Source: a virus (taxonomy: Duplodnaviria > Heunggongvirae > Uroviricota > Caudoviricetes). Taken from it: 64,000 nt of DNA. The first letter of the stretch is position 1; each line of letters opens with the position of its first letter. The stretch is taken from the IMG/VR virus record IMGVR_UViG_3300049638_000482. One strand, 5' to 3'. Positions 1-64,000 of the stretch are shown in pieces. The notes under the pieces were generated by a model. The model had not been told where the DNA came from. It ran no database searches and saw only the letters and a program-made list of their open reading frames with translations. The position numbers were made by a program, and so were the translations under genes.

Positions 1-3000
1 GATGCAGCCCAGGGTATTGCATACAAGACCACCACGGGCTATGTGTATGACTACACCGTTGAGGAGGATGAGGCTAATCTCCCGAGCGGCGTCTCCGCAA
101 GGACCGCCAACCAGAAGGTCGAAGTGATTCTCACCGAGAACGATAACGGCACTATGTCGGTATCCCAGAACACAGGTACTGCTCAGAAGCCCGTTTCCTT
201 CGTCAATGATTATTCCGAGGATGACGCCATCGTTCAGATTGCCGGTAAGAAGAAGCTGACCTCTGATAGCCGTGATGTGGATCTCGCCGCCATCGCAGGC
301 AAGTTCCACTTCACCATTACAGCAGCAAATGGTGCTCCTCTGCCTGTGCAGACGGATGTCACGAACCAAGCTGATGGTACGGTTGACTTCGGTCAGATTG
401 TCTATAGCCAGGGTATTCTCAACGGTAGCAAGCAGAAGACATTCAGCTATCAGGTCAAGGAAACAGGCTCCGTGGCGGGTATTACCAACGACACTGAGAA
501 TGTTAAGGACTTCGCCATCACCATTAAGGATAATGGTAAGGGCGCTCTGACGGCGACACCTAATAAGGCTCTTGGTGACCTGTTCGAGTTCACCAACAAG
601 TACTCCTCGAATGGCGTTGAGATTCCGGTTAACATCACCAAGGTGCTCACCGGTAAGAACCTCAAGAAGGGCGAGTTCTCCTTCCAGGTTAAGAGCGCTG
701 ATGGCACTGTTCTGCTCAAGGGCACCAACGGTAAGGATGCCGCCAGCGGTGAGGCTTCGACCAGTGAGATTGGCAAGCTTCGCTTCCTGCATGAAGGCAC
801 CTACACCTACACCATCATCGAGCAGAACACGGGCGATCAGGGTATTACCTATGATACCTCCAAGTATCAGTTCACCGTCACGGTAACCAATGATGGTAAG
901 GGCAACCTGCAAGCCTCTGTCCACGGTCAGGATGGTGCAAGCGGAACGGCGGTTCATGCCACCTTCAGGAACACCTATAAGCCGGCTCCTGTGGACGTGG
1001 GTATTCGCTCCTCCAAGACGCTTGTCGGTCGTGATATGAAGGCTGGCGAGTTCAGCTTCATCCTTAAGAACGCCATCGGTGAGACCGTCAAGACGGTTAA
1101 TAATTCCGCCGCCAAGGATGGTCAGAGTTCAGTCCTCGATTTCGGCAAGCTCAGCTACGATTATGATAAAATCGCAGATGATGTCGAGATGGGTCTGGCC
1201 GTGCCGGATGCTCAAGGTGGCTACACCTACGGGTATTCAATCTCCGAGGATAAGACCAACCTGCCCGAGGGCATCACAGCTCCTAGTAAGGTTGCATTCT
1301 CTGTGAGGGTGTCTGATGCTGGCAACGGCAAGTTGCAGGCTGAGGTTATCTCCGACGGTAAGACGGTCAAGCAGGATAACGGCATCGCAACCGTTGAAGG
1401 CCTGACCAACCGCTACACTGAGAAGAACAACCCGCTTCAGGTGGAGCTCCGGGGTATTAAGACGCTCAGCGTTGGTGAGGGTCTGACCAAGCCGGATATC
1501 ACGGGTAAGTTCCACTTCACTATCAGCAGTTCTGATGGCGCTCCGATGCCTAGCAAGAAGGACGTCACCAACGATGCCAATGGTAATGTGGCGTTCGGTG
1601 ATGTCACCTTCAATAGCACCGACTTCAAGGAGGGCGAGACCAAGGTCTTCACTTACACTGTTAAGGAAACCGGCACCGTTCAGGGCGTAACCAACGATTC
1701 CGAGTCTACCAAGACGTTCACCGTCAAGGTAACAAGGAAGAACAACACGCTGGCAGCCGTTGTTGCGGATGGTGCTGATACCGCCTTCACCTTTGTCAAT
1801 AAGTACACCGCTTCGCCTGTCAAGGTTGAGATTGGTGGAGATAAGACGCTGTCTGGTCGTGACCAGAAGGCGGGCGAATTCTCCTTCAAGTTGCAAAACG
1901 AGAAGGGTGAGACAGTGGCTAATGCAACCACCTCTACCGATGCCAAGGACGGAAAAGTCGATGACTTCAAGTTCTCCGCGCAGACCTTCTCGAAGCCGGG
2001 TATTTACAATTATCTGGTGTCCGAGGAATCCGGCAACGGGAACGGCATCACCTACGATACCTCCGTGTATAAGGTGCAAGTCAAGGTGACGGATAACGGC
2101 AAGGGTGCTCTGCAGGCTGAGGTTTCCTATCCTGATGGTCAGCAGGGTATTCACTTCAAGAACACCTACAAGCCGGCTCCTGAGACCGTCGCAGTGGATA
2201 TTGCCAAGACCTTGAACGGTCGTGACATGACGAGCGACGAGTCCTTCAAGATTAAGGTCGCTTCTGAGGACGAGGCATCTGAGGGCACCCAGGCGAAGGA
2301 TAAGAAGGATGCGGGTGAGAAGGCCACCGCTAACAGTGCCACTCTCAAGTCCACCGAACTCCTGTTCCAGAACCTTAAGAATGGTGATAAGGGTGTTGCA
2401 CCTGATTATGTCACCTTCACCCAGCCGGGTATTTACCAGTATGCCATTTCTGAGGAGTCTGGTAATGCCGTCGGTGTCACCTATGACCAGTCCGTGTACC
2501 ACGTCAAGTACGTTGTTACGGATGATGGCAACGGTCACCTCGTGGTGCAGACCCTCTTCGGCAAGGATGAGGACAAGCTGTTCGAGTTCAAGCCCTCAGA
2601 GGGTATTCAGCGCCCTGTGGCGGAGTTCGTCAATACCTACACGCCGGATAAGCATAACTCCATCGACGTGGAGAAGTATGATGAGAAGTCCGGACCTCAG
2701 GACGGCGACCGCGACGACCCGAAGGACGCCCTGACAGTTAATGGTGACACCACCATCGACATCAAGGTGACCAACACTGGTGATGAGACTTTGACCGATC
2801 TCACCCTTAACGATGAGACGGTTGAAGGTTCAGGTACTCTGGGTGAGCTTAAGCTCCCTCAGACCACCTTGAAGCCCGGTGAATCCATTGTGGTGAGTGC
2901 CCAGCTCTCGGGTATTGGTCTCGGCGGTTCCCATAGGGATACGGCAACCGTAACTGGCAAGACCCCCGAGGGTAATATGGTAACTGACAAGGATGATTGG

Positions 3001-3186
3001 AACGGCAAGCGTTCCATCATTCCGACTGTGCAGTTGGCTCAGACAGGTGCGAATGCGTCTGTGCTGGGGCTGTTCGCTCTCGCAGTCGCTGGCGTGGGTA
3101 TTGCACTGGTTGAGTCCCGCAGGGTTAAGGCCAGGGCTTCGCGTGGTAAGCACACAGGTTCCTCCATTGGCAAGCACGCCATGTAA
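1..3186 (+). CDS. LAxTG-anchored surface adhesin (5' end cut by window edge) built of tandem pilin-like isopeptide/ester-bond-type beta-sandwich repeats
   Basis: Frame is open from nt 1; first in-window start is GTG at 43. Repeated ~110-aa units show K..AGEFSFxL, GxYxYxIxE and VxVTDNGKGxLQA patterns typical of SpaA/FctA-like Gram-positive adhesin domains. C-terminus is LAQTG + hydrophobic helix + basic tail, a sortase signal. A stem-loop/T-tract terminator follows. Confidence 0.8.
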   Translation, partial: DAAQGIAYKTTTGYVYDYTVEEDEANLPSGVSARTANQKVEVILTENDNGTMSVSQNTGTAQKPVSFVNDYSEDDAIVQIAGKKKLTSDSRDVDLAAIAGKFHFTITAANGAPLPVQTDVTNQADGTVDFGQIVYSQGILNGSKQKTFSYQVKETGSVAGITNDTENVKDFAITIKDNGKGALTATPNKALGDLFEFTNKYSSNGVEIPVNITKVLTGKNLKKGEFSFQVKSADGTVLLKGTNGKDAASGEASTSEIGKLRFLHEGTYTYTIIEQNTGDQGITYDTSKYQFTVTVTNDGKGNLQASVHGQDGASGTAVHATFRNTYKPAPVDVGIRSSKTLVGRDMKAGEFSFILKNAIGETVKTVNNSAAKDGQSSVLDFGKLSYDYDKIADDVEMGLAVPDAQGGYTYGYSISEDKTNLPEGITAPSKVAFSVRVSDAGNGKLQAEVISDGKTVKQDNGIATVEGLTNRYTEKNNPLQVELRGIKTLSVGEGLTKPDITGKFHFTISSSDGAPMPSKKDVTNDANGNVAFGDVTFNSTDFKEGETKVFTYTVKETGTVQGVTNDSESTKTFTVKVTRKNNTLAAVVADGADTAFTFVNKYTASPVKVEIGGDKTLSGRDQKAGEFSFKLQNEKGETVANATTSTDAKDGKVDDFKFSAQTFSKPGIYNYLVSEESGNGNGITYDTSVYKVQVKVTDNGKGALQAEVSYPDGQQGIHFKNTYKPAPETVAVDIAKTLNGRDMTSDESFKIKVASEDEASEGTQAKDKKDAGEKATANSATLKSTELLFQNLKNGDKGVAPDYVTFTQPGIYQYAISEESGNAVGVTYDQSVYHVKYVVTDDGNGHLVVQTLFGKDEDKLFEFKPSEGIQRPVAEFVNTYTPDKHNSIDVEKYDEKSGPQDGDRDDPKDALTVNGDTTIDIKVTNTGDETLTDLTLNDETVEGSGTLGELKLPQTTLKPGESIVVSAQLSGIGLGGSHRDTATVTGKTPEGNMVTDKDDWNGKRSIIPTVQLAQTGANASVLGLFALAVAGVGIALVESRRVKARASRGKHTGSSIGKHAM

Positions 3187-3220
3187 TGTGGATTGTTAGT
3201 CAAGGGTTAGCCTAGTCTGG

Positions 3221-3258
3221 AAAGGTCGCTTCGCTTTGGCGGGGCGACCTTTTTATTA
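3221..3258 (+). terminator. Rho-independent terminator after adhesin gene
   Basis: 9-bp inverted repeat aaaggtcgc / gcgaccttt with a 14-nt loop, followed by ttttatt. Confidence 0.6.
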
Positions 3259-3329
3259 TGATAGATGGTAGCGAACGCTTTTCTTGAAGAAAAGTTATTC
3301 GTCATTCTATTTTTTGAAGGGGTGCTATC

Positions 3330-5066
3330 TTGGCTACAGATGAAGTAACAGGTCGAGAACCCTTGGCTGTGGGCACCATAATTTGCAACGGTCAATACAG
3401 GGTAGATAAAGTCATCAAGAAAAAGGGCATGTCAAGGGTCTACAAAGCCTTCGATTTGCAGCTCCACAAGTATTGGTGCATCAAAGAGGTTCTTCTTGAT
3501 TCCGCCACTCGCGGGACTAAGAGTGAGCGAGCTTTCGGTGAAGAGAGCATTAAGTCACTCCGCTACGAATACTCCCTCATGGGCATGCTTAACATCCCCT
3601 CCATCCCCCGAGCCTTGAACCCTCAGTTGAGTGCTGACGGCAACCGCATCTGGTACCCGTTGGATTGGGTCGAGGGCATTTCAGGCAAGGAGGTCATCGC
3701 CCGTGAGGTGGCTGTCCCCAGTCAGACAGTAATCAAGTGGGGTTGCGCCCTCCTCGAGACTCTCGGGTATTTGCACCAGAACAATATCGTGTACCGCGAT
3801 TTGAAGCCTGAGAACCTCATGATTTCCGACAGAGGCAAGCCGACCGAGCAGATTCACCTTATTGATTTCGGTATCGCTCGCATGATTACCGCCGATACCA
3901 AGAACCAGGATAAGGCTATCGGCACCAAGGGTTATGCCCCGCCTGAGCAGATGGTCAATGGTGCCGCCTTCGATAAGCGTTGGGACCTCTATGCACTTGG
4001 CGTTACGCTTTTTGAGATGGTGACAGGCGTGCCTCCAATCAAGGCTGAGGAGGCTCAGGGTCACAAATGTGATTTCGATACCTTCAAGTTCTCGACAGGC
4101 GTTAGTCAGGGTCTGCGTGATGTCATCCTCAAGGCAACCGCTGAAGATATCAACGATCGCTATCAAACGGCTGAGGAGATGCTTGTGGATATGCGTCGTA
4201 TCGGGCGCTTCGACAGTGATTTTCGTCGCAAGGCCAATACGAAGATTTGGGTGTGCAGAAGCCTAGTTATCGGTGGAGTAATCGTCGCTCTCCTCGCGGG
4301 AGCCGGGTATTACCTTGGCAGCCGCAATGTTTCCGGTCAAATCAAGAATATGGAGGCTGTTGCACAGTCCTCTGGGTCGTTCGAAGACTACAAGAAGCTT
4401 GTCCAAATGGACCCTACGAATATCAGCGCCTATAACGGCATGCTTGATGCAATGAAGCGTGGCGGCACGGTCAGCGAAGAGCAAGAGAAGGAGTTCACCG
4501 GGGTATTAACAGCCAATTTGGCGGATCTTAAGAATGAGGACGGCTACGGTGATTTGGCGTATAACATCGGTAGCATGTACTTCTTCTACTATGGTGACAC
4601 CGACAGTTTGGAAGGACAGCAGGAGGCCAGGAACTGGTTGAATGACGCCATCAAGTACAACTCAAATAACAAGGCGCTCGCCAGCGACTTGTTCGTGGTG
4701 TCAGACTTCCAGAGTAACATTCAAGGTGCCATGCGTGATGGCTCCGATGCGGGCATGTATAAGGCTTCGTGGAGTGCTTTCAACGAGGCGCTTAAGGGAG
4801 CTGGCCAAGCGGGTAGCGATGATGTGATTACGGCAAGCCTGTATAAGTCGGTTGTGGACCTTATCAACAACTATTCCTACAAGCTCGCCCAGGAGGGTGT
4901 TCCTCAGGATGACGTCAATGACATGGTGCGTCAAGCCTCGAATTTCGCATCCAAGAGCAGCGATAATGATTCCACTCGTGTTGCGCAGCTCAAGGAGGAG
5001 ATTCAGAAGGAGCTTCCCTCCATTCCAGATAAAATCTCCATTTCCTACGGCGTCCGCACAAAGTAA
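3330..5066 (+). CDS. Hanks-type Ser/Thr protein kinase, single-pass membrane, with non-PASTA extracellular C-terminal domain
   Basis: TTG start. Kinase motifs: VAIK-like CIKEV, catalytic loop YRDLKPENL (HRD variant with Tyr), DFGIA, GTKGYAPPE. TM helix IWVCRSLVIGGVIVALLAGAGYYLG. About 250-aa helical/TPR-like ectodomain. Confidence 0.85.
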   Translation: MATDEVTGREPLAVGTIICNGQYRVDKVIKKKGMSRVYKAFDLQLHKYWCIKEVLLDSATRGTKSERAFGEESIKSLRYEYSLMGMLNIPSIPRALNPQLSADGNRIWYPLDWVEGISGKEVIAREVAVPSQTVIKWGCALLETLGYLHQNNIVYRDLKPENLMISDRGKPTEQIHLIDFGIARMITADTKNQDKAIGTKGYAPPEQMVNGAAFDKRWDLYALGVTLFEMVTGVPPIKAEEAQGHKCDFDTFKFSTGVSQGLRDVILKATAEDINDRYQTAEEMLVDMRRIGRFDSDFRRKANTKIWVCRSLVIGGVIVALLAGAGYYLGSRNVSGQIKNMEAVAQSSGSFEDYKKLVQMDPTNISAYNGMLDAMKRGGTVSEEQEKEFTGVLTANLADLKNEDGYGDLAYNIGSMYFFYYGDTDSLEGQQEARNWLNDAIKYNSNNKALASDLFVVSDFQSNIQGAMRDGSDAGMYKASWSAFNEALKGAGQAGSDDVITASLYKSVVDLINNYSYKLAQEGVPQDDVNDMVRQASNFASKSSDNDSTRVAQLKEEIQKELPSIPDKISISYGVRTK

Positions 5067-5080
5067 AGGGGTGAGCGGTC

Positions 5081-6481
5081 ATGATTGAACAGTTCGGTTT
5101 GTGGGCGTATAATGATGGCTGGCAGGTGCTTCTGCTGGTGTGCGTGATGCTCGTGGCAGCGGGTATTCTCATGGGTATTCTGTGGAATACCAAGGGTCTC
5201 TCTGACGAGCTTAGCGGTCGCAAGCGTCAGAAGGAGTTGGAGTATCTTCGTCACCGTTTCGCTGAGATGAATGTCCGTTCTCTCGATGAAGTTAATGTTG
5301 CTGACCCATTATCTCATGTTGGTGAGTCTGCTCCCATGCCGTTGACTCCCGCTGGTGGTGCGTTCATACCTAGAGTGGCTCAGCCTTTGGGTGCTGGTAA
5401 GGTGCTTAATGTGGGAGGTGTTGAGGTTTCTCAACAGCAGGTTGCCGCCATTAAGAGTGAGCTTCTCGGTGATGATGAGCCTGCTACAGGGTTCTTCCCT
5501 GATGGGGAGAAGTCTTCTCAGGAGACCGAGGAGACAAAGGGCGCTGAGACCAAGATTCAGCCGGTTAAGGCCGAGGGCGATAAGGCTGAGAGCACGAAGG
5601 CTGAGGATGAGGAGGTCAAGGTTCAGCCGGTTAAGGTTGAGTCGGTAAAGGCTCAGTCCGCTAAGACTGAGGGCGAGAAGGCTGAGGCGGTCAAGGCTCA
5701 GTCCGCTAAGAAGGATAGCACCAAGTCCTCTGATAAGCCCGCTTCTGCTAAGGATATCAGGGCTGACTCCCAGCAGGGTATTAAGTCTACTTCCGTTAAG
5801 CCCTTTGATAAGGATACCAAGGCTGATTCCCAGCAGGCTATCAAGCCCACTTCCCAGCCGGGTATTAAGTCCGTTGAGGATACAGATAAGATTGCTCCCA
5901 TTAAGCCCGCTATGCTGTTGGTGCAGGCCAACGCTGAGAGGGTTGGTAAGATTTATGATGCTGCGAGTGAGAAGGCTAAAGTCGAACAGCCCGCAGCTAA
6001 GGTTGATGAGGTTGAGAAGCCCATCACTTCTAAGAAGGTTGAAGAAGTCAAGAAGCCTTCCACCGTTGATAATCTCCCCGCTTCCGAGCAGTCCACGGGT
6101 CTTCTCGCTCCAGTGGAAGATGATGAGTCTGATTCCACTCCTACGGGTATTTTCGCCCCGGTCAAGGAGGATAAGAAGAGTGAGACCAAGGATGAAAAAC
6201 CTGTTAAGGTAGAATCTGCTTCCATAAAGACTGTTGAGCCTGTCGCTGATGACGCCTCTGAGGGTATTACGGCTCATCTGTCTCCTGAGCCAGCGGACGA
6301 TGATGAGGGTGTAACTACCACGTTCGCTCCTGTTGGTTCCAGGTCTGCTTATCATATGAAAGGCGCGCAATTCATGGGCGAACTTATTTCCACGGGTTCC
6401 TACGATCCGAAGACTGATACAACCAAGCTGGAGGACCCCTCTGGCGATGATAAGGCCACTACAGGTTTTCTTAACGACTAA
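5081..6481 (+). CDS. membrane-anchored low-complexity K/E/A/S-rich repeat protein
   Basis: ATG 14 nt after the kinase stop, RBS aaagggg. N-terminal TM helix. Repeats such as KAEGDKAESTKAE, VKAQSAKTEGEKAE and ADSQQGIK(S/P)TS. No recognisable catalytic motif. Confidence 0.7.
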   Translation: MIEQFGLWAYNDGWQVLLLVCVMLVAAGILMGILWNTKGLSDELSGRKRQKELEYLRHRFAEMNVRSLDEVNVADPLSHVGESAPMPLTPAGGAFIPRVAQPLGAGKVLNVGGVEVSQQQVAAIKSELLGDDEPATGFFPDGEKSSQETEETKGAETKIQPVKAEGDKAESTKAEDEEVKVQPVKVESVKAQSAKTEGEKAEAVKAQSAKKDSTKSSDKPASAKDIRADSQQGIKSTSVKPFDKDTKADSQQAIKPTSQPGIKSVEDTDKIAPIKPAMLLVQANAERVGKIYDAASEKAKVEQPAAKVDEVEKPITSKKVEEVKKPSTVDNLPASEQSTGLLAPVEDDESDSTPTGIFAPVKEDKKSETKDEKPVKVESASIKTVEPVADDASEGITAHLSPEPADDDEGVTTTFAPVGSRSAYHMKGAQFMGELISTGSYDPKTDTTKLEDPSGDDKATTGFLND

Positions 6482-6493
6482 CAGAGGTTTGAC

Positions 6494-9400
6494 ATGAAGC
6501 TATTTAGAAGTTTAGCAGCGGGTATTACCGCCATGGCGCTTATGGCTGTCCCAACCATGGGCGCTTACGCCGTTCAGGAGAGTGAGTCGCCCTCACCTTC
6601 GCCTACGCAGACCACTGAGTCGCCATCGCCTACGCCTACGCAGACCACTGAGTTGCCCAGCAATAGTGATAACAGCAAGACTACCACTGTCGAAGCCAAG
6701 GAGTTCACCGGTTTCTTCGACAAGGTTACCATGCAGCCAGGTAATTCCTACAAGGACGCACAGAATCACCGGTTCTTTGTCAAGGATGGTGAGTCTGCCC
6801 GCTTCTCAGTGAGCCAGGACGATTCGCAAGTCAACCAGCAGGGAGATTCCCAGAGCGATTCGCAAGGCGACCAGCAGGACGCTTCGCAAGGAGACCAGCC
6901 GGGTATTTCTAAGGACGATTCCAAGAGCTCTTCGCAAGGCGACCCCAAGAGCGCTTCGCAAGGTGATTCCAAGAGCACTTTGACCCCCCACATCGATAAG
7001 GTAATCAGCGGCGATAACGGCGTTCAGAGTTATCAGGCGGTTCTCCCCATCGATGAGGGTGGTACCCCAGTATACAGCTTGGATGCTGGCGAGTATAAGG
7101 CTTATCAGACGGAGGGAGAGACTTCCAGCTCTGTTGATGTTGCTTCCATCGCTAACATCCCGTCTTTCGAGGTCAAGACTGATGGCACGGCTCCTGAGGT
7201 TATGGATAATCAGTCTCAAGATGTGAAAGATGGCACTCAGAGCGTGGACAAGGGGTATTCCATCAGTGCCAGCCGCTTCGCCTTTAACGATGCTGACAGC
7301 GGTATTAATGCTAATAGTGTTACGTTGAAGGTCACTAAGGCGGGTTCCGAAGAGCAGTCTTGGGCTTTCGATAAGCCGTTTGATGAGGGCATGTATAGCG
7401 TCAGCGTTCAGGTGGCTGATAACGTTGGCAACCTGTCTCAGCCGTATACCTTCAATCTGAAGGTGTCTGATACCGCCTCAGCGTATAATGCTGTAACGTT
7501 GAAGAGTGGTGACGGCGTGTACTTCCAGAATGAAAAGCCTTCCAAGGATGCCCAGGTGTTTGTCAAGCCAGGCGCACATCTTGGAGTGAGCGTAGCCTCG
7601 GGGTATTCCATCGATTTTAACGGTCAGAATAACCTGACCGGCGACGCCGTGTTGAATATCCCTACCTCGGGTACTGATAGTTTGCCTGTCACTATTAAGA
7701 GTGATGACGGCTCCACCACGGCTCAGTTCGTTGTGTCGCTTGATGACGTTGCGCCTACCATTGATATGGATGCTGTGGAAAGCCAGCACTTCGGTGCCGA
7801 ATATGCTTTCCGTAGGGACGCCATCAAGGTCACGGACGGCAAGTCGGGTATTCACGCCAATGCGTCTGAGAGCGTTAAAATCAGTGTAGATGGTTCTGAG
7901 GTTTCCGGTGATACTGTAACACTCTCGCAGGGCGTTCATAAGGTTGATGTTTCCGCGAAGGATAATCTTGGTAACGCCTCCTCCATGTCCAAGACGGTGA
8001 CAGTCGTGGATAAGGCTTCATTTTCTAGCAAGGTTGAGCAGAGCGTTGATACATCCTACTACAAGGGTGCTGATGGCGTAATTTGGTACAACGGTCGGAC
8101 CCCTCTCAAGATTCAAGTTGCGGACGGGTATTCAATCTACAAGAAGCAGTCGGTTGACGGTCAGTTCGCCAAGGTCAGTGATAATATCGTGTCCGTCGCT
8201 GATGCCGATTCCGGTGAGGTCTACATTGGTTTTGATGCCCTTGACGGTCATCAGACGGAAGACACGCTTCATAAGCTGACTTTCAAGAAGGACGCCGACG
8301 CCCCGACAAGGGAAGGCGGTCAGCTGGGTATTAAAGACATTCTGGTGTCCGACTACACCGAGAAGAATGGTGTCTACAAGAACGGTGCAATGCTCAAGAA
8401 GCAGAGCGATTTGGGGTATTCTGATAAAAATGGCGTGGGTTTGAATTTTGACGCCTCTTACATCAGTACCAACAACAAGACCCAAATACCCCTCAAGGAC
8501 GCCGCAACTCAAGTTTTGCCGGAGGGCGATAATACCGTAAATATCGTGTTTGTGGATTACCTCGGAAATACCGCTAAGAGTACCTACAATCTGCGTGTTA
8601 GTTCTGATTCCAAGATGAGCGTTTCTGGCGTTTTTGACCAGAAAGACGGTTTTATTTCAACCGGTCAAGTACTTTATCGCAAGTCTGACGGCGCGTATCC
8701 TACGTTTACGTACACGGTGCAGAGTGATTCTGGACTTAAGAATGCCACTGCCAACACCGATGTCATTAAGGTGACAGCTGACGGTAATACGGTTCACGTG
8801 GAGTTTCTCAAGGACGGTTCCGCATCCTTTACGGTGACCAATAATTTCGGTGCTTCTGAGGTTGTTCAGGTTTGCGGTGACACAGTACAGGGAAGCGGAG
8901 AATGGTCTTCCGTGAAGACCGCTCAAGCTTTCTCCAGTGGTAACGTCTCCGTGGAAGGCAAGAACAGCTACGCGAATGGTGGTAAGCGTTGGTATGCCAA
9001 CAAGAAGTCGTTCGCCCAGGGTATTAACATCACTCTGACGGACTCCCCGTCTACGAATGCGCCCATCGATGTTAGTAGGACAGCTGAGCTGGGTATTTTC
9101 GTCAACGGTCAGCACGTCAAGGGTAAGTTGATTGACGGCGCCTCCAAGATGATTGGGCTGGCTGATGACGCAGAGCTGGCGGACGGCACAGACTACACGG
9201 TGTCCGTCGAGGTCTATGATATGCTCGGTCAGAAGACAAAGTTGAGTGACCTAGGTGGCTCCGTTTATCATATTGATTCCGAAGCTCCCAAGGCGGTTAA
9301 TGAAAATATCAAGAGCATCTTTGCCAATGAGAACGCTGCCATCGTGCAAGGTCAGACCGGGTATTACGCCGAGGCCAATAACGTCAGCTTGAAGAGTGCA

Positions 9401-12400
9401 GAGGAGCTGAAAGCCCTTGTCACCGATACTGAGTCCGGCGTGAATCGTGTCGAGGTGTATTCCAACGGCTCTGAGGTAAGCTCTTTTGCTAGTGGGGCGA
9501 ACGAGGTCGTTGTCAAGGCCTTCGATAACGTTGGAAACGGTCGTGATATCTACACCTTCTCCCTGACCATTGGCGAGGATAAGGTTGATACCAGCACGTT
9601 CTCCGCCGGGTTGCAGACCGATAAGAGCAAGGTGCAAGCTTACGATGGTAATCTGTACTACAACCTTGAGAATGGTCGCCCGGTGTTCACGGTTAAGTTC
9701 GCTCGCCCCGCTACAGGTATCAAGGGTATTACCTTGTCGAGCAACCTTGAGGTTGTGGGCAGCGTGGATTACGCAACGGCAACCGAGGTGACGGTTAAGA
9801 ATATCGCCGACGGTGTGATGACCATTGCCTTGGTTAATAACCTTGGTGTGTCTTCGGACACGTATACTATCAAGGGCGACGATTGGTCTGGTGTTAAGAC
9901 GGTTGACCTTAATAAGTTCTCTGTCGAAGAGAATCAGGGTTCAGGTGACCTTGGTACACCGTTCAAGAAGGATAGCATTTGGTACTACCAGTCGCTTCAT
10001 GGTGATGCTGGTCGGTCGTTCGAGGGCCTCTTCGGGTATTCAGTGTCCACCGGGGAGAGTAATCTGCCTCTGGGTTCAGAGGGGAATGGCGTAACGGCAA
10101 CCATCAACGGTACTGGTGTGGCGGTCAAGGTCGAAGGAGGAAAGGTTCAGTACGCCGACGATAAGGTCGCTGAGCCGGAAAACAACACCAAGCTCGCTCT
10201 GACGGTTAAGCTGATTGATACTCTTGGCAACAGCAAGGAGTTCACCGCTCAGGGCGATTACCGTGTTGATTCCAATGCGCCTACGTTTAACGAAGCCGAT
10301 AAGACGGCTCTGTTGAAGAGCGTCTTGCAGAAGAGTGATTATGTGTATGTCACTCCTTCGAAGGACGCCACCTATATCCGTGAAGATGAGAACGCCGTCA
10401 AGAGCAGTCTCATCAACCTCGCTAGCGATAGTGACTCGGGTATTCGCGCCGTCAAGCTTTTCACCGATGGCAAGGAGCCCGCTAATGCTGGCGAAGAAAG
10501 CAACGTGGCGGATAGCCTTCCTAAGGGTGAGAGCACACTGGGTATTGTTGCCTTCGATAATGTAGGCAATAAGACAGTGGTTGATTTCGGCAAGATTGTT
10601 GTCACCATGGATACGATTTCCTCTGATGATGTGAGTGGTATGCCTGTTGCAGGTCGTAAGTATTACTCTTCCAATGGTAACCTGTTCTACAATGTCAGTG
10701 AGGGGTTGCCCGAGTTCAGGATGTCTCTGACCAAGAAGCCAGCCTCGGGTATTGGCAAGATTGAGTCTGCAGAGGCGGAAGTCGTAGATATAAATAAGGA
10801 GGAAAGCAGCTTCACACTGCGTGCCAAGGGTGACGGCAAGCTTTCAGTGAATATCACAAACGGATTGGGTGTGACAACCACCGTTGAAATCTCTGGCAAG
10901 AACAGTCACATCAGTGGTGTGATGGGTGACAACACTTGGGAGTCGGTTAAGACGCCTACCGGTGAGGTCGGTGAGGTTGGAGTTAATGCTACACCCAAGG
11001 GTTCAATATTCGCCACTGGTAAGCAGGCCGAGGATGCTGTTAGGTTTGAGTTCTCCCTCAAGGAGGGTGAGAACGCCCCGGTGGACCCCGAGAGCACCGA
11101 GGTTCTCATCAACGGCAAGGAGGTCGCTTCCAAGATTAGTGGTGAGTCAGGTGATACATGGAAGAGCGCCAAGCTCCTCACAGGGGATATTGCTGATGAC
11201 GATCATGTGTTCAACGGTCAAATCAGAATCCATGATGTGGTCGGCAACGTCTTCCCACCCAAGGGTATTGACGGCGTAGCCTTTTACGTTGATAATAAGT
11301 CCCCTGAAATCACCGGTATCAAGGTTTCTGGAGGTTCAACCAGCAGCCCTGATAAGCCAGGTAAGTATACTCAAATCTTCAATACTGAGGGTACTTACAC
11401 CATTACCGCAGATGATGGCTCTGAGGAATGGAGTTCGGGTATTAATACCATTCATTACAAGCTGGTCAACAGTGATGGCTCCACGGTAGAGGAGAAGACT
11501 GTTAGTACCGCAGATGCTGGAAACACCGCTGTGAAAGGTGCCAAGAGCATCGAGGTCAAGACCTCCAATCATTTCCGCGGGTATTTGACCGACGTTTACG
11601 CCGTTGATAATGTCGGCAACCAAGGTCAGAAGGGTATCGACTCTGAGGGTATCATTACCGAGGGTGTGACCCTCGACGGTGACCAGGGTATTGGAATCGA
11701 TTTGCCCGGGACGCCCTATCATGATGCCTCTGGCAATCCGCTGTATAGCGGCGATGTCAAGATTGGTGTCAAGAGTCGCATGAGTTGGTCTGGCTTCGGG
11801 GATGCCGGTGTCAGTGTGAACGGTAAGGAACTGTCCCATTGGTCTTCCAATGCGTTCTCCCAGTTCATTGATAGCGTGTTCGGTGTCATTACAGGTGATG
11901 TCCGTGGTGAGGCTACATATGGTACAGAGGGCAACAACCAGCAGATTGTTGCTACCGCCACTGATAAGGCTGGTAAGACCATTACTACGGATATGTTGAA
12001 TGGCCGCAAGGCTCTGTTTAGCATCGATAAGACCGCTCCTAAGATCAGCGTGACATGGAACGATACCAACCCTGATAACCTGTATGGCAAGCCCCGCGTG
12101 GCTACTGTCACAATCAGCGATGTCAATGTCAGTACAGATGGCAGCGTGGTCAAGGCGGTCGATGGTGATTTCAGTGGCTGGAAGAAGGTTTCCGATACAG
12201 AAATCCAAGGTACTGTCACCTTTGGTCGTGATACGCAGAACGCCGAGCTCATCGTTGATAGCGCCGACCTTGCTAACAATAAGGCTGGCCAGTACCACTC
12301 TGAGAAGTTCTTCATCGATACGACCAAGCCTGTCTTGTCGGTCACCAGCAGCGGAAATCCGAAGAACGGTAAGTACTACAATACCAATAGGGTATTCACC

Positions 12401-13648
12401 GTCCGCGTTACCGATAAGAACTTCAACCCCAAGGGTATTAAGGTTGAAGGCGGTCAGGTCGGCGGCTGGGGTCAGGCCGGTGATGTGTGGACAACAGATG
12501 TGACAACCAACGGTGAGGGTGAGCACCAAGTCACCATCTCCGCCGTTGACAAGGTCAACAATGTATCCGACCAGTATCAGTCTGACAAGTATATTCAAGA
12601 CACCATCAAGCCTGAGATTACCATCAACGGCATAACCAATGGTGCCAGCTACTCCAGCGATACTATTCAGTATAATACTGGTGTGTCCGACGAGAACATC
12701 GATGGCAAGGTGTCTTACTCCGCCATCGTGAGCAACTCCGGTAAAGAGTCCGTAGTCGGTGGTAAGCAGGGTATTCCCGAAGGTACTAAGTCAGTCAATT
12801 ACGGCGATATCCAAATCGGGAAGGGTCAAGACCACGACGGGTATTACCAAATCAAGGTTCACGCCGAGGATTTGGCTGGCAACATCTCCGATAAGGTTAT
12901 TTCCTTCACTGTGAACCGTTACGGTGGTCAGTACGATTACCTTACCAAGGATTATAATGGCAAGTATCTGCACGAGGTCGGTGACATCTCATTGTCTGAG
13001 GTCTCTTATGATAGGCTTGATCCCTCCAAGGCCAAGATAATCGTCACGAGGAATGGTCTCCAGATGGATGTTCCCAGCCAAGATATCAGCATCAAGGAGT
13101 CCCGCGCTGGCGATGATAAGCCTTGGCAGTATGATTACTCAGTCAGCGGTGCTGTTTTCAAGGACGATGGTGTGTATCGTATTCAGGTGTTCAGCTTCAC
13201 TACTTCAGGGCGTGGCAATACGTCTGCAAGCATTGATTACACCTTCATCATTGATAACACCTCGCCATCGGTCGCCATCGAGGGTATTAACAGCGGCGAG
13301 GACATTTACTCCAGCAAGTCCATCCCGGTGTCCATCATTACACGTGATGAATACGGTTTGTCTGAGGGTAGCTATAGTACCTCTCAGGGCGACAGTGGCA
13401 TCATCAATAATGGTACTGCGGTGACTAGCATTTCGGCTGGTCGCAACATTACCGTGGCGACCAAGGCAGTTGATATGGCTGGCAACAATAACCAGTTCGC
13501 TGTGACAGGCATCAATGTGTACGGCTCCCGTATTCAGCGTTACTCGCCGTACATGCTTGGTGCTTTGGTGATGGTCAGTGTGGCTGTTGGTGGCGTGATG
13601 TATGGTCGCCGCAGCCGCAACGACAAGCTGCTGAGCAGAATCAAGTAA
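6494..13648 (+). CDS. giant (2,384 aa) secreted surface protein with many bacterial Ig-like domains and a C-terminal TM anchor
   Basis: Signal peptide MKLFRSLAAGITAMALMAVPTMGAYA. Ser/Pro/Thr-rich and DSQ-repeat linker. About 9 repeats each ending in a conserved (D/K)(N/L)xGN motif (VADNVGNLSQ, AKDNLGNAS, AFDNVGNGRD, AVDNVGNQGQ...) typical of Ig-like/Big domains. C-terminal hydrophobic helix + RRSRNDK tail, no LPxTG. Strong terminator follows. Confidence 0.85.
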   Translation: MKLFRSLAAGITAMALMAVPTMGAYAVQESESPSPSPTQTTESPSPTPTQTTELPSNSDNSKTTTVEAKEFTGFFDKVTMQPGNSYKDAQNHRFFVKDGESARFSVSQDDSQVNQQGDSQSDSQGDQQDASQGDQPGISKDDSKSSSQGDPKSASQGDSKSTLTPHIDKVISGDNGVQSYQAVLPIDEGGTPVYSLDAGEYKAYQTEGETSSSVDVASIANIPSFEVKTDGTAPEVMDNQSQDVKDGTQSVDKGYSISASRFAFNDADSGINANSVTLKVTKAGSEEQSWAFDKPFDEGMYSVSVQVADNVGNLSQPYTFNLKVSDTASAYNAVTLKSGDGVYFQNEKPSKDAQVFVKPGAHLGVSVASGYSIDFNGQNNLTGDAVLNIPTSGTDSLPVTIKSDDGSTTAQFVVSLDDVAPTIDMDAVESQHFGAEYAFRRDAIKVTDGKSGIHANASESVKISVDGSEVSGDTVTLSQGVHKVDVSAKDNLGNASSMSKTVTVVDKASFSSKVEQSVDTSYYKGADGVIWYNGRTPLKIQVADGYSIYKKQSVDGQFAKVSDNIVSVADADSGEVYIGFDALDGHQTEDTLHKLTFKKDADAPTREGGQLGIKDILVSDYTEKNGVYKNGAMLKKQSDLGYSDKNGVGLNFDASYISTNNKTQIPLKDAATQVLPEGDNTVNIVFVDYLGNTAKSTYNLRVSSDSKMSVSGVFDQKDGFISTGQVLYRKSDGAYPTFTYTVQSDSGLKNATANTDVIKVTADGNTVHVEFLKDGSASFTVTNNFGASEVVQVCGDTVQGSGEWSSVKTAQAFSSGNVSVEGKNSYANGGKRWYANKKSFAQGINITLTDSPSTNAPIDVSRTAELGIFVNGQHVKGKLIDGASKMIGLADDAELADGTDYTVSVEVYDMLGQKTKLSDLGGSVYHIDSEAPKAVNENIKSIFANENAAIVQGQTGYYAEANNVSLKSAEELKALVTDTESGVNRVEVYSNGSEVSSFASGANEVVVKAFDNVGNGRDIYTFSLTIGEDKVDTSTFSAGLQTDKSKVQAYDGNLYYNLENGRPVFTVKFARPATGIKGITLSSNLEVVGSVDYATATEVTVKNIADGVMTIALVNNLGVSSDTYTIKGDDWSGVKTVDLNKFSVEENQGSGDLGTPFKKDSIWYYQSLHGDAGRSFEGLFGYSVSTGESNLPLGSEGNGVTATINGTGVAVKVEGGKVQYADDKVAEPENNTKLALTVKLIDTLGNSKEFTAQGDYRVDSNAPTFNEADKTALLKSVLQKSDYVYVTPSKDATYIREDENAVKSSLINLASDSDSGIRAVKLFTDGKEPANAGEESNVADSLPKGESTLGIVAFDNVGNKTVVDFGKIVVTMDTISSDDVSGMPVAGRKYYSSNGNLFYNVSEGLPEFRMSLTKKPASGIGKIESAEAEVVDINKEESSFTLRAKGDGKLSVNITNGLGVTTTVEISGKNSHISGVMGDNTWESVKTPTGEVGEVGVNATPKGSIFATGKQAEDAVRFEFSLKEGENAPVDPESTEVLINGKEVASKISGESGDTWKSAKLLTGDIADDDHVFNGQIRIHDVVGNVFPPKGIDGVAFYVDNKSPEITGIKVSGGSTSSPDKPGKYTQIFNTEGTYTITADDGSEEWSSGINTIHYKLVNSDGSTVEEKTVSTADAGNTAVKGAKSIEVKTSNHFRGYLTDVYAVDNVGNQGQKGIDSEGIITEGVTLDGDQGIGIDLPGTPYHDASGNPLYSGDVKIGVKSRMSWSGFGDAGVSVNGKELSHWSSNAFSQFIDSVFGVITGDVRGEATYGTEGNNQQIVATATDKAGKTITTDMLNGRKALFSIDKTAPKISVTWNDTNPDNLYGKPRVATVTISDVNVSTDGSVVKAVDGDFSGWKKVSDTEIQGTVTFGRDTQNAELIVDSADLANNKAGQYHSEKFFIDTTKPVLSVTSSGNPKNGKYYNTNRVFTVRVTDKNFNPKGIKVEGGQVGGWGQAGDVWTTDVTTNGEGEHQVTISAVDKVNNVSDQYQSDKYIQDTIKPEITINGITNGASYSSDTIQYNTGVSDENIDGKVSYSAIVSNSGKESVVGGKQGIPEGTKSVNYGDIQIGKGQDHDGYYQIKVHAEDLAGNISDKVISFTVNRYGGQYDYLTKDYNGKYLHEVGDISLSEVSYDRLDPSKAKIIVTRNGLQMDVPSQDISIKESRAGDDKPWQYDYSVSGAVFKDDGVYRIQVFSFTTSGRGNTSASIDYTFIIDNTSPSVAIEGINSGEDIYSSKSIPVSIITRDEYGLSEGSYSTSQGDSGIINNGTAVTSISAGRNITVATKAVDMAGNNNQFAVTGINVYGSRIQRYSPYMLGALVMVSVAVGGVMYGRRSRNDKLLSRIK

Positions 13649-13688
13649 AAGTAGTTAGGGGAGGAGGGTAAGAAGGGTTAGGGAGCCA

Positions 13689-13730
13689 AAGAGGCGGGCG
13701 TCAATTTTCAAAGGCGCCCGCCTCTTGGTT
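13689..13730 (+). terminator. Rho-independent terminator after giant surface-protein gene
   Basis: Perfect 12-bp inverted repeat aagaggcgggcg / cgcccgcctctt with a 14-nt loop, followed by ggtttaat. Confidence 0.65.
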
Positions 13731-13774
13731 TAATGTGTGCTAAAGTAGTAGTATTGGTCGTTAAGGAGGTATGC

Positions 13775-14170
13775 ATGTCCAATTTGGTTAGGATTGCGGA
13801 TCTGTCCAAGGCTTATGAGGCCCGTGGGTATTCGCACGCTAGTGCTGTTTCTGCGCAGAGGGTTGCCAACGCTCTAGCATCTTTTATGGGCGCAATGAAT
13901 ACTGTGTGTCCGCTGAGGGGCTGGAGCCTCGAAGCATTCATGCACCCCGCGGGTATTCATTACATTGCGCGGATTGATTGCAATGGTAGGGTTGCCGCAG
14001 CTACAGTGTCTGCCAGGGGCAGGGGCGATAATGTTTCATCCTTGAATGCTATCCTTGAAGAGGTTTACAAGAAGTTTTCACAGGTAATGTTCAACCTACC
14101 TCCCTATCCTATGATTTGTAGCAATATGAATATGAATGCTACCTCGCCCTATCAGGTTCTGCTGTCGTAG
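13775..14170 (+). CDS. hypothetical protein
   Basis: ATG at 13775 preceded by RBS taaggagg at 13762-13769. 131 aa, no recognisable motif. Confidence 0.5.
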   Translation: MSNLVRIADLSKAYEARGYSHASAVSAQRVANALASFMGAMNTVCPLRGWSLEAFMHPAGIHYIARIDCNGRVAAATVSARGRGDNVSSLNAILEEVYKKFSQVMFNLPPYPMICSNMNMNATSPYQVLLS

Positions 14171-14293
14171 TGGGATAATGGACTAAGGGGGCTACACTGT
14201 GAGCCCAGCCGGGTATTCCTAAAGGAGCGCCCTCAGGGGCATTCCACCGATTTGTAATACGTTTTGAAACTAGTTAAACCATCAGAAAGGGTT

Positions 14294-14629
14294 ATGGTAA
14301 TGAATATTAGACGCTCATATGTCAGGGCTTGCGCTGGTCTTCCAGTGGTGCTTCTGCTTCTGGCAATTCTTGGCTTTTTGGCTAACATCAAGGTAAATAT
14401 GGGAGTCATGTCTATTGGCCTCATTGCGGTTGTGGTGATGTGGGTCAGCATCGACATGCTCACCCAGGGTATTAACGTCGAAGAGCGTAAGAAGAGTGCT
14501 CCAGCGCCTTTCTTCAACAAGGCTAAGGACTCAAAAGTCTCAGATTCGAATGATGATACCGTGGACGCTACGCAGGTTCTTCCTGAGAGCAGGCTTGATG
14601 ATTTTTCTTATGATGGAGATGTTGCCTAA
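14294..14629 (+). CDS. small membrane protein (2 TM helices)
   Basis: Two hydrophobic helices (LPVVLLLLAILGFLA; IGLIAVVVMWVSI). Start uncertain: TTG at 14264, or ATG at 14294 or 14300. Confidence 0.5.
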   Translation: MVMNIRRSYVRACAGLPVVLLLLAILGFLANIKVNMGVMSIGLIAVVVMWVSIDMLTQGINVEERKKSAPAPFFNKAKDSKVSDSNDDTVDATQVLPESRLDDFSYDGDVA

Positions 14630-15747
14630 TGAGTACTAGTACTGAGACTCGCCTCCTTCTGGTTGATGTTTCGCACATCGCATTCAATTTCTGGTCTGTG
14701 CAGCAGCAGATGACTTGGAACGTCAGTACTGATGTTATCAATTCTTGGTGTGACCAGTGGTACAATAGCACTGGAGACAGCAGCTATCTGAAACTTAAGT
14801 ACCCCGTTACCGCTGGTTCGACCGTTTTGGAGGATACACGAATCCCATCGGGTATTACTAAGAATATCTGGCGTTGGTCTAATTACGGCAAGAACGTGGT
14901 AATCCCGTGTTTCGATAGACCGTGTGGCTCCCGAAAGGCATTCCTTCAAGGCACCTTCCAAGTGAACTACAAAGAGGGTCGATCCCATAACTATGGCATC
15001 CGTAAGGGCTTGGAAAATGCAGAAAGAATTCTCCGTTTGGGTGGAGTTCCCGTGCTTGCGCAGGACAACTATGAGGCGGATGACCTTATTTCGGCGTGTG
15101 TGACCGCGTTCTACGATAAGTTCGATAAAATCGATGTTATCACTGGAGATTTCGACCTGCTTCCATTGGTTGATGATAAGGTGAGTGTCTTCCTCCGTTG
15201 CAGGAAAGACACCTACGCTGAGGAAGCTTACCTCAAGAAGAACAAATACGTTCAGATTACTCCTAACTCCTATGGTGACATCGGCTTCCATTGGACGAAG
15301 TGCAGCAAAGTCGAGTTGCCGTACAATTCCATTCTTCTTCAAAAGATGCTTCAAGGCGACGAATCCGATGCCATCCCGGGTATTATGAAGGAAACGTCCA
15401 CTGGACGGCTCATGCGCAAGTATCCTGATAAGAAGTACAATGAACTTGTCAACCAAATGGAGGCTGACGGCGTTGATTTTGGTAGTGTGTTCCGATATGA
15501 TACTCTGCCTACCTTCAGCAAGTCCAAGATGGAGGAAGTGCTGAGCGAATACCTTACAGAAGAGGACGTTGCCCATGCTCTGGGTCTGTGGCACGCCATG
15601 GATCTCAACAGTGCTTACTCCGTGGAGGACGTAGGCATTAACAACGGTTCCCTTGCCAGGGGTCGTTTCCAAGTGGCTGGTAATCCCGTCACGCCGGGCG
15701 ACGGTCTTGTTAGGGTCGCTCTGCAGTATGGAATTCACCTAGGTTAA
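14629..15747 (+). CDS. 5'-3' exonuclease / flap endonuclease (FEN, PIN-like + H3TH domain)
   Basis: Motifs LLVDVSHIAFNFW (N-terminal PIN), NYEADDLIS (cf. YEADDVIATLA of Pol I 5'-exo), ITGDFDLLPLVDD (cf. TGDKDLLQLV), IPGIMKETSTGRLM (H3TH). The minus-strand ORF 14626-15738 is its shadow. Confidence 0.75.
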   Translation: MSTSTETRLLLVDVSHIAFNFWSVQQQMTWNVSTDVINSWCDQWYNSTGDSSYLKLKYPVTAGSTVLEDTRIPSGITKNIWRWSNYGKNVVIPCFDRPCGSRKAFLQGTFQVNYKEGRSHNYGIRKGLENAERILRLGGVPVLAQDNYEADDLISACVTAFYDKFDKIDVITGDFDLLPLVDDKVSVFLRCRKDTYAEEAYLKKNKYVQITPNSYGDIGFHWTKCSKVELPYNSILLQKMLQGDESDAIPGIMKETSTGRLMRKYPDKKYNELVNQMEADGVDFGSVFRYDTLPTFSKSKMEEVLSEYLTEEDVAHALGLWHAMDLNSAYSVEDVGINNGSLARGRFQVAGNPVTPGDGLVRVALQYGIHLG

Positions 15748-15758
15748 GGACGTTTATT

Positions 15759-15992
15759 ATGAGTGGAATTGTCAAGAGTATTATTGCCATTGTCATCTTC
15801 GGTCTTTTGATTGCTCTGGTTGCCTTTGTGCAGCGCCGTAGCAAGGCGGCTGATGAGGTTGCTGAGGATGACCCCAATGAGAACGAGGGCAGCGATACTA
15901 CTTCCAACGTTCAGTATTGGATTGGCTACGGCGTTTTCGGCGTGCTGGAGTTTTTCGCCATCATGTCTCTTATCGCTCAGCTCCGAGGCTAA
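15759..15992 (+). CDS. small membrane protein
   Basis: One N-terminal and one C-terminal hydrophobic helix around an acidic stretch. Confidence 0.5.
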   Translation: MSGIVKSIIAIVIFGLLIALVAFVQRRSKAADEVAEDDPNENEGSDTTSNVQYWIGYGVFGVLEFFAIMSLIAQLRG

Positions 15993-16069
15993 GGGTATTA
16001 TCCCGCTAAGCGCATTGCCTCTTTGGTAGGCAGTGCGCTTATTTTATAAATTGCATGGCGGTGTAGGGA

Positions 16070-16714
16070 ATGACCGGAACTGAGTTGTTTTTGACGATAT
16101 CATTGGTTGGTTTGGCATTTATCATTCCAGCCATTATTGGGAGCATCGGGCTGGATGTTCTTGATTTGGGGATGGGTCAAGGCGATTTGACCATGGTATT
16201 CGTTGGATTGGGTTCAGGCGCAGCTATTGGTGGTGCTTCAGCATTGATAGCGTTGCATACATTCCATACAAGCATGACGGCAGCATGGTTTACGTTTTTC
16301 CTCATCGCCGTCACATTAGCAGTCTTGGTGTTTATGGTCGGAATGAATTTGAAAAAGGCAAGTTCAGGAGCAGGCGACGCCATCACATTGGATTCTTTGA
16401 AAGGGCATGAGTACCCGCTTCGCCATTCAGTTAAAGAAGGATCGCTTGGAGAGCTTTACATAGATGATTGCAGTTCCGTCCCGTTTACAGTCTGGTTTCG
16501 CGCTAAAGAATCAGCGAGTGCTGGAGCCACCGTGCGGGTATTGGGCGCTTCTCAGGAATCCCCCAAGCAGGTCGAAGCTGAAATAGTACATGATACGTAC
16601 ACAGTCTTCATTCCAACAGTAAACACTGTAAAGCATACATCTTCGGACCAATGCCACCTCGGGTATTCGTCGCACGGCGATGTTAATGCATGCAAGACCA
16701 TCGAAAACAAGTAG
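16070..16714 (+). CDS. NfeD-like membrane protein (partner of SPFH/flotillin)
   Basis: Multi-TM N-terminus plus C-terminal soluble beta-rich domain. Sits immediately upstream of a flotillin gene, the canonical NfeD-SPFH operon arrangement. Confidence 0.5.
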   Translation: MTGTELFLTISLVGLAFIIPAIIGSIGLDVLDLGMGQGDLTMVFVGLGSGAAIGGASALIALHTFHTSMTAAWFTFFLIAVTLAVLVFMVGMNLKKASSGAGDAITLDSLKGHEYPLRHSVKEGSLGELYIDDCSSVPFTVWFRAKESASAGATVRVLGASQESPKQVEAEIVHDTYTVFIPTVNTVKHTSSDQCHLGYSSHGDVNACKTIENK

Positions 16715-16725
16715 AAAGAGTTATA

Positions 16726-18084
16726 ATGTTTGATACGATTATTCCCATTATCATTATTGTTGTCGCGGTAATAGCGGTAATCGCGTTTTTAGCAAGCCGC
16801 TATGTGGTCCCAGAAGCCGGTGAGGCTATTGTCATATCTGGTTCCGAAGTAAAGGAAGGCAGCAAGGGGTCAAGGAATAAGGTTCTCACCCAGCGTGGCG
16901 CGTTCGTCATTCCCATCATCCAGAGAATGGTGCGGATTTCATTGAAGTCCCGCCAGGTTACAGTTGATTGCGATGCCTACTCGCAGGATAAGATTACCTT
17001 GCACCTTCAGGTCGTTGCTACATACAAGGTCGGCTCCACCGCAGCTCAGATTTGCGAAGCTTCAGAGCGTTTCGCGGAAGTCAAGTCTGATGTTGTGAAC
17101 GGTCAGATTCAGAACATCATCGAAGGTGCCATGCGTGAAATCGTCGGTGAAATGACCGTTGTTGATTTGATTGGCGACCGTCAGAAGTTCCGCGATTCGC
17201 TTATGAATGTCATCAATGACTCGCTATCCAAGATGGGTCTTGATTTGGATAATCTGTCAATCAAGGAAATCAGCGATTCCAACGGATATATCAGGAACCT
17301 TGGTCGCCCGCAGGAGTCTGAGGTCGCCCGCGAGGCCGATGTAGCCGAGGCTGAGAACGCCCGCCAGTCCGCAGAGGCGAAGATAGCCGCTCAGCTTGCC
17401 ATCGAGCAGAAGAACAAGGACTTCAAGATTCAGAAGGCTCAGATTGACGAGGAAGTCGCCAAGCAGCAGGCCGTCGCTGATTCCGCTAAGACAATTGCTG
17501 ATGCTCAACAGCAGCAGCTCGTCCAGAAGGAAGAGCAGAAGGTCGAAGTTGCTACTGTCGAAGTCACCCGTGCTAAGCTGACAGGCGATGTGAATGCGAA
17601 GGCCGATGCTGACAAGTATCGCAGGACGGTCGAAGCCCAGGCTGATGCAGCCGCCCGAGCGGAAGTAGCAAAGGGTGAGGCAGAAGCCCGTAGGATTCAA
17701 GCCGAAGCCGATGCAGCCGCGAAGAAAGTCCAAGCGGAAGCCGATGCGGAAGTCACACGCCAGACCCAGCAAGCAGCGGCAGACGGGTATTTGGCGAACG
17801 AGACCGCCAAGGCACAGGCAATCAAGTTGAACGGTCAGGCTGAGGCTGAGGCTATCCAAGCCAAGGGTTCCGCAGAGGCAGAAGCCATGCGTAAGAAGGC
17901 AACAGCTTATGAGCTGTTGGTCAGGCCGCTCTCGCCAGTGAAATTATCAAGATTCTTCCTTCCATTGCCGAATATATTGCTAAGCCTTTGGCTTCGGCTA
18001 AGTTCACCGCCATTAACGCCGATGCGAATGACCAGATTACGTCTCTTACATCTAGTGTGGCTTCCAAGGTTCCAGAGACGATAA
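16726..18084 (+). CDS. SPFH/band-7 flotillin-like protein (FloT/YqiK family), N-terminal and coiled-coil part; frame breaks near 17913
   Basis: N-terminal TM helix, an SPFH domain, then a long E/A/Q-rich coiled coil (AEAENARQSAEAKIAAQLAIEQK...). After KKATAYE the predicted tail is out-of-frame junk. Confidence 0.75.
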   Translation: MFDTIIPIIIIVVAVIAVIAFLASRYVVPEAGEAIVISGSEVKEGSKGSRNKVLTQRGAFVIPIIQRMVRISLKSRQVTVDCDAYSQDKITLHLQVVATYKVGSTAAQICEASERFAEVKSDVVNGQIQNIIEGAMREIVGEMTVVDLIGDRQKFRDSLMNVINDSLSKMGLDLDNLSIKEISDSNGYIRNLGRPQESEVAREADVAEAENARQSAEAKIAAQLAIEQKNKDFKIQKAQIDEEVAKQQAVADSAKTIADAQQQQLVQKEEQKVEVATVEVTRAKLTGDVNAKADADKYRRTVEAQADAAARAEVAKGEAEARRIQAEADAAAKKVQAEADAEVTRQTQQAAADGYLANETAKAQAIKLNGQAEAEAIQAKGSAEAEAMRKKATAYELLVRPLSPVKLSRFFLPLPNILLSLWLRLSSPPLTPMRMTRLRLLHLVWLPRFQRR

Positions 18085-18311
18085 CCGCCCTCACGGGTAT
18101 TGACTTGGTCAAGACCCTGAAAGGCTTCCAGAAGGACGGCTTCAACGTAAACACCAGCGAGGGAGAAGGCGTAGGAGAGGACGAAGGTGAAGGAGCAGGT
18201 TCGGTCGCAGTTGATTCGCAGTCGGCTAACGAAGACGATTCGCAGCCGGCTGCCGAAGGAGATTCGCAGTCTGCATCAGAAGGCTCAGAGTCCATTGAAG
18301 ATAAGGAGTAG
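17913..18311 (+). CDS. flotillin C-terminal segment, continues the previous gene after a -1 frameshift
   Basis: Frame-0 translation AVGQAALASEIIKILPSIAEYIAKPLASAKFTAINADANDQ...ALTGIDLVKTLKG matches the conserved flotillin C-terminus, then an acidic DSQ-rich tail. Frame 0 is closed upstream by TGA at 17910. Confidence 0.65.
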   Translation, partial: AVGQAALASEIIKILPSIAEYIAKPLASAKFTAINADANDQITSLTSSVASKVPETITALTGIDLVKTLKGFQKDGFNVNTSEGEGVGEDEGEGAGSVAVDSQSANEDDSQPAAEGDSQSASEGSESIEDKE

Positions 18312-18313
18312 TC

Positions 18314-19231
18314 ATGCCATTAACATCATCTGATGAGCTCACCGCAAAGGAATACAAGAGGTACTGCAAAGCTGCAAGGGCGCAGAACCAGTATAACGTC
18401 TCGGATAACTACCCTCTTCCCGACATGGGCACCGACCCTATGATTGAGAGGAAGGACGTCCGGGCAATCTACGAAGTCCAGGGTATTGAGGACGAGTACT
18501 TCTCTCAGCTGAATGGCACCAGGGTGTACGGCTGGTATTGGAAAGGAATTTCTGGCAGCCCCACTAATCTTGTCCGCCGCCAGCGTGATAAGTTCGAGCG
18601 CGAGCAGAAGGATGATGCTGGTCGTACAGTACTTGAGAGGGTGCCTAAACCAGCGCAAGATTCGGTTGGCGTGCTCAGTGATGTAAACATCGAGCTCCCC
18701 TACGGGTATTCAGCCCCTGAGGGCAGTGGTTTTGGGTTCGCGGATAGCTGGACTGATTCAGGCAATACCGAGTATGCGTATTACATCCCAAGCAAGTACC
18801 TCTATGAAGTCAATCTAACCTCTTTGGTGGTTGCCCCTGTAAGTGGTCAGGGTGGTGGCTACGGAACCATCAATGTTTATCAAGGTCAGGTCTTCCAGAC
18901 GTGGGAGTTCGGAAAGGTGCTCATTGGTATCACGCCATATAAGAAGCCGTTGAAGGCTTTGACAGATGATAGCAGGGATGTAACCCACCGTCGCAACCGC
19001 ATACGCATTGTGGGTATTAAAGTCGGAGCGGATTGGTCTCAAGAGTATCAAAGTCTGTTGCAGTACTTGCTCCATGAGGGCTTTCTCCCTGACTATACCA
19101 AGCTCCAGGGTATTCAAGACATTGATACGGTTGCGGAATATCAAACAATGACGGAATCCTACACCGAGGTCGATTACATGTCCTTGGCTGATAGGAAGCG
19201 CTTGGAGACAGGTGATTTTTCGGAAGAGTAG
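18314..19231 (+). CDS. hypothetical protein
   Basis: 305-aa ORF with RBS gataaggag. No recognisable motif. Confidence 0.6.
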   Translation: MPLTSSDELTAKEYKRYCKAARAQNQYNVSDNYPLPDMGTDPMIERKDVRAIYEVQGIEDEYFSQLNGTRVYGWYWKGISGSPTNLVRRQRDKFEREQKDDAGRTVLERVPKPAQDSVGVLSDVNIELPYGYSAPEGSGFGFADSWTDSGNTEYAYYIPSKYLYEVNLTSLVVAPVSGQGGGYGTINVYQGQVFQTWEFGKVLIGITPYKKPLKALTDDSRDVTHRRNRIRIVGIKVGADWSQEYQSLLQYLLHEGFLPDYTKLQGIQDIDTVAEYQTMTESYTEVDYMSLADRKRLETGDFSEE

Positions 19232-19321
19232 CACCAGTCCGCTTGCTTGGATCGAAATAATGTGGTATACTTAATAAGTTAGAAAAGCTGGGAGTTAGGG
19301 AGCAGGAGCACGGAGTCGCGG

Positions 19322-19639
19322 ATGTTGTACCTCAAAGCCGGTCAAAGGCACTATCTGTATGATAAGGACACCAAGACTATCGACGTGTTTGATATGTTTG
19401 GTAACTTCCTTCATCGTGGCTTGGACCAGTATGACCCCAAGATTATCATTGTCAAGAGGTTCGTTCCTGTGGTTCTCAAGGCAAGTCTAAGGACCGCTGG
19501 CAGCAACTACGAGGAGAGGCTTGATACTCAGGGCAATCATAATCTGGGTAACTGTATGGCTGTGCTCTATCATCGATATAATATTGATGGTGTCCGTGGT
19601 CAGCTCATTATCAGTGTCTACGCCATAAACGATAGGTAG
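19322..19639 (+). CDS. hypothetical protein
   Basis: 105-aa ORF co-oriented with neighbours. Confidence 0.45.
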   Translation: MLYLKAGQRHYLYDKDTKTIDVFDMFGNFLHRGLDQYDPKIIIVKRFVPVVLKASLRTAGSNYEERLDTQGNHNLGNCMAVLYHRYNIDGVRGQLIISVYAINDR

Positions 19640-19657
19640 AGAAGGAGTTGGAGCGTA

Positions 19658-21340
19658 ATGTCTTCAGGGTTGATTGAAAACGCCTTTCCGGGTCTTCATA
19701 AGATTAACATGGATTTGCTCAAATTGCTTCTCGCTGGGGTCGTCTCCAGGCGCGGGTATTACTATGGATTGGCGTATGATTCTGGTTACGACTATCAGAA
19801 CCAAGCTGACTTCTACAGCAGAATGGGTCTGTGCCCCGTGGATCCGTCTGGGCTGATTTCAGAAGGCGCAGATGGTGTGGTGTCTGACGAGCAGTTCTGC
19901 GCCATGTTCTATATGGCGCAGGCTGAGGGTCGCAGGTACACTAAGGAAGAGCAGAGCATTCTCAAAGGCTACATCAAGTGGAAAGACCTGTCCCGCCGGG
20001 CTAAGGTTTTGGAAGCCCATATGCAGCCCAAGACCGGATCTGAGGCCAAGGGGTATTCCTTGGAGTCCCACGCATACCACAACGGCTACCTTATGGGTAT
20101 TAATCCGATTAGCGAGGATGTCCTCACGGCTATGCTCGGTAAGAAGGTTATAGCCATTCCCCTCAGCGGAGTGCTGTACAGCAAAATCACAAAAGACTTG
20201 CACCTTGAGGACAGAATCAAGGATAACAAGGGCACCATACTTCCTATCGGAGCACACCACGAGAGCGTTATCATGGATTACCTGTTGAATGCGGGCATAG
20301 TGTGGGGCTACAATGGCGTTAACCTCTCTGAAAAACTTAAAAAGATTGGATACTCATCGTTGGGCGCGTACCTAAGCGATGTGGAAGTCGCTCAAGATAT
20401 CAGAAAGGCTATGGTGGAGAAGGCTAATTCCATAGCCGAAGAAAAAGGGTACACGCTTGTTGGTATCAATGACACCATTGGGTATTACGTCATGAGCGAT
20501 GAAGTGCCCGATATCGCTATCTGCATTGGAAATGGTCTGTTCGTCAAGTCCAAGGACGACCTTGGCAAAGAGAAGACTGTTAAGAGCCTTGCAATCGCTG
20601 AGAAGGACGAGCCTGAGATAGTCAAAGAGCGTAAGTTCTCTTTGTCAGTGTACAGAACCCCAGATAGAGGAGTGCTGTGGTGGTATGATTCCTATAAAGG
20701 ATTCTCCCAAGAAGACAAGGAGAGCATTTCCCAGCAGATTGAGGAGGACGGCCGCCTCAGCGAGAAAGACTTGCTCGACTTGATGCTGTTCAACAAGTTT
20801 GAAGAAGGCTACCTTGTCCGCACAGCCGGTTCTCTGGGCGAAACATCTTGTGGCGGTCATTCAAAGAAGAGCCGCCTGTCGTACCTTGGAAATCATGCCA
20901 ATAATGTCTATGGTGCTGGTCAGGTTCAGGTAGTTGAGGATTCCATTCCAGCTCAGTTCTTGGGTGCCCTCCAGGGGTATTCCACCAGCGTTGAGACTAC
21001 AGGCGATAGCTATTCTGATTTGCTGGTTTTGGGATATAATGAGTACGTTGATATGCCTCAAGAGCTTCCAGTGCGTGATGATGGCGACTACATCCCGGAT
21101 AAGGGTATTCTCGGATGGCTCTCCGAGAAGCTGACGGCTGACGTAGTCAAGAAGCTTGATAAGGCTGATAAGGATAGTCTCGAAGGGCGAATCTGGGAAG
21201 CAGTTAAAGAGTACATGGAGAACGGCGTTGCAGGTTATAAGGTGCCTTCAGACACTGGTTACGAAGAGTTCATGAAGGCTTTGTCGAAGGTATTTTGCAT
21301 TATTGCAGGCGTCAAGGAGGGGTACGTATGCCAAGCATGA
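19658..21340 (+). CDS. hypothetical protein (560 aa)
   Basis: RBS aaggag upstream. No Walker or nuclease motifs seen. Confidence 0.65.
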   Translation: MSSGLIENAFPGLHKINMDLLKLLLAGVVSRRGYYYGLAYDSGYDYQNQADFYSRMGLCPVDPSGLISEGADGVVSDEQFCAMFYMAQAEGRRYTKEEQSILKGYIKWKDLSRRAKVLEAHMQPKTGSEAKGYSLESHAYHNGYLMGINPISEDVLTAMLGKKVIAIPLSGVLYSKITKDLHLEDRIKDNKGTILPIGAHHESVIMDYLLNAGIVWGYNGVNLSEKLKKIGYSSLGAYLSDVEVAQDIRKAMVEKANSIAEEKGYTLVGINDTIGYYVMSDEVPDIAICIGNGLFVKSKDDLGKEKTVKSLAIAEKDEPEIVKERKFSLSVYRTPDRGVLWWYDSYKGFSQEDKESISQQIEEDGRLSEKDLLDLMLFNKFEEGYLVRTAGSLGETSCGGHSKKSRLSYLGNHANNVYGAGQVQVVEDSIPAQFLGALQGYSTSVETTGDSYSDLLVLGYNEYVDMPQELPVRDDGDYIPDKGILGWLSEKLTADVVKKLDKADKDSLEGRIWEAVKEYMENGVAGYKVPSDTGYEEFMKALSKVFCIIAGVKEGYVCQA

Positions 21341-21987
21341 TTGAGGGGAACGTCATGGAAAGAGAGAAGGACGTGGAAGGAGAGGCGCGCAGTGAAGGCA
21401 AAGGCGAGGCGCGCAGTGAGGCGCGCAGCGGTCGCAGTGTGGGTCGCCCTCGTAAGAGTTCGTGGGGTATAGAATTCGGTGAGTCGAAGGATGGCACTCT
21501 GTATCTGCCCATCATGTTTCATGTAACCGATATGGTTGGCTACAAAATCATACGTTTCTTCATGACAATTGACCATGCCAATGGCAACCGCATCGAGCGG
21601 GTATTCCGCAAGGCGCAGGGTCAGTCTTTTAAGGAAGTCGGACCTGATGAGTATATTGCTCGTAGGCAGTATTATTGCAGGTTGTCTGACAGGATTCCTG
21701 TGTGCATTAGCATTAAGGCTGACTTAATAAGAGGTGGCTCCGAGCGCCACAGGGCTTTGCAATATGATATTGATACGGTCGAGGTGAGTCCACTTCGATT
21801 CTGCAAGTATAAGACGGGTAACGGCTTGTCTTTTCAGGCTTATGCTCAAGGACAGCTGGGTATTAAGATTCCTAATCTTGGTATTTTGTTGGCTAAGGTC
21901 GTAGACAACGGGCGTCAAGCTTATGTAACATTTAATAGTAGTTCGTCCGAGGTGGTTGAAGCCGCACCGGAAATGCTGGATATCTAA
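21328..21987 (+). CDS. hypothetical protein with basic AT-hook-like GRPRK segment
   Basis: ATG at 21328 with RBS aaggagg at 21314-21320. Overlaps the upstream gene end by 13 nt. Confidence 0.55.
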   Translation: MPSMIEGNVMEREKDVEGEARSEGKGEARSEARSGRSVGRPRKSSWGIEFGESKDGTLYLPIMFHVTDMVGYKIIRFFMTIDHANGNRIERVFRKAQGQSFKEVGPDEYIARRQYYCRLSDRIPVCISIKADLIRGGSERHRALQYDIDTVEVSPLRFCKYKTGNGLSFQAYAQGQLGIKIPNLGILLAKVVDNGRQAYVTFNSSSSEVVEAAPEMLDI

Positions 21988-21997
21988 GGAGAAAACC

Positions 21998-23050
21998 ATG
22001 AATAGCATTTATTCGCTGACAGAGGCTTTGGGTCAGGCTCTCAACCAGAAGAACGGCATCCCTGAGGACACCAAGGTGGGTATTCCGCTCCCGAAGGATA
22101 AGGGAACGTTCTCCGAGATGTGGGCTGGCAACCCTGATCTGACCGACCTGCGTATGCATGTTGCGGTTTACCCCAAGAATGGTGAGGGTAAGATTTCCAA
22201 CATGCTCATCACCGACCGTATCTCGGGAGCAGAGAGCTGGCTTCAGGAGCGTGGCTTGGTGGTTGCTGATAAGGACGTTTCCCGCTGGGAGAAGATGTTC
22301 CTTCGCGATAATCCGGGTTATATCCCCTACCTCAACCTGAAAGTTCAGAAGGGTATTCGTAAGGTCGTTGTTCCGAACAATGCCAGCTGGTTTGACCCGT
22401 ATGAGCAGGATGTTTTCGTGGTGCTGTATAATGACCTTAAGGCCGGCATGACTTGGCTCCGTAACCTTCTGCATGGTGGTCTGTATCGTATCACCTTCGA
22501 TATGGTCGATGGTTCAGTGCGCAAGATGATTACCACTCTTGATTCCGGGTTCCTGCAGGATTATTATGCTTCTGCCAAGGAGACCGCCTTGGGTGAGGAT
22601 GCTCAGAAGACTAAAGAAGAGCTTGAAGCCCGTGATGACTCCCAAATGGTGAATGGTCAGATTCGTGTTCCGGATCTTGAAGCTCCTATCTCCCAGGGGG
22701 TATTCCGCGCTGTCAATGTTCTCGAAATCAAGAATATTGAGAAGGTCACCGAGTCGGACATCGACAGAACCTTTGTGTATTACGACCCTAATACTATGTG
22801 CGATGCAGTTAATCAGATTGCAGGACGTGAGGCGGCGGCTAACTACTTCACTGATGAGATTACAGCCAAGTATGGCATCAAGAGCGTCGATGGAGCGGAG
22901 CTCGTTTCCGAATATCTGCTGAGGGCACTCAGCTATGTTCACACTCGTGAGAAGACGTCTCTTGCGTTGGCTGTTGGGGAAGTGTTCCCGCAGATTGATA
23001 AGAGCGTTTACCTCGGTCAGGGCGAAGCAAAAGCCGAGGATCTTTTCTAA
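21998..23050 (+). CDS. hypothetical protein
   Basis: ATG at 21998 with RBS ggag. 350 aa, no recognisable motif. Confidence 0.6.
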   Translation: MNSIYSLTEALGQALNQKNGIPEDTKVGIPLPKDKGTFSEMWAGNPDLTDLRMHVAVYPKNGEGKISNMLITDRISGAESWLQERGLVVADKDVSRWEKMFLRDNPGYIPYLNLKVQKGIRKVVVPNNASWFDPYEQDVFVVLYNDLKAGMTWLRNLLHGGLYRITFDMVDGSVRKMITTLDSGFLQDYYASAKETALGEDAQKTKEELEARDDSQMVNGQIRVPDLEAPISQGVFRAVNVLEIKNIEKVTESDIDRTFVYYDPNTMCDAVNQIAGREAAANYFTDEITAKYGIKSVDGAELVSEYLLRALSYVHTREKTSLALAVGEVFPQIDKSVYLGQGEAKAEDLF

Positions 23051-23075
23051 GAGGACTTAAAGAGGGTTTAGTAAG

Positions 23076-24620
23076 ATGTCGCGCAGGGTATTCTACAGGG
23101 ACGAAGAAGCTCAGGGTTTCACCACCTATGGGCTTCTCTTGGATACCCTTTTTCGCCAGCTCAAGACAGTGGGTATCGCCGGGTATTTTCCATACGAATA
23201 CCGCGAAGATATGAGCTGTGATTATGCCGAGTTGGTAAGCTTCTTCGGTGAGGAGTTCGGAAGGCTTGCTGAGCAGGAGGGTGACGCTAGTAATCTTTCC
23301 ATTCTCAGTAAGCATGTTTCTCTGCGTGGCATCCTGTTGGAAAGGTATCATAAGGACAACGAGCGGTACATAGCAGCTCGTAATTCTCTCAGCATCGGTC
23401 GGTTGAAGAAGGTTGAGGATAAGAACGAGCCTTCGTGGGCTGAGTTGGTTGCCTCCGCGGAGGATGAAGACAAGAAGGAGGGGAAAAGAGCCGAGGGCGT
23501 TTCTGAGGTCGAAGGTACGGGTATTAAGGATTTAGACGAGGGTCATGGTAAGCCGGATAGTGCTATAATCAGTTCTTTCCTTGCCGCTATTGATGGTGAC
23601 CATGCGGTGGATGATAGTGTTGCTCCGGAGTATGTCGAGGAAGACGATGAAGAGCCTGTAGGAGGGTATTATTCAGATGAGGAGGACGAGGAAGATGACC
23701 CCAGCGTTCTCCCGGCTGATGAGGATGAGGGGGAGAGCGAAGAGGATAGTGGGGCAGACGAAGGCTATGGCGTCCTCCCAGCGGATGACGACGATGATGA
23801 AGACCCAAGTGTTCTTCCTGATGACGAGGACGAGGGGTATTCTTCAGAGCTTTCAGTGGATGAGGACGAAGAAGACCCAAGTGTTCTTCCTGATGACGAT
23901 GATGAAGATGGTGAGGAGTATTCCTCTGAGCTTCCAGCTGATGAGGACGAGGAAGACGAAGCTGGGTATTCCTCCGAGCTTCCAGCTGATGACGATGAAG
24001 AGGATTTCAGCACCCTCCCAGATGATGAGGATGACGAAGAAGGGGATTCCAGTGTTCTCCCCGATGATGACGATGAAAATTATTCCTCCGAGCTTCCAGC
24101 AGACGAAGACACAGATGAGGACGACGGGTATTCTTCAGAACTGCCAGAAGACGATGACGAGGATTATTCCTCGGAACTACCCTCAGATTATGACGAGGAT
24201 TACTCTTCGGAACTCCCCTCAGATGATGACGAGGACTATTCCTCAGAACTCCCTTCAGATGACGATGACGAAGATTACTCTTCGGAACTCCCCTCAGATG
24301 ATGACGAGGACTATTCCTCAGAACTCCCTTCAGATGACGAGGACGACGGGTATTCTTCAGAACTCCCCTCAGATGACGATGATGGTGACTCCGGGGTATT
24401 GCCAGATGACGATGATGAATCAGCGCCAGCGCCCCTTAAGCCAATTTCTCAGCCTAAGGCTTACACTTCGCCCATGATGTCATATTCTGCTCCTGTTTCT
24501 TCGATGGTTGTGCGTCCGAGTTATGCCAGGGGTATTCCGGGGCGTGAAACGCAGGAAGTTGTGCTTGATATGATGAATAAGCTTGCTAATAATATTAAAG
24601 GGTGGTTTAGTAGGTTATAA
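23076..24620 (+). CDS. extremely acidic tandem-repeat protein (D/E-rich; YSSELP(S/A)DDDE and SVLPxDDDE repeats)
   Basis: Structured ~150-aa N-terminus, then ~300 aa of 12-aa acidic repeats encoded by 36-bp DNA repeats. Paralogous to the partial gene at 63094. Confidence 0.7.
   Translation: MSRRVFYRDEEAQGFTTYGLLLDTLFRQLKTVGIAGYFPYEYREDMSCDYAELVSFFGEEFGRLAEQEGDASNLSILSKHVSLRGILLERYHKDNERYIAARNSLSIGRLKKVEDKNEPSWAELVASAEDEDKKEGKRAEGVSEVEGTGIKDLDEGHGKPDSAIISSFLAAIDGDHAVDDSVAPEYVEEDDEEPVGGYYSDEEDEEDDPSVLPADEDEGESEEDSGADEGYGVLPADDDDDEDPSVLPDDEDEGYSSELSVDEDEEDPSVLPDDDDEDGEEYSSELPADEDEEDEAGYSSELPADDDEEDFSTLPDDEDDEEGDSSVLPDDDDENYSSELPADEDTDEDDGYSSELPEDDDEDYSSELPSDYDEDYSSELPSDDDEDYSSELPSDDDDEDYSSELPSDDDEDYSSELPSDDEDDGYSSELPSDDDDGDSGVLPDDDDESAPAPLKPISQPKAYTSPMMSYSAPVSSMVVRPSYARGIPGRETQEVVLDMMNKLANNIKGWFSRL
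24120..24380 (+). repeat. 36-bp coding tandem repeats (about 6-7 copies) inside the acidic protein gene
   Basis: Units like gatgatgacgaggactattcctcagaactcccttca repeat and encode DDDEDYSSELPS. Confidence 0.7.
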
Positions 24621-24719
24621 TATCTTGCAGTGCTCCAGGGTGTTGTATACATGCTTGGTTTGTCCCGCTAGGCTATTCGTAGCCGCGTAGCATGTTGCTA
24701 TAGAATGTTAGGAGTACAT

Positions 24720-25688
24720 ATGTACAATTTTGATACTGTTCAGCAGCTGAAAGATGAGCTTAAGGAGAACTTTGATGCTCAGAGCTATCAGGTTCCCTCT
24801 TGGCAGGAGCTCGAGGCTGATATTAAGAATGGTGAGCCCCGCTATATCAAGGAGCTGATTAAGCGTATTCAGGGCGCTTTCGTGGCTTCCGTCCCGGAGG
24901 GTATTGATTATGTTCCTCTGCTGACCACGTATATTACGTGCACTGGTAATGAGGGTTCCGACGCTATCACCACAGTCCATCTGACGGTTCACAATGTCGC
25001 TCAGGCCGCTTTCGAGTATCGTTGGAGTAGCGAGTTTGTTGCTGACCATACCCTTGAGGATGCTGTCAAGCGCTTCTTCCTTGGTGTGTTCTATGACCTG
25101 ATTGACCGTGCGGCTCAGTACAGCAATGTGCTTGCCATCAACGAGGAGCTCAAGAGCATCACCGATGATGCCGATTCTAAGTACACCGTGAGCCTGACGC
25201 TGTCCGGCACTGGCGATGCTATTGCGTACATTGACGATAACACCATCGTTTTCCGTGTGGACCGCGATAAGGTGTTTGACCCGGCCATGGAGAATGTTCT
25301 GTTCAAGTCCGGTCTTGATGACCTTGGTCTGTCCGAGGAGGAGCTTGCTCGCTACACCAAGGCTCTTGATAAGGTTCATGATAATAACGTGGCTGAGTTT
25401 CGTTCTCTTGCCACCACGCCGGAATTCGTCGCGGCTAAGCCGAAGATCATTCTGTCCTTCGTGCGTGTTGAGTACTTCCAGCCGATTACTCTGATTCGTC
25501 GTAGCCTGCACCGCACAGCTGCCGTCCTTAAGAACAGCAAGAAGGACGAGCGCTTCCGTGTCGAGGGCGATGGCTACATGGGTATTGGTCAGCGCATTGA
25601 TGGCCAGTTGGGTGTGTCTCTGCATCCGTTCGATACGAAGACTTATAAGCCGGTTGATGTTGATATCCTTGCAGGTCTGGAAGCCTGA
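24720..25688 (+). CDS. hypothetical protein
   Basis: ATG at 24720 with RBS ggag. Confidence 0.6.
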   Translation: MYNFDTVQQLKDELKENFDAQSYQVPSWQELEADIKNGEPRYIKELIKRIQGAFVASVPEGIDYVPLLTTYITCTGNEGSDAITTVHLTVHNVAQAAFEYRWSSEFVADHTLEDAVKRFFLGVFYDLIDRAAQYSNVLAINEELKSITDDADSKYTVSLTLSGTGDAIAYIDDNTIVFRVDRDKVFDPAMENVLFKSGLDDLGLSEEELARYTKALDKVHDNNVAEFRSLATTPEFVAAKPKIILSFVRVEYFQPITLIRRSLHRTAAVLKNSKKDERFRVEGDGYMGIGQRIDGQLGVSLHPFDTKTYKPVDVDILAGLEA

Positions 25689-25763
25689 TTTAAGGTTGGG
25701 TGTTTCAATGGCGCACACTAAGATTGGTGTGCGCCTTATTTTTAGAGAAAGCGAAGTGATCAT

Positions 25764-26006
25764 ATGAATTCAGTGCATAATAAGTTCGGTGAGAATCCCT
25801 CGGGTATTAGCTATATTGATAGCGCGGTCAACGTGTTTGATTTGGATTTCCCTGATGTGGATAGTGAAAATCGTGGTGTCGTCGATTTGGATTTCCCAGA
25901 CGTGGAGGGCGAAGAGTCGAATGACGTCGATTTGGATTTCCCTGACGTGGAAGGCGAAACCTCGGGTATTCTTGATTTTGATTTCCCCAGCGTTGACGCT
26001 GAATAA
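25764..26006 (+). CDS. small acidic repeat protein (3x DLDFPDVEGE)
   Basis: 80-aa ORF with three ~19-aa repeats VDLDFPDV(D/E)(S/G)E. Confidence 0.45.
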   Translation: MNSVHNKFGENPSGISYIDSAVNVFDLDFPDVDSENRGVVDLDFPDVEGEESNDVDLDFPDVEGETSGILDFDFPSVDAE

Positions 26007-26059
26007 GCCTTGGGGCGCTGTCGAGCGCAAGGTTTCTAGTCTAGATAAGGAGTAATGTT

Positions 26060-26977
26060 ATGGGTGATGAAGATTGGGGTGGCTCTGATGATTATTGGGG
26101 CAGCCCTCAGGATACCCAGCAAAACAATCAGCAGGGTGTAGATGGAGTAGAGGGTGTGCCCCAGCCTCAAGCCCAGATGGGTATTCCAGGGATGACTTCT
26201 ATGGCTCCGCAGCAGGGTATTCCAGGAATGCAGAGTTCGCAGGGCGCTCAGCAGGGTCAGCAGGGTGGGTTCCCACAGGGTCAGAATCAGGGCTTCCCGC
26301 AGGACAATTTCCAGCCAGGTCAGCAGGGTGGCTTCCCTCAAGCGCAGCAGGGTATTCCTCCGCAGGGCGGCGCTCCTATGGGTCAGCAAGATAAGCCGAA
26401 GAGTGATAACAAGTCTTTCATTATGATACTTATTATTTTGCTTGTCATCGCTTTGGTTACGGTTGGTGTGTATTTCTTCCAAAAGGGTATTAAGGCGAAG
26501 AACGCCGCTTCTATTACTACATCGCAGCAGTCTCAGTCCAATAGTAATAGTGGTCGTTCTGCATCTCCAGAGAGTCGCCCCTCGCAGAGTGCTACAAGCA
26601 GCCCTTCAGAGAGTGGTAGCAATACGAAGAAGGAAGCTCCTAATACCTCTTGGGATTCCCCCAAGGATGATTCTAGTAAGTCTGCCGACGTGCACGGTCT
26701 CAGCGAGGTTGGTAGCCTTCCTGACGTTGCCAGTCGTGGCAGCTCTGGGGCTATCGTTGTAAGCAAGCATGTGTACACCTTGGATAACAGTTATGTGTAC
26801 TCCCTTGAGCTCAGCCTTTCCACTGGTCAGAGTAATAGCGTTGAGTTCTTTGTGTCTAAGGACAACTTCAATAAGATTAACACCGGCACAATAGTTAGTG
26901 TGGAATATGTTCAGTATTCCGATGGTCGCGTGGGTGTTGTCTCAATCAGTAGTAAGGGTAACTCCTCCGAAAATTAG
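26060..26977 (+). CDS. membrane protein with Gln/Gly/Pro-rich low-complexity N-terminus, single TM, Ser-rich linker and C-terminal beta-rich domain
   Basis: N-terminal QQGIPGMQSSQGAQQGQQGGFPQGQNQGFPQ...; TM FIMILIILLVIALVTVGVYFF; SQQSQSNSNSGRSASPESRPSQSATSSPSESGS linker. Confidence 0.65.
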   Translation: MGDEDWGGSDDYWGSPQDTQQNNQQGVDGVEGVPQPQAQMGIPGMTSMAPQQGIPGMQSSQGAQQGQQGGFPQGQNQGFPQDNFQPGQQGGFPQAQQGIPPQGGAPMGQQDKPKSDNKSFIMILIILLVIALVTVGVYFFQKGIKAKNAASITTSQQSQSNSNSGRSASPESRPSQSATSSPSESGSNTKKEAPNTSWDSPKDDSSKSADVHGLSEVGSLPDVASRGSSGAIVVSKHVYTLDNSYVYSLELSLSTGQSNSVEFFVSKDNFNKINTGTIVSVEYVQYSDGRVGVVSISSKGNSSEN

Positions 26978-27033
26978 ATGTACATAAAATAAAAATTTGA
27001 ACGTAATGCCTGTTGCGTTTCAGCTTAATGGTG

Positions 27034-27063
27034 TTGTAATATACAGTAGGTTGGTTTGAGAAG
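27034..27063 (+). promoter_or_regulatory. candidate sigma-70-type promoter for the 27133 gene
   Basis: TTGCGT-N18-TAATAT in the only AT-rich intergenic stretch upstream of a gene with a strong RBS. Confidence 0.3.
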
Positions 27064-27132
27064 CAAGTCAACCTCCGTCGGCGCGGTTCGTGCGTCGGTG
27101 TTATTTAACCTAGCTAGGTTAGGAGAATTATT

Positions 27133-28002
27133 ATGGTTAGTGTTCTGAAGAACAATGCTACTGCCCCCGCTGAGGCTAAGAAGGGTTCCGTGGATTCCAA
27201 GGCTAAGAAGCTGGCTGCGGCTACGGGTAAGGCTCCGGTGACGCTCACTGAAGAGCAGCTGAACGCCGTTGGCTCTATGTCTGATTCTCTGCAGTACGTG
27301 GGTGTGCTTGTGCACCCGACGAAGCTCCAGGGTATTGGCGCTCGCAAGGGACCGAACGGCGAGAAGGTTGAGAACATGAAGAATGCCCGCTTCCTCGTGG
27401 GTCTGCGCTTCAAGGTTCTGAAGCCGGTTGATGTCCCGGACTTCGGTCGCATCACCTCTAACTCCGATGTTCAGATGCAGGAGCACATTGGTACTGGCTC
27501 CAAGCATTATGAGCCGGGTCAGATTGTTGATATGACTCCGCTGGAGTTCGGCGTTCTGACCGCTCAGCCGGTGTTCGATGGTCAGATTACGGGTGGCGAT
27601 GATGAGAATCTGCACCTGTTCCTGAGCCTTCGTAACAAGACCCCGAAGCAGGCTAAGGGTGTTGCCTCCAAGGGCAACGACCTGCAGACGGTTGTTGTGA
27701 AGTTCAAGTCCACCCCGTATGCTCGTGCAGCTCACTTCGAGATCCCGGTTGGTCGTGTCATCACTAATGCTGAGGGTCGTAAGTCCTACGCTCCGTTCCC
27801 GGAGGGTTCGAAGGAAGCTCAGGAGTTCGCTAAGTGGACCGCTCTGGTGACCAAGCCGACGACTGCTAAGGTCGGCTCCAAGACTCATAAGACCTCCGCT
27901 GATCATCGTGCGGAAGCTTACACGGATCCGGCTCGTAATAGCTTCCTTGCGGCTGTGGCTCGTGTGTCTGCTAACCAGCGCGCGGCAGCCGAAGCTAAGT
28001 GA
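27133..28002 (+). CDS. Lys/Ala-rich hypothetical protein, probably highly expressed monocistron
   Basis: Strong RBS ttaggag and its own promoter-like upstream region. Followed by a perfect 10-bp hairpin. The N- and C-termini are KA-rich. The overlapping 580-aa minus-strand ORF is low-complexity shadow. Confidence 0.7.
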   Translation: MVSVLKNNATAPAEAKKGSVDSKAKKLAAATGKAPVTLTEEQLNAVGSMSDSLQYVGVLVHPTKLQGIGARKGPNGEKVENMKNARFLVGLRFKVLKPVDVPDFGRITSNSDVQMQEHIGTGSKHYEPGQIVDMTPLEFGVLTAQPVFDGQITGGDDENLHLFLSLRNKTPKQAKGVASKGNDLQTVVVKFKSTPYARAAHFEIPVGRVITNAEGRKSYAPFPEGSKEAQEFAKWTALVTKPTTAKVGSKTHKTSADHRAEAYTDPARNSFLAAVARVSANQRAAAEAK

Positions 28003-28017
28003 TTTTAGCTGGGTATC

Positions 28018-28051
28018 GAAGCCCCTGTTGCCGATAAGGCGCAGGGGCTTC
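28018..28051 (+). terminator. stem-loop (terminator or stability element) after the 27133 gene
   Basis: gaagcccctg / caggggcttc perfect 10-bp stem with a 14-nt loop; no T-tract. Confidence 0.4.
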
Positions 28052-28234
28052 CCTGTATCATGGGTTCGCCAAGGCGGGTATTCAGCCATGTTGACGGCAT
28101 CGAGGAAAGCATCGTGGGCGGGGTATTCAGTGACGAGGTAAGGGTCGAAGCCCGCGCCAAGGTAGGACCCCCGGGTATTCTTCTCCTTTGCAGGCATTAG
28201 TGGCTTTCTCGCATAATTATAAGCAGGTTGCATA

Positions 28235-29077
28235 ATGGTTTTCGTGTTGACGCTTTCCATGCTGATGGTTGGGTTGTTTGTGCTGGTGATGGCGTTTTTG
28301 CTGCTTTTGTTCATTGTTTTTGGTACTGTAATCATTGCGCCTTTCGTTTTCATTGGTGGTGTCCGTCGGGTATTTCGTAGTGTTATGGGTATTGGGGAGT
28401 CTCTCAAGGAGAAGAGGTCAGCGAGGAGGGTGACTGGACCTAGGGAGGTGTACAGCAAGAGGCTCACTGATATTAAGCCGAAGAAGGTTAAGAAGGTTGA
28501 GGAGATTAGGGAAGTTGAGGAAGCTAGGGAGGCTAAGGCGAAGAGGGTCGAGGAAGCCAAGAAGGTTGTAGAGACGAAGAGGGTAGAGGCAAAGAAGATC
28601 GAGGAGGTCAAGAAGGTAGAGGAAGTTGATGCGGAGAAGAAGGTTGGTGAGGAGGCGAAGAAGTCTTCTACGCCTAAGGAGTCTTCCGCGCCTAAAGAAG
28701 CTCCCAACGATAATATCACCAATAGCGAACCTAAGAATAAGGCAAACGGTACTAAAGCCACTCGCAAGGTTAATAAAGGTCAGGGCGCTCGCAAGTCCAA
28801 GACTAATAGAAATACTAAGAACAAGAAGTCATCCCGTAAGCAGTCTTATAGTAAGGGTAATCCTAGTAGGAAACCACAGGTCGGGAAGTCCAAGGGTGCT
28901 AAGACTAATCCGGGTAGAGGCTCTCAGGGTATTAATACTAATCAGGCACACAGCAAGGCCAAGTCTCAGGGTATTTCAGCCAATTCTAGGAAGTCTTCCC
29001 GCAAGGTGGAGCCCCAGGGTATTACCACTAATATTCATACTACATCTTCTTTGAGTGATTATCCAGATATGGTATAA
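28235..29077 (+). CDS. membrane-anchored protein with K/E-rich coiled coil and highly basic S/K/N-rich tail
   Basis: Two N-terminal TM helices. KKVEEIREVEEAREAKAKRVEEAKKVVETKRVEAKKIEEVKKVEEV, then a long Lys/Arg/Ser/Asn-rich tail. Confidence 0.65.
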   Translation: MVFVLTLSMLMVGLFVLVMAFLLLLFIVFGTVIIAPFVFIGGVRRVFRSVMGIGESLKEKRSARRVTGPREVYSKRLTDIKPKKVKKVEEIREVEEAREAKAKRVEEAKKVVETKRVEAKKIEEVKKVEEVDAEKKVGEEAKKSSTPKESSAPKEAPNDNITNSEPKNKANGTKATRKVNKGQGARKSKTNRNTKNKKSSRKQSYSKGNPSRKPQVGKSKGAKTNPGRGSQGINTNQAHSKAKSQGISANSRKSSRKVEPQGITTNIHTTSSLSDYPDMV

Positions 29078-29098
29078 TAAACTTAGGAGGTTTTTGGT

Positions 29099-30403
29099 AT
29101 GGTTGAAGAAGAATCCGAGTCCAGTCTTGACCTTGCGCGCAGGTATCGTCCTAAGACTATTGAGGGTTATATTGGTAATGAAAGGATGGTGGAGACCCTC
29201 CGCAAGTCTTTCGAGGGTAAGAAGGTTTCTGAGTTCCCTCGTAAGATTATGATTACAGGCATGACGGGTTGTGGTAAGACCACCATTGCGCGTATTATCG
29301 TTCGTAGCTTCCTGTGTGAGAATCTGCAGAATGGTAAACCTTGCGAAGAGTGTGTCATGTGCAAGGAGACCGCTCGGTATGTGGAGACTGGTGATTACTC
29401 CAATTTGGAGGATTACCTTAAAGAGGTCAATGTTGGCGCAATCCGTGGTGTGGACGCCATGGAGGGTATTATTAATGAGTTCGAATATGGAGAGGGCAGC
29501 GATACTTACAAAGTGTATATCTTTGATGAGTATCAGGCTTCCTCTCGTACAGCACAGGATGCCCTTTTGAAGCGTCTTGAGGACTTGCCTGACCATATCG
29601 TGCTTATCTTTTGCACGACCAATAAGGAGGCTATCAACGAGACCATTGTGAATCGTTGCAATCTTGATTTGACGGTTCGCAAGCCGCCAATGAATGACTT
29701 GGTTAAGCTCCTCCAGGGTATTTGCCAGCGTGAGGGTTATAAGTACGAACTTGCTGGTTTGCGTGATATCTGCGTGTTCTCCGACAGTGTCATTCGTCAG
29801 GCGCTTCAGAACCTCGAGCGGGTATTATCCACCCACAAGGACGAGGGCGCCACTGAGAAGGCTGTCAAAGAGGAGCTTGATGTCATTTCCGAAGGTGATG
29901 TTCTGTCGTTCTTCCGTGCCATGCTGGATGGTGATAATAACAAGTATGTGTCGCTGGTGTATACTATCGCACAGAGGGGTAACATCAGGCAATTCCTGAG
30001 ATACACCGACGTTTTGCTTGAGCGTGGTCTATTGGTTGCCAATGGCATCACTTCCGTGGAAGGCTTGACCACGCTTGAGGTACAGAAGTATCAGAAGATT
30101 TTCACCAGCTTTTCCCAAGAGGAGTTGGTCAATATCGCTACAGGCCTCCGTAAGGTGCGCAAGGGCAGTGAGTCCACGATTGTCATTGATTTGATTACTC
30201 TGTTCTACACTTTCTCCAATACGGGGTATGTTAACGAAGATGATGTGGCGGTTGTCGATACCAAGAAGGGCGTGGACGAGAAAGCCGTCAGGGGTATTAC
30301 TCAGGAAGAGAAGAAGCAAGCCGAAGATTCTCTGCTCAACGATAATTTGAAACAGGGTATACAGCCGCTTAGTGCGGAGGATATCCTTGCGGCGTGGAAA
30401 TAA
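29099..30403 (+). CDS. DnaX-like AAA+ clamp-loader ATPase (DNA polymerase III gamma/tau-like)
   Basis: Walker A ITGMTGCGKTT. Zn module CENLQNGKPCEECVMC directly after it, as in DnaX. Walker B KVYIFDEYQ. Sensor-1 TTN in IFCTTN. SRTAQDALLKRLED box VII-like. Confidence 0.7.
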   Translation: MVEEESESSLDLARRYRPKTIEGYIGNERMVETLRKSFEGKKVSEFPRKIMITGMTGCGKTTIARIIVRSFLCENLQNGKPCEECVMCKETARYVETGDYSNLEDYLKEVNVGAIRGVDAMEGIINEFEYGEGSDTYKVYIFDEYQASSRTAQDALLKRLEDLPDHIVLIFCTTNKEAINETIVNRCNLDLTVRKPPMNDLVKLLQGICQREGYKYELAGLRDICVFSDSVIRQALQNLERVLSTHKDEGATEKAVKEELDVISEGDVLSFFRAMLDGDNNKYVSLVYTIAQRGNIRQFLRYTDVLLERGLLVANGITSVEGLTTLEVQKYQKIFTSFSQEELVNIATGLRKVRKGSESTIVIDLITLFYTFSNTGYVNEDDVAVVDTKKGVDEKAVRGITQEEKKQAEDSLLNDNLKQGIQPLSAEDILAAWK

Positions 30404-30418
30404 CTTTTAGGAGATATA

Positions 30419-31261
30419 ATGAGAGTATCTAAGGCTATTAAGTTCTTTATAGTGCCTATCCTCATGCTTTTTGCTTTGGGTATCGGCGCTAATGCGGCTT
30501 TTGCTGAGGATTTGGGCGGTTTCAGTTCTGATGACGGCAATTCGTCCTCTCAGACGTATAACTGGGATAACCAGTCCAACAGTGACAGCAACGGCAATGA
30601 CGATTACTCCATCTATGGCAATGGTGGCAACTCTGATGGACTCAAGCTCGATAAGAACGATGACGCGGGTATTTCCAATATGTTGCGTAATCAGCACCCA
30701 GTGACCCAGGATTCCATGGCTCGTGCGCAGAATGGTGTGGCTCCTCTGGTCAGAATGATTTCGGGTTTCATCTCGCTCATTCTGGTTCTGCTCAGTATTT
30801 GGATTTTCGCTCAGACTGCTATCGATTTGGTGTATCTCGTTGTTCCGTTCTCTCGTGGAATGCTCAATCCTAATATGGCAGCCAGCGGTGGTGCAGCAAT
30901 GGGTGCCATGGGTGCTGGCGCAGGCATGGGAATGGGAATGGGCATGGGCGGTGGCGCTCAGGTCTCTGGTAACGGTGGAAAGAAGTGGGTTTCTGATGAA
31001 GCCGAGCAAGCTCTGAACGAAGGTCAGGCCGGTTCCGTCGGTGCCGCGAATGGTGCCATGGGCATGGGAATGAGTATGGGCATGGCTCCCCAGCAGAACA
31101 AGCCTAAGAACGTTCTGGGCATTTACCTCAAGAAGCGTATCGGTTTTATGATTCTGTTCGCTATCTGCCTCATCGTGCTGTTCTGCACCGTTCCGCTTAC
31201 CATCGGCACTACGACAGCCAATACGCTGGTGTCGTGGGTCAGCAACTTCTTGGGTATCTGA
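30419..31261 (+). CDS. secreted/membrane protein, paralogue 1 of a three-member family (signal peptide, 2 TM, Gly/Met-rich loop)
   Basis: Signal peptide. Conserved block AQTAIDLVYLVVPFSRGML and C-terminal GIYLKKRIGFMILFAICLIVLF shared with ORFs 43956 and 44938. GAMGAGAGMGMGMGMGGG loop. Confidence 0.65.
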   Translation: MRVSKAIKFFIVPILMLFALGIGANAAFAEDLGGFSSDDGNSSSQTYNWDNQSNSDSNGNDDYSIYGNGGNSDGLKLDKNDDAGISNMLRNQHPVTQDSMARAQNGVAPLVRMISGFISLILVLLSIWIFAQTAIDLVYLVVPFSRGMLNPNMAASGGAAMGAMGAGAGMGMGMGMGGGAQVSGNGGKKWVSDEAEQALNEGQAGSVGAANGAMGMGMSMGMAPQQNKPKNVLGIYLKKRIGFMILFAICLIVLFCTVPLTIGTTTANTLVSWVSNFLGI

Positions 31262-31305
31262 GTAAGGAAGTTGAGGGGCGCCTAGAGACGCCAAGGGGTG
31301 CTAAT

Positions 31306-31340
31306 AATCCCAGCCATTTGCAAAGATGGCTGGGATTTTC
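31306..31340 (+). terminator. Rho-independent terminator
   Basis: Perfect 12-bp inverted repeat aatcccagccat / atggctgggatt with an 8-nt loop, followed by ttct. Confidence 0.6.
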
Positions 31341-31370
31341 TAAATAAATAAAAGATTTTATAGATATTAC

Positions 31371-31399
31371 TTGACTTTGTTGGCAGGTTATGCTATTAT
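31371..31399 (+). promoter_or_regulatory. near-consensus sigma-70-type promoter
   Basis: TTGACT (31371-31376), 17-nt spacer, TATTAT (31394-31399), in an AT-rich intergenic region ~50 nt upstream of the 31450 gene. Confidence 0.5.
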
Positions 31400-31449
31400 A
31401 GGTAGTGTTAGTTCGATAGGAGCCGTGAGGCTCGGAAGGAAGGGTTAAG

Positions 31450-32643
31450 ATGTTTGAGGAAGATAAGAAGGACGATGTAGAGGTCAATGAACCTGACACC
31501 ATCACCATACCAGCGGGTATTACAAATGAGGATGGAGTTCCGCCCGAAGGCGCTGAGTGGGCTGAGAAGCCCAAGCACAATCGCAAGAAGCTAATAGCCA
31601 TCATCATCGCGGTGGTGATGATGGTTCTCGCGGGTATTGGCGGCGGCTACGCCTACTACACACACCGGGAATCGACTGCGTACCACGCGGCGGTCGCGCA
31701 GGCGGAGGTGGCTGACAAGGCGCTTTCGGAGGCGGTGGACGATGCCACGGCCACCGAGTACAAGGCGGATCAGCTCAAGGAGCCGGAGCTGCTGGACAAG
31801 CTCAACGATGCCATCGGGAAGGCGGAGGCGCTCAAGGGCATCCCCGAGGACCATCCGGGCGAGTGGCTGGCGTGGCAGCTCGCCTCCGCGAAGAAGGCTA
31901 ATGCCGCGGACGCGGACGAGGCCAATGCCCAGGTGGAGGCGCTCGATGCCGCGCTCGAGGCAGTCAAGGACAGCAAGCTGGCGAAGGAGACGGACTCCGC
32001 AAAAGACCAGCTCAAGCAGGGTATTGACAGCGCGAGCCAGACCCTCAAGGACACGGAGGGGAAGGTGGCGGACAACGCCACCCGTGACACCCTCACGAAG
32101 GCCATCGACGAGGCGAACAAGACCATCGGCAAGAAGGATGTGTCCGACCCGAAGGTCTACACCGACCAGAAAGCGAAGCTCGATGCCGCCGTCAAGCAGG
32201 TGAACGACTCTAAGGCAGCTAAGGATAAGGCGGATGCCGAGGCCGCAGCCGCCGCGCAGGCAGCCGCAGAAGCCGCCGCAGCGCAGGCTCAGGCGCAAGC
32301 TCAAGCGCAGGCTCAGGCGCAGGCAGACGCAGCAGCCGCGCAGTCGCAACGCACCTACTCCCAGTCCTACAGCAGCGGGTATTCCGCTCCGAGGCAGACT
32401 TACGCCGCTCCGAGGCAGACTTACGCCGCTCCGCAGCAGACCTACACCGCGCCGAGGCAGACTTATACTGCGCCACAGCAGACTTACACCGCTCCACAGC
32501 ATACCTACACTGCACCGAGAAATAACGGCGGCTCCTCCAGTGGTTCTAGCCTTGCCGATCGGATCGGCGCCAGTTCAGGAGGGCACGGAGTGCCTTGCGA
32601 CGAATCGTGCCAAGCCCACGTCCATGATCCCATCGTGCGTTAA
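31450..32643 (+). CDS. membrane-anchored Ala/Lys/Asp-rich coiled-coil protein with (AQ)n and QTY(T/A)AP repeats and Cys/His-rich C-terminus
   Basis: N-terminal TM LIAIIIAVVMMVLAGIGGGY, long helical A/K/D/E segment, seven ~7-aa repeats (A/T)P(R/Q)QTY(A/T), terminal HGVPCDESCQAHVHD. Confidence 0.65.
   Translation: MFEEDKKDDVEVNEPDTITIPAGITNEDGVPPEGAEWAEKPKHNRKKLIAIIIAVVMMVLAGIGGGYAYYTHRESTAYHAAVAQAEVADKALSEAVDDATATEYKADQLKEPELLDKLNDAIGKAEALKGIPEDHPGEWLAWQLASAKKANAADADEANAQVEALDAALEAVKDSKLAKETDSAKDQLKQGIDSASQTLKDTEGKVADNATRDTLTKAIDEANKTIGKKDVSDPKVYTDQKAKLDAAVKQVNDSKAAKDKADAEAAAAAQAAAEAAAAQAQAQAQAQAQAQADAAAAQSQRTYSQSYSSGYSAPRQTYAAPRQTYAAPQQTYTAPRQTYTAPQQTYTAPQHTYTAPRNNGGSSSGSSLADRIGASSGGHGVPCDESCQAHVHDPIVR
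32386..32517 (+). repeat. 21-bp coding tandem repeat (~6 copies)
   Basis: ccgaggcagacttacgccgct-like units. Confidence 0.6.
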
Positions 32644-32675
32644 CATCTTTTTTTGCTTTCTTCTTCTTGTCTGAG

Positions 32676-32702
32676 CCCCACCTCTTCACCGAGGTGGGGT
32701 TC
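32676..32702 (+). terminator. possible terminator hairpin
   Basis: ccccacctc / gaggtgggg 9-bp stem with a 6-nt loop, then a weak T run. Confidence 0.35.
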
Positions 32703-32838
32703 ATCGAAGTCCTGTCAATGGTGCGGTTGCCCTCAGTACTTCATTTTTCCTGTGTAATACCCATCTCTTGATTGCCTGTTTGACGGCGAGCAGGCCGCTT
32801 GCGTGGCTTTGCTTATGTAGTCAAGATTAAGGAGCGTT

Positions 32839-35800
32839 ATGCAGTTTAAGAAGCATAATTCCAAGACTCCGCCCGAGCGTAAGCCGAAATGGCTGAGGAA
32901 GGGTATTGCCCTTCTCGCAGCTGTGGCGACACTTGCCACGGGCGGTGTTGTCGCTTCCACGGCTTATGCCGGTGGTGGCGGTGGAAACCAGAAAGCCTCG
33001 GGTGGTTGGACTGGCGGCGATATCCCACAGGTGTTCTGGGAGTACAAGGACGGGGCGCTTTCCAACCAGAATGATGTGACGTCAGGTTCGTTCGGACCGG
33101 CGAACGAATATCAGTCCGCGGTGAACGCATTTGACGAGGCTGGCGCGACCATCAGCAGCCAGAACATTGAGGGTTCGGTTGGTTCGGACAAGGTTAAGAA
33201 AGCGCTCAACGACGCCAACAAAGAGTGCGTGGACGGCTTCCATGCCCGTCATCCGGGTGAGGGTGATGGTAATTGCCGTGTGGTCGCGGTCGGTGCCATG
33301 GTCTTGCCGGGTACCAAAGAGTACAACGGCACCGCGTTCGACAACATTAACCATGCTGAACTGGATGGCAAGAACCAGTGGCAGTATGCTTGGGATAAGT
33401 ACATCAAGCCCAACACGTATGCCTATGCAGGCACTCGGCCATATGACGTCAACACTGCTTTCAACGATGAGCCCGGTATGTCCGTGCAGAAGATCATGGC
33501 GAGGGACACCTACGACGACATCAACAAGTGGGATGACCCCATCGTGAATATCGTGAACGTGAACAAGTCCGTCGTCGTGATTGTTCTGGATAAGTACCAG
33601 CCTGCTGGGGTTCCGAAGTTCTCCCCCACCATCTCCACCGATGCCCCTAGCACCATTCAGGAGGGTCAGAATATCACCGATAAGGTGACGGTCGGCGTGA
33701 AGCCGGGTGAACAGTGGGTAACCGGAGCAAGTGTCAAGGCGAAGGGGTATTACTTCACCGGCCCGAAGGACGCTATTCTTAGGGTTCAAGATTTTAAGGC
33801 TAACCTAACAACGGCTACCACCGCTGACTTTAATAATTACATTAATCAGATAAAGTCAGCTGGAGGAGTGCGGCAGCTTGGTGACACGGTGATTGAAACA
33901 TTTACCTCACCTACGTCGCGGACGGTAACCCTTGATCAAAAGGCTCCAGAGAATACGTGGGGTACATGGGTTTGGATTATTGATAAGAATGACCAGGATG
34001 GAAATACTAAGAATTCTTTGAAGAGCAGTGATATCTCTCTGTTTGGTCAGTCAGTTGAGTCCACGCTGTATCCTTCCTATCCGAATATTTGGTCTGAGGT
34101 TGCTGAGCCTTATGCTGAGAAGGGTGCAGATGTCCGTGACGTCCTTCATATCAATGGTCTGCCTAGGGACTTTGGTCAGTTCCAGGGTGCTAACAATGGG
34201 CGTATTAAGGCAGATAACACCACCTTCACGATGAAGGTCTTCTGGAGCGGTTCTGGCAAGGAGAATTACGAAGAGGATAAGCAGTATGCTCCTACCACTG
34301 AAGCCGCGCCGGGCGAAGCCGGTGGACCTGCTTTCGATGCCAACCACAAGACGCTTGGTTCGTGGGACTTTGATATGCGTGAGGCCATGAAGAAGACCTC
34401 TAACTTTGATGGCTCACTTGATATCCCGCTGTTCGGCAATGGCGGTATCCCTGCTATTGATGGTTCTCATCCGTCTATCAAGGCAGACAAGTCCGGGTAT
34501 TACACTTTTGTGATGTATTACAATGGTGATGGTACTCGCCTTTCCTTCAAGAATGGCGCTGGCAATGGTCACACGCCTTACAATGATAACTTCGAGACTA
34601 CTCTCGTTAAGCCGGGTGCTAATAGTCCGCAAATTGCAGTTAATACGAATGTCTCCAAGGGTGAGGTCAACCCGGGTGAGAAGTTCCACGATGTTGCCAC
34701 TATTACTGGTAATGGTGGTAGCAATAAGGGCATGCTGGATGAAGGCTCCTATGTCGAGTTCAATGCTTATGGACCGACCGAGGGCACTTACAGCCCGAAG
34801 CTCCCTGATTTGCTTACTGATCAGAACCGCAAGGTCATGCTGACAAAGACTCAGATTGAGACATCAATGAAGGGTAATGCCATCGATGTGCAGTCTCCTG
34901 ATGTGAGCACGGCAGGTGCTGGCAAGGTGTATTGGCGTGCAACAGTCAAGGACTCTAAGAACAACACGCTTGCCACACATGCTCTTGGCCTTGATAATGA
35001 GACTGTGATCGTTAAGAGCCACAGCATTACCACTGAGGCAAACGCTCAGGTTGCCTATGTCGGTGAGGATGTCTCTGATACCATTCAGATTCAGGGCAAG
35101 CTGCAAGCAGGTGATACGGCTCATGTCGAGGCTTACGACGCCAACAACCATAAGATTGATGACTTCACCGAGGATATCAACCTCAACGATAAGGTAGCCG
35201 CCAGTGACTGGGGCAAGACCATTGAGGTCAAGTCCACACCGCATCGTATGGCTGCGAATTATGGCAAGGTTCAGTACAAGGTCTCTCTGATGCGCGGCAC
35301 CGCCGTTCTGGCAACCCACGATCTGGGTATTACCACTGAGGTAGTTGAATCCGCTGTACCATCTCTGTCGACCAAGGTATCTGCAGAGAACGTGACGGTT
35401 GGTCAGAAGTTCTCTGATGTTGCCAGCATTCGTGGTTATGTCGAGCCGGGTTCTTACGTGGTGTTTGACGCGTATAATCCTGTGTCTGGAGACCCTGATA
35501 CGAACGCTGGTAAGTTGCTGACTGATAACAAGGTCACCATCACTGCCAAGCAGTCTCAGGACGCTGCCAATGGTGAGACGGTGGATATCACATCCGCTGA
35601 AATTTCCACTGAGACGCCGGGTACGGTGTATTGGCACGCAGCCATCTGCGATAAGAACGGTAATAAGCTGACCGAGCACGATCTGGGTATTGCTGGTGAG
35701 AACACTATGGTGACTCCGCCTATCATCACCACTGAGGTGAGCAAGAGCGAGGTTCAGCCTGATGAGAAGTTCCACGATACGGCAGTGCTCAGTGGCGTCC

Positions 35801-38800
35801 TGTCCAAGGGTTGGTATGTGGAGTTCACTGCATACCAGTCGCAGTCTGGCGCTTGGAATGAGAAGAACGCTCAGGTTCTCCACACCAATAAGTACTATAT
35901 TACAGACAAGGATGTGGCGAACAGCGCCAAGGGCGAGGAAGTTAAGGTCTCCTCTGAAGATGCCTCGACTAAGACCGCAGGCAATGTCTACTACAGGGCA
36001 GAGATTAAGAATGCAAATGGTACTGTTCTGGCATCCCACCAGGTGGGTATTTCCTCCGAGACGGTTATTGTTCAGGGACCTGAAATCACGACGCAGGAAT
36101 CCACGAATGGTCAGGGTTCTCAGCCGGGTGAAAAGTTCCATGATACCGCTACTATCAAGGCCAGCAACTCTGGCGTGCTGAGCGAAGATTGGTACGTTGA
36201 GTTCACCGCTTATAACCCTGTTCAGGGTGGTGCTGACCAGGTCAACGAACAGATTGGCACGATTCTCGACCGACAGAAGGTCTACCTCAAGGGTGCCCTT
36301 TCCGGTGATAAGAAGACTGCTACGGTTCGTTCTCAGGATGTCTCCACTCCGAATTCCGGTAACGTTTACTGGAAGGCAGAGCTGAAAGCTAAGGACGGCA
36401 CTCTGCTGGCTACCCACCAGTTGGGTATTGCGAATGAGACCACTATGATTGCCCCCGGTGGCATCGTGACTTCTCACGCGCAAACCATGGGTGCGGTTGG
36501 CGAGCAGCTGTATGATGAGATTACAGTCTACGACGAGACCCCCGCAGTTGAGAGCAAGGACAACAAGGACCATAAGGGTAACGGCTCGGGCAATACTGAT
36601 GGCTTCGGTCATGTTCCGGCTGGCTCCTATGTGACTGTTGAGCTGTATCGTCAGTCAGGCAGTGATGAGGGTGACGGTCAGGCGAGCAATTTGGTGGCTT
36701 CCAAGAACTTCACGGTGGACACCACGAAGTTCAAGGCCATCAAGGATGGTCAGACTGACTCCCGCCCAGGGTATTACACCTTCAAGGCAACCGACCCCAG
36801 CTTCGTGGCTCAGTACGCTGGTCAGTATTGGTGGAAGGCTACTCTGTACACCCCGACTGCTCGTGAGCTTGATACGCATAAGTATGGTGAGGAAGGCAAC
36901 AAGCACGGGGTTGGTTATGAGTCCTTCGAGCGCACCAACGTTCAGAAGTACTCCACCACTGTCTCCAAGAAGTGGCTGTCCGTTGATGATGCTGAGTATG
37001 CTCAGGGTAATAACGACGGCAAGGATCCCGAGGGTGGCAAGACTCTTCAGGTCTACGATGTCCTTCGCCAGACCGGCTACGAGAAGCCTAACGACGATTA
37101 CCGCAAGGGTGATACTGGTCAAACCGTTGCTGGCGCTAAGTACACCTTCGAGATTTGGAAGCGTGATGGTGCCAACGCCAATCAGAAGGTCAAGACGCTG
37201 ACCACTAATGACCTGCCTAAGCTCGCTGAGGTGACGGATAACCAGGCTGATGGTGATGTCAAGCGTGGTGCTGATGATCTGGATAGCTTCCAGAACGTTA
37301 AGTCCGAGACAGTCACCATCGATAAGAGCTATTCTCCGTCCAAGTACTACTTCCGTGTTAAGATTACCGTTCCGACGGCTTCCACCACGGGTATTGGTAC
37401 GGACCCGACAAACCCCGGCTATGATGTTGTGTGGTACGGCTCCACAGCTGGAAACTACACTACGGATGCCGCTCGGGATGCAGGCTTCGGTGGTAACTCC
37501 AATAACGGACTCACCTACAATGAGACTGCCTATGGGTATTCCGAAGATGAAGCCTTCGATGTTCTCAAGATGAAGACCCGCACTACGGAGAACCTTTGGG
37601 TGACTCCGCAGCAGGGTAAGATTACTGATGATATTGAGCTCTGGGGCAACATCCCGGCTAAGTCTCAGTACGAAGTCGAGGTCTGGAAGCTTGCCGATGG
37701 TCAGAACACCGATACCGAGGGTGCTACTGCAGCTAAGAAGGTTGCTACATCGGGTCGCCAGAATGTGCCTAGTAAGGCCATCGGTGCGCACCTCGATGGT
37801 GTAATCTTCCGCAGCGTGGAGATTAACAACCCGGGCGTCGGTTCTTACCAGTTCCGCTTGAAGTTCTACTCTCCTGAGCAGCCGCATAAGGACGGCGCTG
37901 GTCTTGGAACCGGCGGCGACACTACCATGAATCCAGCTACCGGTGTCATCACCGAGGAGTGGATGAGGGCAGCTGGTGGCTCCACTGCTAAGGGCTACAA
38001 CTCTGGCGATTACTGGAAGCAGGCCAATAACAAGCAGAAGGGCAATGGTGACGGGTATTCCGACCGTTGGCTGATGTTTGATGGCAAGAAGACGGAAGAC
38101 GAGCAGTTCGAGGTTGTCAAGCTCACGACTGATGTTACCAGGGCCGACCCGAATAACTATCAGTCCGTCGGCAACGAGCATTACGTCGATGTGACCAAGG
38201 GTAAGGTTGTTAGTGACTACCTGACGATTGAAGGTCACATGCTTGCTGGTTATCGCATTCAGTATGAACTGTGGCGCAAGGATAACACCAACCACAAGAT
38301 TACTGATGAGTATGCCTACTCCGAGGATAAGGGTGACCGTAGGGTATTCTCCACTCCGGTGCACACCCTGACGGCTGGTCAGACTTCTGACCAGACGGAA
38401 GCCTACACGCTGTATGAGCCCGGCGATTATTACTGGACCTATGACTTCACCAAGCCTGTGGATGCTCCACATCATCTGGCTGGCGATGTTCATGAGGAGA
38501 ACCAGAATAACGACGATACTCAGGTGTTCCTCCCGGCGAATAGCAAGCACGTCTACTCCAATCGTAATATCGTTGCTGAAAGGTTCCACGCAATCCGTAT
38601 TACCACTGCCGCCTATCGTTGGGCTGGTAAGGGTGAGAAGATTAAGGATACACTTCGAATCGAGGGTTGGCTCGATGGCAATTCCGATGTGGTGTTTAAC
38701 CTCATGGAGAAGGACGTTGATGCTGAGAAGGCTCCGGCGGCTTCCACCAAGTCTGTGAAGGTCAAGGACCTTACTTACGAAGGTGGCAAGAAGTTCGACG

Positions 38801-41800
38801 CTGATGCCTATGAGCAGAATCTGTGCAGCCCTGAGCTGGTGGTTCCTGATTCCAAGGATTACTACTGGTCTGAGGTTGTGACTCTGCCCAACAATCAGCA
38901 GGTGTTCCACCGTGGAGACAAGAACGAGCCTTCTGAAAGCCTCCGTTCCATCGACTCCATCACGGATACCTCCACGGAGTACATGAAGGGCACTCCGCTT
39001 TCCGATCACTCTCGTTTGGATAATGTCTCTTACGATAGTGCCATTCGCACTTACGTTCAGGGTAAGTTCCAGACCAGTGGCGACAGCCTCGACAATCAGA
39101 AGAATACTCCGAAGTTTATTGACGGTGAGCTCCGCTCCACGTGGCGTCTGTACAAGCAGGATGCTGGTGCCGATGCCGCTAAGGATACTCTGGTTGCCGT
39201 GCTGAATGGTAAGGATGCTCCTTCTGAGGTTACCAAGGGCATGTCCAGCGCTGAGAATGCTGTCCAGCTCAATAAGGGTCAGGTCGATGCTGATTCTGCT
39301 AAGTGGGATAGCTCCAAGGCTGAACTGGGCGACTACTACTGGGTCAACGTCATCTGGAATAACACCGATAAGAAGGTAATCCAGACTGGCAAGGCTCGTG
39401 ACCCCCGTGAGTCCTTCGCTATCATCGAGGCTAAGTCTGAATCTCAAGCTGAGCGTGGCGCTAAGCAGACCTTGCAGGACACTGTAACCATCAGTGGTCC
39501 GGTCAAGGAAGGCACTATGGTGTCTTGGAAGCTGTACAAGCGTGCACTCCAGTCCAGCGAGGACAAAGACAAGACCTCTGATGCCAAGGATGCTGAGGAC
39601 GCCACAGATAAGGACGCCAAGGACGCCACCTCGGGTATTACCACGGATGACGCCGCAGCGGATGCCCAGAAGTACGAAGACACTCTGGTGACTGAGTACT
39701 CCGACCCGGCTCATGGTGCTGTGCTGATTACCGCTGATGAAGCTGCCACGGCTAAGAAGGAAGGTAAGGTGACCATAAAGTCGCCTGAAACCGACCCGAT
39801 GGACGTGGGTGAGTACCACTGGGTATTCTCGCTGACTGCACCTGCCAAGAATATTGATTACGGTAAGTATGTCAATGGCAAGTACACCGGAACCTTCCAG
39901 GGTGATGGCACTGTCAAGAAGCCTGTAAAGGATTCTGACGGTAAGTACACCACTGCGCACCTTGCGGATAACGATCCTAAGACTCCGGAGCCTGATCCGT
40001 TCTTCGAGGACCTTGCTAAAGAGCCTCACGAGACCACTCAGGTTATCGACGCTCATACCAAGGCTCAGAAGTACGCTTACATCAATAAGGAGTTCTACGA
40101 CCGCATCGAGTTCGAAGGCCATGTTGTTAAGGGCACTCAGGTTGAGTGGGACCTCTACAAGCAGGCCGACGACGCCAAGACCAACACCGAGGCCGAGGAT
40201 AAGTCCAACGCCGACGCCGAGGATAAGGCCGACGCTGAGGGAGCAGACAAGTCCGATGCTGAAGGCAAGTCCGACGCTGAAGGCAAGGCTGACGAGTCCT
40301 CTGATGAGGATAAGTCTGCTGATGTTGATACGTCCAAGGACACCAAGGTTCTCACCACTACCCGCGTAGTGCTTGAGGATGGTCAGAGCTACGCTGATTC
40401 TCCGAAGGTCAAGGTTCCTGATGTGGGCACCTATTACTGGGTGCATCGCGTCTATGATCCTGTGGAGCATTACGTTCCGACCGAGGATGCAAGCGCTTCT
40501 GACAAGAAGTCCGATAACAAGAACCCCATCAAGAAGGCAGCAGAGGGTATTAAGGACGCCATCAAGGGCGCTGCTAATGCTGTTAAGGATGCTGTAAAGG
40601 GTTCCGACAAGGATAAGAGCAAGGATGAAGACAAGTCGGCTACGGCTGAAGATGAAATCCCTGTTCACACCACGCCTATTCTGACGGGTAAGCCGCGTGT
40701 CGATACGGAGACCACTTGGGTATTCCACATCTACACTAAGGCTGATCCGCTTCAGGAAGCTGGTAACATCCTTCAGGATACTGCCTACATCGATGGACCG
40801 GTTCAGGACGGTATGTTGGTCTACTTCCAGCTGTTCCAGCAGGATTCGGGCAATGACCCGATGCTGGATAAGCTGATTGGCAGCACCGGCTTCGTGACCT
40901 TGAAGAAGGGTCAGAACGTCCTCGTCTCTCCGGGTATTAAGTCCCCGGATACCCCCGCCAACTTCTACTGGCGTGAGTCCCTGTATCCGCCTCAGGGTGA
41001 TGAGCCTCCGTGCCCGCCTGATGATCATGGCAACCCGCCGTGCGAAGACAATGGCTCCGATAAGCCTTGCAACCCGTGCGACGATGATAAGTGCCAAACC
41101 ACTACCAAGACCGAGAAGCCTAATAAGCCTACGTGCGATAAGGATGCCAAGGACACCGATGGTGATGGCAAGCCTGATACCAACAAGGACGGTAAGGGTT
41201 GCACTCCTAAGGACGAAGAGGATTGCGGTAAGGATGGTGGCGATTGCACACCGCCTTGCGGCAAGACCTCCAAGGACACCAATGGTGATGGTGTGCCGGA
41301 TATTACGGAAGATGGTGCAAGCTGCCTCCCGAAGTGCGAAAAGGGCGCCAAGGACACCAATGGTGACGGCATTCCGGACACCAATAAGGGCGGTTCCAGC
41401 TGCGTGGTGGATGATGACAATGATGGTGTGAACGATCATTGCACCAAGAAGCCGTGCGAGGGTACTTGCACTCCTCCGCTGAATGTGGAGAAGCCGCGTA
41501 CTCCTGATGAGTCTACTCACACCATTAAGGTGCGTACTGAGGCTCAGCAGACCACTGCTCGCAGCGGTGACCTTGTCCAGGATAAGGCAATTATCACTGG
41601 CGACATGGTTGATGGCTATGAGCTCACGTTTGAGGCTTGGAAGCAGGCCGATAACGGTGATGATACGCTGGTTTATACCACTGATGCTGTCAGCGTTTCC
41701 GCTGGAGCTAAGGAGGTAATGAGCCCGAAGTGGCGTGTCAACGAGACGGGTACATACTACTGGCGTGAGAAGCTTGTCAAGAAGTCTGACAAGACTCAAA

Positions 41801-41958
41801 TCGTCTATGGTGCCTCTCGTGATGAGGCTGAGACCTTCAACGTCAAGGAGAAGCTCGCCATGACTGGTACTGATGTCATGCTCCTCGTGGGTATTTCGGC
41901 AGCGCTGATTGTGGTGTCGGCTGGAGCAAGCTTCGCTCTTCGCAAGAAGAAGAAGTGA
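32839..41958 (+). CDS. giant (3,039 aa) LAxTG-anchored surface protein with ~20 repeated beta-sandwich domains and TSP3-like Ca-binding Cys-rich repeats
   Basis: Signal-like N-terminus. Recurrent ~120-aa units marked by G(E/Q)KF(H/S)D(T/V)A and VYW(R/K)A. C-terminal DTDGDGKPDTNKDGKGC, DTNGDGVPDITEDGASC and DTNGDGIPDTNKGGSSC repeats (DxDxDG...C). Ends LAMTG + hydrophobic helix + RKKKK. Strong terminator follows. Confidence 0.85.
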   Translation: MQFKKHNSKTPPERKPKWLRKGIALLAAVATLATGGVVASTAYAGGGGGNQKASGGWTGGDIPQVFWEYKDGALSNQNDVTSGSFGPANEYQSAVNAFDEAGATISSQNIEGSVGSDKVKKALNDANKECVDGFHARHPGEGDGNCRVVAVGAMVLPGTKEYNGTAFDNINHAELDGKNQWQYAWDKYIKPNTYAYAGTRPYDVNTAFNDEPGMSVQKIMARDTYDDINKWDDPIVNIVNVNKSVVVIVLDKYQPAGVPKFSPTISTDAPSTIQEGQNITDKVTVGVKPGEQWVTGASVKAKGYYFTGPKDAILRVQDFKANLTTATTADFNNYINQIKSAGGVRQLGDTVIETFTSPTSRTVTLDQKAPENTWGTWVWIIDKNDQDGNTKNSLKSSDISLFGQSVESTLYPSYPNIWSEVAEPYAEKGADVRDVLHINGLPRDFGQFQGANNGRIKADNTTFTMKVFWSGSGKENYEEDKQYAPTTEAAPGEAGGPAFDANHKTLGSWDFDMREAMKKTSNFDGSLDIPLFGNGGIPAIDGSHPSIKADKSGYYTFVMYYNGDGTRLSFKNGAGNGHTPYNDNFETTLVKPGANSPQIAVNTNVSKGEVNPGEKFHDVATITGNGGSNKGMLDEGSYVEFNAYGPTEGTYSPKLPDLLTDQNRKVMLTKTQIETSMKGNAIDVQSPDVSTAGAGKVYWRATVKDSKNNTLATHALGLDNETVIVKSHSITTEANAQVAYVGEDVSDTIQIQGKLQAGDTAHVEAYDANNHKIDDFTEDINLNDKVAASDWGKTIEVKSTPHRMAANYGKVQYKVSLMRGTAVLATHDLGITTEVVESAVPSLSTKVSAENVTVGQKFSDVASIRGYVEPGSYVVFDAYNPVSGDPDTNAGKLLTDNKVTITAKQSQDAANGETVDITSAEISTETPGTVYWHAAICDKNGNKLTEHDLGIAGENTMVTPPIITTEVSKSEVQPDEKFHDTAVLSGVLSKGWYVEFTAYQSQSGAWNEKNAQVLHTNKYYITDKDVANSAKGEEVKVSSEDASTKTAGNVYYRAEIKNANGTVLASHQVGISSETVIVQGPEITTQESTNGQGSQPGEKFHDTATIKASNSGVLSEDWYVEFTAYNPVQGGADQVNEQIGTILDRQKVYLKGALSGDKKTATVRSQDVSTPNSGNVYWKAELKAKDGTLLATHQLGIANETTMIAPGGIVTSHAQTMGAVGEQLYDEITVYDETPAVESKDNKDHKGNGSGNTDGFGHVPAGSYVTVELYRQSGSDEGDGQASNLVASKNFTVDTTKFKAIKDGQTDSRPGYYTFKATDPSFVAQYAGQYWWKATLYTPTARELDTHKYGEEGNKHGVGYESFERTNVQKYSTTVSKKWLSVDDAEYAQGNNDGKDPEGGKTLQVYDVLRQTGYEKPNDDYRKGDTGQTVAGAKYTFEIWKRDGANANQKVKTLTTNDLPKLAEVTDNQADGDVKRGADDLDSFQNVKSETVTIDKSYSPSKYYFRVKITVPTASTTGIGTDPTNPGYDVVWYGSTAGNYTTDAARDAGFGGNSNNGLTYNETAYGYSEDEAFDVLKMKTRTTENLWVTPQQGKITDDIELWGNIPAKSQYEVEVWKLADGQNTDTEGATAAKKVATSGRQNVPSKAIGAHLDGVIFRSVEINNPGVGSYQFRLKFYSPEQPHKDGAGLGTGGDTTMNPATGVITEEWMRAAGGSTAKGYNSGDYWKQANNKQKGNGDGYSDRWLMFDGKKTEDEQFEVVKLTTDVTRADPNNYQSVGNEHYVDVTKGKVVSDYLTIEGHMLAGYRIQYELWRKDNTNHKITDEYAYSEDKGDRRVFSTPVHTLTAGQTSDQTEAYTLYEPGDYYWTYDFTKPVDAPHHLAGDVHEENQNNDDTQVFLPANSKHVYSNRNIVAERFHAIRITTAAYRWAGKGEKIKDTLRIEGWLDGNSDVVFNLMEKDVDAEKAPAASTKSVKVKDLTYEGGKKFDADAYEQNLCSPELVVPDSKDYYWSEVVTLPNNQQVFHRGDKNEPSESLRSIDSITDTSTEYMKGTPLSDHSRLDNVSYDSAIRTYVQGKFQTSGDSLDNQKNTPKFIDGELRSTWRLYKQDAGADAAKDTLVAVLNGKDAPSEVTKGMSSAENAVQLNKGQVDADSAKWDSSKAELGDYYWVNVIWNNTDKKVIQTGKARDPRESFAIIEAKSESQAERGAKQTLQDTVTISGPVKEGTMVSWKLYKRALQSSEDKDKTSDAKDAEDATDKDAKDATSGITTDDAAADAQKYEDTLVTEYSDPAHGAVLITADEAATAKKEGKVTIKSPETDPMDVGEYHWVFSLTAPAKNIDYGKYVNGKYTGTFQGDGTVKKPVKDSDGKYTTAHLADNDPKTPEPDPFFEDLAKEPHETTQVIDAHTKAQKYAYINKEFYDRIEFEGHVVKGTQVEWDLYKQADDAKTNTEAEDKSNADAEDKADAEGADKSDAEGKSDAEGKADESSDEDKSADVDTSKDTKVLTTTRVVLEDGQSYADSPKVKVPDVGTYYWVHRVYDPVEHYVPTEDASASDKKSDNKNPIKKAAEGIKDAIKGAANAVKDAVKGSDKDKSKDEDKSATAEDEIPVHTTPILTGKPRVDTETTWVFHIYTKADPLQEAGNILQDTAYIDGPVQDGMLVYFQLFQQDSGNDPMLDKLIGSTGFVTLKKGQNVLVSPGIKSPDTPANFYWRESLYPPQGDEPPCPPDDHGNPPCEDNGSDKPCNPCDDDKCQTTTKTEKPNKPTCDKDAKDTDGDGKPDTNKDGKGCTPKDEEDCGKDGGDCTPPCGKTSKDTNGDGVPDITEDGASCLPKCEKGAKDTNGDGIPDTNKGGSSCVVDDDNDGVNDHCTKKPCEGTCTPPLNVEKPRTPDESTHTIKVRTEAQQTTARSGDLVQDKAIITGDMVDGYELTFEAWKQADNGDDTLVYTTDAVSVSAGAKEVMSPKWRVNETGTYYWREKLVKKSDKTQIVYGASRDEAETFNVKEKLAMTGTDVMLLVGISAALIVVSAGASFALRKKKK

Positions 41959-41996
41959 GCTGGTAAGCTAGGCTGTTAAAGAGTCTAGCTTGCATG

Positions 41997-42035
41997 GGAG
42001 CGGTTTCCTGTATGGGAAGCCGCTCCTTTTTTTAT
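41997..42035 (+). terminator. strong Rho-independent terminator after giant adhesin gene
   Basis: ggagcggtttcc / ggaagccgctcc stem (one G-U pair) with loop tgtatg, followed by ttttttt. Confidence 0.7.
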
Positions 42036-42083
42036 TCATAAAGAGATTTTTGGGGGAGTGGTTGATGCGTAAGTTTCGAAGAG

Positions 42084-42140
42084 TTGGGCGGCTTTGGGCG
42101 TTGTGAGAAGAAGAGGGAAATGTGGGGCGTTGCGAAGAAG
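42084..42140 (+). promoter_or_regulatory. direct-repeat (iteron/operator-like) boxes in the 270-bp non-coding region ahead of the T4SS module
   Basis: gggcgttgtgagaagaag (42096-42113) and gggcgttgcgaagaag (42125-42140), plus additional ttgggcg boxes at 42084 and 42094. Confidence 0.3.
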
Positions 42141-42305
42141 TTTTCTACGTGCAAGGTCAGCCCGGGTATTACGCCGAATGCGTTTGTTAATATATTTCAC
42201 CATTGGTTGGAAGAGAGTTAAGTTTTGGAAATCCTGTTTTCCGTGGGTCTCTTGAATTGTGGTGTTTGTCGTTGAAGTTTCTAACTCTAGTCTAGGAGCG
42301 CGCAA

Positions 42306-42623
42306 ATGGGTGAGTTGATTGATGCTATCAGCGAGGATCATCGCAGACGTTCAAGGGAGTCTAAAGAGCCTGTTACTGATGCGAAGATACTGTCTTTCAT
42401 GCAGCAAAAGTGTGATGAGATGTTCAATCGTAAGAAGACTTCTTCTGATGGTTCTGAGGTTCCTGTGGTAAGTTTCCGTCTGGAGATACCTGAGAGTTAT
42501 ATCAGTAGTGTGATTAGGGCTGCTCAGAACCCTGTGTTTAGTAGCACTTATTCCATTGTTCAGGAAGGTAATCGCCAGAGCAACGGTTCTTATATTATTT
42601 CAGTGCATCAGGTGGGTATTTAA
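42306..42623 (+). CDS. hypothetical small protein, first gene of the T4SS-associated block
   Basis: RBS ctaggag. 105 aa. Confidence 0.5.
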   Translation: MGELIDAISEDHRRRSRESKEPVTDAKILSFMQQKCDEMFNRKKTSSDGSEVPVVSFRLEIPESYISSVIRAAQNPVFSSTYSIVQEGNRQSNGSYIISVHQVGI

Positions 42624-42638
42624 TCTCGGGGGCGCTTA

Positions 42639-43163
42639 ATGGTTGCAGCGATTGATAGGCGTGTCACAAATGGCCTATATAAGGTGACAGTACAGAGCAT
42701 TCGTAGGTGCTACATCAGTTATATCTACACCCAGATAGACAAGGGGTATTCCGTCCGAATCCTTGGCTTGGTGGATACCACAGGAGAAGTGGGCGGTTTT
42801 GAATCCTTGGCTTGGCAGGCTTACAAGGTATCAGAGTGGATTGGTGATATTGGCTATATCACCGTGTATGATACCTTGTTAAGATTCAGGGATGCCCTTT
42901 TGGAAGACCTTCAGTCCAAGGGGTATTGCACCGCCAACGACCTATTCAGAATCTCTACGGAGAACGGCAAGTATAAGGTGCGTGCTAGTAAGCATATTCG
43001 TAGGGAGCTTGGAGAGGGTTGCCGCTTTAAGTTAGCCAGAGGGTATTTGGTCAGTCTTGAGAAGGCTCGTCGTGTTGTAACCGGTATATCTGATGAAGAC
43101 AGTTGGGACGTGTTCAACACATTGTGCGAGACGACACCTACAGAAGACGAAGTCTTGGTGTAA
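42639..43163 (+). CDS. hypothetical protein
   Basis: 174-aa ORF, co-oriented and tightly packed. Confidence 0.5.
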   Translation: MVAAIDRRVTNGLYKVTVQSIRRCYISYIYTQIDKGYSVRILGLVDTTGEVGGFESLAWQAYKVSEWIGDIGYITVYDTLLRFRDALLEDLQSKGYCTANDLFRISTENGKYKVRASKHIRRELGEGCRFKLARGYLVSLEKARRVVTGISDEDSWDVFNTLCETTPTEDEVLV

Positions 43164-43183
43164 GGATAAGAGGTGGTTCGCCT

Positions 43184-43906
43184 ATGATGGGTAAAACTCA
43201 TGCCAAGGGCGGTCAAGTAGCCGCGCTGGGTGGGTATTTGTGGCTTGAGAGCAGCGGAGTAATGGACCAAATTCCAGTGCCAGGCTGGGTTGGTTTGTTA
43301 ATCATTTACCCCTTTGCTATATGGGCAAGCACCGCTCCTGACCTTGACCATGGTAAACAAAGTATACCTAGCCACGATGTGGTAAGTCAGGGTATCTGGT
43401 ATGTGCTTCATGCAACGACAGGCATAAGAAAGAAAATGCGTCATAAGGGCTTCTTGTACGGTCTCCTCGGGGTATTCGATTGCAAGCATAGAAGTTGGCA
43501 GACGCACTCTTATGAGGCTTTGCTGTTTCTTATCTTCATGTCGGTGTATCTTGGGTCAGCCCAGATACCTCTTAATGAAGGAGCAACAACAGCGGTAATA
43601 CTAAGGCTGGTGTTCATGGGTCTTAGTCTGGGTTGGCTCGCTCACATCTTTTTGGATGGCATCACCCCTGAGGGTATTTGGATTGCCAGTGCAAGGTTCT
43701 TGAATGTTGCTGTTTTCCATAAGGAAGTATTGCCCGCCAAAGTTAAAATTGTGCCCAACATCAAATTCTTCGCAACGGGTGCTCCGCCTCAGGGTCAGTG
43801 GAATTGGGAGAAGATTTGGAGTATGCTTCTTTCAATCACCTCGTGGGTATTACTATTCATTATTATAGGTGGATGGATTCTTTCTCCTGTGCCGAACTAT
43901 TTTTAG
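43184..43906 (+). CDS. polytopic membrane protein, possibly YdjM/DUF457-like membrane-bound metal-dependent hydrolase
   Basis: ATG-ATG at 43184 with RBS aggtgg. Multiple TM helices. APDLDH and HIFLDG His/Asp motifs. Weak assignment. Confidence 0.4.
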   Translation: MMGKTHAKGGQVAALGGYLWLESSGVMDQIPVPGWVGLLIIYPFAIWASTAPDLDHGKQSIPSHDVVSQGIWYVLHATTGIRKKMRHKGFLYGLLGVFDCKHRSWQTHSYEALLFLIFMSVYLGSAQIPLNEGATTAVILRLVFMGLSLGWLAHIFLDGITPEGIWIASARFLNVAVFHKEVLPAKVKIVPNIKFFATGAPPQGQWNWEKIWSMLLSITSWVLLFIIIGGWILSPVPNYF

Positions 43907-43955
43907 TTTGTTCGACATTATAAATACGCTTCAAGCGGCATTGATTGGTTAAATT

Positions 43956-44846
43956 ATGGTTAAGGGTTTTAATACGGCTATCAAGCCTACTAAGTCCCGT
44001 TATATTGGCATGGCTCTGCTGGTTCTGCTGGTGGCTTTTGCCATGCTCTTTTCGGTCGGCGTAGCCAGTGGTTTCGCTGATACCGGTAATAAGTCTACTG
44101 ATGAAGCTAGAGCTCAGCAGGAGCTTCATTCTTATGTGCAGAGTCAGGTTTCGAAGAAGAAGTACGAGGTTGAGGGCGGCGGATACATGTACGGCGTTGA
44201 CGTCATGTCCGGCGGTAGTGACGCTGTTCCCGATGTTAGCGAAACTCAGTTTAGCAAGCTGAGCAAGAAAGGTCAGCAGTCTTTCACTGCTGATTTGATG
44301 AAGGCTATGGACCAGGCTGCTACTTCTGACCAGAAGCAACAGGCTGTTCAGAAGACTCCTGACGTTACTGAGCAGACCACTCAGAACTGGTTGAAGGAGC
44401 TTCAGACTCACCCGGGCATGGGTTCTCGAATCCTGCAGCAGACCCTTGGTCAGACCAAGCCTGATTTTGTGTCTGCCAATGCCATCTACAAGCCGTTCTC
44501 CGGAATGGTTGGTACACTGATTGCATTGATTGCAGTCATCATGATGGCTATGCTTGCTCTGACACTTGCTGTGGACCTTGCGTACATCACGGTTCCTCCG
44601 GCACGTGGTTTGGTCAAGGATGATAAGAGCCGTCTGGTGTCTCATGAGGCTATTTCCGCTGTCAAGGCAGCTGAGGACGGCGACGGTAAGGGTGTGGCTC
44701 TCGGGTATTACCTCAAGAAGCGTTTTATCAGCATCCTTGTTCTGGCGTTCTGCTTGGTGTTGCTGATTCAGGGCGAAATCTTCAACTTTGTTGGTACAAT
44801 GGTTGACCTGACCTTTGGTCTTGTCAATGTGTTCGTGCAAAGCTGA
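43956..44846 (+). CDS. secreted/membrane protein, paralogue 2 (T4SS-associated; signal peptide + 2 C-terminal TM helices)
   Basis: LTLAVDLAYITVPPARGLV and GYYLKKRFISILVLAFCLVLL blocks homologous to 30419 and 44938. Confidence 0.6.
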   Translation: MVKGFNTAIKPTKSRYIGMALLVLLVAFAMLFSVGVASGFADTGNKSTDEARAQQELHSYVQSQVSKKKYEVEGGGYMYGVDVMSGGSDAVPDVSETQFSKLSKKGQQSFTADLMKAMDQAATSDQKQQAVQKTPDVTEQTTQNWLKELQTHPGMGSRILQQTLGQTKPDFVSANAIYKPFSGMVGTLIALIAVIMMAMLALTLAVDLAYITVPPARGLVKDDKSRLVSHEAISAVKAAEDGDGKGVALGYYLKKRFISILVLAFCLVLLIQGEIFNFVGTMVDLTFGLVNVFVQS

Positions 44847-44937
44847 TAGCCTAGGGTTTTGACAGGGGCTGGCTGGGTATTCCAGCTCAGCCCCTGTTTT
44901 TATATTCAGACGTATTTTAGTTGGGAGCGTATTTAAG

Positions 44938-45756
44938 ATGAGTAAGACGAAATCAGGCACCCTCAGGGTATTGATGTCCTTGATGGTGTGCCTTGTAATG
45001 TTGTTTGGGGTATTTGGGTCACAAAGTATTGCGAAAGCAGAAGCTGATGACGGTTCTTTGAATTCTATGATTTCCCTTGTCAAGGGTGATAGGGTTCTGG
45101 CTAGTTATGCAGACCGAATTAATATTGCTATCCGCAATGATGGGGATATCAAAGCCAACTTTAATTTGCTGACTTATAACTACCAGAACGGTACTATGGA
45201 GTTCAATAATACGGAGTACGAGAAGCTGGACCTTAAAGCGAAACGCAAAGTAATGAAAATTGCTTTGGATACTGTTGGTAGTAGTAGCTTGTCGAGCGCA
45301 GTAAAGATGAAATTATACAACTTTATTGCGGATCAAGACACTGGCGTTTCTCAGGCTATTCGTACCCTGAGCAGTGATGCGAGTGCGGATGTGGCAAGTG
45401 CTCTGGGTTGGCTCACACCATACTACCCGTGGTTCGCAACAGCTTGGGGGTTGATATGCATCCTCATTCTTATCTTCATGGCTTTTGGTACCACCGTGGA
45501 TTTGTTGTATTTGGTGGTTCCCATGGCAAGAACTCTGCTTACTAATAATAAGACTGGTAAGCCTTGGTGCATTAGCCACGAAGCTTACAATGCGGCTAAG
45601 AAAGACGAGGATACTGGTGGCAAGGAAAATTATATGATTACATACTTGCGCACTAGGTTTATCACGTTCCTCGTCATGGGTACGATAATCGTGATGATTG
45701 TGACAGGCACCATTTGGGAGCCTTTCCTCTATTTCGGTAGCGCGTTCACGTCCTGA
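44938..45756 (+). CDS. secreted/membrane protein, paralogue 3 (T4SS-associated)
   Basis: FGTTVDLLYLVVPMARTLL and ITYLRTRFITFLVMGTIIVMIV blocks. Signal peptide. Confidence 0.6.
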   Translation: MSKTKSGTLRVLMSLMVCLVMLFGVFGSQSIAKAEADDGSLNSMISLVKGDRVLASYADRINIAIRNDGDIKANFNLLTYNYQNGTMEFNNTEYEKLDLKAKRKVMKIALDTVGSSSLSSAVKMKLYNFIADQDTGVSQAIRTLSSDASADVASALGWLTPYYPWFATAWGLICILILIFMAFGTTVDLLYLVVPMARTLLTNNKTGKPWCISHEAYNAAKKDEDTGGKENYMITYLRTRFITFLVMGTIIVMIVTGTIWEPFLYFGSAFTS

Positions 45757-45772
45757 GACAGGTGGGTATTTC

Positions 45773-48700
45773 ATGAAGAAGTTTTTTAGGCGTTTGTGGG
45801 TTTCGCTGATTGCCATTGCCTCTATGTTGGGGGTAACTGCTCCAGCGGCGTATGCTGACCCGGATGCTGGTGATAGTGCTAGTAAGGGTACGGAAACTAC
45901 TGTCAGCGCTAGTAATACTTATCAGCTGTTTATTCAGTTGGCTCAGAATAAGAAGCTTACTACAGCTGACGCTGAGATGTTTGGTGATATTTCTTCTGAA
46001 GAGGCTCAGAGGCAGTGGCAGTTCTTTGGAGTGCTGTTGTCTAATTACTACGCCCCGTTCTCTACTGACCTCAAGTCAGATGATTTGACTAATGAGAAAA
46101 CTGCTGGCGGTCAGGCTTATAAGAACATGATTAGTCTGCTTACCAGCAGTGACGGTGGTTTCCAGTTTGATAAGGACGTGGCTAAGTCCATTGCTCAGGG
46201 TGTGCTTGGTAGCGTCCAAAAGGACTCTGAGGACCTCCGATTCGGGTATTGCAAGAGCAGAGATCACCATGTCAGCAAGGATATGATTGATAAGGCCCAA
46301 ACTAAGCCTGTATTGAAGTTACAGGAGGGTCAGTGCTTTTTGGATGATACTGGCGAGGAGCCGGTAACTTGGTATTCCTTGCTTACGGCAGCAGTCGGTG
46401 ACTTTCCTATAAGTGCTGTAAAGCCGAGTGGTACTACAGATGGGACATTGGATGACTATGAGAAAGATGGTAATCGCGGTGATATAGATACTACTGCTTC
46501 TAAAGCAACTAAAACAAAATTGGGTGCTGCCGTTGGTAATGGTTTTGGTGTTGAATTTGATGGTATCACTGAGTCTAAGGATAAGTCTTTTGGCTCAGGT
46601 GGCGTTAGAAATGCTGATACTGTCGTAGTGTACGGTGCCAAGACTAAGTTTCCCGCTTTTATTGCGGATATGTATGGTGAGGAGATTACACCTAGTGTTC
46701 AGACATTGATGAATATCCTTAAGCATACTGCAACTGGCATGGGTTATGGTACTAATCTCATAGACACCCCGGGTATTTCAGATGACCCTAGCAAGTTGAA
46801 TGATGATAATTATATGAGTGACCTTCTAAATAAGGCCATTGATCCCACTAAGTATTACACCTTTGGTATTCCATTGAAGCTCTCTCCATTCGGTGATTTG
46901 TGGGCTGATGGTGCTGAGTCCAGTTTGATTGTTATGCCGGGTGCAGCCAATCCTATGATTTATGAGGCCATAGATAAAGATGGTAATGATGTGGAAGATT
47001 ATAGAGGTCTTGGTCAGGGGATGCTGAGTACCTTCTGGTTGCAAGCTCTTAATGAGGGCTGGATTGGTGGAAATGGCAATAAGAAGGAAGCTTGTAATGC
47101 TACCAATGGTAACAACTCAGCTGTGACTGTTGCTAATAAGAACTTGACTTGTAGCCAAGTGAGAAATATGATGTGGAGTGCGGCGCTTGAGAAAACTACG
47201 GACAAGGGTAATTACTCCCTTTTGACTCCTGATGAGGAGTCAGCTCATGGTGAGGAGAACCTAGATATTGATGTTACGGGTAATCCCGATAAGTTTGGTG
47301 CTAGGCTATCCATGGGTAGACGTAGGGCAGTGCTGTTTCGTGGTGCCCGTCAATCTGAGATTAAAGGAAAAACGGGGGCTGCGTCATTTTGGTCAGGTGG
47401 CGCTAAAGATAATCAGAAAGGTATCAATCAGGGTTTTCATGATTTCGTCAAAGCTCACCCGAAAACCTCTATGCGAATGGTAAGGTGGATAGGCGCTTAT
47501 AATGATAATGATTTTTGGAATAAACAAACTAGCCAAGTAACTTTTGGTTTCCCTTTCTTTAATTATGCAGCTTTGGGGGGTGATGGTACAACAGCAACTT
47601 ACTCAGGTCATCATCTGGAAGCTATAGTTAACACGTATGATAATAGTAATAATGGTTTAGTTAATACGCCAACAAATACTTCGCCTCTCAGTATGCAAGG
47701 GTATTTCGGCAGTGAGACTAGGGAAAGCAATATTGGTATTATCAATATTGATAATACCAGTGCTCGCCCCATTTATGATAATATATTCCTAATTGATGAT
47801 TTGGGTCTGCTGTCCTCTCTAAGCGGTGATTCAAGTTCTGACTCAAGTAGCGCTGCTTCCAGTGATAATCAGGATTCTTCCAGCGATTCCACTATCAGTG
47901 ATGGCAAAATCAACACCACGGGTATTGCCGTTTGCAGCGCGCGAGGTTTGGTCGATCCTAAGGATATTGGTAATGCGTGTAAGCCCGCTGATGGTAGCAT
48001 CAAGTCCAAGGATCAGTCAACTGATGGTTTTTCTGATGCAGTCAAGAACGCAACCACGAAGCTGGACGGGTCAAATGACAATCAGCCTAAGGACGGTCAA
48101 ACCCTGTCTATTGATATTGCCAACCCGAAGATGAAGGCCATGCTTATCATGACCTACATGGCTGCTTCTCAGAATAAGGATTCGGGTAACCAGGATATCA
48201 AGACCACATGGGCTAACCTTGGATATCGTTTTGCCCTTGAGCAGCTTCCAGCTCCTAAGCACTTCACTCTTGATGCCTCGGTGGATAACTCCGAAGATAA
48301 GATGGCTCTGGAGATTAAGAATTGGATTTGGTATCTGCTTAATCCTACAGTCGGTTTCCGCTACAAGATGACCTTGCTCAGCGGAGCCATCTCCTCGGTA
48401 TTCATCGGCTGGCATAATGATATGGTCGGCGCTTCCGGAGTCGGCAACCTTCCGGGCACTACCAAGTACACAGGTTTCAATGGCTATGTGACCACGCCTA
48501 CATTGTCTGATATGGAGTGGTCTGATAAGATAGTTTCGTGGTACAAAGACCACCTGTTGTTAATCATAGTTATCGTGGCTCTGATTCTGGTGTGCTTCGT
48601 TGTCACTAATACGATAGGCATGCAGAAGGCTATTGTGTCGTTGGTGGCGTTTACAGTGTTGGCGCTTATTCCGGCAGCGGCAGTTAACGCCGTAGCCACA

Positions 48701-51421
48701 GTGAGTAACAATATAAGTGATAGGTTGTATAGTAGCAAGTTCACTTATTGGGCGTTGGCTCAGCACCAGACGTATAGCCAGGGTATTAGTGACGCCATAA
48801 ACAATGGTAAGGGCAGCGAGGATATCACCGCCTACATGCGTTCCATTTACGGCATTAGCGGTAGTGGCAGCAAGGGTTCAGGACTGTATAACGCCGGTGG
48901 TAATCGTGGTGCAAGTATTTATACACCTGATAAGAGCACTTCCTTCGATTACAACTCTCAAGGTGATAACAATATCCTGTTGAAGTGGCAAGCGCCTAAG
49001 AAGCTCTCGGGCACCTTGGTCAATACCGAGAGTGACGGTAGCTACTTGGGTATTAAAGCCAGTTGGATGCCCATGCTTGGTAACGTACTGCAGGGCGGAT
49101 TCGATGGTCAGACCTTCAACCAAGATAATAATAGCTACCTGTATCGTGATTACACCGATTTGGGTAACTATTCGCAGTATATTTATCTGGCTCTGACTCA
49201 GGGTTCGCCTAACGGCAGCAAGGTTCCTTACGTTGATACGGTTGATAGTAGTTGGTGGGATGCTAATCTTAAGAGCATGTACGCTAATGCTGGTACAACC
49301 AAGGACCTTGACAAGACCAATGGTTTGAATAATTTTGGTGACAGTATGCCTACCCATTGGGTCATGCCCTTCGGAAGCAGTATCTACAACACAGGCATTC
49401 ACAAGGCTGATGTAACCAACTTGACCCAGGGGCAGACAGCGGGTATTAGCCCCAGCTGCCTTAATATCAACCTGCCCGCGTTTAATAGCTACGGTAAGGG
49501 TGATTATCAGACTTTTGCAGGTAACAAGAATCTGAGTGGTTGCTTCACTAAGGGAGGCGATTTCGCAGGTAAGTCTGAAGGCGATGTGGGCAGCTTTAGT
49601 GCCTACGCGCTGATGAGCGAATCCCCGTTCTTCTGGGAAAGCTGGAACCTGTATGATCAGGGTTTGTCTCCTATGGTTGGAACCTCTGGAGGCTACAAGA
49701 GCACTGTCCTCCCCAGCGGTGGCAAGGGGTATTTCTACGACACCAGCGCGGATGACGGTGATGATTCCACGGTGTCCACGGGTGAGATGAAGGACTACCT
49801 CGACATGAAGGGTCTCTTCACCTACTTCATTCCGTATGCTCGCATGGGTAATGCTGTTGTAAATAAGTACTTCGACACTTATGGTCGCACTTACTACAAC
49901 GGCATCTCCAGTGAGGATGGTCATGAGGGCGATTACAAGAGTGACCCCGAGGCTCTGCGCAAGTACTGGCATAACGTCAATCTGGCGCATCTGTACAGCA
50001 TCTATACACCATGGGTTGACCTGATGGACCACGCCGGGTATTCCAAGCCTGTTACGATAAGCTACAACGGTAAGCACTACACTATCAACAACCCGACTGA
50101 CCCTGCTCAGTACCCCGCTGATAGACCAATGGTCTTCAGCAAGGCGGAGCAGTCGAGGTTCGGTCTTAAGGATAGTCAGCTTACGGAGGTTGAGCGCAAG
50201 ATTCAGAAGGTTGCAGAAGATACCGAGAGCGATTACATTGACCTGCTGAACTACTACACCTTCAATGATAATGTGCTCGATACGGCAGCGGCCATGAGGT
50301 TTACCTTCAACTTCAACCGCATCTTCAGCGAATCCAAGCCCGCGGGTATTGGTGGCGATGTGGTAACCCTGTATCCGCAGGCTTATGAGTTGAAGAACTT
50401 CACGTATGATGCTTATCTGCGTCTGATTATCAATAGCTCCACCGGGCAGAAGCTCAACGGGTATTCCTATAACAGCAATGATAACACTGGTGCAGGGTTC
50501 TATGCTCAGACGGTTCAGAATAGTTCGCTGACAACGGCTCTCGGCTTCATCGTATTGGATATATTAGCCATCTACGTGGTGCCGGTGTTGAAGGCCGTCT
50601 TCGTGGTGGGTATTTACCTCATGCTAATTATCTTGCTCTTGGCAACAGTATTCAAGTTGGAAGATAATCCTTGGGGTAAGTTCGTCACTACAATGGGTAA
50701 GCCTCTCATGGTGTTCTTCGCCATAACCACAGCAATGGCTTTCGTGGTCAGTTTGTTCATGGCTAATGGTAGCAACGTCGTCACAGGTGACCAGCAGTTC
50801 GTCATTAGACTGGGTGACCCAACATTGGTTGTTGCGGCGATGATATTCATCAACGGCTTGGTGGCATTTGCCTATCTTATGCTTGCTAAGAAGCTGTGCT
50901 TGAATATCTGGCGTAATGGTAAGGATGTCGCACTGAGCGTCGCTGGAGTTGTCGGTGGCATGGGTAAGGCTCTGGCTGCTGGAGTAAGTAGCGCCTTCAA
51001 GGGTCAGGGCTTCAAGCAGGGGTATTCTCAGAGTCTCAAGACGGGTGCCGCCAGCAATGGTGGCGCTGGGAATACCTTTGGTGGCAAGGCGACTACAGGG
51101 TCGTTCGCCGGTAATGCCGGTGCTGGTGCCACTGGCAGGGCGGCTGTGCTGTTCGCTAAGAAGGAAGCTACTGAGACCCGTAGGCGCGCGATCAAGGCTT
51201 GGCGTCGTCATAAGGCTTCGGATGCTGATATCCAGCGTAACGATAGGCATACGCAGGAGAGTTCAGGCAGGTCTAACAGCGGCTTTATGAGCCTTGGAGG
51301 AAATAAGCCTTCTCAGGGCGATAAGCCTCAGGAAGAGAGTTCCGGTGGTGAGAAGTCCAATGGGCGTCTGCCTTTCAGCCACAACGATAATAAGGGCGAT
51401 AAGGGCAACGACCTCGTCTAG
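45773..51421 (+). CDS. giant (1,882 aa) VirB6/TcpH/ConG-like polytopic T4SS channel protein with large extracellular N-terminal region
   Basis: Signal peptide and ~900-aa soluble region, then several clustered TM helices (LLLIIVIVALILVCFVV...; FIVLDILAIYVVPVLKAVFVVGIYLMLIILLLATVF; MVFFAITTAMAFVVSLFM; LVVAAMIFINGLVAFAYLML). Position fits the VirB6-like component of Gram-positive T4SS. Gly-rich C-terminal tail. Confidence 0.55.
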   Translation: MKKFFRRLWVSLIAIASMLGVTAPAAYADPDAGDSASKGTETTVSASNTYQLFIQLAQNKKLTTADAEMFGDISSEEAQRQWQFFGVLLSNYYAPFSTDLKSDDLTNEKTAGGQAYKNMISLLTSSDGGFQFDKDVAKSIAQGVLGSVQKDSEDLRFGYCKSRDHHVSKDMIDKAQTKPVLKLQEGQCFLDDTGEEPVTWYSLLTAAVGDFPISAVKPSGTTDGTLDDYEKDGNRGDIDTTASKATKTKLGAAVGNGFGVEFDGITESKDKSFGSGGVRNADTVVVYGAKTKFPAFIADMYGEEITPSVQTLMNILKHTATGMGYGTNLIDTPGISDDPSKLNDDNYMSDLLNKAIDPTKYYTFGIPLKLSPFGDLWADGAESSLIVMPGAANPMIYEAIDKDGNDVEDYRGLGQGMLSTFWLQALNEGWIGGNGNKKEACNATNGNNSAVTVANKNLTCSQVRNMMWSAALEKTTDKGNYSLLTPDEESAHGEENLDIDVTGNPDKFGARLSMGRRRAVLFRGARQSEIKGKTGAASFWSGGAKDNQKGINQGFHDFVKAHPKTSMRMVRWIGAYNDNDFWNKQTSQVTFGFPFFNYAALGGDGTTATYSGHHLEAIVNTYDNSNNGLVNTPTNTSPLSMQGYFGSETRESNIGIINIDNTSARPIYDNIFLIDDLGLLSSLSGDSSSDSSSAASSDNQDSSSDSTISDGKINTTGIAVCSARGLVDPKDIGNACKPADGSIKSKDQSTDGFSDAVKNATTKLDGSNDNQPKDGQTLSIDIANPKMKAMLIMTYMAASQNKDSGNQDIKTTWANLGYRFALEQLPAPKHFTLDASVDNSEDKMALEIKNWIWYLLNPTVGFRYKMTLLSGAISSVFIGWHNDMVGASGVGNLPGTTKYTGFNGYVTTPTLSDMEWSDKIVSWYKDHLLLIIVIVALILVCFVVTNTIGMQKAIVSLVAFTVLALIPAAAVNAVATVSNNISDRLYSSKFTYWALAQHQTYSQGISDAINNGKGSEDITAYMRSIYGISGSGSKGSGLYNAGGNRGASIYTPDKSTSFDYNSQGDNNILLKWQAPKKLSGTLVNTESDGSYLGIKASWMPMLGNVLQGGFDGQTFNQDNNSYLYRDYTDLGNYSQYIYLALTQGSPNGSKVPYVDTVDSSWWDANLKSMYANAGTTKDLDKTNGLNNFGDSMPTHWVMPFGSSIYNTGIHKADVTNLTQGQTAGISPSCLNINLPAFNSYGKGDYQTFAGNKNLSGCFTKGGDFAGKSEGDVGSFSAYALMSESPFFWESWNLYDQGLSPMVGTSGGYKSTVLPSGGKGYFYDTSADDGDDSTVSTGEMKDYLDMKGLFTYFIPYARMGNAVVNKYFDTYGRTYYNGISSEDGHEGDYKSDPEALRKYWHNVNLAHLYSIYTPWVDLMDHAGYSKPVTISYNGKHYTINNPTDPAQYPADRPMVFSKAEQSRFGLKDSQLTEVERKIQKVAEDTESDYIDLLNYYTFNDNVLDTAAAMRFTFNFNRIFSESKPAGIGGDVVTLYPQAYELKNFTYDAYLRLIINSSTGQKLNGYSYNSNDNTGAGFYAQTVQNSSLTTALGFIVLDILAIYVVPVLKAVFVVGIYLMLIILLLATVFKLEDNPWGKFVTTMGKPLMVFFAITTAMAFVVSLFMANGSNVVTGDQQFVIRLGDPTLVVAAMIFINGLVAFAYLMLAKKLCLNIWRNGKDVALSVAGVVGGMGKALAAGVSSAFKGQGFKQGYSQSLKTGAASNGGAGNTFGGKATTGSFAGNAGAGATGRAAVLFAKKEATETRRRAIKAWRRHKASDADIQRNDRHTQESSGRSNSGFMSLGGNKPSQGDKPQEESSGGEKSNGRLPFSHNDNKGDKGNDLV

Positions 51422-51487
51422 TTGAATAGAGCGGATTGCATACTCCATTGGATATGCAATCCGCTTTTGATTGGAGGTGTGCGTTCT

Positions 51488-52534
51488 ATGTTCTCGGCTT
51501 TAATAAGTATTGCATTGCTTCTTGTGATGGTGGCTCTTCGTATGTCCAGGATAGCTCTGTGGACTTCCAAGAAGGTCGTTGGAATGGCTATGGGCACCTC
51601 CGGTCGGGTATTATCCCATGCGGGTGGGAAGCATAAGGCGGTAAAGGCTGTTGCGAAGACAGCGATGTTCGGAAAGAGAGTCTCTGATGTCGCTTTCTCA
51701 GTCGCTAGTGCTGGTGTCAAGTCCTTGGAGTGGGTTAATGCATCATTGCTCGGAGTCTTCATGCCTATGGCTTTGGTGGAGTTCATCGTAACCTCTGTTG
51801 TTACAGTCACTCTTTTTGGTGGTATCTCGGCATATGCTTCTAATGTATATGAAGGTATAAAGAAGACTGAGAGCACCACCCAAGTGCAAGCTCAAGAAGC
51901 TTCTAAATCTGAGCCGGAGGGTAATGCGGGTGAGTTTCAAAGCACAGCCAACCCGGGTATTAAGGACGACGAATGGAATAAGGCAAGTGACCTTGCTAAA
52001 AAGACTGTCAACACTGGTATTGCTATCATGCAGCATGACGAGTTGTATTATTCATGGAATCATGCCGTAAAGGCAGTCGATTGTTCGACCTTCACATCAA
52101 TGGCTGTGGAATTGGGAACTGGCTATACGGTCGATGCCCAGAAGGTTACCAAATATCAAGCCAAGGACTTTATGGACCATATCGGTGATAAGAGCAGGGA
52201 TGACTTGCAGAAGTATTCTGTCTCGGGTACGCAGGCTGGGTATTACCCAGCGGGTTCAGAGGGGTTTGTGGCTACAGGGGTAACTCGATCAGCTCTACCA
52301 AGTAATGCACTTCCAGGTGATTTACTTGCCAACTCGGAGCACGTACTTATGTTCATGGGTCATCGCAAGAGTGACGGAAAGGCCATGTTTATGGAGTCCT
52401 CTAATAGTGGTGACAAGACCCATTTCAAGGATGTGGCTACCACCCAACCAAGAACGGATATGGGTATTAAAGCTGATGATGGTTATGATACCAGAACTTA
52501 CACGTTGTTCCGTCCATATGTACGAATGAAGTAA
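51488..52534 (+). CDS. membrane-anchored NlpC/P60-family cell-wall hydrolase (T4SS peptidoglycan hydrolase, CwlT/TcpG-like)
   Basis: ATG at 51488 with RBS ggagg. N-terminal TM helices. C-terminal domain has a nucleophile Cys in AVDCSTFTSMAV and a catalytic His in HVLMFMGH. Confidence 0.6.
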   Translation: MFSALISIALLLVMVALRMSRIALWTSKKVVGMAMGTSGRVLSHAGGKHKAVKAVAKTAMFGKRVSDVAFSVASAGVKSLEWVNASLLGVFMPMALVEFIVTSVVTVTLFGGISAYASNVYEGIKKTESTTQVQAQEASKSEPEGNAGEFQSTANPGIKDDEWNKASDLAKKTVNTGIAIMQHDELYYSWNHAVKAVDCSTFTSMAVELGTGYTVDAQKVTKYQAKDFMDHIGDKSRDDLQKYSVSGTQAGYYPAGSEGFVATGVTRSALPSNALPGDLLANSEHVLMFMGHRKSDGKAMFMESSNSGDKTHFKDVATTQPRTDMGIKADDGYDTRTYTLFRPYVRMK

Positions 52535-52544
52535 GGAGATAGAA

Positions 52545-53666
52545 GTGGCTGTTATGGAGGAGTATACACCGGGTGATAAGATGCGCCCTCAAGAAGGTTC
52601 ATCTATTATCTACCTTCCTGTAACACTTGAAGCTAATGTGGGTCGAAGCAGTAACCGCTTCTCCATGTTGGTCGGTGCCGGTGTAGGCACGGTTCTGTGG
52701 GTATTAATCTCTTTTGGCGAGTTGACGAGCGGCGATAGCTGGGCAACGAAGTTTGTTAAGTTGTTTGTTTTTACTGTCATAGCTATGATTATCGTGCGTT
52801 TTGTGTTTTTGCAAGAATACAAATACCGTCGCACCTATAGTAATCTCAAGCTCCATAATAACGAGTTTGATCTATCAAGTATCTGGAGCATAGTTAGCAT
52901 TGATGATGTGGTGGGCAGACCCCATTTTGTGCATTACCGTAATGGCTCCACAGGTTTGTTTGTCATGATGGAGAATGATGTGGTGGTTGGTAAGCCCACG
53001 AATGATGAGTACCTCTCTTATGAGGCTCTGGGAAATGCTTATCAGCAGGCTTTCAATTATGAGCTTGATATGGAGCACCTTGACATCATGGACTTTATCG
53101 GTCATGATAGAAGGCTTGATTATGCCCGCCGTACCATGACGGAGCGTTGCAACAATCCTGAAATTCGTAGTATGATGTCGCAAATCTTTGATAACCTCCA
53201 AAGCAAAATGAACGACAACGTCACGGTCTACGATATCTATGTGTTCCATACAAATAACATGACCAACGAGGTGTTCTACTCCAGGGTATCTCAGGTTCTC
53301 CAAATCATGCTCGGAGGCAATTACTCATCCTACCACATGATGAACTCCAAGGAGATTGGTTCCTTGGTTAAGAGTATGTTTAATCTCGGAAGCTTCTCCG
53401 TTGTGGATTCGCTCATCACCTCTTACAAGGTTTCTGAAATCAAGAGTATTAAGGTTCTCGATGCTACGTTTGCTGATGGGACAACCGAGGTGTACATGCA
53501 GCCTTATGATAAGCGTAAGGCCGAGGAGCGTCGTGAGCAGCAGTCCAGGGCGCAGATGAGTCAGCTCAAGAAGCGCCAGAAGGAACGTGCAAAGAAGAAC
53601 AAGAAGGGCAATACCAGTGAGTCTAAGACACAGGTGTTCGCCCCTGATGACGCTCTGGAGCTGTAG
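52545..53666 (+). CDS. T4SS-associated bitopic membrane protein (possibly VirB8/TcpC-like)
   Basis: Two TM helices near the N-terminus, then a ~280-aa soluble domain. Position between hydrolase and VirB4. Family call is weak. Confidence 0.4.
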   Translation: MAVMEEYTPGDKMRPQEGSSIIYLPVTLEANVGRSSNRFSMLVGAGVGTVLWVLISFGELTSGDSWATKFVKLFVFTVIAMIIVRFVFLQEYKYRRTYSNLKLHNNEFDLSSIWSIVSIDDVVGRPHFVHYRNGSTGLFVMMENDVVVGKPTNDEYLSYEALGNAYQQAFNYELDMEHLDIMDFIGHDRRLDYARRTMTERCNNPEIRSMMSQIFDNLQSKMNDNVTVYDIYVFHTNNMTNEVFYSRVSQVLQIMLGGNYSSYHMMNSKEIGSLVKSMFNLGSFSVVDSLITSYKVSEIKSIKVLDATFADGTTEVYMQPYDKRKAEERREQQSRAQMSQLKKRQKERAKKNKKGNTSESKTQVFAPDDALEL

Positions 53667-53766
53667 GGTATTCATGCGACGGCGACGGTGTTGCGTTTCG
53701 GGTAATTATTCCGTGGCTGTGTTAGTTGCTGTGCGTTTGTCTTAGCATTTAAAAAGGAGTTTTTCC

Positions 53767-55293
53767 ATGGCTGATATTGCTTTGGTGTTTGGTGCCGGTG
53801 CCAATAGGGATGGTCGCCCTAAGGCTGTGGTTGCGGCTGACATGCTCAATAAGGCTGGTAGTGATACCTATACAGGCTTCTCGGGTATTCAGGATTACGT
53901 GGCTTCCTATGGTCAAAAAGCCTTGGTGTTTGATAAGGTAATTATCCTCGATTCCGCTATGAAGAACCCCAAGGCTGATTTAGAGTCTCTGTTTAGGTTC
54001 CTCATCAGCTACTCTCGTGGAACCTCTGTCATTTATGTTGTGACAGCTGCAACAAGCCAAAATAACATTGATTTGTTCAATGAGATTTCCCGCAGCAGTC
54101 TTGATTCCATCTCCGATATGGCAGGCGGAAATACTAGTTCTTCCATGCTGTATGCGGTAGCTAAGATTCTGCGTGGTGCGAGCGAAGCTGGAAATCCATC
54201 AATTAGCCTCAAGGACCTTCGTAATATTAGTTCCATGTCGCCTATGGATGCCCGTCGTATGTTTCCTGAGGTAAATCCTCAGAATATCGAGATTGACGAG
54301 GGCACTGGGGATATCGAGTACAAGGCAAGCGAGTCAAGCCAGTCAGGGGAAGAGGCGAACCAGCAAGGCGCCCCAGCGGGTATTAACTCCGACGAGGGCG
54401 GTCTGGGAGTTTCCGATGATGATATGCACTCGGTGACAGGCTGGATGAACGAGGAGGAAGAGGATGACTCTCCCGCTGAAGACGATATGCCTGTCGTCGA
54501 AGAGGATACCCCTGCTGAGGACGACATGCCCGTTGTCGAAGATGACATGCCCGCTGTGGATGACAATCCCACGCTCTCCAGTATGCTTTCTGATGTATCC
54601 GATGATGTGTCCGATGAGCAGAGTAATTATACCCCAGATCCGAATAGGGAGCAGATTGACCTTGATGATATTTCAGCCTCGCTCATCATGCCCTCCCACA
54701 AGATGTTAATTATGTTCTGCCCCACCGATGATTTGCTGGCTGATACAGTCGCCCTTAAGCTCGGTTTGTATAACCATAATATCGGTAAGAGCACTGTCAT
54801 TGTCGACTTGGAGAGCAGCCACTCCATCCTCAGTAGTATTAGCGACGAGGTTAATACTGACGCCACTCAGGGCGGCTGGAGTATCTCGGCTAATAATGCT
54901 GGTTTCATTGATAATGATATCTACTTTGTTAGTAACGGCATGGGCAGTGTGGTCAATGCTGACACCGTGCGTGAGGTTTCCATGAATAAGAGCAAGTGGC
55001 TCGGCGTGGACAATACAATCTTCTTGGTTAGCATTGACATTATGCGTGCCTTCGAGGAGAATATTGATTTCAGTGATGTTGTTCCTGAGATTCCTCAGGT
55101 GGTGCTGGTGTCTGGTTCAACTAAGAAGGACGTCGCTAACAGCATTATCCGTCTGACGGGTGATTCTTACGTGGGTAATAATATAGCTGCTCAGTATGAT
55201 GCTGAGGGGTTGCTGGCTTGGGCTGGTAAGGATTGGAATAAGCCAAAGCCTCCCATGAATTTCATCTACGATAGAGTCGCATGGTACAAGTAG
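53767..55293 (+). CDS. hypothetical T4SS-associated protein with acidic DDMPVVE repeat linker
   Basis: 508 aa. Central EDDMPVVEEDTPAEDDMPVVEDDMPAVDD. No Walker A. Confidence 0.55.
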   Translation: MADIALVFGAGANRDGRPKAVVAADMLNKAGSDTYTGFSGIQDYVASYGQKALVFDKVIILDSAMKNPKADLESLFRFLISYSRGTSVIYVVTAATSQNNIDLFNEISRSSLDSISDMAGGNTSSSMLYAVAKILRGASEAGNPSISLKDLRNISSMSPMDARRMFPEVNPQNIEIDEGTGDIEYKASESSQSGEEANQQGAPAGINSDEGGLGVSDDDMHSVTGWMNEEEEDDSPAEDDMPVVEEDTPAEDDMPVVEDDMPAVDDNPTLSSMLSDVSDDVSDEQSNYTPDPNREQIDLDDISASLIMPSHKMLIMFCPTDDLLADTVALKLGLYNHNIGKSTVIVDLESSHSILSSISDEVNTDATQGGWSISANNAGFIDNDIYFVSNGMGSVVNADTVREVSMNKSKWLGVDNTIFLVSIDIMRAFEENIDFSDVVPEIPQVVLVSGSTKKDVANSIIRLTGDSYVGNNIAAQYDAEGLLAWAGKDWNKPKPPMNFIYDRVAWYK

Positions 55294-55418
55294 AGATAAG
55301 GAGAAGAGGGGCTGAGGTTAAGCGGGTTAGGCGTAAGGCGAAGAAGCTGAGCGGTCTGGGCGCAAGGCGAAGAAGCTGAGCGGTCTAGGCGTAAGGAGCA
55401 GACAGGCGGGTATTACTC

Positions 55419-56693
55419 ATGATTGTTATTCTTGATTCCGGGAGGAGTTCCTTGGATTATGATAATGATGCTGTGGTGGTGTCCAGCGTAGAGGATTTGA
55501 AGCACTTGGATGGTGTTTTTGATGCCCTCATCATAGGCTCTTATGCTCTTGGCAAGATGGATGTAACCGCTCTTAATGAGTTCAAGAAGTGCTTGTCTGG
55601 GTTCCCTAAGGTTGTGTATGTCCGCAAGGAAGAAGATACTGATAAGGGTCTGGAGACCTTGGTTCGTAGTGTCAATGGCACAATAGAGGACAACACAGAT
55701 TATCTGGACTCCCCTCAGGGTATTAAGAGGCTTGCCAGCGGGGAGAATTACAATGCGGTCGCTGTAACAGACAATATCAACGTGCTTAAGGAGTTTTCTG
55801 AGACTTTCAAAGGCGGAAAGATAAACAGGGGTCAGCAGCTCATCCTAAGCAATGCTCTGCAAGAGGTTATCAGGGGTGAGGAAGAGAATAAGCGCGCTTT
55901 GAGCCGTACCACAGGAGCTTACTTGGGGGTATTAACCACCGCTCAGGAGTCAGTGGAGGACATTCGTAAGAGGAATGATGACATCAAGAAGAAAATAGCG
56001 GAGATTGACAAGATCGTTCGAAATGCTCGTAACAAAGAGAGTGTTAAGACCAGCGGTAATGTTATTACCATATATCCTAACTTTGAGCTGGAGCACATTC
56101 CGTCAAGGATGACTATCATCATCAAGGATTTGGGTAGGACTCCGTATCTGACATCTTTCGCGGTTGGTTTTGCGCAGTATCTCAGTGCAACGTACGCCAG
56201 GGATACTAAGGTGGTTTTCTTGGAGCCCACAGGGTATTTATACGAGTTAAGGTACCCCTCCGATACATCGCTTAAGCAGCTTTTTGTCACTCAGAGCAAT
56301 ATGCAAAGTACCGCAGATAGAGCTGTAATAACTCCTATTGTTCATACCAACTACCCCATGAGGGAGAACATCCGTAACATCATCAGTCGTCCTAACTACA
56401 CTGGTCTCATCTTGGTTGACAGGTTGCTAACCGATGTTAAACCCTTGATAAGCGTTGATGGTGTCAGACCGGTATATGCGGCTAGTAGTCAGGGCTGGTT
56501 CGCTTTGCGTAATAGGGATTTGCCATGGTTTACGTCTTGTAAGTCCCGTGAGGATGAGGGTGCCATGGGGTACATCCCTACATTCCGTGGTTATGATAAT
56601 CTTTCGGTTATTAACCGTGAGGCTGCTTATGCGACGCCCATGGTTACTAAGTTGTACGAAGACGTGATAACCCTTAGCGGAAACGACCGCTAA
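55419..56693 (+). CDS. hypothetical T4SS-associated protein
   Basis: 424 aa, no recognisable motifs. Confidence 0.55.
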   Translation: MIVILDSGRSSLDYDNDAVVVSSVEDLKHLDGVFDALIIGSYALGKMDVTALNEFKKCLSGFPKVVYVRKEEDTDKGLETLVRSVNGTIEDNTDYLDSPQGIKRLASGENYNAVAVTDNINVLKEFSETFKGGKINRGQQLILSNALQEVIRGEEENKRALSRTTGAYLGVLTTAQESVEDIRKRNDDIKKKIAEIDKIVRNARNKESVKTSGNVITIYPNFELEHIPSRMTIIIKDLGRTPYLTSFAVGFAQYLSATYARDTKVVFLEPTGYLYELRYPSDTSLKQLFVTQSNMQSTADRAVITPIVHTNYPMRENIRNIISRPNYTGLILVDRLLTDVKPLISVDGVRPVYAASSQGWFALRNRDLPWFTSCKSREDEGAMGYIPTFRGYDNLSVINREAAYATPMVTKLYEDVITLSGNDR

Positions 56694-56724
56694 GGAATAG
56701 GAAGTCTAGAAAGGTGGGTATTAA

Positions 56725-58839
56725 ATGCTCGAAAGACTGGAAGGCGGAGTTCCCGGAGTCAAGATTTGGTGGTGGGACCTGTGGCGTAAGGTTCTTATTG
56801 ATTACTATCATAGGTATAACTCTAGTGCCAGTATCGTTCGTGATAGTAATGCCTATGCCGATGTGCAGGCTCTGTATAGCGGCAGGGACAGAATCAGCGT
56901 ATTCTACACCCTCGACGAGTTCCCCGAGACAATGACGGTTCGCTATGCCGAAACCATCCGTAATTCCCTTGCTGAGGCTGTGTATGTGCGTATCTCATTC
57001 GCTACCTTGATGGAGAGGTATTCCACCCCTTGGAATAGTGCTAAAATCAAGTCCAAGATTCGTACTTGGAGCACCATTGCCGAGGAGGACGAGAGTACCG
57101 GCTCCGCCTACACCGCTGTCAAGGAGTCAGATCAGCAAGCGCGTATTTCTCGTCGAGAAGCTTCTCTGTATTACATGGCTAACGCAGAGCAGCGCAGAGG
57201 TAGGAGAAGCTTTAGGTTCCGTGTACTTATGATTGTCTCTGGCGTGCGTGGACCTGAGTTTGATAAGGGTCTCACTAAAGTGGAGAAGGTCTGCTCGGAC
57301 TTGGGTATTCGCGCGACCCGCGTCACAGAGAATCTTGACCGCTATATCGCATATTTTTCGCCTTTCCGTTTGGCTAGTGATTCGTCGCTCGCCAAGGGAA
57401 TCGGTAGCACCGTTTTGACGGACGAGATTCTTGCCAGGTTCAATAACTATACTCAGGGTCAGGTAGGAAGAGGACCGATCTACTGGGGCACGGATATCTA
57501 CTCGGGGTACCCAGTATGGAACGAGATTAAGAAGAAGGACACCGACGCCGAGAACCTTCTGGTTGTTGCAGAGACGGGCGGTGGTAAATCATTCTTCGTT
57601 AAGACCATCCTCTTGGGTATTCTCGCTGACAAGCGTTTCGACGCCACCATCATGGATATTGAAGGCTTCGAGTACACTCCTTTGGTGGATATCGTTGGTA
57701 AGAGCGATAAGTGCGTGCAGCTCAATATGGCAGAAGGCAAGGGTGCATACTTCGACCCTGTTGCAGTGTATCAGACCGGTGACCCAATCCTTGATGAGGA
57801 TATGTACACCACCAGCCGCTCCTATACCATCGCCGTTCTCAAGACTCTGATGGGTGATTATTCCAAGAATAACCAGTGGGTGGACACCATCATCAACGAT
57901 GCCGTGTCTAAGACATACCTCAAGGCGGGTGTGACGGAAGACCCGTCTACATGGGCGAATAGTCATAACCTGACTCTGAAAGATGTCTACAAGACCATTC
58001 TTGAACTGTACAAGTCTAATAGCATTGAAGGCGTAAATAAGCTGTATGCTAATAATGCTGGCTATCTTGATGCCAAGGATAGGGTGGTTGCCCAGCTGAG
58101 CCGCTACTTCGATGAGAATGGTACACGAGCGAACGTGTTCAGCCATCCAGTGGGTATTGACACCATCAAGGACGCCCGCGTGGTCATCTGTTCCTTTGGC
58201 CTTGCAGGAAAGACCGAGAAGACCATCGACCCTATTCAGATGGCGTTGACCCAGTTGTTTGCAGCTAATATTGCTGGTCTGCGAAGCCGGTTCGGTCAGC
58301 TCAGAGGTCAGTATAGCCTCAAGTTGTGGGAAGAGTTCCAGCGCTGGTCTAGCTTGCCTGATTCTGAGAAGACCATCGTGACAGCGTTGACCGGTGGTCG
58401 TAAGCTGGGTGATGTTAATATCATCATCACCAACAAGGTCAGCGACCTGTTGAATGGCGATCGCTTCGGTATTTTCGAGACGGCAACCTCCTTCGCCATC
58501 GGCTCAATCCAGGATAGCAAGGTTCGTCACGAGCTGGCTAAGAGACTCAATGTGGAGCGACTTATTCCTGATTTGGATTCCCTTGTAATTGACTCCAGCA
58601 ACAAAGTCAATAACGAGAGATATCGCTACGCTTTCGTGGTTCACCCCGCCAAGGGTATTGAGACGGTTACGAAGATGGATTTGCCGCCGTCCATTACTGA
58701 AAGCCCCCTCTTTAGGACGGGTATTAAGAGGAAGGATGAGACAGCTGATACAGTTAGCAGTCTCGATAAAGCCCTTAGTGAAATCCAGAAGATGGGTATT
58801 GATCTCGGCGGTACTGGTCTGCTTGACATGGACGAATAA
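56725..58839 (+). CDS. VirB4/TrsE/ConE/TcpF-like T4SS ATPase
   Basis: Walker A LLVVAETGGGKSFF. DEAW-like Walker B region YSLKLWEEFQRW. Size ~700 aa and T4SS context. Confidence 0.65.
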   Translation: MLERLEGGVPGVKIWWWDLWRKVLIDYYHRYNSSASIVRDSNAYADVQALYSGRDRISVFYTLDEFPETMTVRYAETIRNSLAEAVYVRISFATLMERYSTPWNSAKIKSKIRTWSTIAEEDESTGSAYTAVKESDQQARISRREASLYYMANAEQRRGRRSFRFRVLMIVSGVRGPEFDKGLTKVEKVCSDLGIRATRVTENLDRYIAYFSPFRLASDSSLAKGIGSTVLTDEILARFNNYTQGQVGRGPIYWGTDIYSGYPVWNEIKKKDTDAENLLVVAETGGGKSFFVKTILLGILADKRFDATIMDIEGFEYTPLVDIVGKSDKCVQLNMAEGKGAYFDPVAVYQTGDPILDEDMYTTSRSYTIAVLKTLMGDYSKNNQWVDTIINDAVSKTYLKAGVTEDPSTWANSHNLTLKDVYKTILELYKSNSIEGVNKLYANNAGYLDAKDRVVAQLSRYFDENGTRANVFSHPVGIDTIKDARVVICSFGLAGKTEKTIDPIQMALTQLFAANIAGLRSRFGQLRGQYSLKLWEEFQRWSSLPDSEKTIVTALTGGRKLGDVNIIITNKVSDLLNGDRFGIFETATSFAIGSIQDSKVRHELAKRLNVERLIPDLDSLVIDSSNKVNNERYRYAFVVHPAKGIETVTKMDLPPSITESPLFRTGIKRKDETADTVSSLDKALSEIQKMGIDLGGTGLLDMDE

Positions 58840-58860
58840 GTTTTCGATTAGGGGCGTATC

Positions 58861-59943
58861 ATGGCTACATCAAAAAACAAGAAGAATGATTCTTCGAAGC
58901 CTATGGGCAATACTAAGGAGGAGCTTGGTTATGACCCGGATAAGGGTGTTGGCAAGGTAATTTTCTTCTTCCAGAAGAATCCGTTGTATTTCGTCGTGGC
59001 AATCCTTGTGGTTGTGGCGATAATTGGTGCCATGATGTGGAATGGTGCTTCCAAGCGTAACGCTGAGAAAGCCGAGGAGGATAGAATCACCAGTGAGATT
59101 GATAAGCGGAGGGCAGCTGCTAATCAGGGTACGGATATTGGTAAAGGTACTGACCAGCAGTTGTTGGCATCTCAGGATTCTCTGAAAGAGTCCTATGGTA
59201 ATCCGCCAAATGGATATATCTGGGATTGGGGCGGAGACCTTTTGTCATTGGGTGATACCTCAATGACTTCAGAAGAGGTGTTGTACGCCTACCTCAAGGG
59301 TATTTCCAGTTTGGATTTGGCTACCGTGCGCAAGTACAGTCGTGATTCGTCGGTATACTCCACGTATTCGTCCTATTTTGATAAGGTTAACAATTCGGTC
59401 GAGACTGGTGACAGCGATTTTGGATTCGAGAAGAACCTGTATCGTCAAGCCATGCTTTCATTGCAGGTAGATAGCATTGCCAGTACCACCCTGTTCACTA
59501 ATAACAAGGTGTCGTACACGGTCAATGTGAAGATGCTCGATTACTCGGATAAGACATTTACAGATAGTGCCGAGAATCGTGCCAGTATCTTTGAGACGCT
59601 TGATAAGTACTCTAATTCCGAGGATGATAAGACCAAGGCTAAGCAGTATCTTCAGGATTGGCTCCTCAAGTATTATACGAGTGGCAAAGCCAAGCTGTAT
59701 GACAAGCAAGTGGATATCACCCTTCAGAAGTACCCTGACTTGAATACTGGTTGGCTGGTTAACATTGATAAAGACCTTGATAATAATTTCAAGTATAGCG
59801 ACGGTAATGGGGTCTATAACTATGTGATGGACAATTATCGTGATTGGTACACAGACAAGATTGCCGAGGATTACCAGAAGAAGGCTGATGCAGCTCAGCA
59901 GCAAGCCAATGAAGCTCAGCAGCAATCCAATAACGGGAAGTAG
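58861..59943 (+). CDS. T4SS-associated secreted/membrane-anchored protein
   Basis: N-terminal TM YFVVAILVVVAIIGAMMW plus ~300-aa extracytoplasmic domain. Confidence 0.5.
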   Translation: MATSKNKKNDSSKPMGNTKEELGYDPDKGVGKVIFFFQKNPLYFVVAILVVVAIIGAMMWNGASKRNAEKAEEDRITSEIDKRRAAANQGTDIGKGTDQQLLASQDSLKESYGNPPNGYIWDWGGDLLSLGDTSMTSEEVLYAYLKGISSLDLATVRKYSRDSSVYSTYSSYFDKVNNSVETGDSDFGFEKNLYRQAMLSLQVDSIASTTLFTNNKVSYTVNVKMLDYSDKTFTDSAENRASIFETLDKYSNSEDDKTKAKQYLQDWLLKYYTSGKAKLYDKQVDITLQKYPDLNTGWLVNIDKDLDNNFKYSDGNGVYNYVMDNYRDWYTDKIAEDYQKKADAAQQQANEAQQQSNNGK

Positions 59944-60031
59944 AAGGCCGAAGGGCGAGGGGCGAGACGGCGCTCTGGAGGTTTCAAAGTTAGCTTGTAG
60001 GAAGCCCCCGGGTATTACAGAGGAGGCCGCT

Positions 60032-60478
60032 ATGGCGGGTATTTTGATTGTCATATTCACCATAATCATGGTGTGGTGTTTTGATAACCCTGTGCTCGAT
60101 AGCACAGTGGGTGATATTCTCAGTGATAACATGCTCTCTGATAAGACCACTCCCGGCGACCCGAAGCACCTTAAAGACCTACAGCAGGGTCAGAGTGGGC
60201 AAGGGCAGGGGCAAGGAGGTCAGGGTGGTTTCGGTCAGCCTCAGCCTTCGATGGGTATGTCGATGGGTTCTCCCATGCAGCCCAGCCCGTTTTCCCAGCC
60301 GGGTATTGGTTTTTCTTCTCAGCCTAGCATTGGCGGAGGTTTTCCTATGCAGCAACAGCAGCAAATGCCAGCTCAGCAGCCCGGTGGTACATGGGCTAGT
60401 TTGAAGGTGGGCGACTTCCTTGGTGGGATTTGTGCTGTTGTCCTGATAATCTGTTTGGGTACGTGCATCTTCTCGTAG
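60032..60478 (+). CDS. small membrane protein with Gly/Gln/Met/Pro-rich loop between two TM helices
   Basis: ATG at 60032 with RBS gaggagg. QGQSGQGQGQGGQGGFGQPQPSMGMSMGSPMQPSPFSQPGIGF loop. Confidence 0.5.
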   Translation: MAGILIVIFTIIMVWCFDNPVLDSTVGDILSDNMLSDKTTPGDPKHLKDLQQGQSGQGQGQGGQGGFGQPQPSMGMSMGSPMQPSPFSQPGIGFSSQPSIGGGFPMQQQQQMPAQQPGGTWASLKVGDFLGGICAVVLIICLGTCIFS

Positions 60479-60500
60479 GGCGTAAGGGCGGGTATTTAAA

Positions 60501-63008
60501 ATGTCAGCTTTGGATGATTTTAAAGCACAGAGAGCGTTTAAGAAGAACCCTCCAACGGTTATGCCGGGTATGGAGAGTCCAGCAGGCGGAAGCAATATGG
60601 CGTTTCCAGGAGCTAATTCCCCGTTTGGTCAGTCGGCTCCGGGTGCTCCGCCCAGCCCGTTTGGGCCTCAAGGACCAATGAATACGCCTAGCCCCATGGG
60701 AAGTCCGTTTGGCAGCCCGATGGGAAGTCCATTCGGAAGTCCGATGGGCAGTCCAATGGGAAGTCCGATGGGCAGTCCTTTCAGCAATCCTATGGGTAGC
60801 CCTTTTGGTAACACTGCGCCTAACCCCATCGCGCAGCCGGGTATTCCTCAGCAGGGTGCTGACGTGTCGGAGCAATACAAGAAGGACGCTGTCCCAGCAT
60901 TGCTCGCCGTGTTCCGTGGAGTGACGGGTGCTTTTAGGAATACCTCTAAGTACTCGAATGCTAAGACGGGCTTCCATATCATGGTGGCTGGCGCAGTCGA
61001 AATCGTCATAGGTGTGGTGTTGTTCGTGGCTAATCTGTTCCACGGCGGGTATTTCAATGGCCATGCCGCAGTGACGCTGGGCGGTGTCATTACCAGTATG
61101 GCGGGGCTGGGTATTTGGTATGCGTTCAATAGCAGTGGTGCAGCCGAGCGAGCCAAATACGTGGAAGAGCAGCAGAAGCAGTCGCAAGCCCAAGCCCCGC
61201 AAATGCCAGCTCAGCCCGCCTTCACTCCCCCTGAGACACCTGATTTTTTCGCTAACGCCTCATCAAGCGAGGATGAGGACGATGATGATTGGAACTTCTC
61301 GCTATCAGACGATGAGGACGAAGATGGAGAATCTGCGCCCGTTGAGACCAAAGACCCTGACGAGGTGTTGGAGACTATGCCTACGCTCGATAAGGGTATG
61401 TTTACTCGTCAGTATCTGTGGGAGGCTTACAAGCAGGTTCTTCCTCAGGTCAATCCCAACTTTGGTGACATGAACGAGATTGACGAGGACTCCAGCGAGT
61501 TTGAGGAGTGGGGCACACGAATCACCGAGGCAGCCACAGTAGCAGGTCTCAACATTGAGGACGTGTCCCTCGAGTCCATGTATGAGAACCTTTCCATCTA
61601 TCAGCTTAAGGTGACCCGCCAGTCCGGTGCCTCCTCCAAAGAGAAGGTCATGGTTAGCGAAGTGCTCAACTCCTACAAGATGGATGACATGGGTCGCAGC
61701 ATCCCTGAGCGTTCGGGCGCATTTAGCACCTACAGGGCAGGCCGTGGGTATTTATTCATCACCATTTTCAAGGCCAGCAAATATATGGTGTCTGTTGGTG
61801 ACATCTATAATAAGTGCAGCGACTGGGTGCTTGATACCGATGTCAAGGTGCCATGGGCTTACGGCGTGTCTCAAGACGGGGAAATCTGGAAGGGAGACCT
61901 TCTGGACCTTGATAGCATGATTGTGGCTGGTATGCCTCGCTTCGGTAAGTCTTGGAACATGTTCAGCATCATGCTTCAGATGTGCATGTGGATGTCCCCG
62001 AAGGATTTGAACTTCGAGTGCTACGATGTCAAGGAGGGTATTTCCGAGTATTCGACCTTCACATTGCCGCACCTTAAGCGCTTCGAGTCCGACCCTAAGC
62101 GCGTGGTTGAGCGAATTAAGTATATTGTCAACGTGGAGGGCGCTCGCAGGAAGAAGATTCTCGCTCAATATGGAGTAAAGAAGATTCAAGACCTCCCCGA
62201 GGAAGCTCATCTACCTTACTTGTATATTGTCATCGATGAGATGGTTGGTTTGAATAATGCCATTATCTCGTGGGGCGGCAAAGATGAGCTTAATGTCTAT
62301 AGGGATTGCTTGAACAACCTTATCTCGCAGCTCCCTGCCACGGGTATTCGACCGCTGATGGTTCCTCACCGCATCGTTGATAACATCATTCCTAAGACGG
62401 CTTCCAGCTTGGTGGCTTGCCGCATGACGTTGGGTGCCGATACTGATGATGCTTTGAAGGGCGCTATTGATGAGACTTCAGCCGCCTTCGGGTATTCCCT
62501 GCCGAATAAGGGTGATGCGGCGGCTAAGATTGTCACGATGAATAGCGGCAAGCCGTTCTATTGCCATAGTGCTGTGGTGACCACCAGCGACGAGGATAAT
62601 AAGAAGTTGACGAAGTTCGTTCAGTCGGTGTGGAATCGCATTGAGCCTGACGAGAAGGGCTGGTGGGACACCCACAAGCCAGTGAACGCCGCCGCAAAAG
62701 AGAATGAAGTCGCTTCGGAGGGCGCGGAAGGCGATTCCGAAGGAGATGGAACTTTCGAGGTTTCAGGGGTCTCGGTGAAGAAGGATTCCGAGCCGAAGAA
62801 GGAATACAAGCCTGTTTCCAATTGGGTGCCTTCTAATGAGGAGACGTTCCGCCCGAAGCCAGGAGAGGGTATTACCACCGAGAAAGGTGGTTCCACCGCT
62901 ACTCGAGAGAACACCCGATGGGCTGACAACGATAGCGAGGGTAGTACTCAGAGTGCTAAGGACTCTAAAGAAGATGAGGACCCTTACGACTTCTGGGATA
63001 GCCTTTAG
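60501..63008 (+). CDS. FtsK/SpoIIIE-family coupling ATPase (TcpA/Orf21-like) with low-complexity MGSP-repeat N-terminus and 2 TM helices
   Basis: Walker A VAGMPRFGKSW, Walker B YLYIVIDEM. N-terminal (MGSPFGSP)n. TM helices FHIMVAGAVEIVIGVVLFVANLF and VTLGGVITSMAGLGIWYAF. Acidic linker. Confidence 0.65.
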   Translation: MSALDDFKAQRAFKKNPPTVMPGMESPAGGSNMAFPGANSPFGQSAPGAPPSPFGPQGPMNTPSPMGSPFGSPMGSPFGSPMGSPMGSPMGSPFSNPMGSPFGNTAPNPIAQPGIPQQGADVSEQYKKDAVPALLAVFRGVTGAFRNTSKYSNAKTGFHIMVAGAVEIVIGVVLFVANLFHGGYFNGHAAVTLGGVITSMAGLGIWYAFNSSGAAERAKYVEEQQKQSQAQAPQMPAQPAFTPPETPDFFANASSSEDEDDDDWNFSLSDDEDEDGESAPVETKDPDEVLETMPTLDKGMFTRQYLWEAYKQVLPQVNPNFGDMNEIDEDSSEFEEWGTRITEAATVAGLNIEDVSLESMYENLSIYQLKVTRQSGASSKEKVMVSEVLNSYKMDDMGRSIPERSGAFSTYRAGRGYLFITIFKASKYMVSVGDIYNKCSDWVLDTDVKVPWAYGVSQDGEIWKGDLLDLDSMIVAGMPRFGKSWNMFSIMLQMCMWMSPKDLNFECYDVKEGISEYSTFTLPHLKRFESDPKRVVERIKYIVNVEGARRKKILAQYGVKKIQDLPEEAHLPYLYIVIDEMVGLNNAIISWGGKDELNVYRDCLNNLISQLPATGIRPLMVPHRIVDNIIPKTASSLVACRMTLGADTDDALKGAIDETSAAFGYSLPNKGDAAAKIVTMNSGKPFYCHSAVVTTSDEDNKKLTKFVQSVWNRIEPDEKGWWDTHKPVNAAAKENEVASEGAEGDSEGDGTFEVSGVSVKKDSEPKKEYKPVSNWVPSNEETFRPKPGEGITTEKGGSTATRENTRWADNDSEGSTQSAKDSKEDEDPYDFWDSL
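60696..60810 (+). repeat. 12-15-bp coding tandem repeats (MGSP(F)GSP)n
   Basis: atgggaagtccgttcggcagcccg-like units at the 5' end of the FtsK-like gene. Confidence 0.6.
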
Positions 63009-63093
63009 TTGATGAAATGAGATAAAAGTTGGAAGCCCATCGAGCTGCGGTTCGGTGGGCTTCCTGCTATAATAGATGGTAAGGAGTGTTGTT

Positions 63094-64000
63094 ATGCGCG
63101 TTGATGTTCAGTTGGATGACAGTGAGTTGGCTTTGTTGGCAGGTTATAACCGTTCCACCACCATGGGTATTAAGAAGCCGGGCGAATTGCAGCGGGAGCT
63201 GCTCTCGGATATGGAGAACGTTGAGGAGAAGCGTGAGGTGAAAGCAGTCCCCGAGGAGCAGGGTAAGGACGAGGATACTAAGGAAGCCGCGAGCGCTTTG
63301 GAGGACGAAGCAGAAGAAGTTAAGAGCGCTCCAGTGAGGGTCAGGTCTGACTTCCTTTCCATGTTGTCTGCAATGGCTCAGCCTAATACCCACGAGGATA
63401 AAGACTCGGAGGACTCCGAGGTCGAGGCAGAGGACATGGGTATTCTCCCCGAAGACAACGAGGACGAAGACGAAGAAGATGGGAGTGTCCTCCCCGAAGA
63501 TGAGGACGAAGAAGATGGGAGTGTCCTCCCCGAAGATGAGGACGAAGAAGATGGGAGTGTCCTCCCCGAAGATGAGGACGAAGAAGATGGGAGTGTCCTC
63601 CCCGAAGATGAGGACGAAGAAGATGGGAGCACGCTTCCTGACGATGATGACGAGTATGATGAGGATGATGGAATCCTTCCTGCGGATGAGGACGAGTATG
63701 ATGAGGATGATGGAATCCTTCCTGCGGATGACGAGGATGCTGAGGGTGAGAGTGTAGCTTCTGAGGAGCCCACCGCGGGTATTACTGAGCAGCAAGAAGA
63801 CGAGTATTCTTCAGAGTTGTCAGAAGATGATGACGATGAGGAGTATTCTTCAGAGCTTCCAGAAGACGAGGACGACGAAGAAGACCCCTCAGAGTTTCCA
63901 GCTGACGAGGACGATGAGGAAGATTCCAGCGTTCTGCCTGACGATGATGAAGTTGATTATAGCGTTCTCCCAGATGATGACAGCGAAGAAGATTCCAGCG
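63094..64000 (+). CDS. acidic tandem-repeat protein (3'-truncated by window edge), paralogue of 23076-24620
   Basis: ATG at 63094 with RBS aaggag. Not in the ORF track because no stop occurs before the window end. Encodes EDEDEEDGSVLP x4, DEYDEDDGILPAD x2 and YSSELxEDDDE repeats. The 63067-63795 minus-strand ORF is its shadow. Confidence 0.65.
   Translation, partial: MRVDVQLDDSELALLAGYNRSTTMGIKKPGELQRELLSDMENVEEKREVKAVPEEQGKDEDTKEAASALEDEAEEVKSAPVRVRSDFLSMLSAMAQPNTHEDKDSEDSEVEAEDMGILPEDNEDEDEEDGSVLPEDEDEEDGSVLPEDEDEEDGSVLPEDEDEEDGSVLPEDEDEEDGSTLPDDDDEYDEDDGILPADEDEYDEDDGILPADDEDAEGESVASEEPTAGITEQQEDEYSSELSEDDDDEEYSSELPEDEDDEEDPSEFPADEDDEEDSSVLPDDDEVDYSVLPDDDSEEDSS
63451..63730 (+). repeat. 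36-bp (about 4.5 copies) and 45-bp (2 copies) coding tandem repeats
   Basis: gaagatgaggacgaagaagatgggagtgtcctcccc repeated head-to-tail from 63496, then gacgagtatgatgaggatgatggaatccttcctgcggat x2. Confidence 0.75.

Follow-up and report, generated by a model that had tools for sequence, protein, structure and literature searches.

The window analysed here is a stretch of 64,000 nt in which all genes lie on the + strand. It belongs to a giant conjugative plasmid from a host in the Bacillota, related to pXO16, the 350-kb conjugative plasmid of Bacillus thuringiensis israelensis. Two genes point to a replication set of the element's own. A FEN-like 5'-3' exonuclease (14629..15747; Pfam 5_3_exonuc_N 4e-13, PHROG exonuclease) shares 36% identity with pXO16 ORF 260816-261991 and is a putative primer-removal enzyme, and a DnaX/delta'-like clamp-loader ATPase (29099..30403; Pfam DNA_pol3_delta2 2e-22, phrog_5846 5e-52) shares 31% identity with pXO16 327133-328428. 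No primase gene was found within the 64 kb. A giant protein of 1,882 aa (45773..51421), syntenic with pXO16 333216-338720, opens a tip-like transfer cluster. It is followed by a VirB4/HerA-like ATPase of the pXO16 'tip' type (56725..58839; Pfam DUF87, 39.5% tblastn identity to pXO16), for which 327 homologues were found and which served as the family marker by which relatives were collected. The putative coupling protein is an FtsK/SpoIIIE-like ATPase (60501..63008) with an acidic C-terminus and 30% identity to the FtsK-like protein of pXO16. PF01580 is its sole Pfam match, it has no PDB sequence match, and an FtsK_gamma domain was detected neither here nor in the other FtsK-like proteins examined.

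The heptamer GGGTATT is the commonest 7-mer of the window, the runners-up being its own overlaps. The exact count is 189 copies on the + strand, one per ~340 bases (1 per 339 bp), and 3 on the - strand, in agreement with the roughly 190 to 3 of a first-pass annotation made from the letters alone. All + strand copies are exact matches. From 1 to 13826 they start at 12, 411, 477, 840, 999, 1231, 1452, 1998, 2145, 2427, 2601, 2910, 3096, 3765, 4305, 4501, 5161, 5173, 5776, 5860, 6145, 6262, 6520, 6901, 7253, 7601, 7846, 8126, 8326, 8414, 9019, 9091, 9359, 9724, 10034, 10438, 10540, 10747, 11263, 11437, 11579, 11686, 12390, 12433, 12769, 12839, 13282 and 13826; from 13951 to 27330 at 13951, 14211, 14467, 14850, 15378, 15993, 16536, 16661, 17785, 18095, 18481, 18704, 19012, 19108, 19754, 20051, 20095, 20480, 20975, 21103, 21599, 21858, 22078, 22351, 22698, 23086, 23181, 23519, 23664, 23835, 23964, 24126, 24348, 24394, 24530, 24899, 25580, 25802, 25964, 26179, 26215, 26350, 26485 and 27330; from 28076 to 44703 at 28076, 28121, 28173, 28368, 28387, 28927, 28969, 29017, 29464, 29716, 29820, 30292, 30667, 31515, 31632, 32019, 32377, 32901, 33745, 34495, 35325, 35685, 36045, 36423, 36769, 37389, 37534, 38053, 38342, 39633, 39821, 40545, 40718, 40932, 41889, 42164, 42614, 42744, 42921, 43041, 43232, 43470, 43672, 43845 and 44703; and from 44875 to 63777 at 44875, 44966, 45008, 45764, 46244, 46771, 47699, 47920, 48781, 49048, 49441, 49727, 50036, 50344, 50459, 50608, 51020, 51606, 51955, 52238, 52462, 52699, 53666, 53883, 54378, 55408, 55718, 55927, 56232, 56716, 57303, 57615, 58152, 58653, 58719, 58794, 59298, 60010, 60037, 60301, 60490, 60839, 61047, 61109, 61746, 62036, 62342, 62490, 62867, 63165, 63438 and 63777. 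The reverse complement AATACCC lies at 8485..8491, 32756..32762 and 63385..63391, which is the background level; the last is within a + strand acidic-repeat ORF starting at 63095. The first 13 coordinates of the first-pass annotation are all exact, as is its reverse copy at 63385; those it placed at 8496 and 32757 are slightly off.

Markov models of order 0-2 predict 4-6.5 copies. Inside genes, where 170 are observed, permuting codons yields 7.6 +/- 2.9 and a synonymous-codon shuffle that keeps every protein yields 25 +/- 4, with a maximum of 35, so that even this null is surpassed ~7-fold. The enrichment thus withstands the codon-aware shuffling by which it was to be judged (8-25 expected vs 189 on the + strand). 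None of the 21 variants that differ by one base exceeds 11 copies on either strand, and the enrichment therefore belongs to the exact 7-mer, as had been claimed. AATACCC is not depleted (3 observed vs 2-3 expected), so the polarity reflects copies gained on one strand rather than avoided on the opposite one. Throughout the window, each 4 kb holds 7-16 copies.

Within genes the word is read as xxG-GGT-ATT (104 copies), GGG-TAT-T (47) and xGG-GTA-TTx (19). Twelve copies are wholly intergenic, in 2,963 intergenic bp (1 per 247 bp), and coding DNA is sparser with 1 per 347 bp. Packing is denser where coding sets no constraint, as in the 233 bp that separate ORF 27133-28002 from ORF 28235-29077, where three copies (28076, 28121 and 28173; 28076..28179, + strand) sit downstream of a GC-rich hairpin (~28020-28055). 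The use of three frames, the intergenic copies and the excess far above codon-aware nulls uphold the view that this is a nucleic-acid-level signal and not a protein motif. The word is under strong selection on DNA or RNA. It also distorts protein composition, as first proposed: Gly-Ile is enriched 1.8-fold in the window's proteins, 110 of the 157 such pairs are encoded GGTATT, and 104 of these 110 are preceded by G. Spacing is more even than random (CV 0.706 vs 0.989, with 0 of 5000 simulations as low). Only 23 gaps are shorter than 100 bp vs 47.7 expected, and the widest is 1,291 bp (p=0.007). Such a pattern resembles selection for coverage, which is what a signal that has to recur regularly would bring about.

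The identical word is found at the window's density in four of the metagenomic relatives sampled, with +:- counts of 37:0 (L001), 59:0 (L003), 65:1 (L004) and 57:1 (L043). Their VirB4-like proteins show 47-80% identity and their GC is 44-53%. Sites are kept at orthologous positions in 58% of cases in L001 and 32% in L003, against all-7-mer baselines of 12.8% and 11%, which is 3-4.5 times the conservation of other 7-mers. More distant relatives carry related versions, GGGTAT(C)/GGGGTAT in L012, L013, L031, L035 and L041 and GGGGTA in L006, L008, L014, L040 and pXO16. The GGGTA core is common to elements assigned to Bacillus, Clostridium-like, Mogibacterium and Oscillospiraceae genomes or bins. 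We propose that a polar word with this core is common to the whole family and that GGGTATT is its sharpened version, specific to one clade.

On pXO16, GGGGTA occurs 657:5 all round the circle with no skew switch, a spacing CV of 0.71 and a widest gap of 2.1 kb, and all 455 of 455 annotated features lie on the motif strand. Per 50 kb this amounts to 94 copies on + and 0.7 on -, whereas two co-resident B. thuringiensis plasmids have 6-11 on + and 0-7 on -. Since the enrichment is absent from these plasmids, which share a strain with pXO16, the signal appears to be the element's and not the host's, with pXO16 and its two co-residents as a proxy.

Our preferred reading, which we advance tentatively, is that the copies are scattered sites at which the element's own Zn-ribbon/TOPRIM primase starts DNA synthesis, on the lagging-strand template or the transferred strand. 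Primase recognition was absent from the functions first considered, and this reading is close to one that was listed, a signal read on the transferred strand. The family encodes a phage-like replisome. On pXO16 it comprises a DnaB-like helicase, a Zn_ribbon_DnaG protein (PF01807, 1.9e-11), a Toprim_2 protein, a family A polymerase with 3'-5' exonuclease, an RNase H-like protein, NAD ligase, gyrase and clamp loader; DnaB_C and Zn_ribbon_DnaG are also present in L031, L040 and L041, all motif-rich. The word probably has an element-encoded reader that evolves together with it. We infer that this reader is the primase, that the + strand is the strand primed and, from synteny, that the window's clade carries the enzyme.

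The word would then be the template recognition site of a DnaG/T7-gp4-type primase that consists of two proteins, one a stand-alone CHC2 Zn-ribbon and the other a TOPRIM protein, and that would work with a DnaB-like helicase. The + strand, the coding strand, would be the lagging-strand template if forks run with transcription, and the displaced single strand in rolling-circle or conjugative transfer; in either case it would need repeated priming to become duplex. A primase demanding 6-7 nucleotides would meet a chance site only every 4-16 kb. Such sites being too rare, selection would have written them into genes and spacers, evenly spaced at one per 0.3-0.5 kb. pXO16 transfers ssDNA, and the plasmids it mobilises require an intact, correctly oriented single-strand origin (PMC6199540), so priming of the incoming strand is limiting in this system.

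Primases of the DnaG type read their template site through the Zn-binding domain. For T7 this site is 5'-GTC-3' with a cryptic 3' base, and GGGTC, TGGTC and GTGTC are its extended forms (PMC2910064). By analogy with the T7 site 5'-GGGTC-3', which gives pppACCC, the element's 5'-GGGTA-3' would template pppACCC(C), the A and following bases being read but not copied. Usable T7 sites, by our computation, occur once per 248 bp per strand, the same order as the 1 per 339 bp of the window. Unlike the window's word, they show no strand polarity and little enrichment, and the signature therefore lacks a precedent. Also against priming, the window itself has no primase gene, and no DnaG-type primase is known to require as many as 6-7 specified bases, the established sites being trinucleotides that are modestly extended. 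Predicted single-strand accessibility equals that of shuffled flanks (unpaired 0.55 vs 0.55 with DNA parameters, 0.41 vs 0.42 with RNA parameters), which bears neither way on priming.

A transfer signal is less likely, though it comes next. Here the word on the exported strand would be read by the relaxase-less tip-type machinery, through the FtsK-like coupling ATPase or a nickase. The copies would be scattered sites for loading, nicking or ratcheting that set which strand leaves and in which direction, in effect a distributed oriT. Neither a relaxase nor an oriT has been identified on pXO16, although the plasmid transfers ssDNA and mobilises chromosomal markers as well as plasmids that lack oriT (PMC9673590; PMC6199540). 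A strand-specific signal predicts the single orientation seen round its circle, and FtsK-like and VirB4-like ATPases are kept in every motif-bearing relative whose sampled locus spans that region. Against this, no gamma domain for reading DNA was detected in the FtsK-like proteins, the C-terminus in the window is acidic, a starting or loading role has no obvious need for ~200-650 even copies, and the inverted orientation is not counter-selected. Furthermore, C. difficile L036, L018-L021 and L039 encode both ATPases without enrichment of the word. Of these relatives, L036, L018, L019, L021 and L039 also lack the SNF2/gyrB module in the sampled flanks, which may count for priming, a comparison confounded by phylogeny and limited by the 10-kb flanks.

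Given the uniform gene orientation, with which GC and AT skews are confounded in both the window and pXO16, a reader that acts on transcripts or on the non-template strand suits the geometry just as well. GGGTA(TT) in non-template DNA or GGGUA(UU) in RNA could recruit or re-load an elongation or antitermination factor or pause RNA polymerase, in the manner of ops and RfaH, along very long co-directional units, or could bind a protein such as a SpoVG homologue. The ops consensus GGCGGTAG resembles the top 8-mer of pXO16, AGGGGTAG, and genes for SpoVG, SpoIIID and an RNAP alpha-CTD-like protein adjoin the transfer genes in relatives. We nevertheless hold this improbable. Sites of the ops type work once per operon leader and not every 340 nt within ORFs, the pXO16 annotation contains no NusG/KOW-family gene, and the RNA folds show no accessibility bias. 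The word also keeps its normal density in an ORF-free, hairpin-rich 4.4-kb stretch of pXO16 and continues after the window's GC-rich hairpin.

Still less probable is Chi-like self-protection, in which the word would attenuate a helicase-nuclease, either host AddAB/RecBCD or an enzyme of the element, and spare linear or broken element DNA for recombination. The word has in common with Chi its polarity, its high G content, its place on the G-rich strand and its over-representation. The enzyme of Bacillota is AddAB, for which Chi words are short, and some of the relatives sampled have been assigned to genomes or bins of Bacillota; genes for a UvrD-like helicase and several nucleases are present on pXO16. 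The pXO16 annotation contains no AddAB-like pair, however, and the density exceeds ~10-fold that of any known chromosomal Chi of comparable length. A host Chi, as suggested at first, is disfavoured by the unenriched co-resident plasmids and by a GGGTA core shared across differently assigned elements, whereas Chi words differ even among related genera.

The first-pass annotation was right about a DNA- or RNA-level word, but besides a host Chi its polar guide and two of the readers it named are not supported. With a strand that never changes round the complete pXO16 circle, there is no convergence point for a KOPS/SRS-type guide of FtsK/SpoIIIE, and FtsK_gamma is lacking. ORFs 27133-28002 and 28235-29077, named as readers, have no Pfam domain, and no homologue of either could be detected on pXO16, where the motif core is nonetheless kept. 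A functionless by-product of protein repeats or codon bias has a negligible probability: an IMG/VR scan for three close GGGTATT copies returned more than 120 contigs, the densest with 94-100% of gaps in multiples of three and therefore in-frame repeats within giant genes, but the share in the window is 46%, and together with the variants, the synonymous shuffle and the intergenic copies this rules it out here.

No prior description of such a word was found in the literature searchable here. A related word marks the whole pXO16 family, including the B. thuringiensis plasmid pXO16 itself, which is tractable in the laboratory, so that the priming hypothesis would be directly testable there.

GGGTATT is the commonest 7-mer of the window, where a direct count gives 189 copies on the + strand and 3 on the − strand, a ratio of 63:1. 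The three reverse copies (AATACCC) are located at 8485, 32756 and 63385. Low-order Markov models predict 4–6.5 copies of GGGTATT. Within genes, 170 copies are observed versus 7.6 ± 2.9 when codons are permuted inside genes, and versus 25 ± 4 with a maximum of 35 when synonymous codons are shuffled and the proteins are left unchanged. AATACCC is found 3 times in the window with 2–3 copies expected, so the asymmetry appears to come from a gain on one strand rather than from avoidance on the other. The mean density is 1 per 339 bp. ORFs contain 176 of the 189 copies, all three reading frames are used (104, 47 and 19 copies), and true spacers hold 12 copies in 2,963 bp, which is 1 per 247 bp compared with 1 per 347 bp in coding DNA. 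None of the 21 one-mismatch variants exceeds 11 copies on either strand of the window. Background-level variants, codon-aware nulls and spacer copies exclude an artefact of protein repeats or codon usage, to which we give practically no credence. The abundance and polarity that the first-pass annotation had described by eye are confirmed in full and hold for the whole family as well; its first 13 coordinates were exact, and its view of a DNA-level signal in which the exact 7-mer is selected agrees with the counts.

The placement of the copies is more even than random. The gaps have a coefficient of variation of 0.706 compared with 0.989 for random placement, and none of 5000 simulations gave a value this low; gaps below 100 bp occur at half of the expected number, and no gap exceeds 1,291 bp. 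The Gly-Ile dipeptide is 1.8-fold enriched in the window and nearly always encoded as G-GGT-ATT, in line with the amino acid skew noticed at first pass. For two relatives about 72% and 71% identical in DNA to the window, 58% and 32% of the GGGTATT sites are intact at orthologous positions versus 12.8% and 11% for all 7-mers. Even spacing, Gly-Ile enrichment and site conservation show selection on the sites themselves. The flanks of GGGTATT do not differ from shuffled flanks in hairpin formation or accessibility, with DNA or with RNA parameters. A Shine-Dalgarno function is rejected: AGGAG-type sites are ordinary at most genes, and the word lies within 30 nt upstream of only five starts (42639, 45773, 55419, 56725 and 60501), at 9–11 nt in four of them. 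Two seemingly intergenic copies fall inside a small ORF at 25766–26006, whose 45-nt repeats encode DLDFPDV-like units.

The window is related to pXO16, the 350-kb conjugative plasmid of Bacillus thuringiensis sv. israelensis. Among annotated replicons, its VirB4/HerA-like ATPase matches that of the pXO16 tip locus with 39.5% identity over 93% of the query (tblastn, E=3e-138, ten copies of pXO16), and 13 window ORFs match pXO16 ORFs collinearly in blastp. Both share the gene order of a Ser/Thr kinase with an Ig-repeat giant protein, clamp loader, YdjM-like hydrolase, a giant 1,800-aa protein, VirB4-like and FtsK-like ATPases. They also share a polar word with the core GGGTA and the location of every gene on one strand, which on pXO16 holds for 455 of 455 annotated features. 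The two differ in the word itself, (A)GGGGTA(G/T) at 1 per 531 bp on pXO16 versus GGGTATT at 1 per 339 bp, and in GC content (33% versus 50%); the proteins are only 28–40% identical, and the window is known from a metagenome. Besides the clamp loader, the YdjM-like hydrolase and the two ATPases, recognisable genes of the window include those for an isopeptide (FctA) adhesin, a Ser/Thr kinase, an SPFH protein and a FEN-like 5'-3' exonuclease, along with three giant ORFs. All its plausible genes are on the + strand, including an unfinished ORF at 63095–64000 that runs past the window end and carries near-perfect acidic tandem repeats (…EDEDEEDGSVLP… and …DEYDEDDGILPADED…). No minus-strand gene candidate was found in the window, in pXO16 or in the sampled loci of relatives L001–L021, L031, L032 and L034–L039.

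The VirB4-like protein, the marker of the family, has 327 homologues, mainly on metagenomic contigs of 50–370 kb. We could not detect close DNA relatives of the window by blastn in PLSDB and INPHARED, an exact copy of the FtsK-like protein by protein look-up, a match for it in a PDB sequence search, hits in single-protein scans of GTDB genomes and IMG/VR, or Rfam families in the window. Nine family members (L012–L015 and L017–L021, UViGs of 88–268 kb) are filed as viral genomes in IMG/VR; INPHARED phage records gave no match. The pXO16 literature speaks of a 'phage-like nature', without plaques. The FEN-like exonuclease of the window (14629–15747) is 36% identical to the pXO16 ORF at 260,804–261,991, for which the RefSeq name 'potassium transporter TrkH' is probably a misannotation. 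pXO16 also encodes a 765-aa protein (101,892–104,189; L025:1892–4189) that combines several HTH/sigma-70 region-4-like domains in tandem and may bind DNA at multiple sites; no homologue of it was detected in the window.

The identical 7-mer is found with the same density and polarity in loci of relatives (+:−, L001 37:0, L002 23:0, L003 59:0, L004 65:1, L005 46:1, L043 57:1, L042 12:1), with L002 carrying the same VirB4-like protein as L001, and L005 the same as L004. GGGTATT is kept across GC contents of 44–53% and down to 47% identity of the VirB4-like protein. More distant relatives (40–46% identity) have variant words with the same core, GGGTATC/GGGGTAT in L012, L013, L031, L035 and L041 and GGGGTA in L006, L008, L014, L020 and L040. 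The whole pXO16 sequence contains 657 copies of GGGGTA on the gene strand and 5 on the opposite strand; the top 8-mers are AGGGGTAG and AGGGGTAT. GGGGTA is present at 12–27 copies per 10 kb on the + strand in 35 of 35 bins; the gaps have a mean of 531 bp, a largest value of 2.1 kb and a coefficient of variation of 0.71, as in the window. Both GC and AT skew stay positive throughout, without a change of sign in any bin. The reverse words are observed 5 times versus 5–11 expected for TACCCC and 46 times versus about 88 for TACCC; these comparisons, like that for AATACCC in the window, have low statistical power. A 4.4-kb stretch of pXO16 (NZ_CP013277.1 162,886–167,324; L026:12886–17324) has no + strand ORF of at least 80 aa and contains GGGGTA at normal density. 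It is packed with repeated units of ~20-nt inverted repeats (AGCATAGA...TTGTATGGTGT), has no Rfam match, and may serve as an origin or iteron field, or else hold an array of structured RNAs.

Relatives at or below 37% identity that have both ATPases show no enrichment, namely L036 from Clostridioides difficile CD160, L016–L021 and L039, where L020 stands both here and among the GGGGTA carriers. L036, a contig from an isolate (AVHW01000009.1), contains VirB4-like (36%) and FtsK-like (30–34%) homologues on one strand at 25% GC, and GGGTA is not enriched in it (5:1). Other polar words are not dispersed signals: CTACGGA in L010 and TGACCCTGGC in L039 are mainly located in coding tandem repeats, and GACCCTG in L019 occurs just 8 times, within acidic coding contexts. 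An IMG/VR scan for three close GGGTATT copies returned more than 120 contigs, but these matches stem from short tandem arrays or from in-frame repeats of proteins and do not belong to this phenomenon. Seven viral contigs (L065, L091, L074, L059, L071, L102 and L130) carry GGGTATT at 3–6 per kb on one strand. Their gaps are multiples of 3 in 94–100% of cases, within in-frame repeats of giant genes, and a gap series is common to L065, L091, L074 and L059; their resemblance to the signal arises at the protein level. The range of the word is limited to a single family of giant conjugative elements, known from Bacillus and from metagenomes and bins assigned to Clostridia.

The candidates that remain are processes acting on one strand over the whole replicon, i.e. 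complementary-strand priming, strand export, and transcription or RNA. We tentatively favour dispersed primase or ssDNA-priming sites, because the family carries a phage-like replisome. This replisome comprises stand-alone Zn_ribbon_DnaG, Toprim, DnaB-like helicase and family A polymerase, together with an RNase H-like protein, a ligase and a clamp loader. On pXO16 we find Zn_ribbon_DnaG (1.9e-11), Toprim_2 (5e-8) and a DnaB-like helicase, and Zn_ribbon_DnaG with a DnaB-type helicase also in L031, L040 and L041, three relatives with variant words. It weakens the case for priming that the primase genes were located in pXO16 and these relatives and are only predicted for the GGGTATT clade: no Zn-ribbon/TOPRIM primase or DnaB-type helicase was found in the window, and searches with the DnaB-like and Zn-ribbon proteins gave matches in other clades only.

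Template reading by DnaG-type primases is the task of the Zn-binding domain; T7 primase recognizes 5'-GTC-3', with the productive sites GGGTC, TGGTC and GTGTC and a cryptic 3' base (PMC2910064). Priming is also favoured because GGGT-A has the form of these T7 sites. The T7 gp4/DnaG sites are likewise short words on a ssDNA template, in which GGGT is followed by a base that is read without being copied and the primer pairs with the 5' part; with GGGT-C in T7 and GGGT-A in the family, the resemblance is formal only. Usable sites are spaced on the same order, with one every 248 bp in T7, every 339 bp in the window and every 531 bp in pXO16. In contrast to the word studied here with its 6–7 fixed bases, 63:1 ratio and enrichment of about 30-fold or more, T7 sites have 3–5 fixed bases, are 1.2–2 times enriched and number 161 and 159 on the two strands, and this lack of polarity is a point against priming. 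We know of no primase with a 6–7-nt specificity. Such a requirement would make chance priming sites far too rare, and selection would raise them to one per 0.3–0.5 kb with even spacing. The need for 6–7 nt would account for strong selection, density and even spacing alike, for which reason we prefer priming.

Two further observations favour priming. The conversion of ssDNA to duplex is limiting and orientation-dependent in pXO16 conjugation, where mobilisation of a plasmid depends on its own single-strand origin being intact and in the correct orientation (PMC6199540). In addition, the relatives that lack enrichment have the transfer ATPases, but their sampled flanks contain no SNF2/gyrB replication module next to them, a correlation confounded by phylogeny. 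The secondary-structure context of the word, equal to that of shuffled flanks, is neutral towards priming. The word sits on the G- and A-rich coding strand throughout, which is the lagging-strand template only if forks run with transcription. The elements known as sso and ssi are single, long and folded. They resemble the proposed sites as strand- and orientation-specific starts of complementary-strand synthesis on transferred or displaced ssDNA; the family signal differs from them as a 7-mer without associated secondary structure in hundreds of copies.

The transfer biology of pXO16 bears on a related possibility. This experimentally studied plasmid carries a T4SS-like 'tip' locus of a novel kind, whereas neither a relaxase nor an oriT is known for it. 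The DNA that it transfers is single-stranded, and it can mobilise oriT-less plasmids (PMC9673590; PMC6199540). A genome-wide, strand-specific cis code made of GGGTA with lineage-specific flanks may replace a single oriT or sso in the pXO16 family, a possibility we regard as doubtful. With hundreds of dispersed sites, relaxase-less conjugation and a private replisome could together pick out one strand of a 60–350-kb DNA, export it and replicate it again, and the long word would restrict this machinery to self DNA. That the word serves as a signal on the transferred strand, as the first-pass annotation had considered, is unlikely.

A co-transcriptional or RNA signal is rather improbable. Such a reader fits the geometry as priming does, in that all genes share the motif strand, and GGGTATT lies on the coding, i.e. 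non-template, strand as in ops/RfaH-type systems. A single leader site of this type is not what we observe, as 176 of the 189 copies are within ORFs and no NusG paralogue or other NusG/KOW gene is annotated on pXO16.

Chi is a species-specific property of the host genome, and a Chi-like marker, also raised at first pass, is very improbable here. Like Chi, the family word is over-represented, polar and rich in G, and its orientation follows the G-rich strand. It differs in its element specificity: in strain AM65-52, 50 kb from each of two other plasmids with similar GC contain GGGGTA 11/7 and 6/0 times, compared with 94/0.7 per 50 kb for pXO16, which argues against a host-wide enrichment. It also differs in that the GGGTA core is common to elements assigned to Bacillus, a Clostridium baratii-like source, Mogibacterium and Oscillospiraceae, and is hence no host-lineage-specific Chi. 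Given element specificity and a core shared across different hosts, the reader is most simply a conserved product of the element. Two of the window proteins put forward as readers at first pass, those of ORFs 27133–28002 and 28235–29077, have no counterpart detected on pXO16.

KOPS and SRS change strand at the origin, so that both arms point towards dif or the terminus, and they occur about once per 10 kb or less often. They share with the family word that they are G-rich, strand-polar and over-represented in genes in any frame; the family word has a single orientation round pXO16 and an about 30 times higher density. A guide of this type needs convergence on a terminus, which a single orientation on a circle does not give. 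In the FtsK-like proteins of the window and pXO16, Pfam (E≤1e-3, sequence level) detects only PF01580 and no gamma domain. We therefore disfavour the FtsK guide proposed at first pass. DNA uptake sequences (DUS/USS) are about equally frequent on the two strands and are often paired in inverted orientation, unlike the 189:3 distribution of GGGTATT. The share that is left beyond priming, transfer, transcription, Chi and artefact belongs to something not yet conceived.

The literature searched contains no description of GGGTATT, GGGGTA, AGGGGTA or GGGGTAG as a polar genomic word; the pXO16 reviews within it mention none, and an earlier mention in primary pXO16 papers is possible. To our knowledge, this oligonucleotide strand asymmetry is among the strongest in any prokaryotic replicon, and selection on a short DNA word reshapes protein sequences replicon-wide. 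If priming is correct, this would be the first primase of 6–7-nt specificity with sites written all over its own genome, which would amount to self-restricted replication, and the word would be a bioinformatic tag for such elements and for their strand and transfer polarity in metagenomes. A cis code would add a new class to the cis-acting sequences of mobile elements and account for the oriT-independent biology of pXO16. The mechanism of pXO16 transfer is a decades-old problem for which the word offers a concrete, testable cis element, and pXO16 carries the same feature and can be manipulated genetically.

Follow-up and report, generated by a model that had tools for sequence, protein, structure and literature searches.

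An evenly spaced word on the sense strand

The heptamer GGGTATT is a DNA-level signal under selection, a polar and element-specific word that recurs at roughly even intervals on the sense strand of the window, the whole 64-kb stretch of DNA analysed here. Exact mapping located 189 copies on the + strand and 3 on the - strand, the former starting at positions 12 (first) to 63777 (last). Markov models predict 4.0 (order 1), 6.5 (order 2) or 24 copies (order 3), an excess of 47-fold over the order-1 expectation, and all one-mismatch variants lie at background, so that only the exact word is enriched. The reverse orientation is neither enriched nor avoided, as its 3 copies compare with ~2.4 expected.

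12..63783, + (sense) strand: GGGTATT array, 189 exact copies, mean spacing 339 bp
Starts, + strand, 12-9724: 12, 411, 477, 840, 999, 1231, 1452, 1998, 2145, 2427, 2601, 2910, 3096, 3765, 4305, 4501, 5161, 5173, 5776, 5860, 6145, 6262, 6520, 6901, 7253, 7601, 7846, 8126, 8326, 8414, 9019, 9091, 9359, 9724
Starts, + strand, 10034-19754: 10034, 10438, 10540, 10747, 11263, 11437, 11579, 11686, 12390, 12433, 12769, 12839, 13282, 13826, 13951, 14211, 14467, 14850, 15378, 15993, 16536, 16661, 17785, 18095, 18481, 18704, 19012, 19108, 19754
Starts, + strand, 20051-29820: 20051, 20095, 20480, 20975, 21103, 21599, 21858, 22078, 22351, 22698, 23086, 23181, 23519, 23664, 23835, 23964, 24126, 24348, 24394, 24530, 24899, 25580, 25802, 25964, 26179, 26215, 26350, 26485, 27330, 28076, 28121, 28173, 28368, 28387, 28927, 28969, 29017, 29464, 29716, 29820
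Starts, + strand, 30292-39821: 30292, 30667, 31515, 31632, 32019, 32377, 32901, 33745, 34495, 35325, 35685, 36045, 36423, 36769, 37389, 37534, 38053, 38342, 39633, 39821
Starts, + strand, 40545-49727: 40545, 40718, 40932, 41889, 42164, 42614, 42744, 42921, 43041, 43232, 43470, 43672, 43845, 44703, 44875, 44966, 45008, 45764, 46244, 46771, 47699, 47920, 48781, 49048, 49441, 49727
Starts, + strand, 50036-59298: 50036, 50344, 50459, 50608, 51020, 51606, 51955, 52238, 52462, 52699, 53666, 53883, 54378, 55408, 55718, 55927, 56232, 56716, 57303, 57615, 58152, 58653, 58719, 58794, 59298
Starts, + strand, 60010-63777: 60010, 60037, 60301, 60490, 60839, 61047, 61109, 61746, 62036, 62342, 62490, 62867, 63165, 63438, 63777
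8485..8491, - strand: reverse-orientation copy (AATACCC on the + strand), from exact mapping
32756..32762, - strand: reverse-orientation copy in the spacer preceding the 3039-aa gene
63385..63391, - strand: reverse-orientation copy, from exact mapping

The 188 gaps between sense-strand copies have a mean of 339 bp and a median of 285 bp (minimum 12, maximum 1291). An initial annotation had proposed from a manual scan that this spacing is more regular than random, and exact positions bear it out: the coefficient of variation (CV) is 0.707 against 0.994±0.071 in 20,000 uniform placements, none of which reached the observed value (P<5e-5). The Kolmogorov-Smirnov (KS) and dispersion checks that it suggested reject an exponential gap distribution (D=0.149, Monte-Carlo P<5e-5) and give an index of dispersion of 0.55 in 1-kb bins (P=0.0015); the gamma shape of the gaps is 1.92. 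Both tails are depleted, much as the manual counts of ~9 gaps below 50 bp and 2-3 above 1.1 kb had indicated, with 11 short gaps where 25.3±4.4 are expected (P=1.5e-4) and 2 long ones where 7.1±2.0 are expected (P=0.006). The two gaps that had been named do prove to be the longest, and the larger of them falls short of the maximum of 1958±409 bp under uniform placement (P=0.007).

38342..39639, + strand: longest gap, 1291 bp (38342 to 39633), within the 3039-aa gene
16661..17791, + strand: second-longest gap, 1124 bp (16661 to 17785), within the SPFH/Band-7 gene
16690-18084, + strand: SPFH/Band-7 gene
35325..36775, + strand: five copies at intervals of 360, 360, 378 and 346 bp, occupying matching places in the tandem protein-domain repeats of the 3039-aa gene

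Domain periodicity adds to the regularity locally, at 35325..36775, but is not its explanation because under-dispersion persists once the four giant genes with repeat domains are set aside (CV 0.737, P=5e-5). Nor does codon context reproduce it, as random subsets of compatible contexts have a CV of 0.925±0.058 against 0.765 for the coding copies (P<2e-4).

Imprint on coding sequence and selection

The word occupies all three reading frames (107, 47 and 21 copies, with xxG-GGT-ATT preferred), and 14 copies are not fully within a gene. Three quarters (75%) of the codon contexts able to encode GGGTATT carry it, rising to 92% of Gly-Tyr-T.. contexts even though GGG is the rarest Gly codon, and the dipeptides Gly-Ile and Gly-Tyr are inflated 1.85x and 1.41x over expectation. 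Spacers bear no coding cost and are only 1.8x denser in the word than genes, as would be expected if selection acts on spacing and not on copy number.

28076..28179, + strand: cluster of three in the 232-bp spacer 28003-28234, at intervals of 45 and 52 bp; two copies read GGGTATTCAG (sequence read directly); the densest non-coding cluster
45764..45770, + strand: copy overlapping the place of a ribosome-binding site, 9 nt upstream of the ATG at 45773

Copies at ribosome-binding-site positions also occur at 55408, 56716 and 60490, making 4 such placements against ~1 expected; their GGG serves too as the Shine-Dalgarno core (aggtGGGTATTtcATG).

The sites are under purifying selection. Between relatives, orthologous copies are kept in 78%, 83% and 49% of cases against 34%, 32% and 13% for all 7-mers, i.e., 2-4x better; losses are few, and for several of them the relative shows a gain 100-400 bp away. 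The earlier interpretation of under-dispersion as selection for even coverage is thus well supported by purifying selection, nearby gains and spacer density, together with a gap law common to relatives.

The element and its relatives

The window comes from an element of the pXO16 family, pXO16 itself being a 350-kb conjugative plasmid of Bacillus thuringiensis. Relatives were found with a DnaX/clamp-loader-like ATPase as marker; the plasmid relatives of a second gene product, a 1882-aa giant protein, are copies of pXO16 only.

14629..15747, + strand: 5'-3' exonuclease of primer-removal type (PF02739, E=4e-13)
29099..30403, + strand: DnaX/clamp-loader-like AAA ATPase, counterpart of the pXO16 ATPase at 327133-328428
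45773..51421, + strand: conserved giant protein (1882 aa) encoded in the conjugation locus, the 'tip' region of pXO16; 55% of its length aligns with pXO16 333216-338720 at 30% identity
56725..58839, + strand: HerA/VirB4-like ATPase (DUF87)
60501..63008, + strand: FtsK/SpoIIIE-family ATPase, candidate coupling protein, with no FtsK gamma DNA-reading domain detected

In pXO16 the word is GGGGTA[G/T], and GGGGTA is distributed 657:5 between the strands around the whole circle. Spacing over the 349.6-kb circle has a CV of 0.712 (z=-7.5), each 50-kb block falling at 0.63-0.79, and the scaled gap distributions of window and pXO16 are indistinguishable (KS P=0.66) despite differing words and densities. 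Under-dispersion (CV <1) holds in each of the 16 low- and mid-GC relatives tested, and their words have a GGGTA core in common; high-GC relatives keep the conjugation locus, and no comparable evenly spaced word was found in them. A 4.4-kb stretch of pXO16 without ORFs carries the word at normal density. The circle has no strand switch and its GC skew is positive everywhere, which fits a single template strand. The word is specific to the element rather than host-wide: the co-resident plasmid pBtic360 holds 6 copies per 50 kb, the chance level, against ~94 per 50 kb in pXO16. No earlier description of the array was found in the literature.

A possible dispersed priming signal

The best reading, a tentative one with a probability of roughly 35%, is that GGGTATT may serve as a dispersed signal at which a predicted T7/DnaG-type primase of the element itself starts primers. 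The word would be read on the single-stranded form of the sense strand as a primase start site. GTA would be the initiation triplet, with a central T and an uncopied 3' A; the GGG on its 5' side would template a pppACCC-type primer, and the 3'-side bases (TT in the window) would be read by the zinc-ribbon domain of the primase, which would explain a constant core whose flanks drift between relatives. The strand concerned would be the template for lagging-strand synthesis in a unidirectionally copied replicon, and since copying of the word-bearing strand would be discontinuous, a start site would be needed every few hundred bases. Since a 7-base word seldom arises by chance, the entire replicon, down to its protein sequences, would have been recoded to supply one per ~340 bases; selection would act against long gaps, and copies very close together would be redundant and hence lost. 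Start sites may serve in conjugation too, where the strand would enter the recipient 5'-first. The priming reading is a version of one mechanism that the initial annotation had offered, a processive reader in need of reloading: a machine obliged to restart every few hundred bases.

Several observations are consistent with such a signal. The pXO16 replisome is T7-like, comprising a family-A polymerase with exonuclease, a DnaB-like helicase and, each standing alone, a DnaG zinc ribbon and a Toprim protein, and a gyrB-gyrA-DnaB-zinc-ribbon module recurs in relatives carrying GGGGTA or GGGTATC. The primase genes come from pXO16 and further low-GC relatives; none was found in the 64-kb window, where the replication-fork enzymes recognised are the 5'-3' exonuclease and the clamp-loader-like ATPase only, or in the sequence of close relatives, which comes without their replication module. 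The best T7 priming site, 5'-GGGTC, yields pppACCC, its 3' base being read by the zinc finger without being copied (PMC11109968). In Firmicutes, DnaG primases initiate at d(CTA)/d(TTA), and their zinc domain can work in trans on the catalytic domain (PMC2978363).

Transfer offers a further indication. DNA of pXO16 moves single-stranded, no oriT or relaxase of the plasmid is known (PMC9673590), and its mobilisation of other plasmids depends on their having an intact, correctly oriented single-strand origin (PMC6199540, PMC9673590). It mobilises and retromobilises pUB110 faster than pE194 (PMC6199540). GGGGTA and GGGTA are absent from both strands of pUB110, whereas pE194 has two copies; the word is therefore not needed in cis for transfer and, given the single-strand-origin need, it is priming rather than export that appears to need a cis signal.

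Alternative explanations

That the word is functionless, a consequence of base composition, codon usage, a recurrent peptide or tandem protein domains, might be suspected from the copies at equivalent domain positions (360, 360, 378 and 346 bp apart) and from the preference for xxG-GGT-ATT, but this reading is refuted by the excess over 4-24 expected copies, the use of all frames and spacers, the choice of the rarest Gly codon in Gly-Tyr-T.. contexts, under-dispersion outside repeat genes, conservation beyond other 7-mers and recurrence of the property with different words in distant relatives. The protection window, the other mechanism that had been envisaged, is weakened and on balance unlikely. 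Here the word would stop degradation by a helicase-nuclease (host AddAB/RecBCD or element-encoded) that reaches it from one side, and dense even coverage would limit loss from breaks or free ends. Exact short-word specificity, absolute polarity and a G-rich sense strand all recall Chi, even coverage is what a protection model predicts, and pXO16 has a UvrD-type helicase and several nucleases. That UvrD-like protein, however, has no nuclease domain by Pfam, and the pXO16 annotation, in which most CDS are hypothetical, names no AddA/AddB/RecB-like two-domain enzyme. The word is at chance level in a co-resident plasmid of the same strain, varies between relatives around a common core, which suggests an element-encoded reader, and shows no strand switch on the pXO16 circle, unlike Chi on bidirectionally copied replicons; B. 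subtilis Chi AGCGG is neither enriched nor usefully skewed in pXO16 or the window.

GGGTAT is also the sigma-B/sigma-F -10 consensus, so the word might be read in transcription, as a -10-like element on the non-template strand (sigma-dependent pausing, minimal promoters), or on RNA as a GGGUAUU site for an RNA-binding protein along long co-oriented transcripts. It always lies on the sense strand along the direction of transcription and, because all native genes are co-oriented, template-strand and transcript signals are inseparable. Such a role is nevertheless rather improbable: a -35-like GTTT stands at the right distance in 8 sites against 6.6 in controls, the pXO16 word is GGGGTA[G/T] and not GGGTAT, density is the same in the ORF-less 4.4 kb of pXO16 and higher in window spacers, and there is no known rationale for 189 internal promoters or pauses in 64 kb. 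Similarly doubtful is a strand-specific nick or base-modification site of an element enzyme, acting as self-label, entry point for strand-displacement synthesis or clamp loading, or nuclease barrier. Phage T5 carries one-strand nicks, exact 7-bp specificity without mismatch tolerance is typical of such enzymes, the word is confined to one strand, pXO16 encodes HNH-ParB, GIY-YIG and other nucleases, and the clamp-loader-like ATPase is conserved beside the transfer genes; but the cognate enzyme was not identified, and no known system of this type forces even spacing or recodes proteins so extensively. Least promising of the functional readings is a guide or loading signal for a DNA translocase, similar to KOPS/SRS or uptake sequences, that would direct DNA choice and direction by the FtsK-family conjugation ATPase. 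Such ATPases lie in the conjugation loci of both window and pXO16, the apparent lack of oriT and relaxase would suit it, and the only other known words of great density and fairly even spacing are uptake sequences, as in Haemophilus USS. Against it stand the faster movement of wordless pUB110, the high-GC relatives that hold the locus without such a word, the failure to find an FtsK gamma domain even at E<=5 and the lack of enrichment of the SRS word GAGAAGGG; one copy per 340 bp is not needed for guiding.

Comparison with known systems

The window element shares with pXO16 of B. thuringiensis sv. israelensis the conjugation ('tip') locus, a giant Ig-repeat protein that comes after a Ser/Thr kinase, isopeptide pilin-like proteins, the placement of every gene on one strand and a GGGTA-core word with the same spacing law. 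They differ in protein identity (only ~30%), GC content (33% in pXO16, ~50% in the window element), word density (W-GGGGTA-K at 1 per 532 bp, GGGTATT at 1 per 339 bp) and size (350 kb against contigs of ~235-250 kb carrying close relatives of the window element).

Chi (RecBCD/AddAB) is likewise an exact, polar, G-rich short word on a sense- or leading-type strand with a logic of coverage, but it is host-wide, and its 7-8-base words are much sparser (~1 per 5 kb in E. coli). KOPS/SRS (FtsK/SpoIIIE) and the Streptomyces TraB recognition repeats are strand-polar words with an FtsK-family ATPase encoded alongside, whereas no gamma reader domain was detected in the window, its word is 10-30x denser, and the word of the pXO16 family is not required in cis for transfer. 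Haemophilus USS and Neisseria DUS show comparable enrichment, a reported tendency to even spacing and an imprint on protein sequences; they occupy both strands of the host chromosome, in contrast to the 189:3 bias of a word private to a plasmid family.

T7 gp4 (5'-GGGTC/TGGTC/GTGTC) and Firmicute DnaG (5'-CTA/TTA) read a short word on a single-stranded template with a central T and an uncopied 3' base, and the 5' GGG would likewise yield an ACCC-type primer. To our knowledge, a strict 7-base requirement would be unprecedented for DnaG/T7-type primases, the known ones reading 3-5 bases. T7 DNA offers a major priming site about every 250 nt per strand, similar to 1 per 340 (window) to 1 per 530 here, and relatives of the window possess a T7-like replisome that includes a DnaG-type zinc ribbon. 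T7 sites are only weakly even (CV 0.92) with no strand bias, unlike the 47-fold enriched, one-stranded and evenly spaced window word; the analogy with T7 is chemical, not statistical.

Regular spacing of GGGTATT in the window

Exact mapping places 189 copies of GGGTATT on the sense (+) strand and three on the – strand of the window (64 kb, 50% GC), where Markov models of order 1, 2, and 3 predict 4.0, 6.5, and 24 copies, respectively. It is by far the commonest 7-mer of the window, the next unrelated one having 45 copies, while its reverse complement is neither enriched nor avoided (3 against ∼2.4 expected). The initial annotation had claimed from a hand scan that these copies are spaced more regularly than random, and the exact positions bear this out. 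The 188 gaps (mean 339 bp, median 285 bp) have a coefficient of variation (CV) of 0.707 against 0.994 ± 0.071 under uniform placement, and none of 20,000 placements was as low. They depart from the exponential by the Kolmogorov-Smirnov (KS) test (D = 0.149, Monte-Carlo P < 5e-5), follow a gamma shape of 1.92, and give an index of dispersion of 0.55 in 1-kb bins. The hand counts at both extremes were accurate, with 11 gaps below 50 bp against 25.3 expected (P = 1.5e-4) and two above 1.1 kb against 7.1 expected (P = 0.006). Both gaps named as the longest were also correct, the largest measuring 1291 bp against 1958 ± 409 bp expected.

A pXO16-like conjugative element

Genes of the window (all 41 chosen genes lie on the + strand)
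Isopeptide pilin-like protein
Ser/Thr kinase, followed by a 2384-aa Ig-repeat protein
5'-3' exonuclease
SPFH protein
DnaX-like ATPase
YdjM hydrolase
Giant proteins of 3039 aa and 1882 aa
VirB4/HerA-like ATPase
FtsK/SpoIIIE-family ATPase

Judged by gene content, the window belongs to the giant conjugative elements typified by pXO16, the 350-kb conjugative plasmid of Bacillus thuringiensis sv. israelensis, since it carries homologues of the conjugation locus in order and genes on one strand. The order DnaX-like ATPase, YdjM hydrolase, giant protein, VirB4-like ATPase, and FtsK-like ATPase is the same in both, the pXO16 counterpart occupying 327–349 kb and then 0.8–3.2 kb. The gene order of the window parallels the conjugation ('tip') region of pXO16 together with its kinase/Ig-repeat region, and all 455 pXO16 coding sequences are on the + strand. 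With an alignment of the 1882-aa protein as query, 28 contigs from IMG/VR and 62 from metagenomes were recovered, 100–236 kb in length. Among 72,556 plasmids its only relatives were ten pXO16 records, and GTDB genomes gave a remote Clostridia match only. Megablast against phages and plasmids found no match for the window, and Rfam and tRNA scans of it were empty. The 'Inocle' elements were considered as the family and rejected, since their genes change orientation at the origin and the terminus and their GC content is 24–32%.

Members of the pXO16-like family recur in metagenome and IMG/VR assemblies and are classed there as viral. One relative of ∼170–180 kb (39% GC, word GGGGTA[T]; L014, proteins P0140–P0230) is found on 165–187-kb contigs in dozens of assemblies, with one helicase variant on 42 contigs, and the IMG/VR contig UViG_7000000673_000020, filed as viral, is of this type. 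This family appears to be common but unrecognised as pXO16-like. The plasmid pXO16 itself, whose coding sequences are all co-oriented and which has been called 'phage-like', sends single-stranded DNA through a novel type IV-like system for which neither a relaxase nor an oriT is known. Plasmids without an oriT and chromosomal DNA can both be mobilised by pXO16, and the rolling-circle plasmids that it mobilises need an intact, correctly oriented single-strand origin; neither of the two reviews that describe this biology mentions a repeated word (PMC6199540, PMC9673590).

Selection on the word at the DNA level

GGGTATT is a DNA-level signal under strong selection. It is read in the frames xxG-GGT-ATT (107 copies), GGG-TAT-T (47), and xGG-GTA-TTx (21), with 14 copies not wholly within a gene, and it is denser in spacers (one per 195 bp) than in genes (one per 350 bp). 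This use of all frames and of spacers rejects an origin in a peptide or tandem repeat, and a tandem-repeat finder reported no array built on GGGTATT in the window. Each one-mismatch variant stands at background level (0–10 copies), so all seven bases are required. Three quarters (75%) of the amino-acid contexts that could synonymously encode the word carry it, rising to 92% of Gly-Tyr-(T..) contexts, while elsewhere GGG makes up only 6% of Gly codons. Gly-Ile and Gly-Tyr exceed composition expectation 1.85-fold and 1.41-fold in the window proteins, while the reverse dipeptides, Ile-Gly and Tyr-Gly, fall short of it, so that the word leaves its mark on protein sequence.

The even spacing is not inherited from these contexts, as random subsets of them give a CV of 0.925 ± 0.058 against the 0.765 observed (P < 2e-4). 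Nor does domain periodicity account for it: although a few copies do occupy equivalent positions of repeated protein domains, the effect persists outside the giant repeat-domain genes (CV 0.737, P = 5e-5 without the four giant genes), and it is also seen in small-gene regions of pXO16.

Just upstream of the word in the window, positions –12 to –1 form a C-rich patch, with CCA, CCC, and GCC at two to three times expectation on an otherwise G-rich strand, and positions +1 and +2 prefer A or C. A role of the patch as hairpin partner was rejected, none being present around the pXO16 word, and the signal probably does not include it. Outside genes, copies are tightly clustered only in the spacer 28003–28234, upstream of the genes for a small lysine-rich repeat protein and the DnaX-like ATPase, where three copies fall within 104 bp and two of them share the decamer GGGTATTCAG; it might be a special site. 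A 1714-aa ORF at 36655–41799 (–), antisense to the 3039-aa gene (32839–41958), is probably a by-product of the repetitive, stop-poor codons of that gene and not a real gene. Within the last gene, 63469–63629 holds 4.5 copies of a 36-bp tandem repeat that encodes an acidic stretch, and since the copies are 100% identical the array seems to have expanded very recently; several further acidic repeats, likewise in frame, are located at 23890–24382, 54457–54556, and 63634–63920.

Conservation and a spacing law across relatives

Relatives of the window's clamp-loader-like ATPase, with 86%, 60%, and 49% identity, lie on contigs of up to 252 kb, in which GGGTATT is again the top 7-mer and confined to one strand (35:0, 28:0, and 35:2). 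Long contigs of this GGGTATT clade include OAWN01000012.1 (236 kb), ENA k141_426109 (234 kb), and Ga0557493_034053 (252 kb). In three relatives retention was scored as the presence of a window copy at the same alignment column, and the word is kept far above other 7-mers.

Retention of window copies of GGGTATT in relatives (relative; copies kept; all 7-mers kept; P)
L004; 78%; 34.5%; 5e-6
L043; 83%; 32%; 3e-11
L042; 49%; 13%; 3e-8

Several of the few lost sites lie 100–400 bp from a gain in the relative, which, in these small numbers, we take as turnover that would preserve coverage.

The entire pXO16 sequence (L104–L110) was analysed for its sister word, GGGGTA (consensus W-GGGGTA-K). There are 657 copies on the + strand and five on the – strand, one per 532 bp, with 12–27 in every 10-kb bin and no strand switch around the circle, on which GC skew is positive throughout. 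The gaps have a CV of 0.712 against a null of 0.997 ± 0.038 (z = –7.5), a gamma shape of 1.91, and an index of dispersion of 0.36–0.43; 19 are shorter than 80 bp against 90 expected, and the largest is 2071 bp against 3760 ± 652 bp expected. Once scaled to their means, the gaps of the window and of pXO16 are indistinguishable (KS D = 0.059, P = 0.66). In both, gaps below a tenth of the mean occur at ∼0.1–0.2 of expectation and none exceeds four times the mean. Sixteen of the 16 other low- and mid-GC relatives tested have a CV of 0.59–0.89. The regularity is real and a family-wide property of pXO16-like giant conjugative elements, even as the words themselves differ around a core, GGGTA, common to all compared.

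Words of the family
Window: H-GGGTA-TT
L010: GGGTA-T
L051: (G)GGGTA-[CT]-T
L016: (G)GGGTA-T-[CT]
pXO16: W-G-GGGTA-K

The pXO16 + strand also has 132 copies of GACCC against ∼50 expected and 11 of GGGTC against ∼115 expected, the latter expectation probably being inflated by the GGGGTA copies that feed the Markov model. At 1–9400 of the 252-kb relatives (L006/L007), a type I-E cas operon, an IS605/TnpB element, a resolvase, and an Mrr nuclease are found. The cas genes already carry GGGTATT at intervals of about 500 bp on the + strand, and two minus-strand genes of 60% GC at 3489–4961 have no copy in either direction; the region looks as if DNA from elsewhere were slowly acquiring the word.

In the high-GC relatives (57% and 62% GC) the conjugation locus is retained, and no comparable word is present. 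The sense strand of L018, L020, L035, L052, and L076 (61–62% GC) is C-rich, with a GC skew of about –0.19, opposite to that of the low-GC relatives. Here CAGCA(G) is strongly one-stranded (e.g. 94:3), frame-independent, and avoided in its complement. It is the only frame-independent skewed word, but it is clustered (CV 1.1–1.4) and was rejected as an equivalent. CAGCAG is the EcoP15I site, and in T7 it likewise lies all on one strand (0:36).

Readings weighed against known signals

An artefact is scarcely credible. The word is private to the element, as judged on pBtic360, a 360-kb plasmid of the same strain as pXO16, where GGGGTA is at chance level (6:0 per 50 kb). A Chi site would be enriched host-wide, and this chance level speaks against it. 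The B. subtilis Chi, AGCGG, is not enriched in pXO16 (83 against 76 expected) or in the window (62 against 62), though it may not be the Chi of the window's host; a Chi-like protection signal is unlikely. A word guiding a translocase, as KOPS and the SpoIIIE recognition sequence (SRS) do, would switch skew at the terminus (dif), and pXO16 has no such switch at 657:5. SRS itself is not enriched in pXO16 or the window, and their FtsK-like proteins, which would be the readers, have no match to the gamma winged-helix domain (Ftsk_gamma) at E ≤ 5, on Pfam evidence. A transfer signal is opposed by pUB110, which has neither GGGGTA nor GGGTA on either strand, pE194 having two, and yet is mobilised and retromobilised by pXO16 faster than pE194 (PMC6199540); the word is therefore not needed in cis for export by the pXO16 machinery. 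A translocase guide or transfer signal is thus very unlikely. DNA uptake sequences occur in both orientations roughly equally, against 189:3 here, and belong to the chromosome of a competent host, whereas this word is private to the element.

A signal in the DNA strand and one in the transcript or non-template strand are inseparable here because every native gene in ∼100 loci is co-oriented, the only two minus-strand genes being foreign, of 60% GC, and without the word in either direction. Translation, at least, is irrelevant, since word density is normal (8 copies) across 4.4 kb of pXO16 (162886–167324; L107 12886–17324) with no + ORF above 69 aa, no annotated gene, and no Rfam match. That stretch directly follows a stand-alone Toprim gene and could be a non-coding RNA, an origin region, or a decayed gene. 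GGGTATT does contain GGGTAT, a –10-like word, but sigma-B/sigma-F-type promoters are rejected by the absence of a –35 element: 8 copies have GTTT 12–17 bp upstream, where controls give 6.6 ± 2.5, and no information content is seen from –45 to –15. A Shine-Dalgarno function is also rejected, as only four copies are so placed and the usual AGGAG sites serve the genes in other respects. No helical phasing of the word was found at 10–11 bp. A transcription- or RNA-level signal is unlikely, and the same holds for a strand-specific nick or modification site. What probability these readings and priming leave falls to an explanation not yet imagined.

A proposed dispersed priming signal

The reading preferred here, at a probability of about 35%, is that the word may be a priming signal for the element's own T7/DnaG-type primase. 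pXO16 encodes a T7-like replisome with a family-A polymerase bearing a 3'-5' exonuclease and a DnaB-like helicase (WP_001162832.1), a stand-alone DnaG-type zinc ribbon (Zn_ribbon_DnaG, 190 aa, WP_000365721.1), and a stand-alone Toprim protein (Toprim_2, 261 aa, WP_000389279.1), in addition to ligase, gyrase, and UvrD- and SNF2-type helicases. A zinc ribbon also adjoins DnaB in the relatives L114 and L115, and the gyrB-gyrA-DnaB-zinc-ribbon module recurs in relatives with GGGGTA or GGGTATC. Within the 64-kb window no primase zinc ribbon, Toprim, or DnaB-like helicase was found, and two DnaB-based searches for the replication module of the GGGTATT clade led to other clades only.

Priming by the DnaG/T7 class begins at a triplet whose central base is T and whose 3' base, left uncopied, is read by the zinc domain. 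The best T7 site is 5'-GGGTC, with the triplet GTC, which yields pppACCC (PMC11109968), and Firmicute DnaG, including that of B. anthracis, starts at d(CTA)/d(TTA); the DnaG zinc domain can act on the catalytic domain in trans (PMC2978363). G-T-A is present in the core GGGTA of the window and every motif-bearing relative, and at the level of sequence GGGTA would accordingly offer a candidate triplet for initiation, its central base a pyrimidine and its 3' base not copied. GTA would then be the initiation triplet and GGG would template CCC; changes in the zinc domain would be expected to show in the 3' flank, which does drift between relatives. T7 DNA has a major priming site about every 250 nt per strand. 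A given 7-base word occurs by chance once per 16 kb, so for a primase demanding it a T7-like site density would require the ∼47-fold enrichment observed. It tells against the priming reading that T7 sites, at 161:159, show no strand bias comparable to that of the window and have a CV of only 0.92.

Under the priming reading, a single polarity round the circle would mean that one strand is always the discontinuously copied template, be it the lagging-strand template of one-directional replication running with transcription, the strand entering recipients, or both. The positive GC skew is consistent with the word lying on that strand if forks move with transcription. The gap law would reflect selection against long unprimed stretches together with loss of redundant close copies.

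To our knowledge a 7-base requirement is unprecedented for the DnaG/T7 primase class, a further point against priming. It is possible, and held more tentatively than priming as such, that in one lineage of giant conjugative elements a primase evolved whose zinc ribbon demands a 6–7-base word (GGGTATT, GGGGTA[G/T], GGGTAT, and others) and that the lineage rewrote its entire sense strand, proteins included, to place it every 300–500 bases as a private priming code. If so, complementary-strand synthesis would be self-sufficient and confined to the element's own DNA, both in vegetative replication and on single-strand entry into a new host, and the word would serve as a single-strand origin dispersed over the element, in place of oriT-linked or sso-type signals.

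Comparison with described polar words

Searches of the literature found no description of GGGTATT or a similar phenomenon, although the 2015 paper on the pXO16 sequence could mention one. The word touches an open problem: how pXO16 transfers 350 kb in single-stranded form, and chromosomal DNA besides, when no oriT, relaxase, or single-strand origin is known for it. It provides a concrete hypothesis testable in the tractable host Bacillus thuringiensis, as well as a simple sequence signature for recognising pXO16-like elements.

Only in a few cases, Chi, KOPS, and uptake sequences among them, does a DNA-handling machine visibly shape a whole genome, and the word is of this known kind, that of short words which are polar, over-represented, and read by DNA machines. 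What sets it apart from all polar words described so far is that it is private to a mobile element, without excess in a co-resident plasmid, and that it is very dense, GGGTATT being some ten times denser than Chi words of 7–8 bases. It differs further in its strong coding imprint, which takes up three quarters of the possible codon contexts and distorts dipeptides, and in an even-spacing law (gamma shape ∼1.9) that is reproduced across differing words.

What the first reader, a model, noticed from the sequence alone, without database searches (positions are those of the whole stretch)
42306..63008. Gram-positive (Tn916/pCW3/ICEBs1-class) conjugative T4SS module
This is a contiguous, co-oriented block. 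It holds a VirB4-like ATPase (56725-58839, Walker A ETGGGKS), a VirB6-like polytopic protein (45773-51421), a membrane-anchored NlpC/P60 hydrolase (51488-52534), an FtsK/SpoIIIE-like coupling protein (60501-63008) and several bitopic membrane proteins. This is the signature gene set of FATA-type mating-pore systems. No relaxase or oriT nick site is recognisable in the window. The two giant LAxTG adhesins upstream could act as mating-aggregation factors, by analogy with PrgB-type aggregation substance.
Basis: partly seen in the sequence, partly recalled or inferred. Interest (0 to 1): 0.55.

Follow-up and report, generated by a model that had tools for sequence, protein, structure and literature searches.

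The report
pXO16-type conjugation locus, giant gut element
This 21-kb gene block is a DNA-transfer (conjugation) machine of the rare type known only from the 350-kb Bacillus thuringiensis plasmid pXO16. Here it sits on a giant, mostly uncharacterised element from a human-gut-type metagenome, so a system thought unique to one insect pathogen belongs to a wider family.

Summary
A co-oriented block of 14 genes (42306-63008, + strand) encodes a VirB4-fold ATPase, a membrane-anchored FtsK-type ATPase, a membrane-anchored NlpC/P60 hydrolase, a 1882-aa polytopic protein and several small membrane proteins.

This is a Gram-positive type IV secretion-like module, but it is not a member of the Tn916/ICEBs1/pCW3 class:
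- Their signature profiles (AAA_10 VirB4, TcpC) do not match.
- Family HMMs do not hit pCW3 TcpF or TcpH. Only the FtsK-like protein matches, to TcpA.

Instead, 10 of the 14 genes, plus two syntenic upstream genes, have collinear homologues in the tip (transfer of israelensis plasmid) region of pXO16. Examples are the VirB4-like ATPase (39.5% identity, E 3e-138) and profile matches for the FtsK-like protein (2e-146) and the giant protein (7e-243). The pXO16 system is experimentally conjugative and also has no known relaxase or oriT.

The ATPase family is small and isolated: 355 clusters among 1.84 billion representatives. It occurs mainly on 100-370 kb metagenomic contigs. A 208-kb Hadza gut contig has the same gene order. 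Some of these contigs are filed as viral in IMG/VR, and the plasmid homologues are typed non-mobilizable.

Verdict: new member of a known but barely studied kind. Function is inferred by homology. The host is unresolved.

The parts
29099..30403 (+). AAA+ ATPase (DNA pol III delta'-like). It is syntenic with the AAA ATPase just upstream of the pXO16 tip region. It lies outside the finding and is probably not part of the pore.
   Evidence: Pfam DNA_pol3_delta2 at 2e-22. It is 31% identical to pXO16 L001:934-2229, E 1e-65.
30419..31261 (+). Third member of the family with a signal peptide, an ectodomain and C-terminal TM helices (related to 43956 and 44938).
   Evidence: tblastn hits pXO16 2270-3034 and also the 4801-5679 gene. 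TM helices at residues 1-30, 105-145 and 232-267.
32839..41958 (+). Wall-anchored surface protein of 3039 aa (LAMTG + TM + KKKK). It sits between the two syntenic blocks, unlike in pXO16. Candidate mating adhesin, by inference only.
   Evidence: Sorting signal. No pXO16 counterpart at this position. Followed by the terminator at 41996-42027.
41996..42027 (+). Intrinsic terminator (14-bp stem, 8 G-C pairs, T-run). It marks the upstream boundary of the module.
42306..42623 (+). Small soluble protein of 105 aa, function unknown.
   Evidence: Conserved with the same size and position in the 208-kb Hadza gut relative L024. No family hit.
42639..43163 (+). Small soluble protein of 174 aa, function unknown.
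   Evidence: Conserved in L024. No family hit.
43184..43906 (+). YdjM-family membrane-bound metal-dependent hydrolase (TcpI-like accessory protein). The likely start is the ATG at 43184, not the TTG at 43103.
   Evidence: Pfam YdjM 34 bits, cut-off 29. 33% identical to pXO16 4081-4788. pCW3 TcpI is YdjM at 95.5 bits. L024 calls a 240-aa YdjM gene.
43956..44846 (+). Paralogue A: signal peptide, ectodomain of about 130 aa and a C-terminal TM hairpin. Putative extracytoplasmic pore or pilus-like component (inferred).
   Evidence: 34% identical to pXO16 4801-5679, E 1e-46. Paralogous to 44938-45756, E 1e-18. TM scan.
44938..45756 (+). Paralogue B of the same family.
   Evidence: 28% identical to pXO16 5799-6608, E 1e-28.
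45773..51421 (+). Polytopic membrane protein of 1882 aa: signal peptide, variable ectodomain of about 890 aa, TM pair, second ectodomain of about 600 aa, C-terminal bundle of 4-5 TM helices and a Gly/Ser-rich basic tail. Candidate channel or scaffold (functional analogue of VirB6/TcpH/ConG, untested).
   Evidence: TM scan. 30% identical to pXO16 7017-12521 over residues 707-1765. Family HMM against pXO16 gives 7e-243. Present in all but one (L008) of the 16 related loci compared. No hit to pCW3 TcpH and no Pfam hit.
51488..52534 (+). Membrane-anchored NlpC/P60 peptidoglycan hydrolase with two N-terminal TM helices and a long helical region. Positional counterpart of the pXO16 hydrolase gene.
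52545..53666 (+). Protein with two TM helices and a cytoplasmic domain of about 280 aa. It belongs to the family-wide core. Function unknown; it may dock the ATPase (inferred).
   Evidence: Present in all 16 related loci. HMM against pXO16 16216-17553 gives 1e-83. TM scan.
53767..55293 (+). Soluble protein with an acidic repeat linker, function unknown.
   Evidence: Weak collinear match to pXO16 17737-18657, E 8e-6. Conserved in close relatives.
55321..55396 (.). Intergenic tandem direct repeat, 29-bp unit in 2.6 copies. Unique in the window. Role unknown.
   Evidence: It is absent from L003 and L004, where the flanking genes almost abut (7- and 20-bp gaps).
55419..56693 (+). Soluble 424-aa protein immediately upstream of the ATPase, function unknown.
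   Evidence: HMM against pXO16 18675-19913 gives 8e-50 over the full length. Present in 9 of the 16 related loci by BLAST.
56725..58839 (+). VirB4-fold ATPase, the signature T4SS motor.
   Evidence: 39.5% identical to pXO16 over 93% of its length, E 3e-138. Foldseek top 15 hits are all VirB4. Profile against PDB: best hit is 4AG5 at 6e-4. NCBIfam VirB4_plasma 1.2e-9. Walker A at residue 282.
58861..59943 (+). Bitopic protein with one TM helix and an ectodomain of about 290 aa. Candidate wall-spanning scaffold (a VirB8/TcpC-like role is inferred, not tested).
   Evidence: 33% identical to pXO16 22843-23871. HMM 4e-75. No PDB or Pfam hit.
60032..60478 (+). Small protein with two TM helices and a Gln/Gly/Pro-rich linker.
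   Evidence: Gene call in L002. Equivalents of 126-163 aa in L003, L004 and L024. TM scan.
60501..63008 (+). Membrane-anchored FtsK/SpoIIIE-type ATPase with a single ATPase domain. It has a Pro/Gly/Met-rich N-terminus and an acidic linker. Candidate coupling protein and DNA pump.
   Evidence: Pfam FtsK_SpoIIIE 32.5 bits. Profile against PDB: EccC5 1e-23, FtsK 1e-22, pCW3 TcpA 3e-10. HMM against pXO16 24253-26583 gives 2e-146. HMM against pCW3 TcpA gives 37 bits.
63031..63064 (+). Stable hairpin after the FtsK-like gene, with no T-run. It marks the downstream boundary.
   Evidence: -32.8 kcal/mol, z -7.3.

Best explanation
The block is the conjugative mating-pore module of a giant extrachromosomal element, probably about 200 kb. 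It is homologous and collinear with the tip (transfer of israelensis plasmid) region of the 350-kb Bacillus thuringiensis plasmid pXO16.

Proposed working, with each step marked as shown or inferred:
1. Wall-anchored giant surface proteins encoded nearby help donor-recipient contact. Inferred by analogy with pXO16 aggregation and pCW3 CnaC.
2. The membrane-anchored NlpC/P60 enzyme opens the peptidoglycan locally. The fold is shown. The role is inferred from pXO16 TipB, which is required for efficient transfer.
3. The 1882-aa polytopic protein, the three small paralogues (signal peptide plus TM hairpin), the bitopic 360-aa protein and the 2-TM proteins build the envelope-spanning channel. The topology is shown; the role is inferred.
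4. The VirB4-fold ATPase powers assembly or translocation. The fold and the homology are shown.
5. The membrane-anchored single-domain FtsK-type ATPase acts as coupling protein and pumps the DNA. The family assignment is shown; the role is inferred from pCW3 TcpA.

As in pXO16, no relaxase or oriT is recognisable, so how the DNA is processed is open. The system is a very divergent branch of the Gram-positive T4SS and is invisible to the standard VirB4 (AAA_10), TcpC and MOB profiles.
For: **Collinear homology to pXO16**
- BLAST: VirB4-like 39.5% identity, E 3e-138; giant protein 30% over about 1100 aa; YdjM 33%; the two paralogues 34% and 28%; the 2-TM protein 28%; the bitopic protein 33%; the upstream AAA ATPase 31%.
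- Profiles built without pXO16, all hitting at the syntenic position: FtsK 2e-146, giant 7e-243, 52545 family 1e-83, 58861 family 4e-75, 55419 family 8e-50, 53767 family 8e-6, hydrolase 6e-4.

**Component identities**
- VirB4 fold, with sequence-level support.
- NlpC/P60 fold with a conserved Cys/His.
- FtsK family and TcpA relation.
- YdjM shared with pCW3 TcpI.

**Conservation and context**
- The gene order is conserved in relatives at 72-80% VirB4 identity and in a 208-kb Hadza gut contig, and in its core across 16 loci.
- No phage structural hits were found in the 20 window ORFs tested. INPHARED phages hold no homologue.

**Literature**
- The pXO16 tip locus is required for conjugation, transfers ssDNA, is distantly T4SS-like, and lacks a known relaxase and oriT. 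TipB hydrolase is needed for efficient transfer (PMC9673590 section 16 and its reference list; PMC6199540 section 30).
Against: - Function rests entirely on homology at 28-40% identity to one experimentally studied plasmid in a different host clade. Nothing here shows transfer.
- I could not read the primary tip papers (Makart 2018, Hinnekens 2021). The exact tip boundaries, and which pXO16 ORF is TipB, are inferred from position and domain.
- Two pXO16 genes (L001 14925-15527 and 15537-16160) have no counterpart here. Four window genes have only positional counterparts or none: 42306, 42639, 60032 and the ORF starting at 63094.
- The hydrolase and 53767 links to pXO16 are weak.
- Several relatives are filed as viral contigs in IMG/VR, and I could not inspect the rest of those contigs.
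- The host and the replicon status (plasmid or integrated) of this window are not established.
Confidence: 0.85

Rival explanations
1. It is an ordinary member of the Tn916/ICEBs1/pCW3 (FA/FATA) class of Gram-positive T4SS, and is merely divergent.
For: - It has the same functional inventory: a VirB4-fold ATPase, an FtsK/TcpA-type coupling ATPase, an NlpC/P60 hydrolase, a YdjM/TcpI-like protein, and polytopic and bitopic membrane proteins.
- The best NCBIfam hits are Mycoplasma-ICE and C. difficile CD1110 VirB4-like families.
- The pXO16 literature itself calls the system distantly related to T4SS 'like pCW3' (PMC6199540 section 30).
Against: - AAA_10 scores TcpF at 263 bits and gives no hit here. 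TcpC (PF12642) gives no hit.
- Family HMMs find only TcpA/TcpB in pCW3, not TcpF, TcpH, TcpC or TcpG.
- The gene order differs: the T4CP is last here and first in tcp.
- The NCBIfam scores (36 and 26 bits) are far below the cut-offs (590 and 325).
- The VirB4-like profile recovers only 355 clusters in 1.84 billion representatives, so it does not reach the large canonical VirB4 families.
Confidence: 0.08
2. The host element is a giant virus-like entity. The two FtsK/HerA-superfamily ATPases and the membrane proteins serve genome packaging or delivery of a membrane-containing virion rather than conjugation.
For: - Ten relatives sit on IMG/VR 'viral' contigs of 26-268 kb.
- The strict co-orientation of genes and the many paralogues prompted a 'phage-like nature' comment for pXO16 (PMC6199540 section 30).
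- FtsK/HerA-type ATPases package DNA in membrane-containing viruses (general knowledge).
Against: - No PHROG structural hit in the 20 window ORFs tested.
- No homologue of the ATPase in 50,697 deposited phage genomes.
- pXO16 is experimentally conjugative and no plaques have been reported (PMC6199540).
- The ATPase model matches VirB4 (E 4e-12) better than HerA (about 1e-6).
- Wall hydrolase plus polytopic membrane proteins plus a membrane-anchored FtsK ATPase is the mating-pore pattern.
Confidence: 0.03
3. It is a protein-secretion system (T7SS-like, or an effector-translocating T4SS) rather than a DNA-transfer machine.
For: The best PDB profile hits for the FtsK-like protein are the T7SS ATPases EccC5 and EssC/YukB (1e-23 to 3e-18). 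A huge polytopic protein with large ectodomains recalls EsaA/YueB (from memory, not tested).
Against: - The FtsK-like protein has one ATPase domain, not three.
- No FHA or WXG100-type hit appears in the Pfam scans.
- A VirB4-fold ATPase is present.
- The homologous pXO16 locus mediates DNA transfer (PMC9673590).
Confidence: 0.04

Closest known systems
tip (transfer of israelensis plasmid) locus of pXO16 / pBTHD789-1 (NC_018516), Bacillus thuringiensis sv. israelensis
   Same: The gene order is collinear: AAA ATPase, small membrane paralogue, YdjM, two paralogues, giant polytopic protein, NlpC/P60-like hydrolase, 2-TM protein, two soluble proteins, VirB4-like ATPase, bitopic protein, FtsK-like ATPase. 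An SNF2/DEAD helicase downstream is conserved family-wide but lies beyond the window. Ten of the 14 genes are homologous. Both sit on a large replicon whose genes are co-oriented, and neither has a recognisable relaxase.
   Different: - Identity is only 28-40%. The hydrolase is 348 aa here against 710 aa in pXO16.
- Two pXO16 genes of about 200 aa are missing here.
- A 10.5-kb insertion carrying a 3039-aa LAMTG surface protein separates the upstream syntenic genes from the module.
- GC content is about 50%, and the setting is gut or anaerobe metagenomes rather than the Bacillus cereus group.
- Close relatives are about 208-211 kb rather than 350 kb.
tcp locus of Clostridium perfringens pCW3 (TcpA-TcpI, TcpM)
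   Same: An FtsK-type coupling ATPase (TcpA; 37-bit profile hit; PDB 6o1w at 3e-10). A YdjM-family protein (TcpI). A VirB4-fold ATPase. A wall hydrolase. A nearby isopeptide adhesin.
   Different: No sequence relation to TcpF (AAA_10), TcpC, TcpH or TcpG. The hydrolase is NlpC/P60 rather than the glucosaminidase-domain annotation TcpG carries in the record. The gene order differs. pCW3 has the TcpM relaxase; none was found here. pCW3 is 47 kb.
Tn916 / ICEBs1 conjugation modules (Orf16/ConE, Orf14/CwlT, Orf15/ConG, Orf21/ConQ)
   Different: The signature profiles were not met (AAA_10, TcpC). The ICEBs1 and Tn916 proteins themselves were not compared here. The resemblance of the giant protein to ConG is by topology only.
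Inocles, giant (245-368 kb) plasmid-like elements of oral Streptococcus (PMC12340149)
   Same: Giant, newly recognised extrachromosomal elements from human-associated metagenomes that carry VirB4 and a coupling protein.
   Different: Inocles have 24-32% GC, two replichores and annotated VirB4/VirD4. This window has about 50% GC, a single gene orientation and an FtsK-type rather than a VirD4-type ATPase. No sequence comparison was made.

Membership tests
pXO16 Tip-type T4SS | Homologue of the pXO16 VirB4-like ATPase | tested here: met
   39.5% identity over 93% of the protein, E 3e-138.
pXO16 Tip-type T4SS | Membrane-anchored single-domain FtsK/SpoIIIE ATPase at the distal end of the locus, homologous to the pXO16 one | tested here: met
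   The family HMM built without pXO16 hits L001:24253-26583 at 2e-146 over the full length. Pairwise BLAST aligns only the Pro/Gly-rich N-terminus.
pXO16 Tip-type T4SS | Cell-wall hydrolase (TipB-like) encoded next to the giant polytopic protein | tested here: met
pXO16 Tip-type T4SS | Collinear gene order of the membrane components (YdjM, paralogues, giant polytopic, 2-TM, bitopic) | tested here: met
pXO16 Tip-type T4SS | Carried on a very large replicon with co-oriented genes | tested here: inconclusive
   All large ORFs over the 64 kb are on the + strand, with rising cumulative GC skew. The closest relatives are 208-211 kb contigs. Circularity and the size of this element were not determined.
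pXO16 Tip-type T4SS | Mediates conjugative DNA transfer | not testable with these tools
   Needs mating assays.
Tn916/ICEBs1/pCW3-class Gram-positive T4SS | VirB4 of the AAA_10 (PF12846) type (TcpF/ConE/Orf16) | tested here: not met
   No AAA_10 hit at E<=0.01, whereas pCW3 TcpF scores 263 bits. The family HMM does not hit TcpF.
Tn916/ICEBs1/pCW3-class Gram-positive T4SS | TcpC/VirB8-like bitopic protein (PF12642) | tested here: not met
   No hit for any module protein. pCW3 TcpC scores 71.7 bits. The fold of 58861-59943 was not tested.
Tn916/ICEBs1/pCW3-class Gram-positive T4SS | TcpH/ConG-type VirB6-like polytopic protein | tested here: inconclusive
   No sequence hit between the giant-protein HMM and TcpH. 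TcpH itself has no Pfam model. The fold was not tested (protein too long, structure jobs exhausted).
Tn916/ICEBs1/pCW3-class Gram-positive T4SS | Coupling ATPase of the FtsK/TcpA or VirD4 type | tested here: met
   TcpA at 37 bits. PDB 6o1w at 3e-10.
Tn916/ICEBs1/pCW3-class Gram-positive T4SS | Relaxase and oriT linked to the module | tested here: not met
   No relaxase-type Pfam domain in the large ORFs of the 64-kb window. The rest of the element was not seen.
VirB4 ATPase superfamily | N-terminal domain plus C-terminal RecA-like ATPase domain with a Walker A motif; fold closest to VirB4 | tested here: met
   The Foldseek top 15 hits are all VirB4: TrwK 4e-12 over about 580 aligned columns, 4ag5 at TM 0.64. 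Model pLDDT is only 70. Walker A is AETGGGKS. G285, G287, K288 and S289 are invariant in 31 sequences.
NlpC/P60 (C40) peptidoglycan peptidases | Papain-like fold with a catalytic Cys and His | tested here: met
Type VII secretion (EssC/EccC-based) | Multi-domain FtsK-like ATPase with FHA, and WXG100 substrates | tested here: not met
   A single ATPase domain with one Walker A motif. No FHA or WXG100 Pfam hit in the module.

The most novel reading that the evidence does not exclude
The pXO16 Tip system is the only studied member of a distinct, deep-branching mating-pore lineage specialised for moving giant (about 100-370 kb) replicons with co-oriented genes among Bacillota of gut, oral and soil habitats. 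This lineage works without a canonical relaxase or oriT, perhaps because its FtsK-type pump loads DNA in an unconventional way. Standard tools (MOB-suite, AAA_10/CONJ-type profiles) miss it, and its carriers are partly misfiled as viruses. The present window would be one of its first recognised members outside the Bacillus cereus group.
Probability: 0.35. Interest if true: 0.7.

Novelty: new member of a known kind. Interest (0 to 1): 0.45.

Why it matters
pXO16 conjugation is unusually fast and efficient. It mobilises plasmids with no oriT or relaxase, and even chromosomal markers. It has been treated as a curiosity confined to B. thuringiensis sv. israelensis (PMC9673590).

This window shows a collinear homologue on a giant element from human-gut-type metagenomes. 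It belongs to a family of at least several hundred protein clusters on 100-370 kb contigs, with named hosts in Clostridium, Clostridioides, Mogibacterium, Oscillospiraceae and Lachnospiraceae.

If these loci are active, there is an overlooked route of large-scale gene flow in anaerobic communities. Current annotation calls it 'non-mobilizable' or 'viral'. The conserved core defined here gives a comparative handle on which Tip components matter: the giant polytopic protein, the 2-TM protein, the VirB4-like ATPase, the bitopic protein, the FtsK-like ATPase and the downstream SNF2 helicase. It also narrows where the missing DNA-processing function might lie.

Tried and rejected
- **Pfam, PHROGs and NCBIfam on all module proteins.** Only YdjM, DUF87 and FtsK_SpoIIIE pass. 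There were no TcpC, AAA_10, TrbL/VirB6, CHAP or relaxase hits.
- **Single-sequence PDB searches.** Nothing for the ATPase or the hydrolase. The hydrolase profile against PDB also found nothing.
- **Megablast of 11.5 kb against PLSDB.** No match.
- **tblastn of the ATPase against INPHARED phages.** No match.
- **Paralogy between 53767 and 55419.** My idea was a TadZ-like receiver plus ParA-like architecture. BLAST shows no similarity and no family hits, so I dropped it.
- **Host inference from the Ser/Thr kinase at 3330-5066.** Close hits are all element-borne. The first named hit is a Bifidobacteriaceae MAG at 28%, so the result is inconclusive.
- **Homology of the window's giant surface proteins to the pXO16 giant fimbrial protein.** None.
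- **Link to Inocles.** Rejected on GC content and architecture; only the paper was checked.
- **Primary tip paper.** Not held in the library.
- **tRNA scan of the window.** No genes.

Full report
**1. What is in the sequence**

Almost every large ORF in the 64-kb window lies on the + strand. GC content is about 0.50 and cumulative GC skew rises steadily.

The finding's region is bounded upstream by a strong intrinsic terminator at 41996-42027, just after a 3039-aa LAMTG-anchored surface protein. It is bounded downstream by a very stable hairpin at 63031-63064 (-32.8 kcal/mol, z -7.3).

Between these lie 14 tightly packed co-oriented genes. A hydropathy scan gives the following topologies:
- a YdjM-like multi-TM protein;
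- two paralogues, each with a signal peptide, an ectodomain and a C-terminal TM hairpin (E 1e-18 to each other), with a third copy at 30419-31261;
- an 1882-aa protein with a signal peptide, two large ectodomains, a TM pair and a C-terminal TM bundle;
- a 348-aa protein with two N-terminal TM helices;
- a 2-TM protein with a cytoplasmic domain;
- two soluble proteins;
- a soluble 704-aa P-loop protein (AETGGGKS);
- a bitopic 360-aa protein;
- a small 2-TM protein;
- an 835-aa protein with a Pro/Gly/Met-rich N-terminus, a membrane anchor, an acidic linker and a P-loop (GMPRFGKS).

**2. Standard profiles mostly fail**

Pfam recognises only three proteins above its cut-offs:

| Protein | Pfam family | Bits |
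|---|---|---|
| 43184-43906 | YdjM | 34 |
| 56725-58839 (ATPase) | DUF87/HerA | 29.6 |
| 60501-63008 | FtsK_SpoIIIE | 32.5 |

The putative hydrolase gives only a sub-threshold NLPC_P60 hit (E 0.054). PHROGs finds nothing meaningful in 20 ORFs. NCBIfam gives only far-sub-threshold VirB4-like hits: VirB4_plasma at 1.2e-9 and conju_CD1110 at 2e-6.

The FtsK and, weakly, the VirB4 signals are present. The TcpC, AAA_10 and CHAP/NlpC_P60 profiles do not reach significance. TcpH/ConG could not be tested this way, because TcpH itself matches no Pfam model.

**3. Fold-level confirmation**

*VirB4-like ATPase.* An AlphaFold model of the ATPase was built on 31 homologues (pLDDT 70).
- Its 15 best PDB matches are exclusively VirB4 proteins. 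R388 TrwK scores E 4e-12 over about 580 aligned columns. Thermoanaerobacter VirB4 scores E 1.7e-10 with TM 0.64.
- HerA/TdpAB, Cag-beta and TrwB follow at 1e-7 to 1e-5.
- At sequence level, the family profile's best PDB hit is also the Thermoanaerobacter VirB4 (E 6e-4).

*Hydrolase.* The hydrolase model has pLDDT 73.
- Asp198-Cys199-Ser200, His285 and His292 are invariant in its family.

*FtsK-like protein.* The family profile hits EccC5 and FtsK at about 1e-23 and the pCW3 coupling protein TcpA (6o1w) at 3e-10.

**4. The true relatives: pXO16**

tblastn of the ATPase against 72,556 plasmids finds only 22 records. The best ten are the 350-kb plasmid of B. thuringiensis sv. israelensis (pXO16 = pBTHD789-1) at 39.5% identity over 93% of the protein, E 3e-138. 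All 22 records are typed 'non-mobilizable' by MOB-suite.

The pXO16 region is collinear with the window. BLAST links the AAA ATPase, the small membrane paralogue, YdjM, the two paralogues, the giant polytopic protein, the 2-TM protein, the ATPase and the bitopic protein.

HMMs built from metagenomic relatives, with pXO16 left out, each hit the syntenic pXO16 ORF:

| Window family | E-value against the syntenic pXO16 ORF |
|---|---|
| Giant polytopic (45773) | 7e-243 |
| FtsK-like (60501) | 2e-146 |
| 2-TM protein (52545) | 1e-83 |
| Bitopic protein (58861) | 4e-75 |
| Soluble protein (55419) | 8e-50 |
| Soluble protein (53767) | 8e-6 |
| Hydrolase (51422) | 6e-4 |

A pairwise alignment of the hydrolase with pXO16 12538-14670 lines up the catalytic motifs (E 6e-4).

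According to the reviews, the pXO16 tip locus has these properties (PMC9673590 section 16; PMC6199540 section 30):
- It is about 25 kb with 16 CDS.
- It was delimited experimentally as the conjugation locus.
- It contains two ATPases and the wall hydrolase TipB.
- It has no identified relaxase or oriT.

**5.

I fetched pCW3 and searched its Tcp proteins with the window-family HMMs.
- Only the FtsK-like family finds a partner: TcpA at 37 bits and TcpB at 15 bits.
- The VirB4-like family does not find TcpF. The giant protein does not find TcpH. Nothing finds TcpC or TcpG.
- As controls, TcpF scores 263 bits on AAA_10, TcpC scores 72 bits on PF12642 and TcpI scores 95 bits on YdjM.

So the window shares with pCW3 a TcpA-type ATPase and a YdjM/TcpI-type accessory protein, plus general function. 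It fails the class's signature profiles, and the gene order also differs.

**6. The family and its carriers**

- *Size of the family.* The ATPase has several hundred homologues, almost all unnamed metagenomic proteins, many on contigs of 100-370 kb. An exhaustive profile search of 1.84 billion representatives finds only 355 clusters at E<=1e-3 and 133 at E<=1e-30. The family is small and isolated, and its profile does not reach the canonical VirB4 families.
- *Named carriers.* These are Clostridium baratii, Clostridioides difficile CD160, and Mogibacterium (236-kb contig), Oscillospiraceae, Lachnospiraceae and Clostridia MAGs, plus Bacillus and Paenibacillus plasmids.
- *Viral labels.* Ten relatives are in IMG/VR as 'viral' contigs of 26-268 kb. 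No deposited phage genome has a homologue.
- *Closest relatives.* They keep the same 14-gene order. One is a 208-kb contig from a Hadza gut metagenome, and sister contigs are 208-211 kb. The window itself matches a Logan contig from SRR35532861.
- *Conserved core.* Across 16 loci the core is the giant polytopic protein, the 2-TM protein, the VirB4-like ATPase and the FtsK-like ATPase. The 424-aa soluble protein and the bitopic protein are usually present. An SNF2/DEAD helicase sits 3-4 kb downstream and is conserved as far as pXO16. It lies just beyond the window end.

**7. Mechanism**

*Shown:*
- the VirB4 fold;
- FtsK-family membership and the relation to TcpA;
- the NlpC/P60 fold with its catalytic residues;
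- the topologies;
- collinear homology to an experimentally conjugative locus.

*Inferred:*
- The hydrolase opens the wall, as TipB does.
- The giant polytopic protein, the paralogues and the bitopic protein form the envelope-spanning conduit.
- VirB4 energises assembly or transfer.
- The FtsK-type ATPase recruits and pumps DNA.
- The nearby LAxTG/isopeptide surface proteins promote mating contact. This is by analogy with the pXO16 agr region, which aids transfer but is not essential, and with pCW3 CnaC/SrtD. There is no sequence homology.

*Open:*
- how the DNA is nicked and processed, since no relaxase is visible in the window or known in pXO16;
- the roles of the five conserved proteins with no known fold.

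**8. Rivals**

- Canonical FATA membership fails the profile tests (section 5).
- A viral packaging or delivery machine is suggested only by the IMG/VR labels and the phage-like gene orientation. Against it are the lack of structural hits, the VirB4-over-HerA fold ranking and the pXO16 experiments.
- A T7SS-like protein-secretion system is suggested by the EccC hits. Against it are the single ATPase domain, the absence of FHA and WXG100, and the VirB4 protein.

**9. Limits**

- Function is by homology only.
- The host, the replicon status and the size of this element are unresolved. The kinase-based host search was uninformative.
The tip boundaries and the identity of TipB with pXO16 12538-14670 are my inference.
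- The model confidences are moderate.

**10. Verdict**

The finding is a real and correctly delimited feature. It is a new member of a known but barely explored kind, the pXO16 Tip-type T4SS. Its value is that it extends that 'unique' system to giant elements of gut and anaerobe communities and defines a conserved core. Interest is moderate, at 0.45.

Noticed in passing
window 55321-55396: An intergenic tandem direct repeat, 29-bp unit in 2.6 copies (AGCGGTCTAGGCGTAAGGCGAAGAAGCTG), lies between 53767-55293 and 55419-56693. It is unique in the window. Close relatives L003 and L004 leave only 7- and 20-bp gaps there, so they cannot hold it. It could be a regulatory or protein-binding site.
   Followed up: partly
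window 63094-64000: A new ORF after the FtsK-like gene runs off the window. It is extremely acidic and has perfect 36-bp repeats in 4.5 copies (63469-63629; LPEDEDEEDGSV) plus further 42- and 39-bp repeats. It is the positional equivalent of the roughly 400-aa proteins that follow the FtsK-like gene in L003 and pXO16, but shows no detectable similarity to them.
   Followed up: partly
window 43-3186, 6494-13648, 32839-41958: Three very large surface proteins. One has seven FctA isopeptide domains and LAQTG, and is probably cut by the window's left edge. One is 2384 aa with Big_13 and only a C-terminal TM anchor. One is 3039 aa with LAMTG. No sortase gene was found in the window. LAxTG signals are typical of class E sortase substrates (from memory), which may hint at the host.
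   Followed up: partly
window 3330-5066: An element-borne Ser/Thr protein kinase (Pkinase 3.6e-34). Its relatives at 52% identity form a very large swarm of near-identical metagenomic variants on contigs up to 252 kb, which suggests an abundant related element.
   Followed up: partly
window 14629-15747, 16690-18084, 29099-30403: The element carries its own 5'-3' exonuclease-like protein, an SPFH/flotillin-like protein and a DNA pol III delta'-like AAA+ ATPase. Relatives also carry an SNF2 helicase and a GyrB-like topoisomerase downstream of the module (L003 17751-22163). This is a replication and repair gene load more like jumbo phages or megaplasmids than ordinary plasmids.
   Followed up: no
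window 19658-28002: A run of seven co-oriented ORFs of 230-560 aa has no credible Pfam match. Of the six scanned against PHROGs, only one gave a weak hit, to a family of unknown function. Only 18314-19231 (just upstream of the run) and 24705-25688 have weak counterparts in the pXO16 region upstream of tip.
   Followed up: no
L012-L021 (IMG/VR contigs of 26-268 kb): Relatives of this conjugation module sit on contigs catalogued as viral. The plasmid homologues, including experimentally conjugative pXO16, are all typed 'non-mobilizable' by MOB-suite. Both labels look like systematic misannotation of this element family.
   Followed up: partly
window 56660-56707: An imperfect inverted repeat (21-nt arms, 76% complementary, 6-nt gap) spans the end of 55419-56693, just upstream of the VirB4-like start codon.
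   Followed up: no
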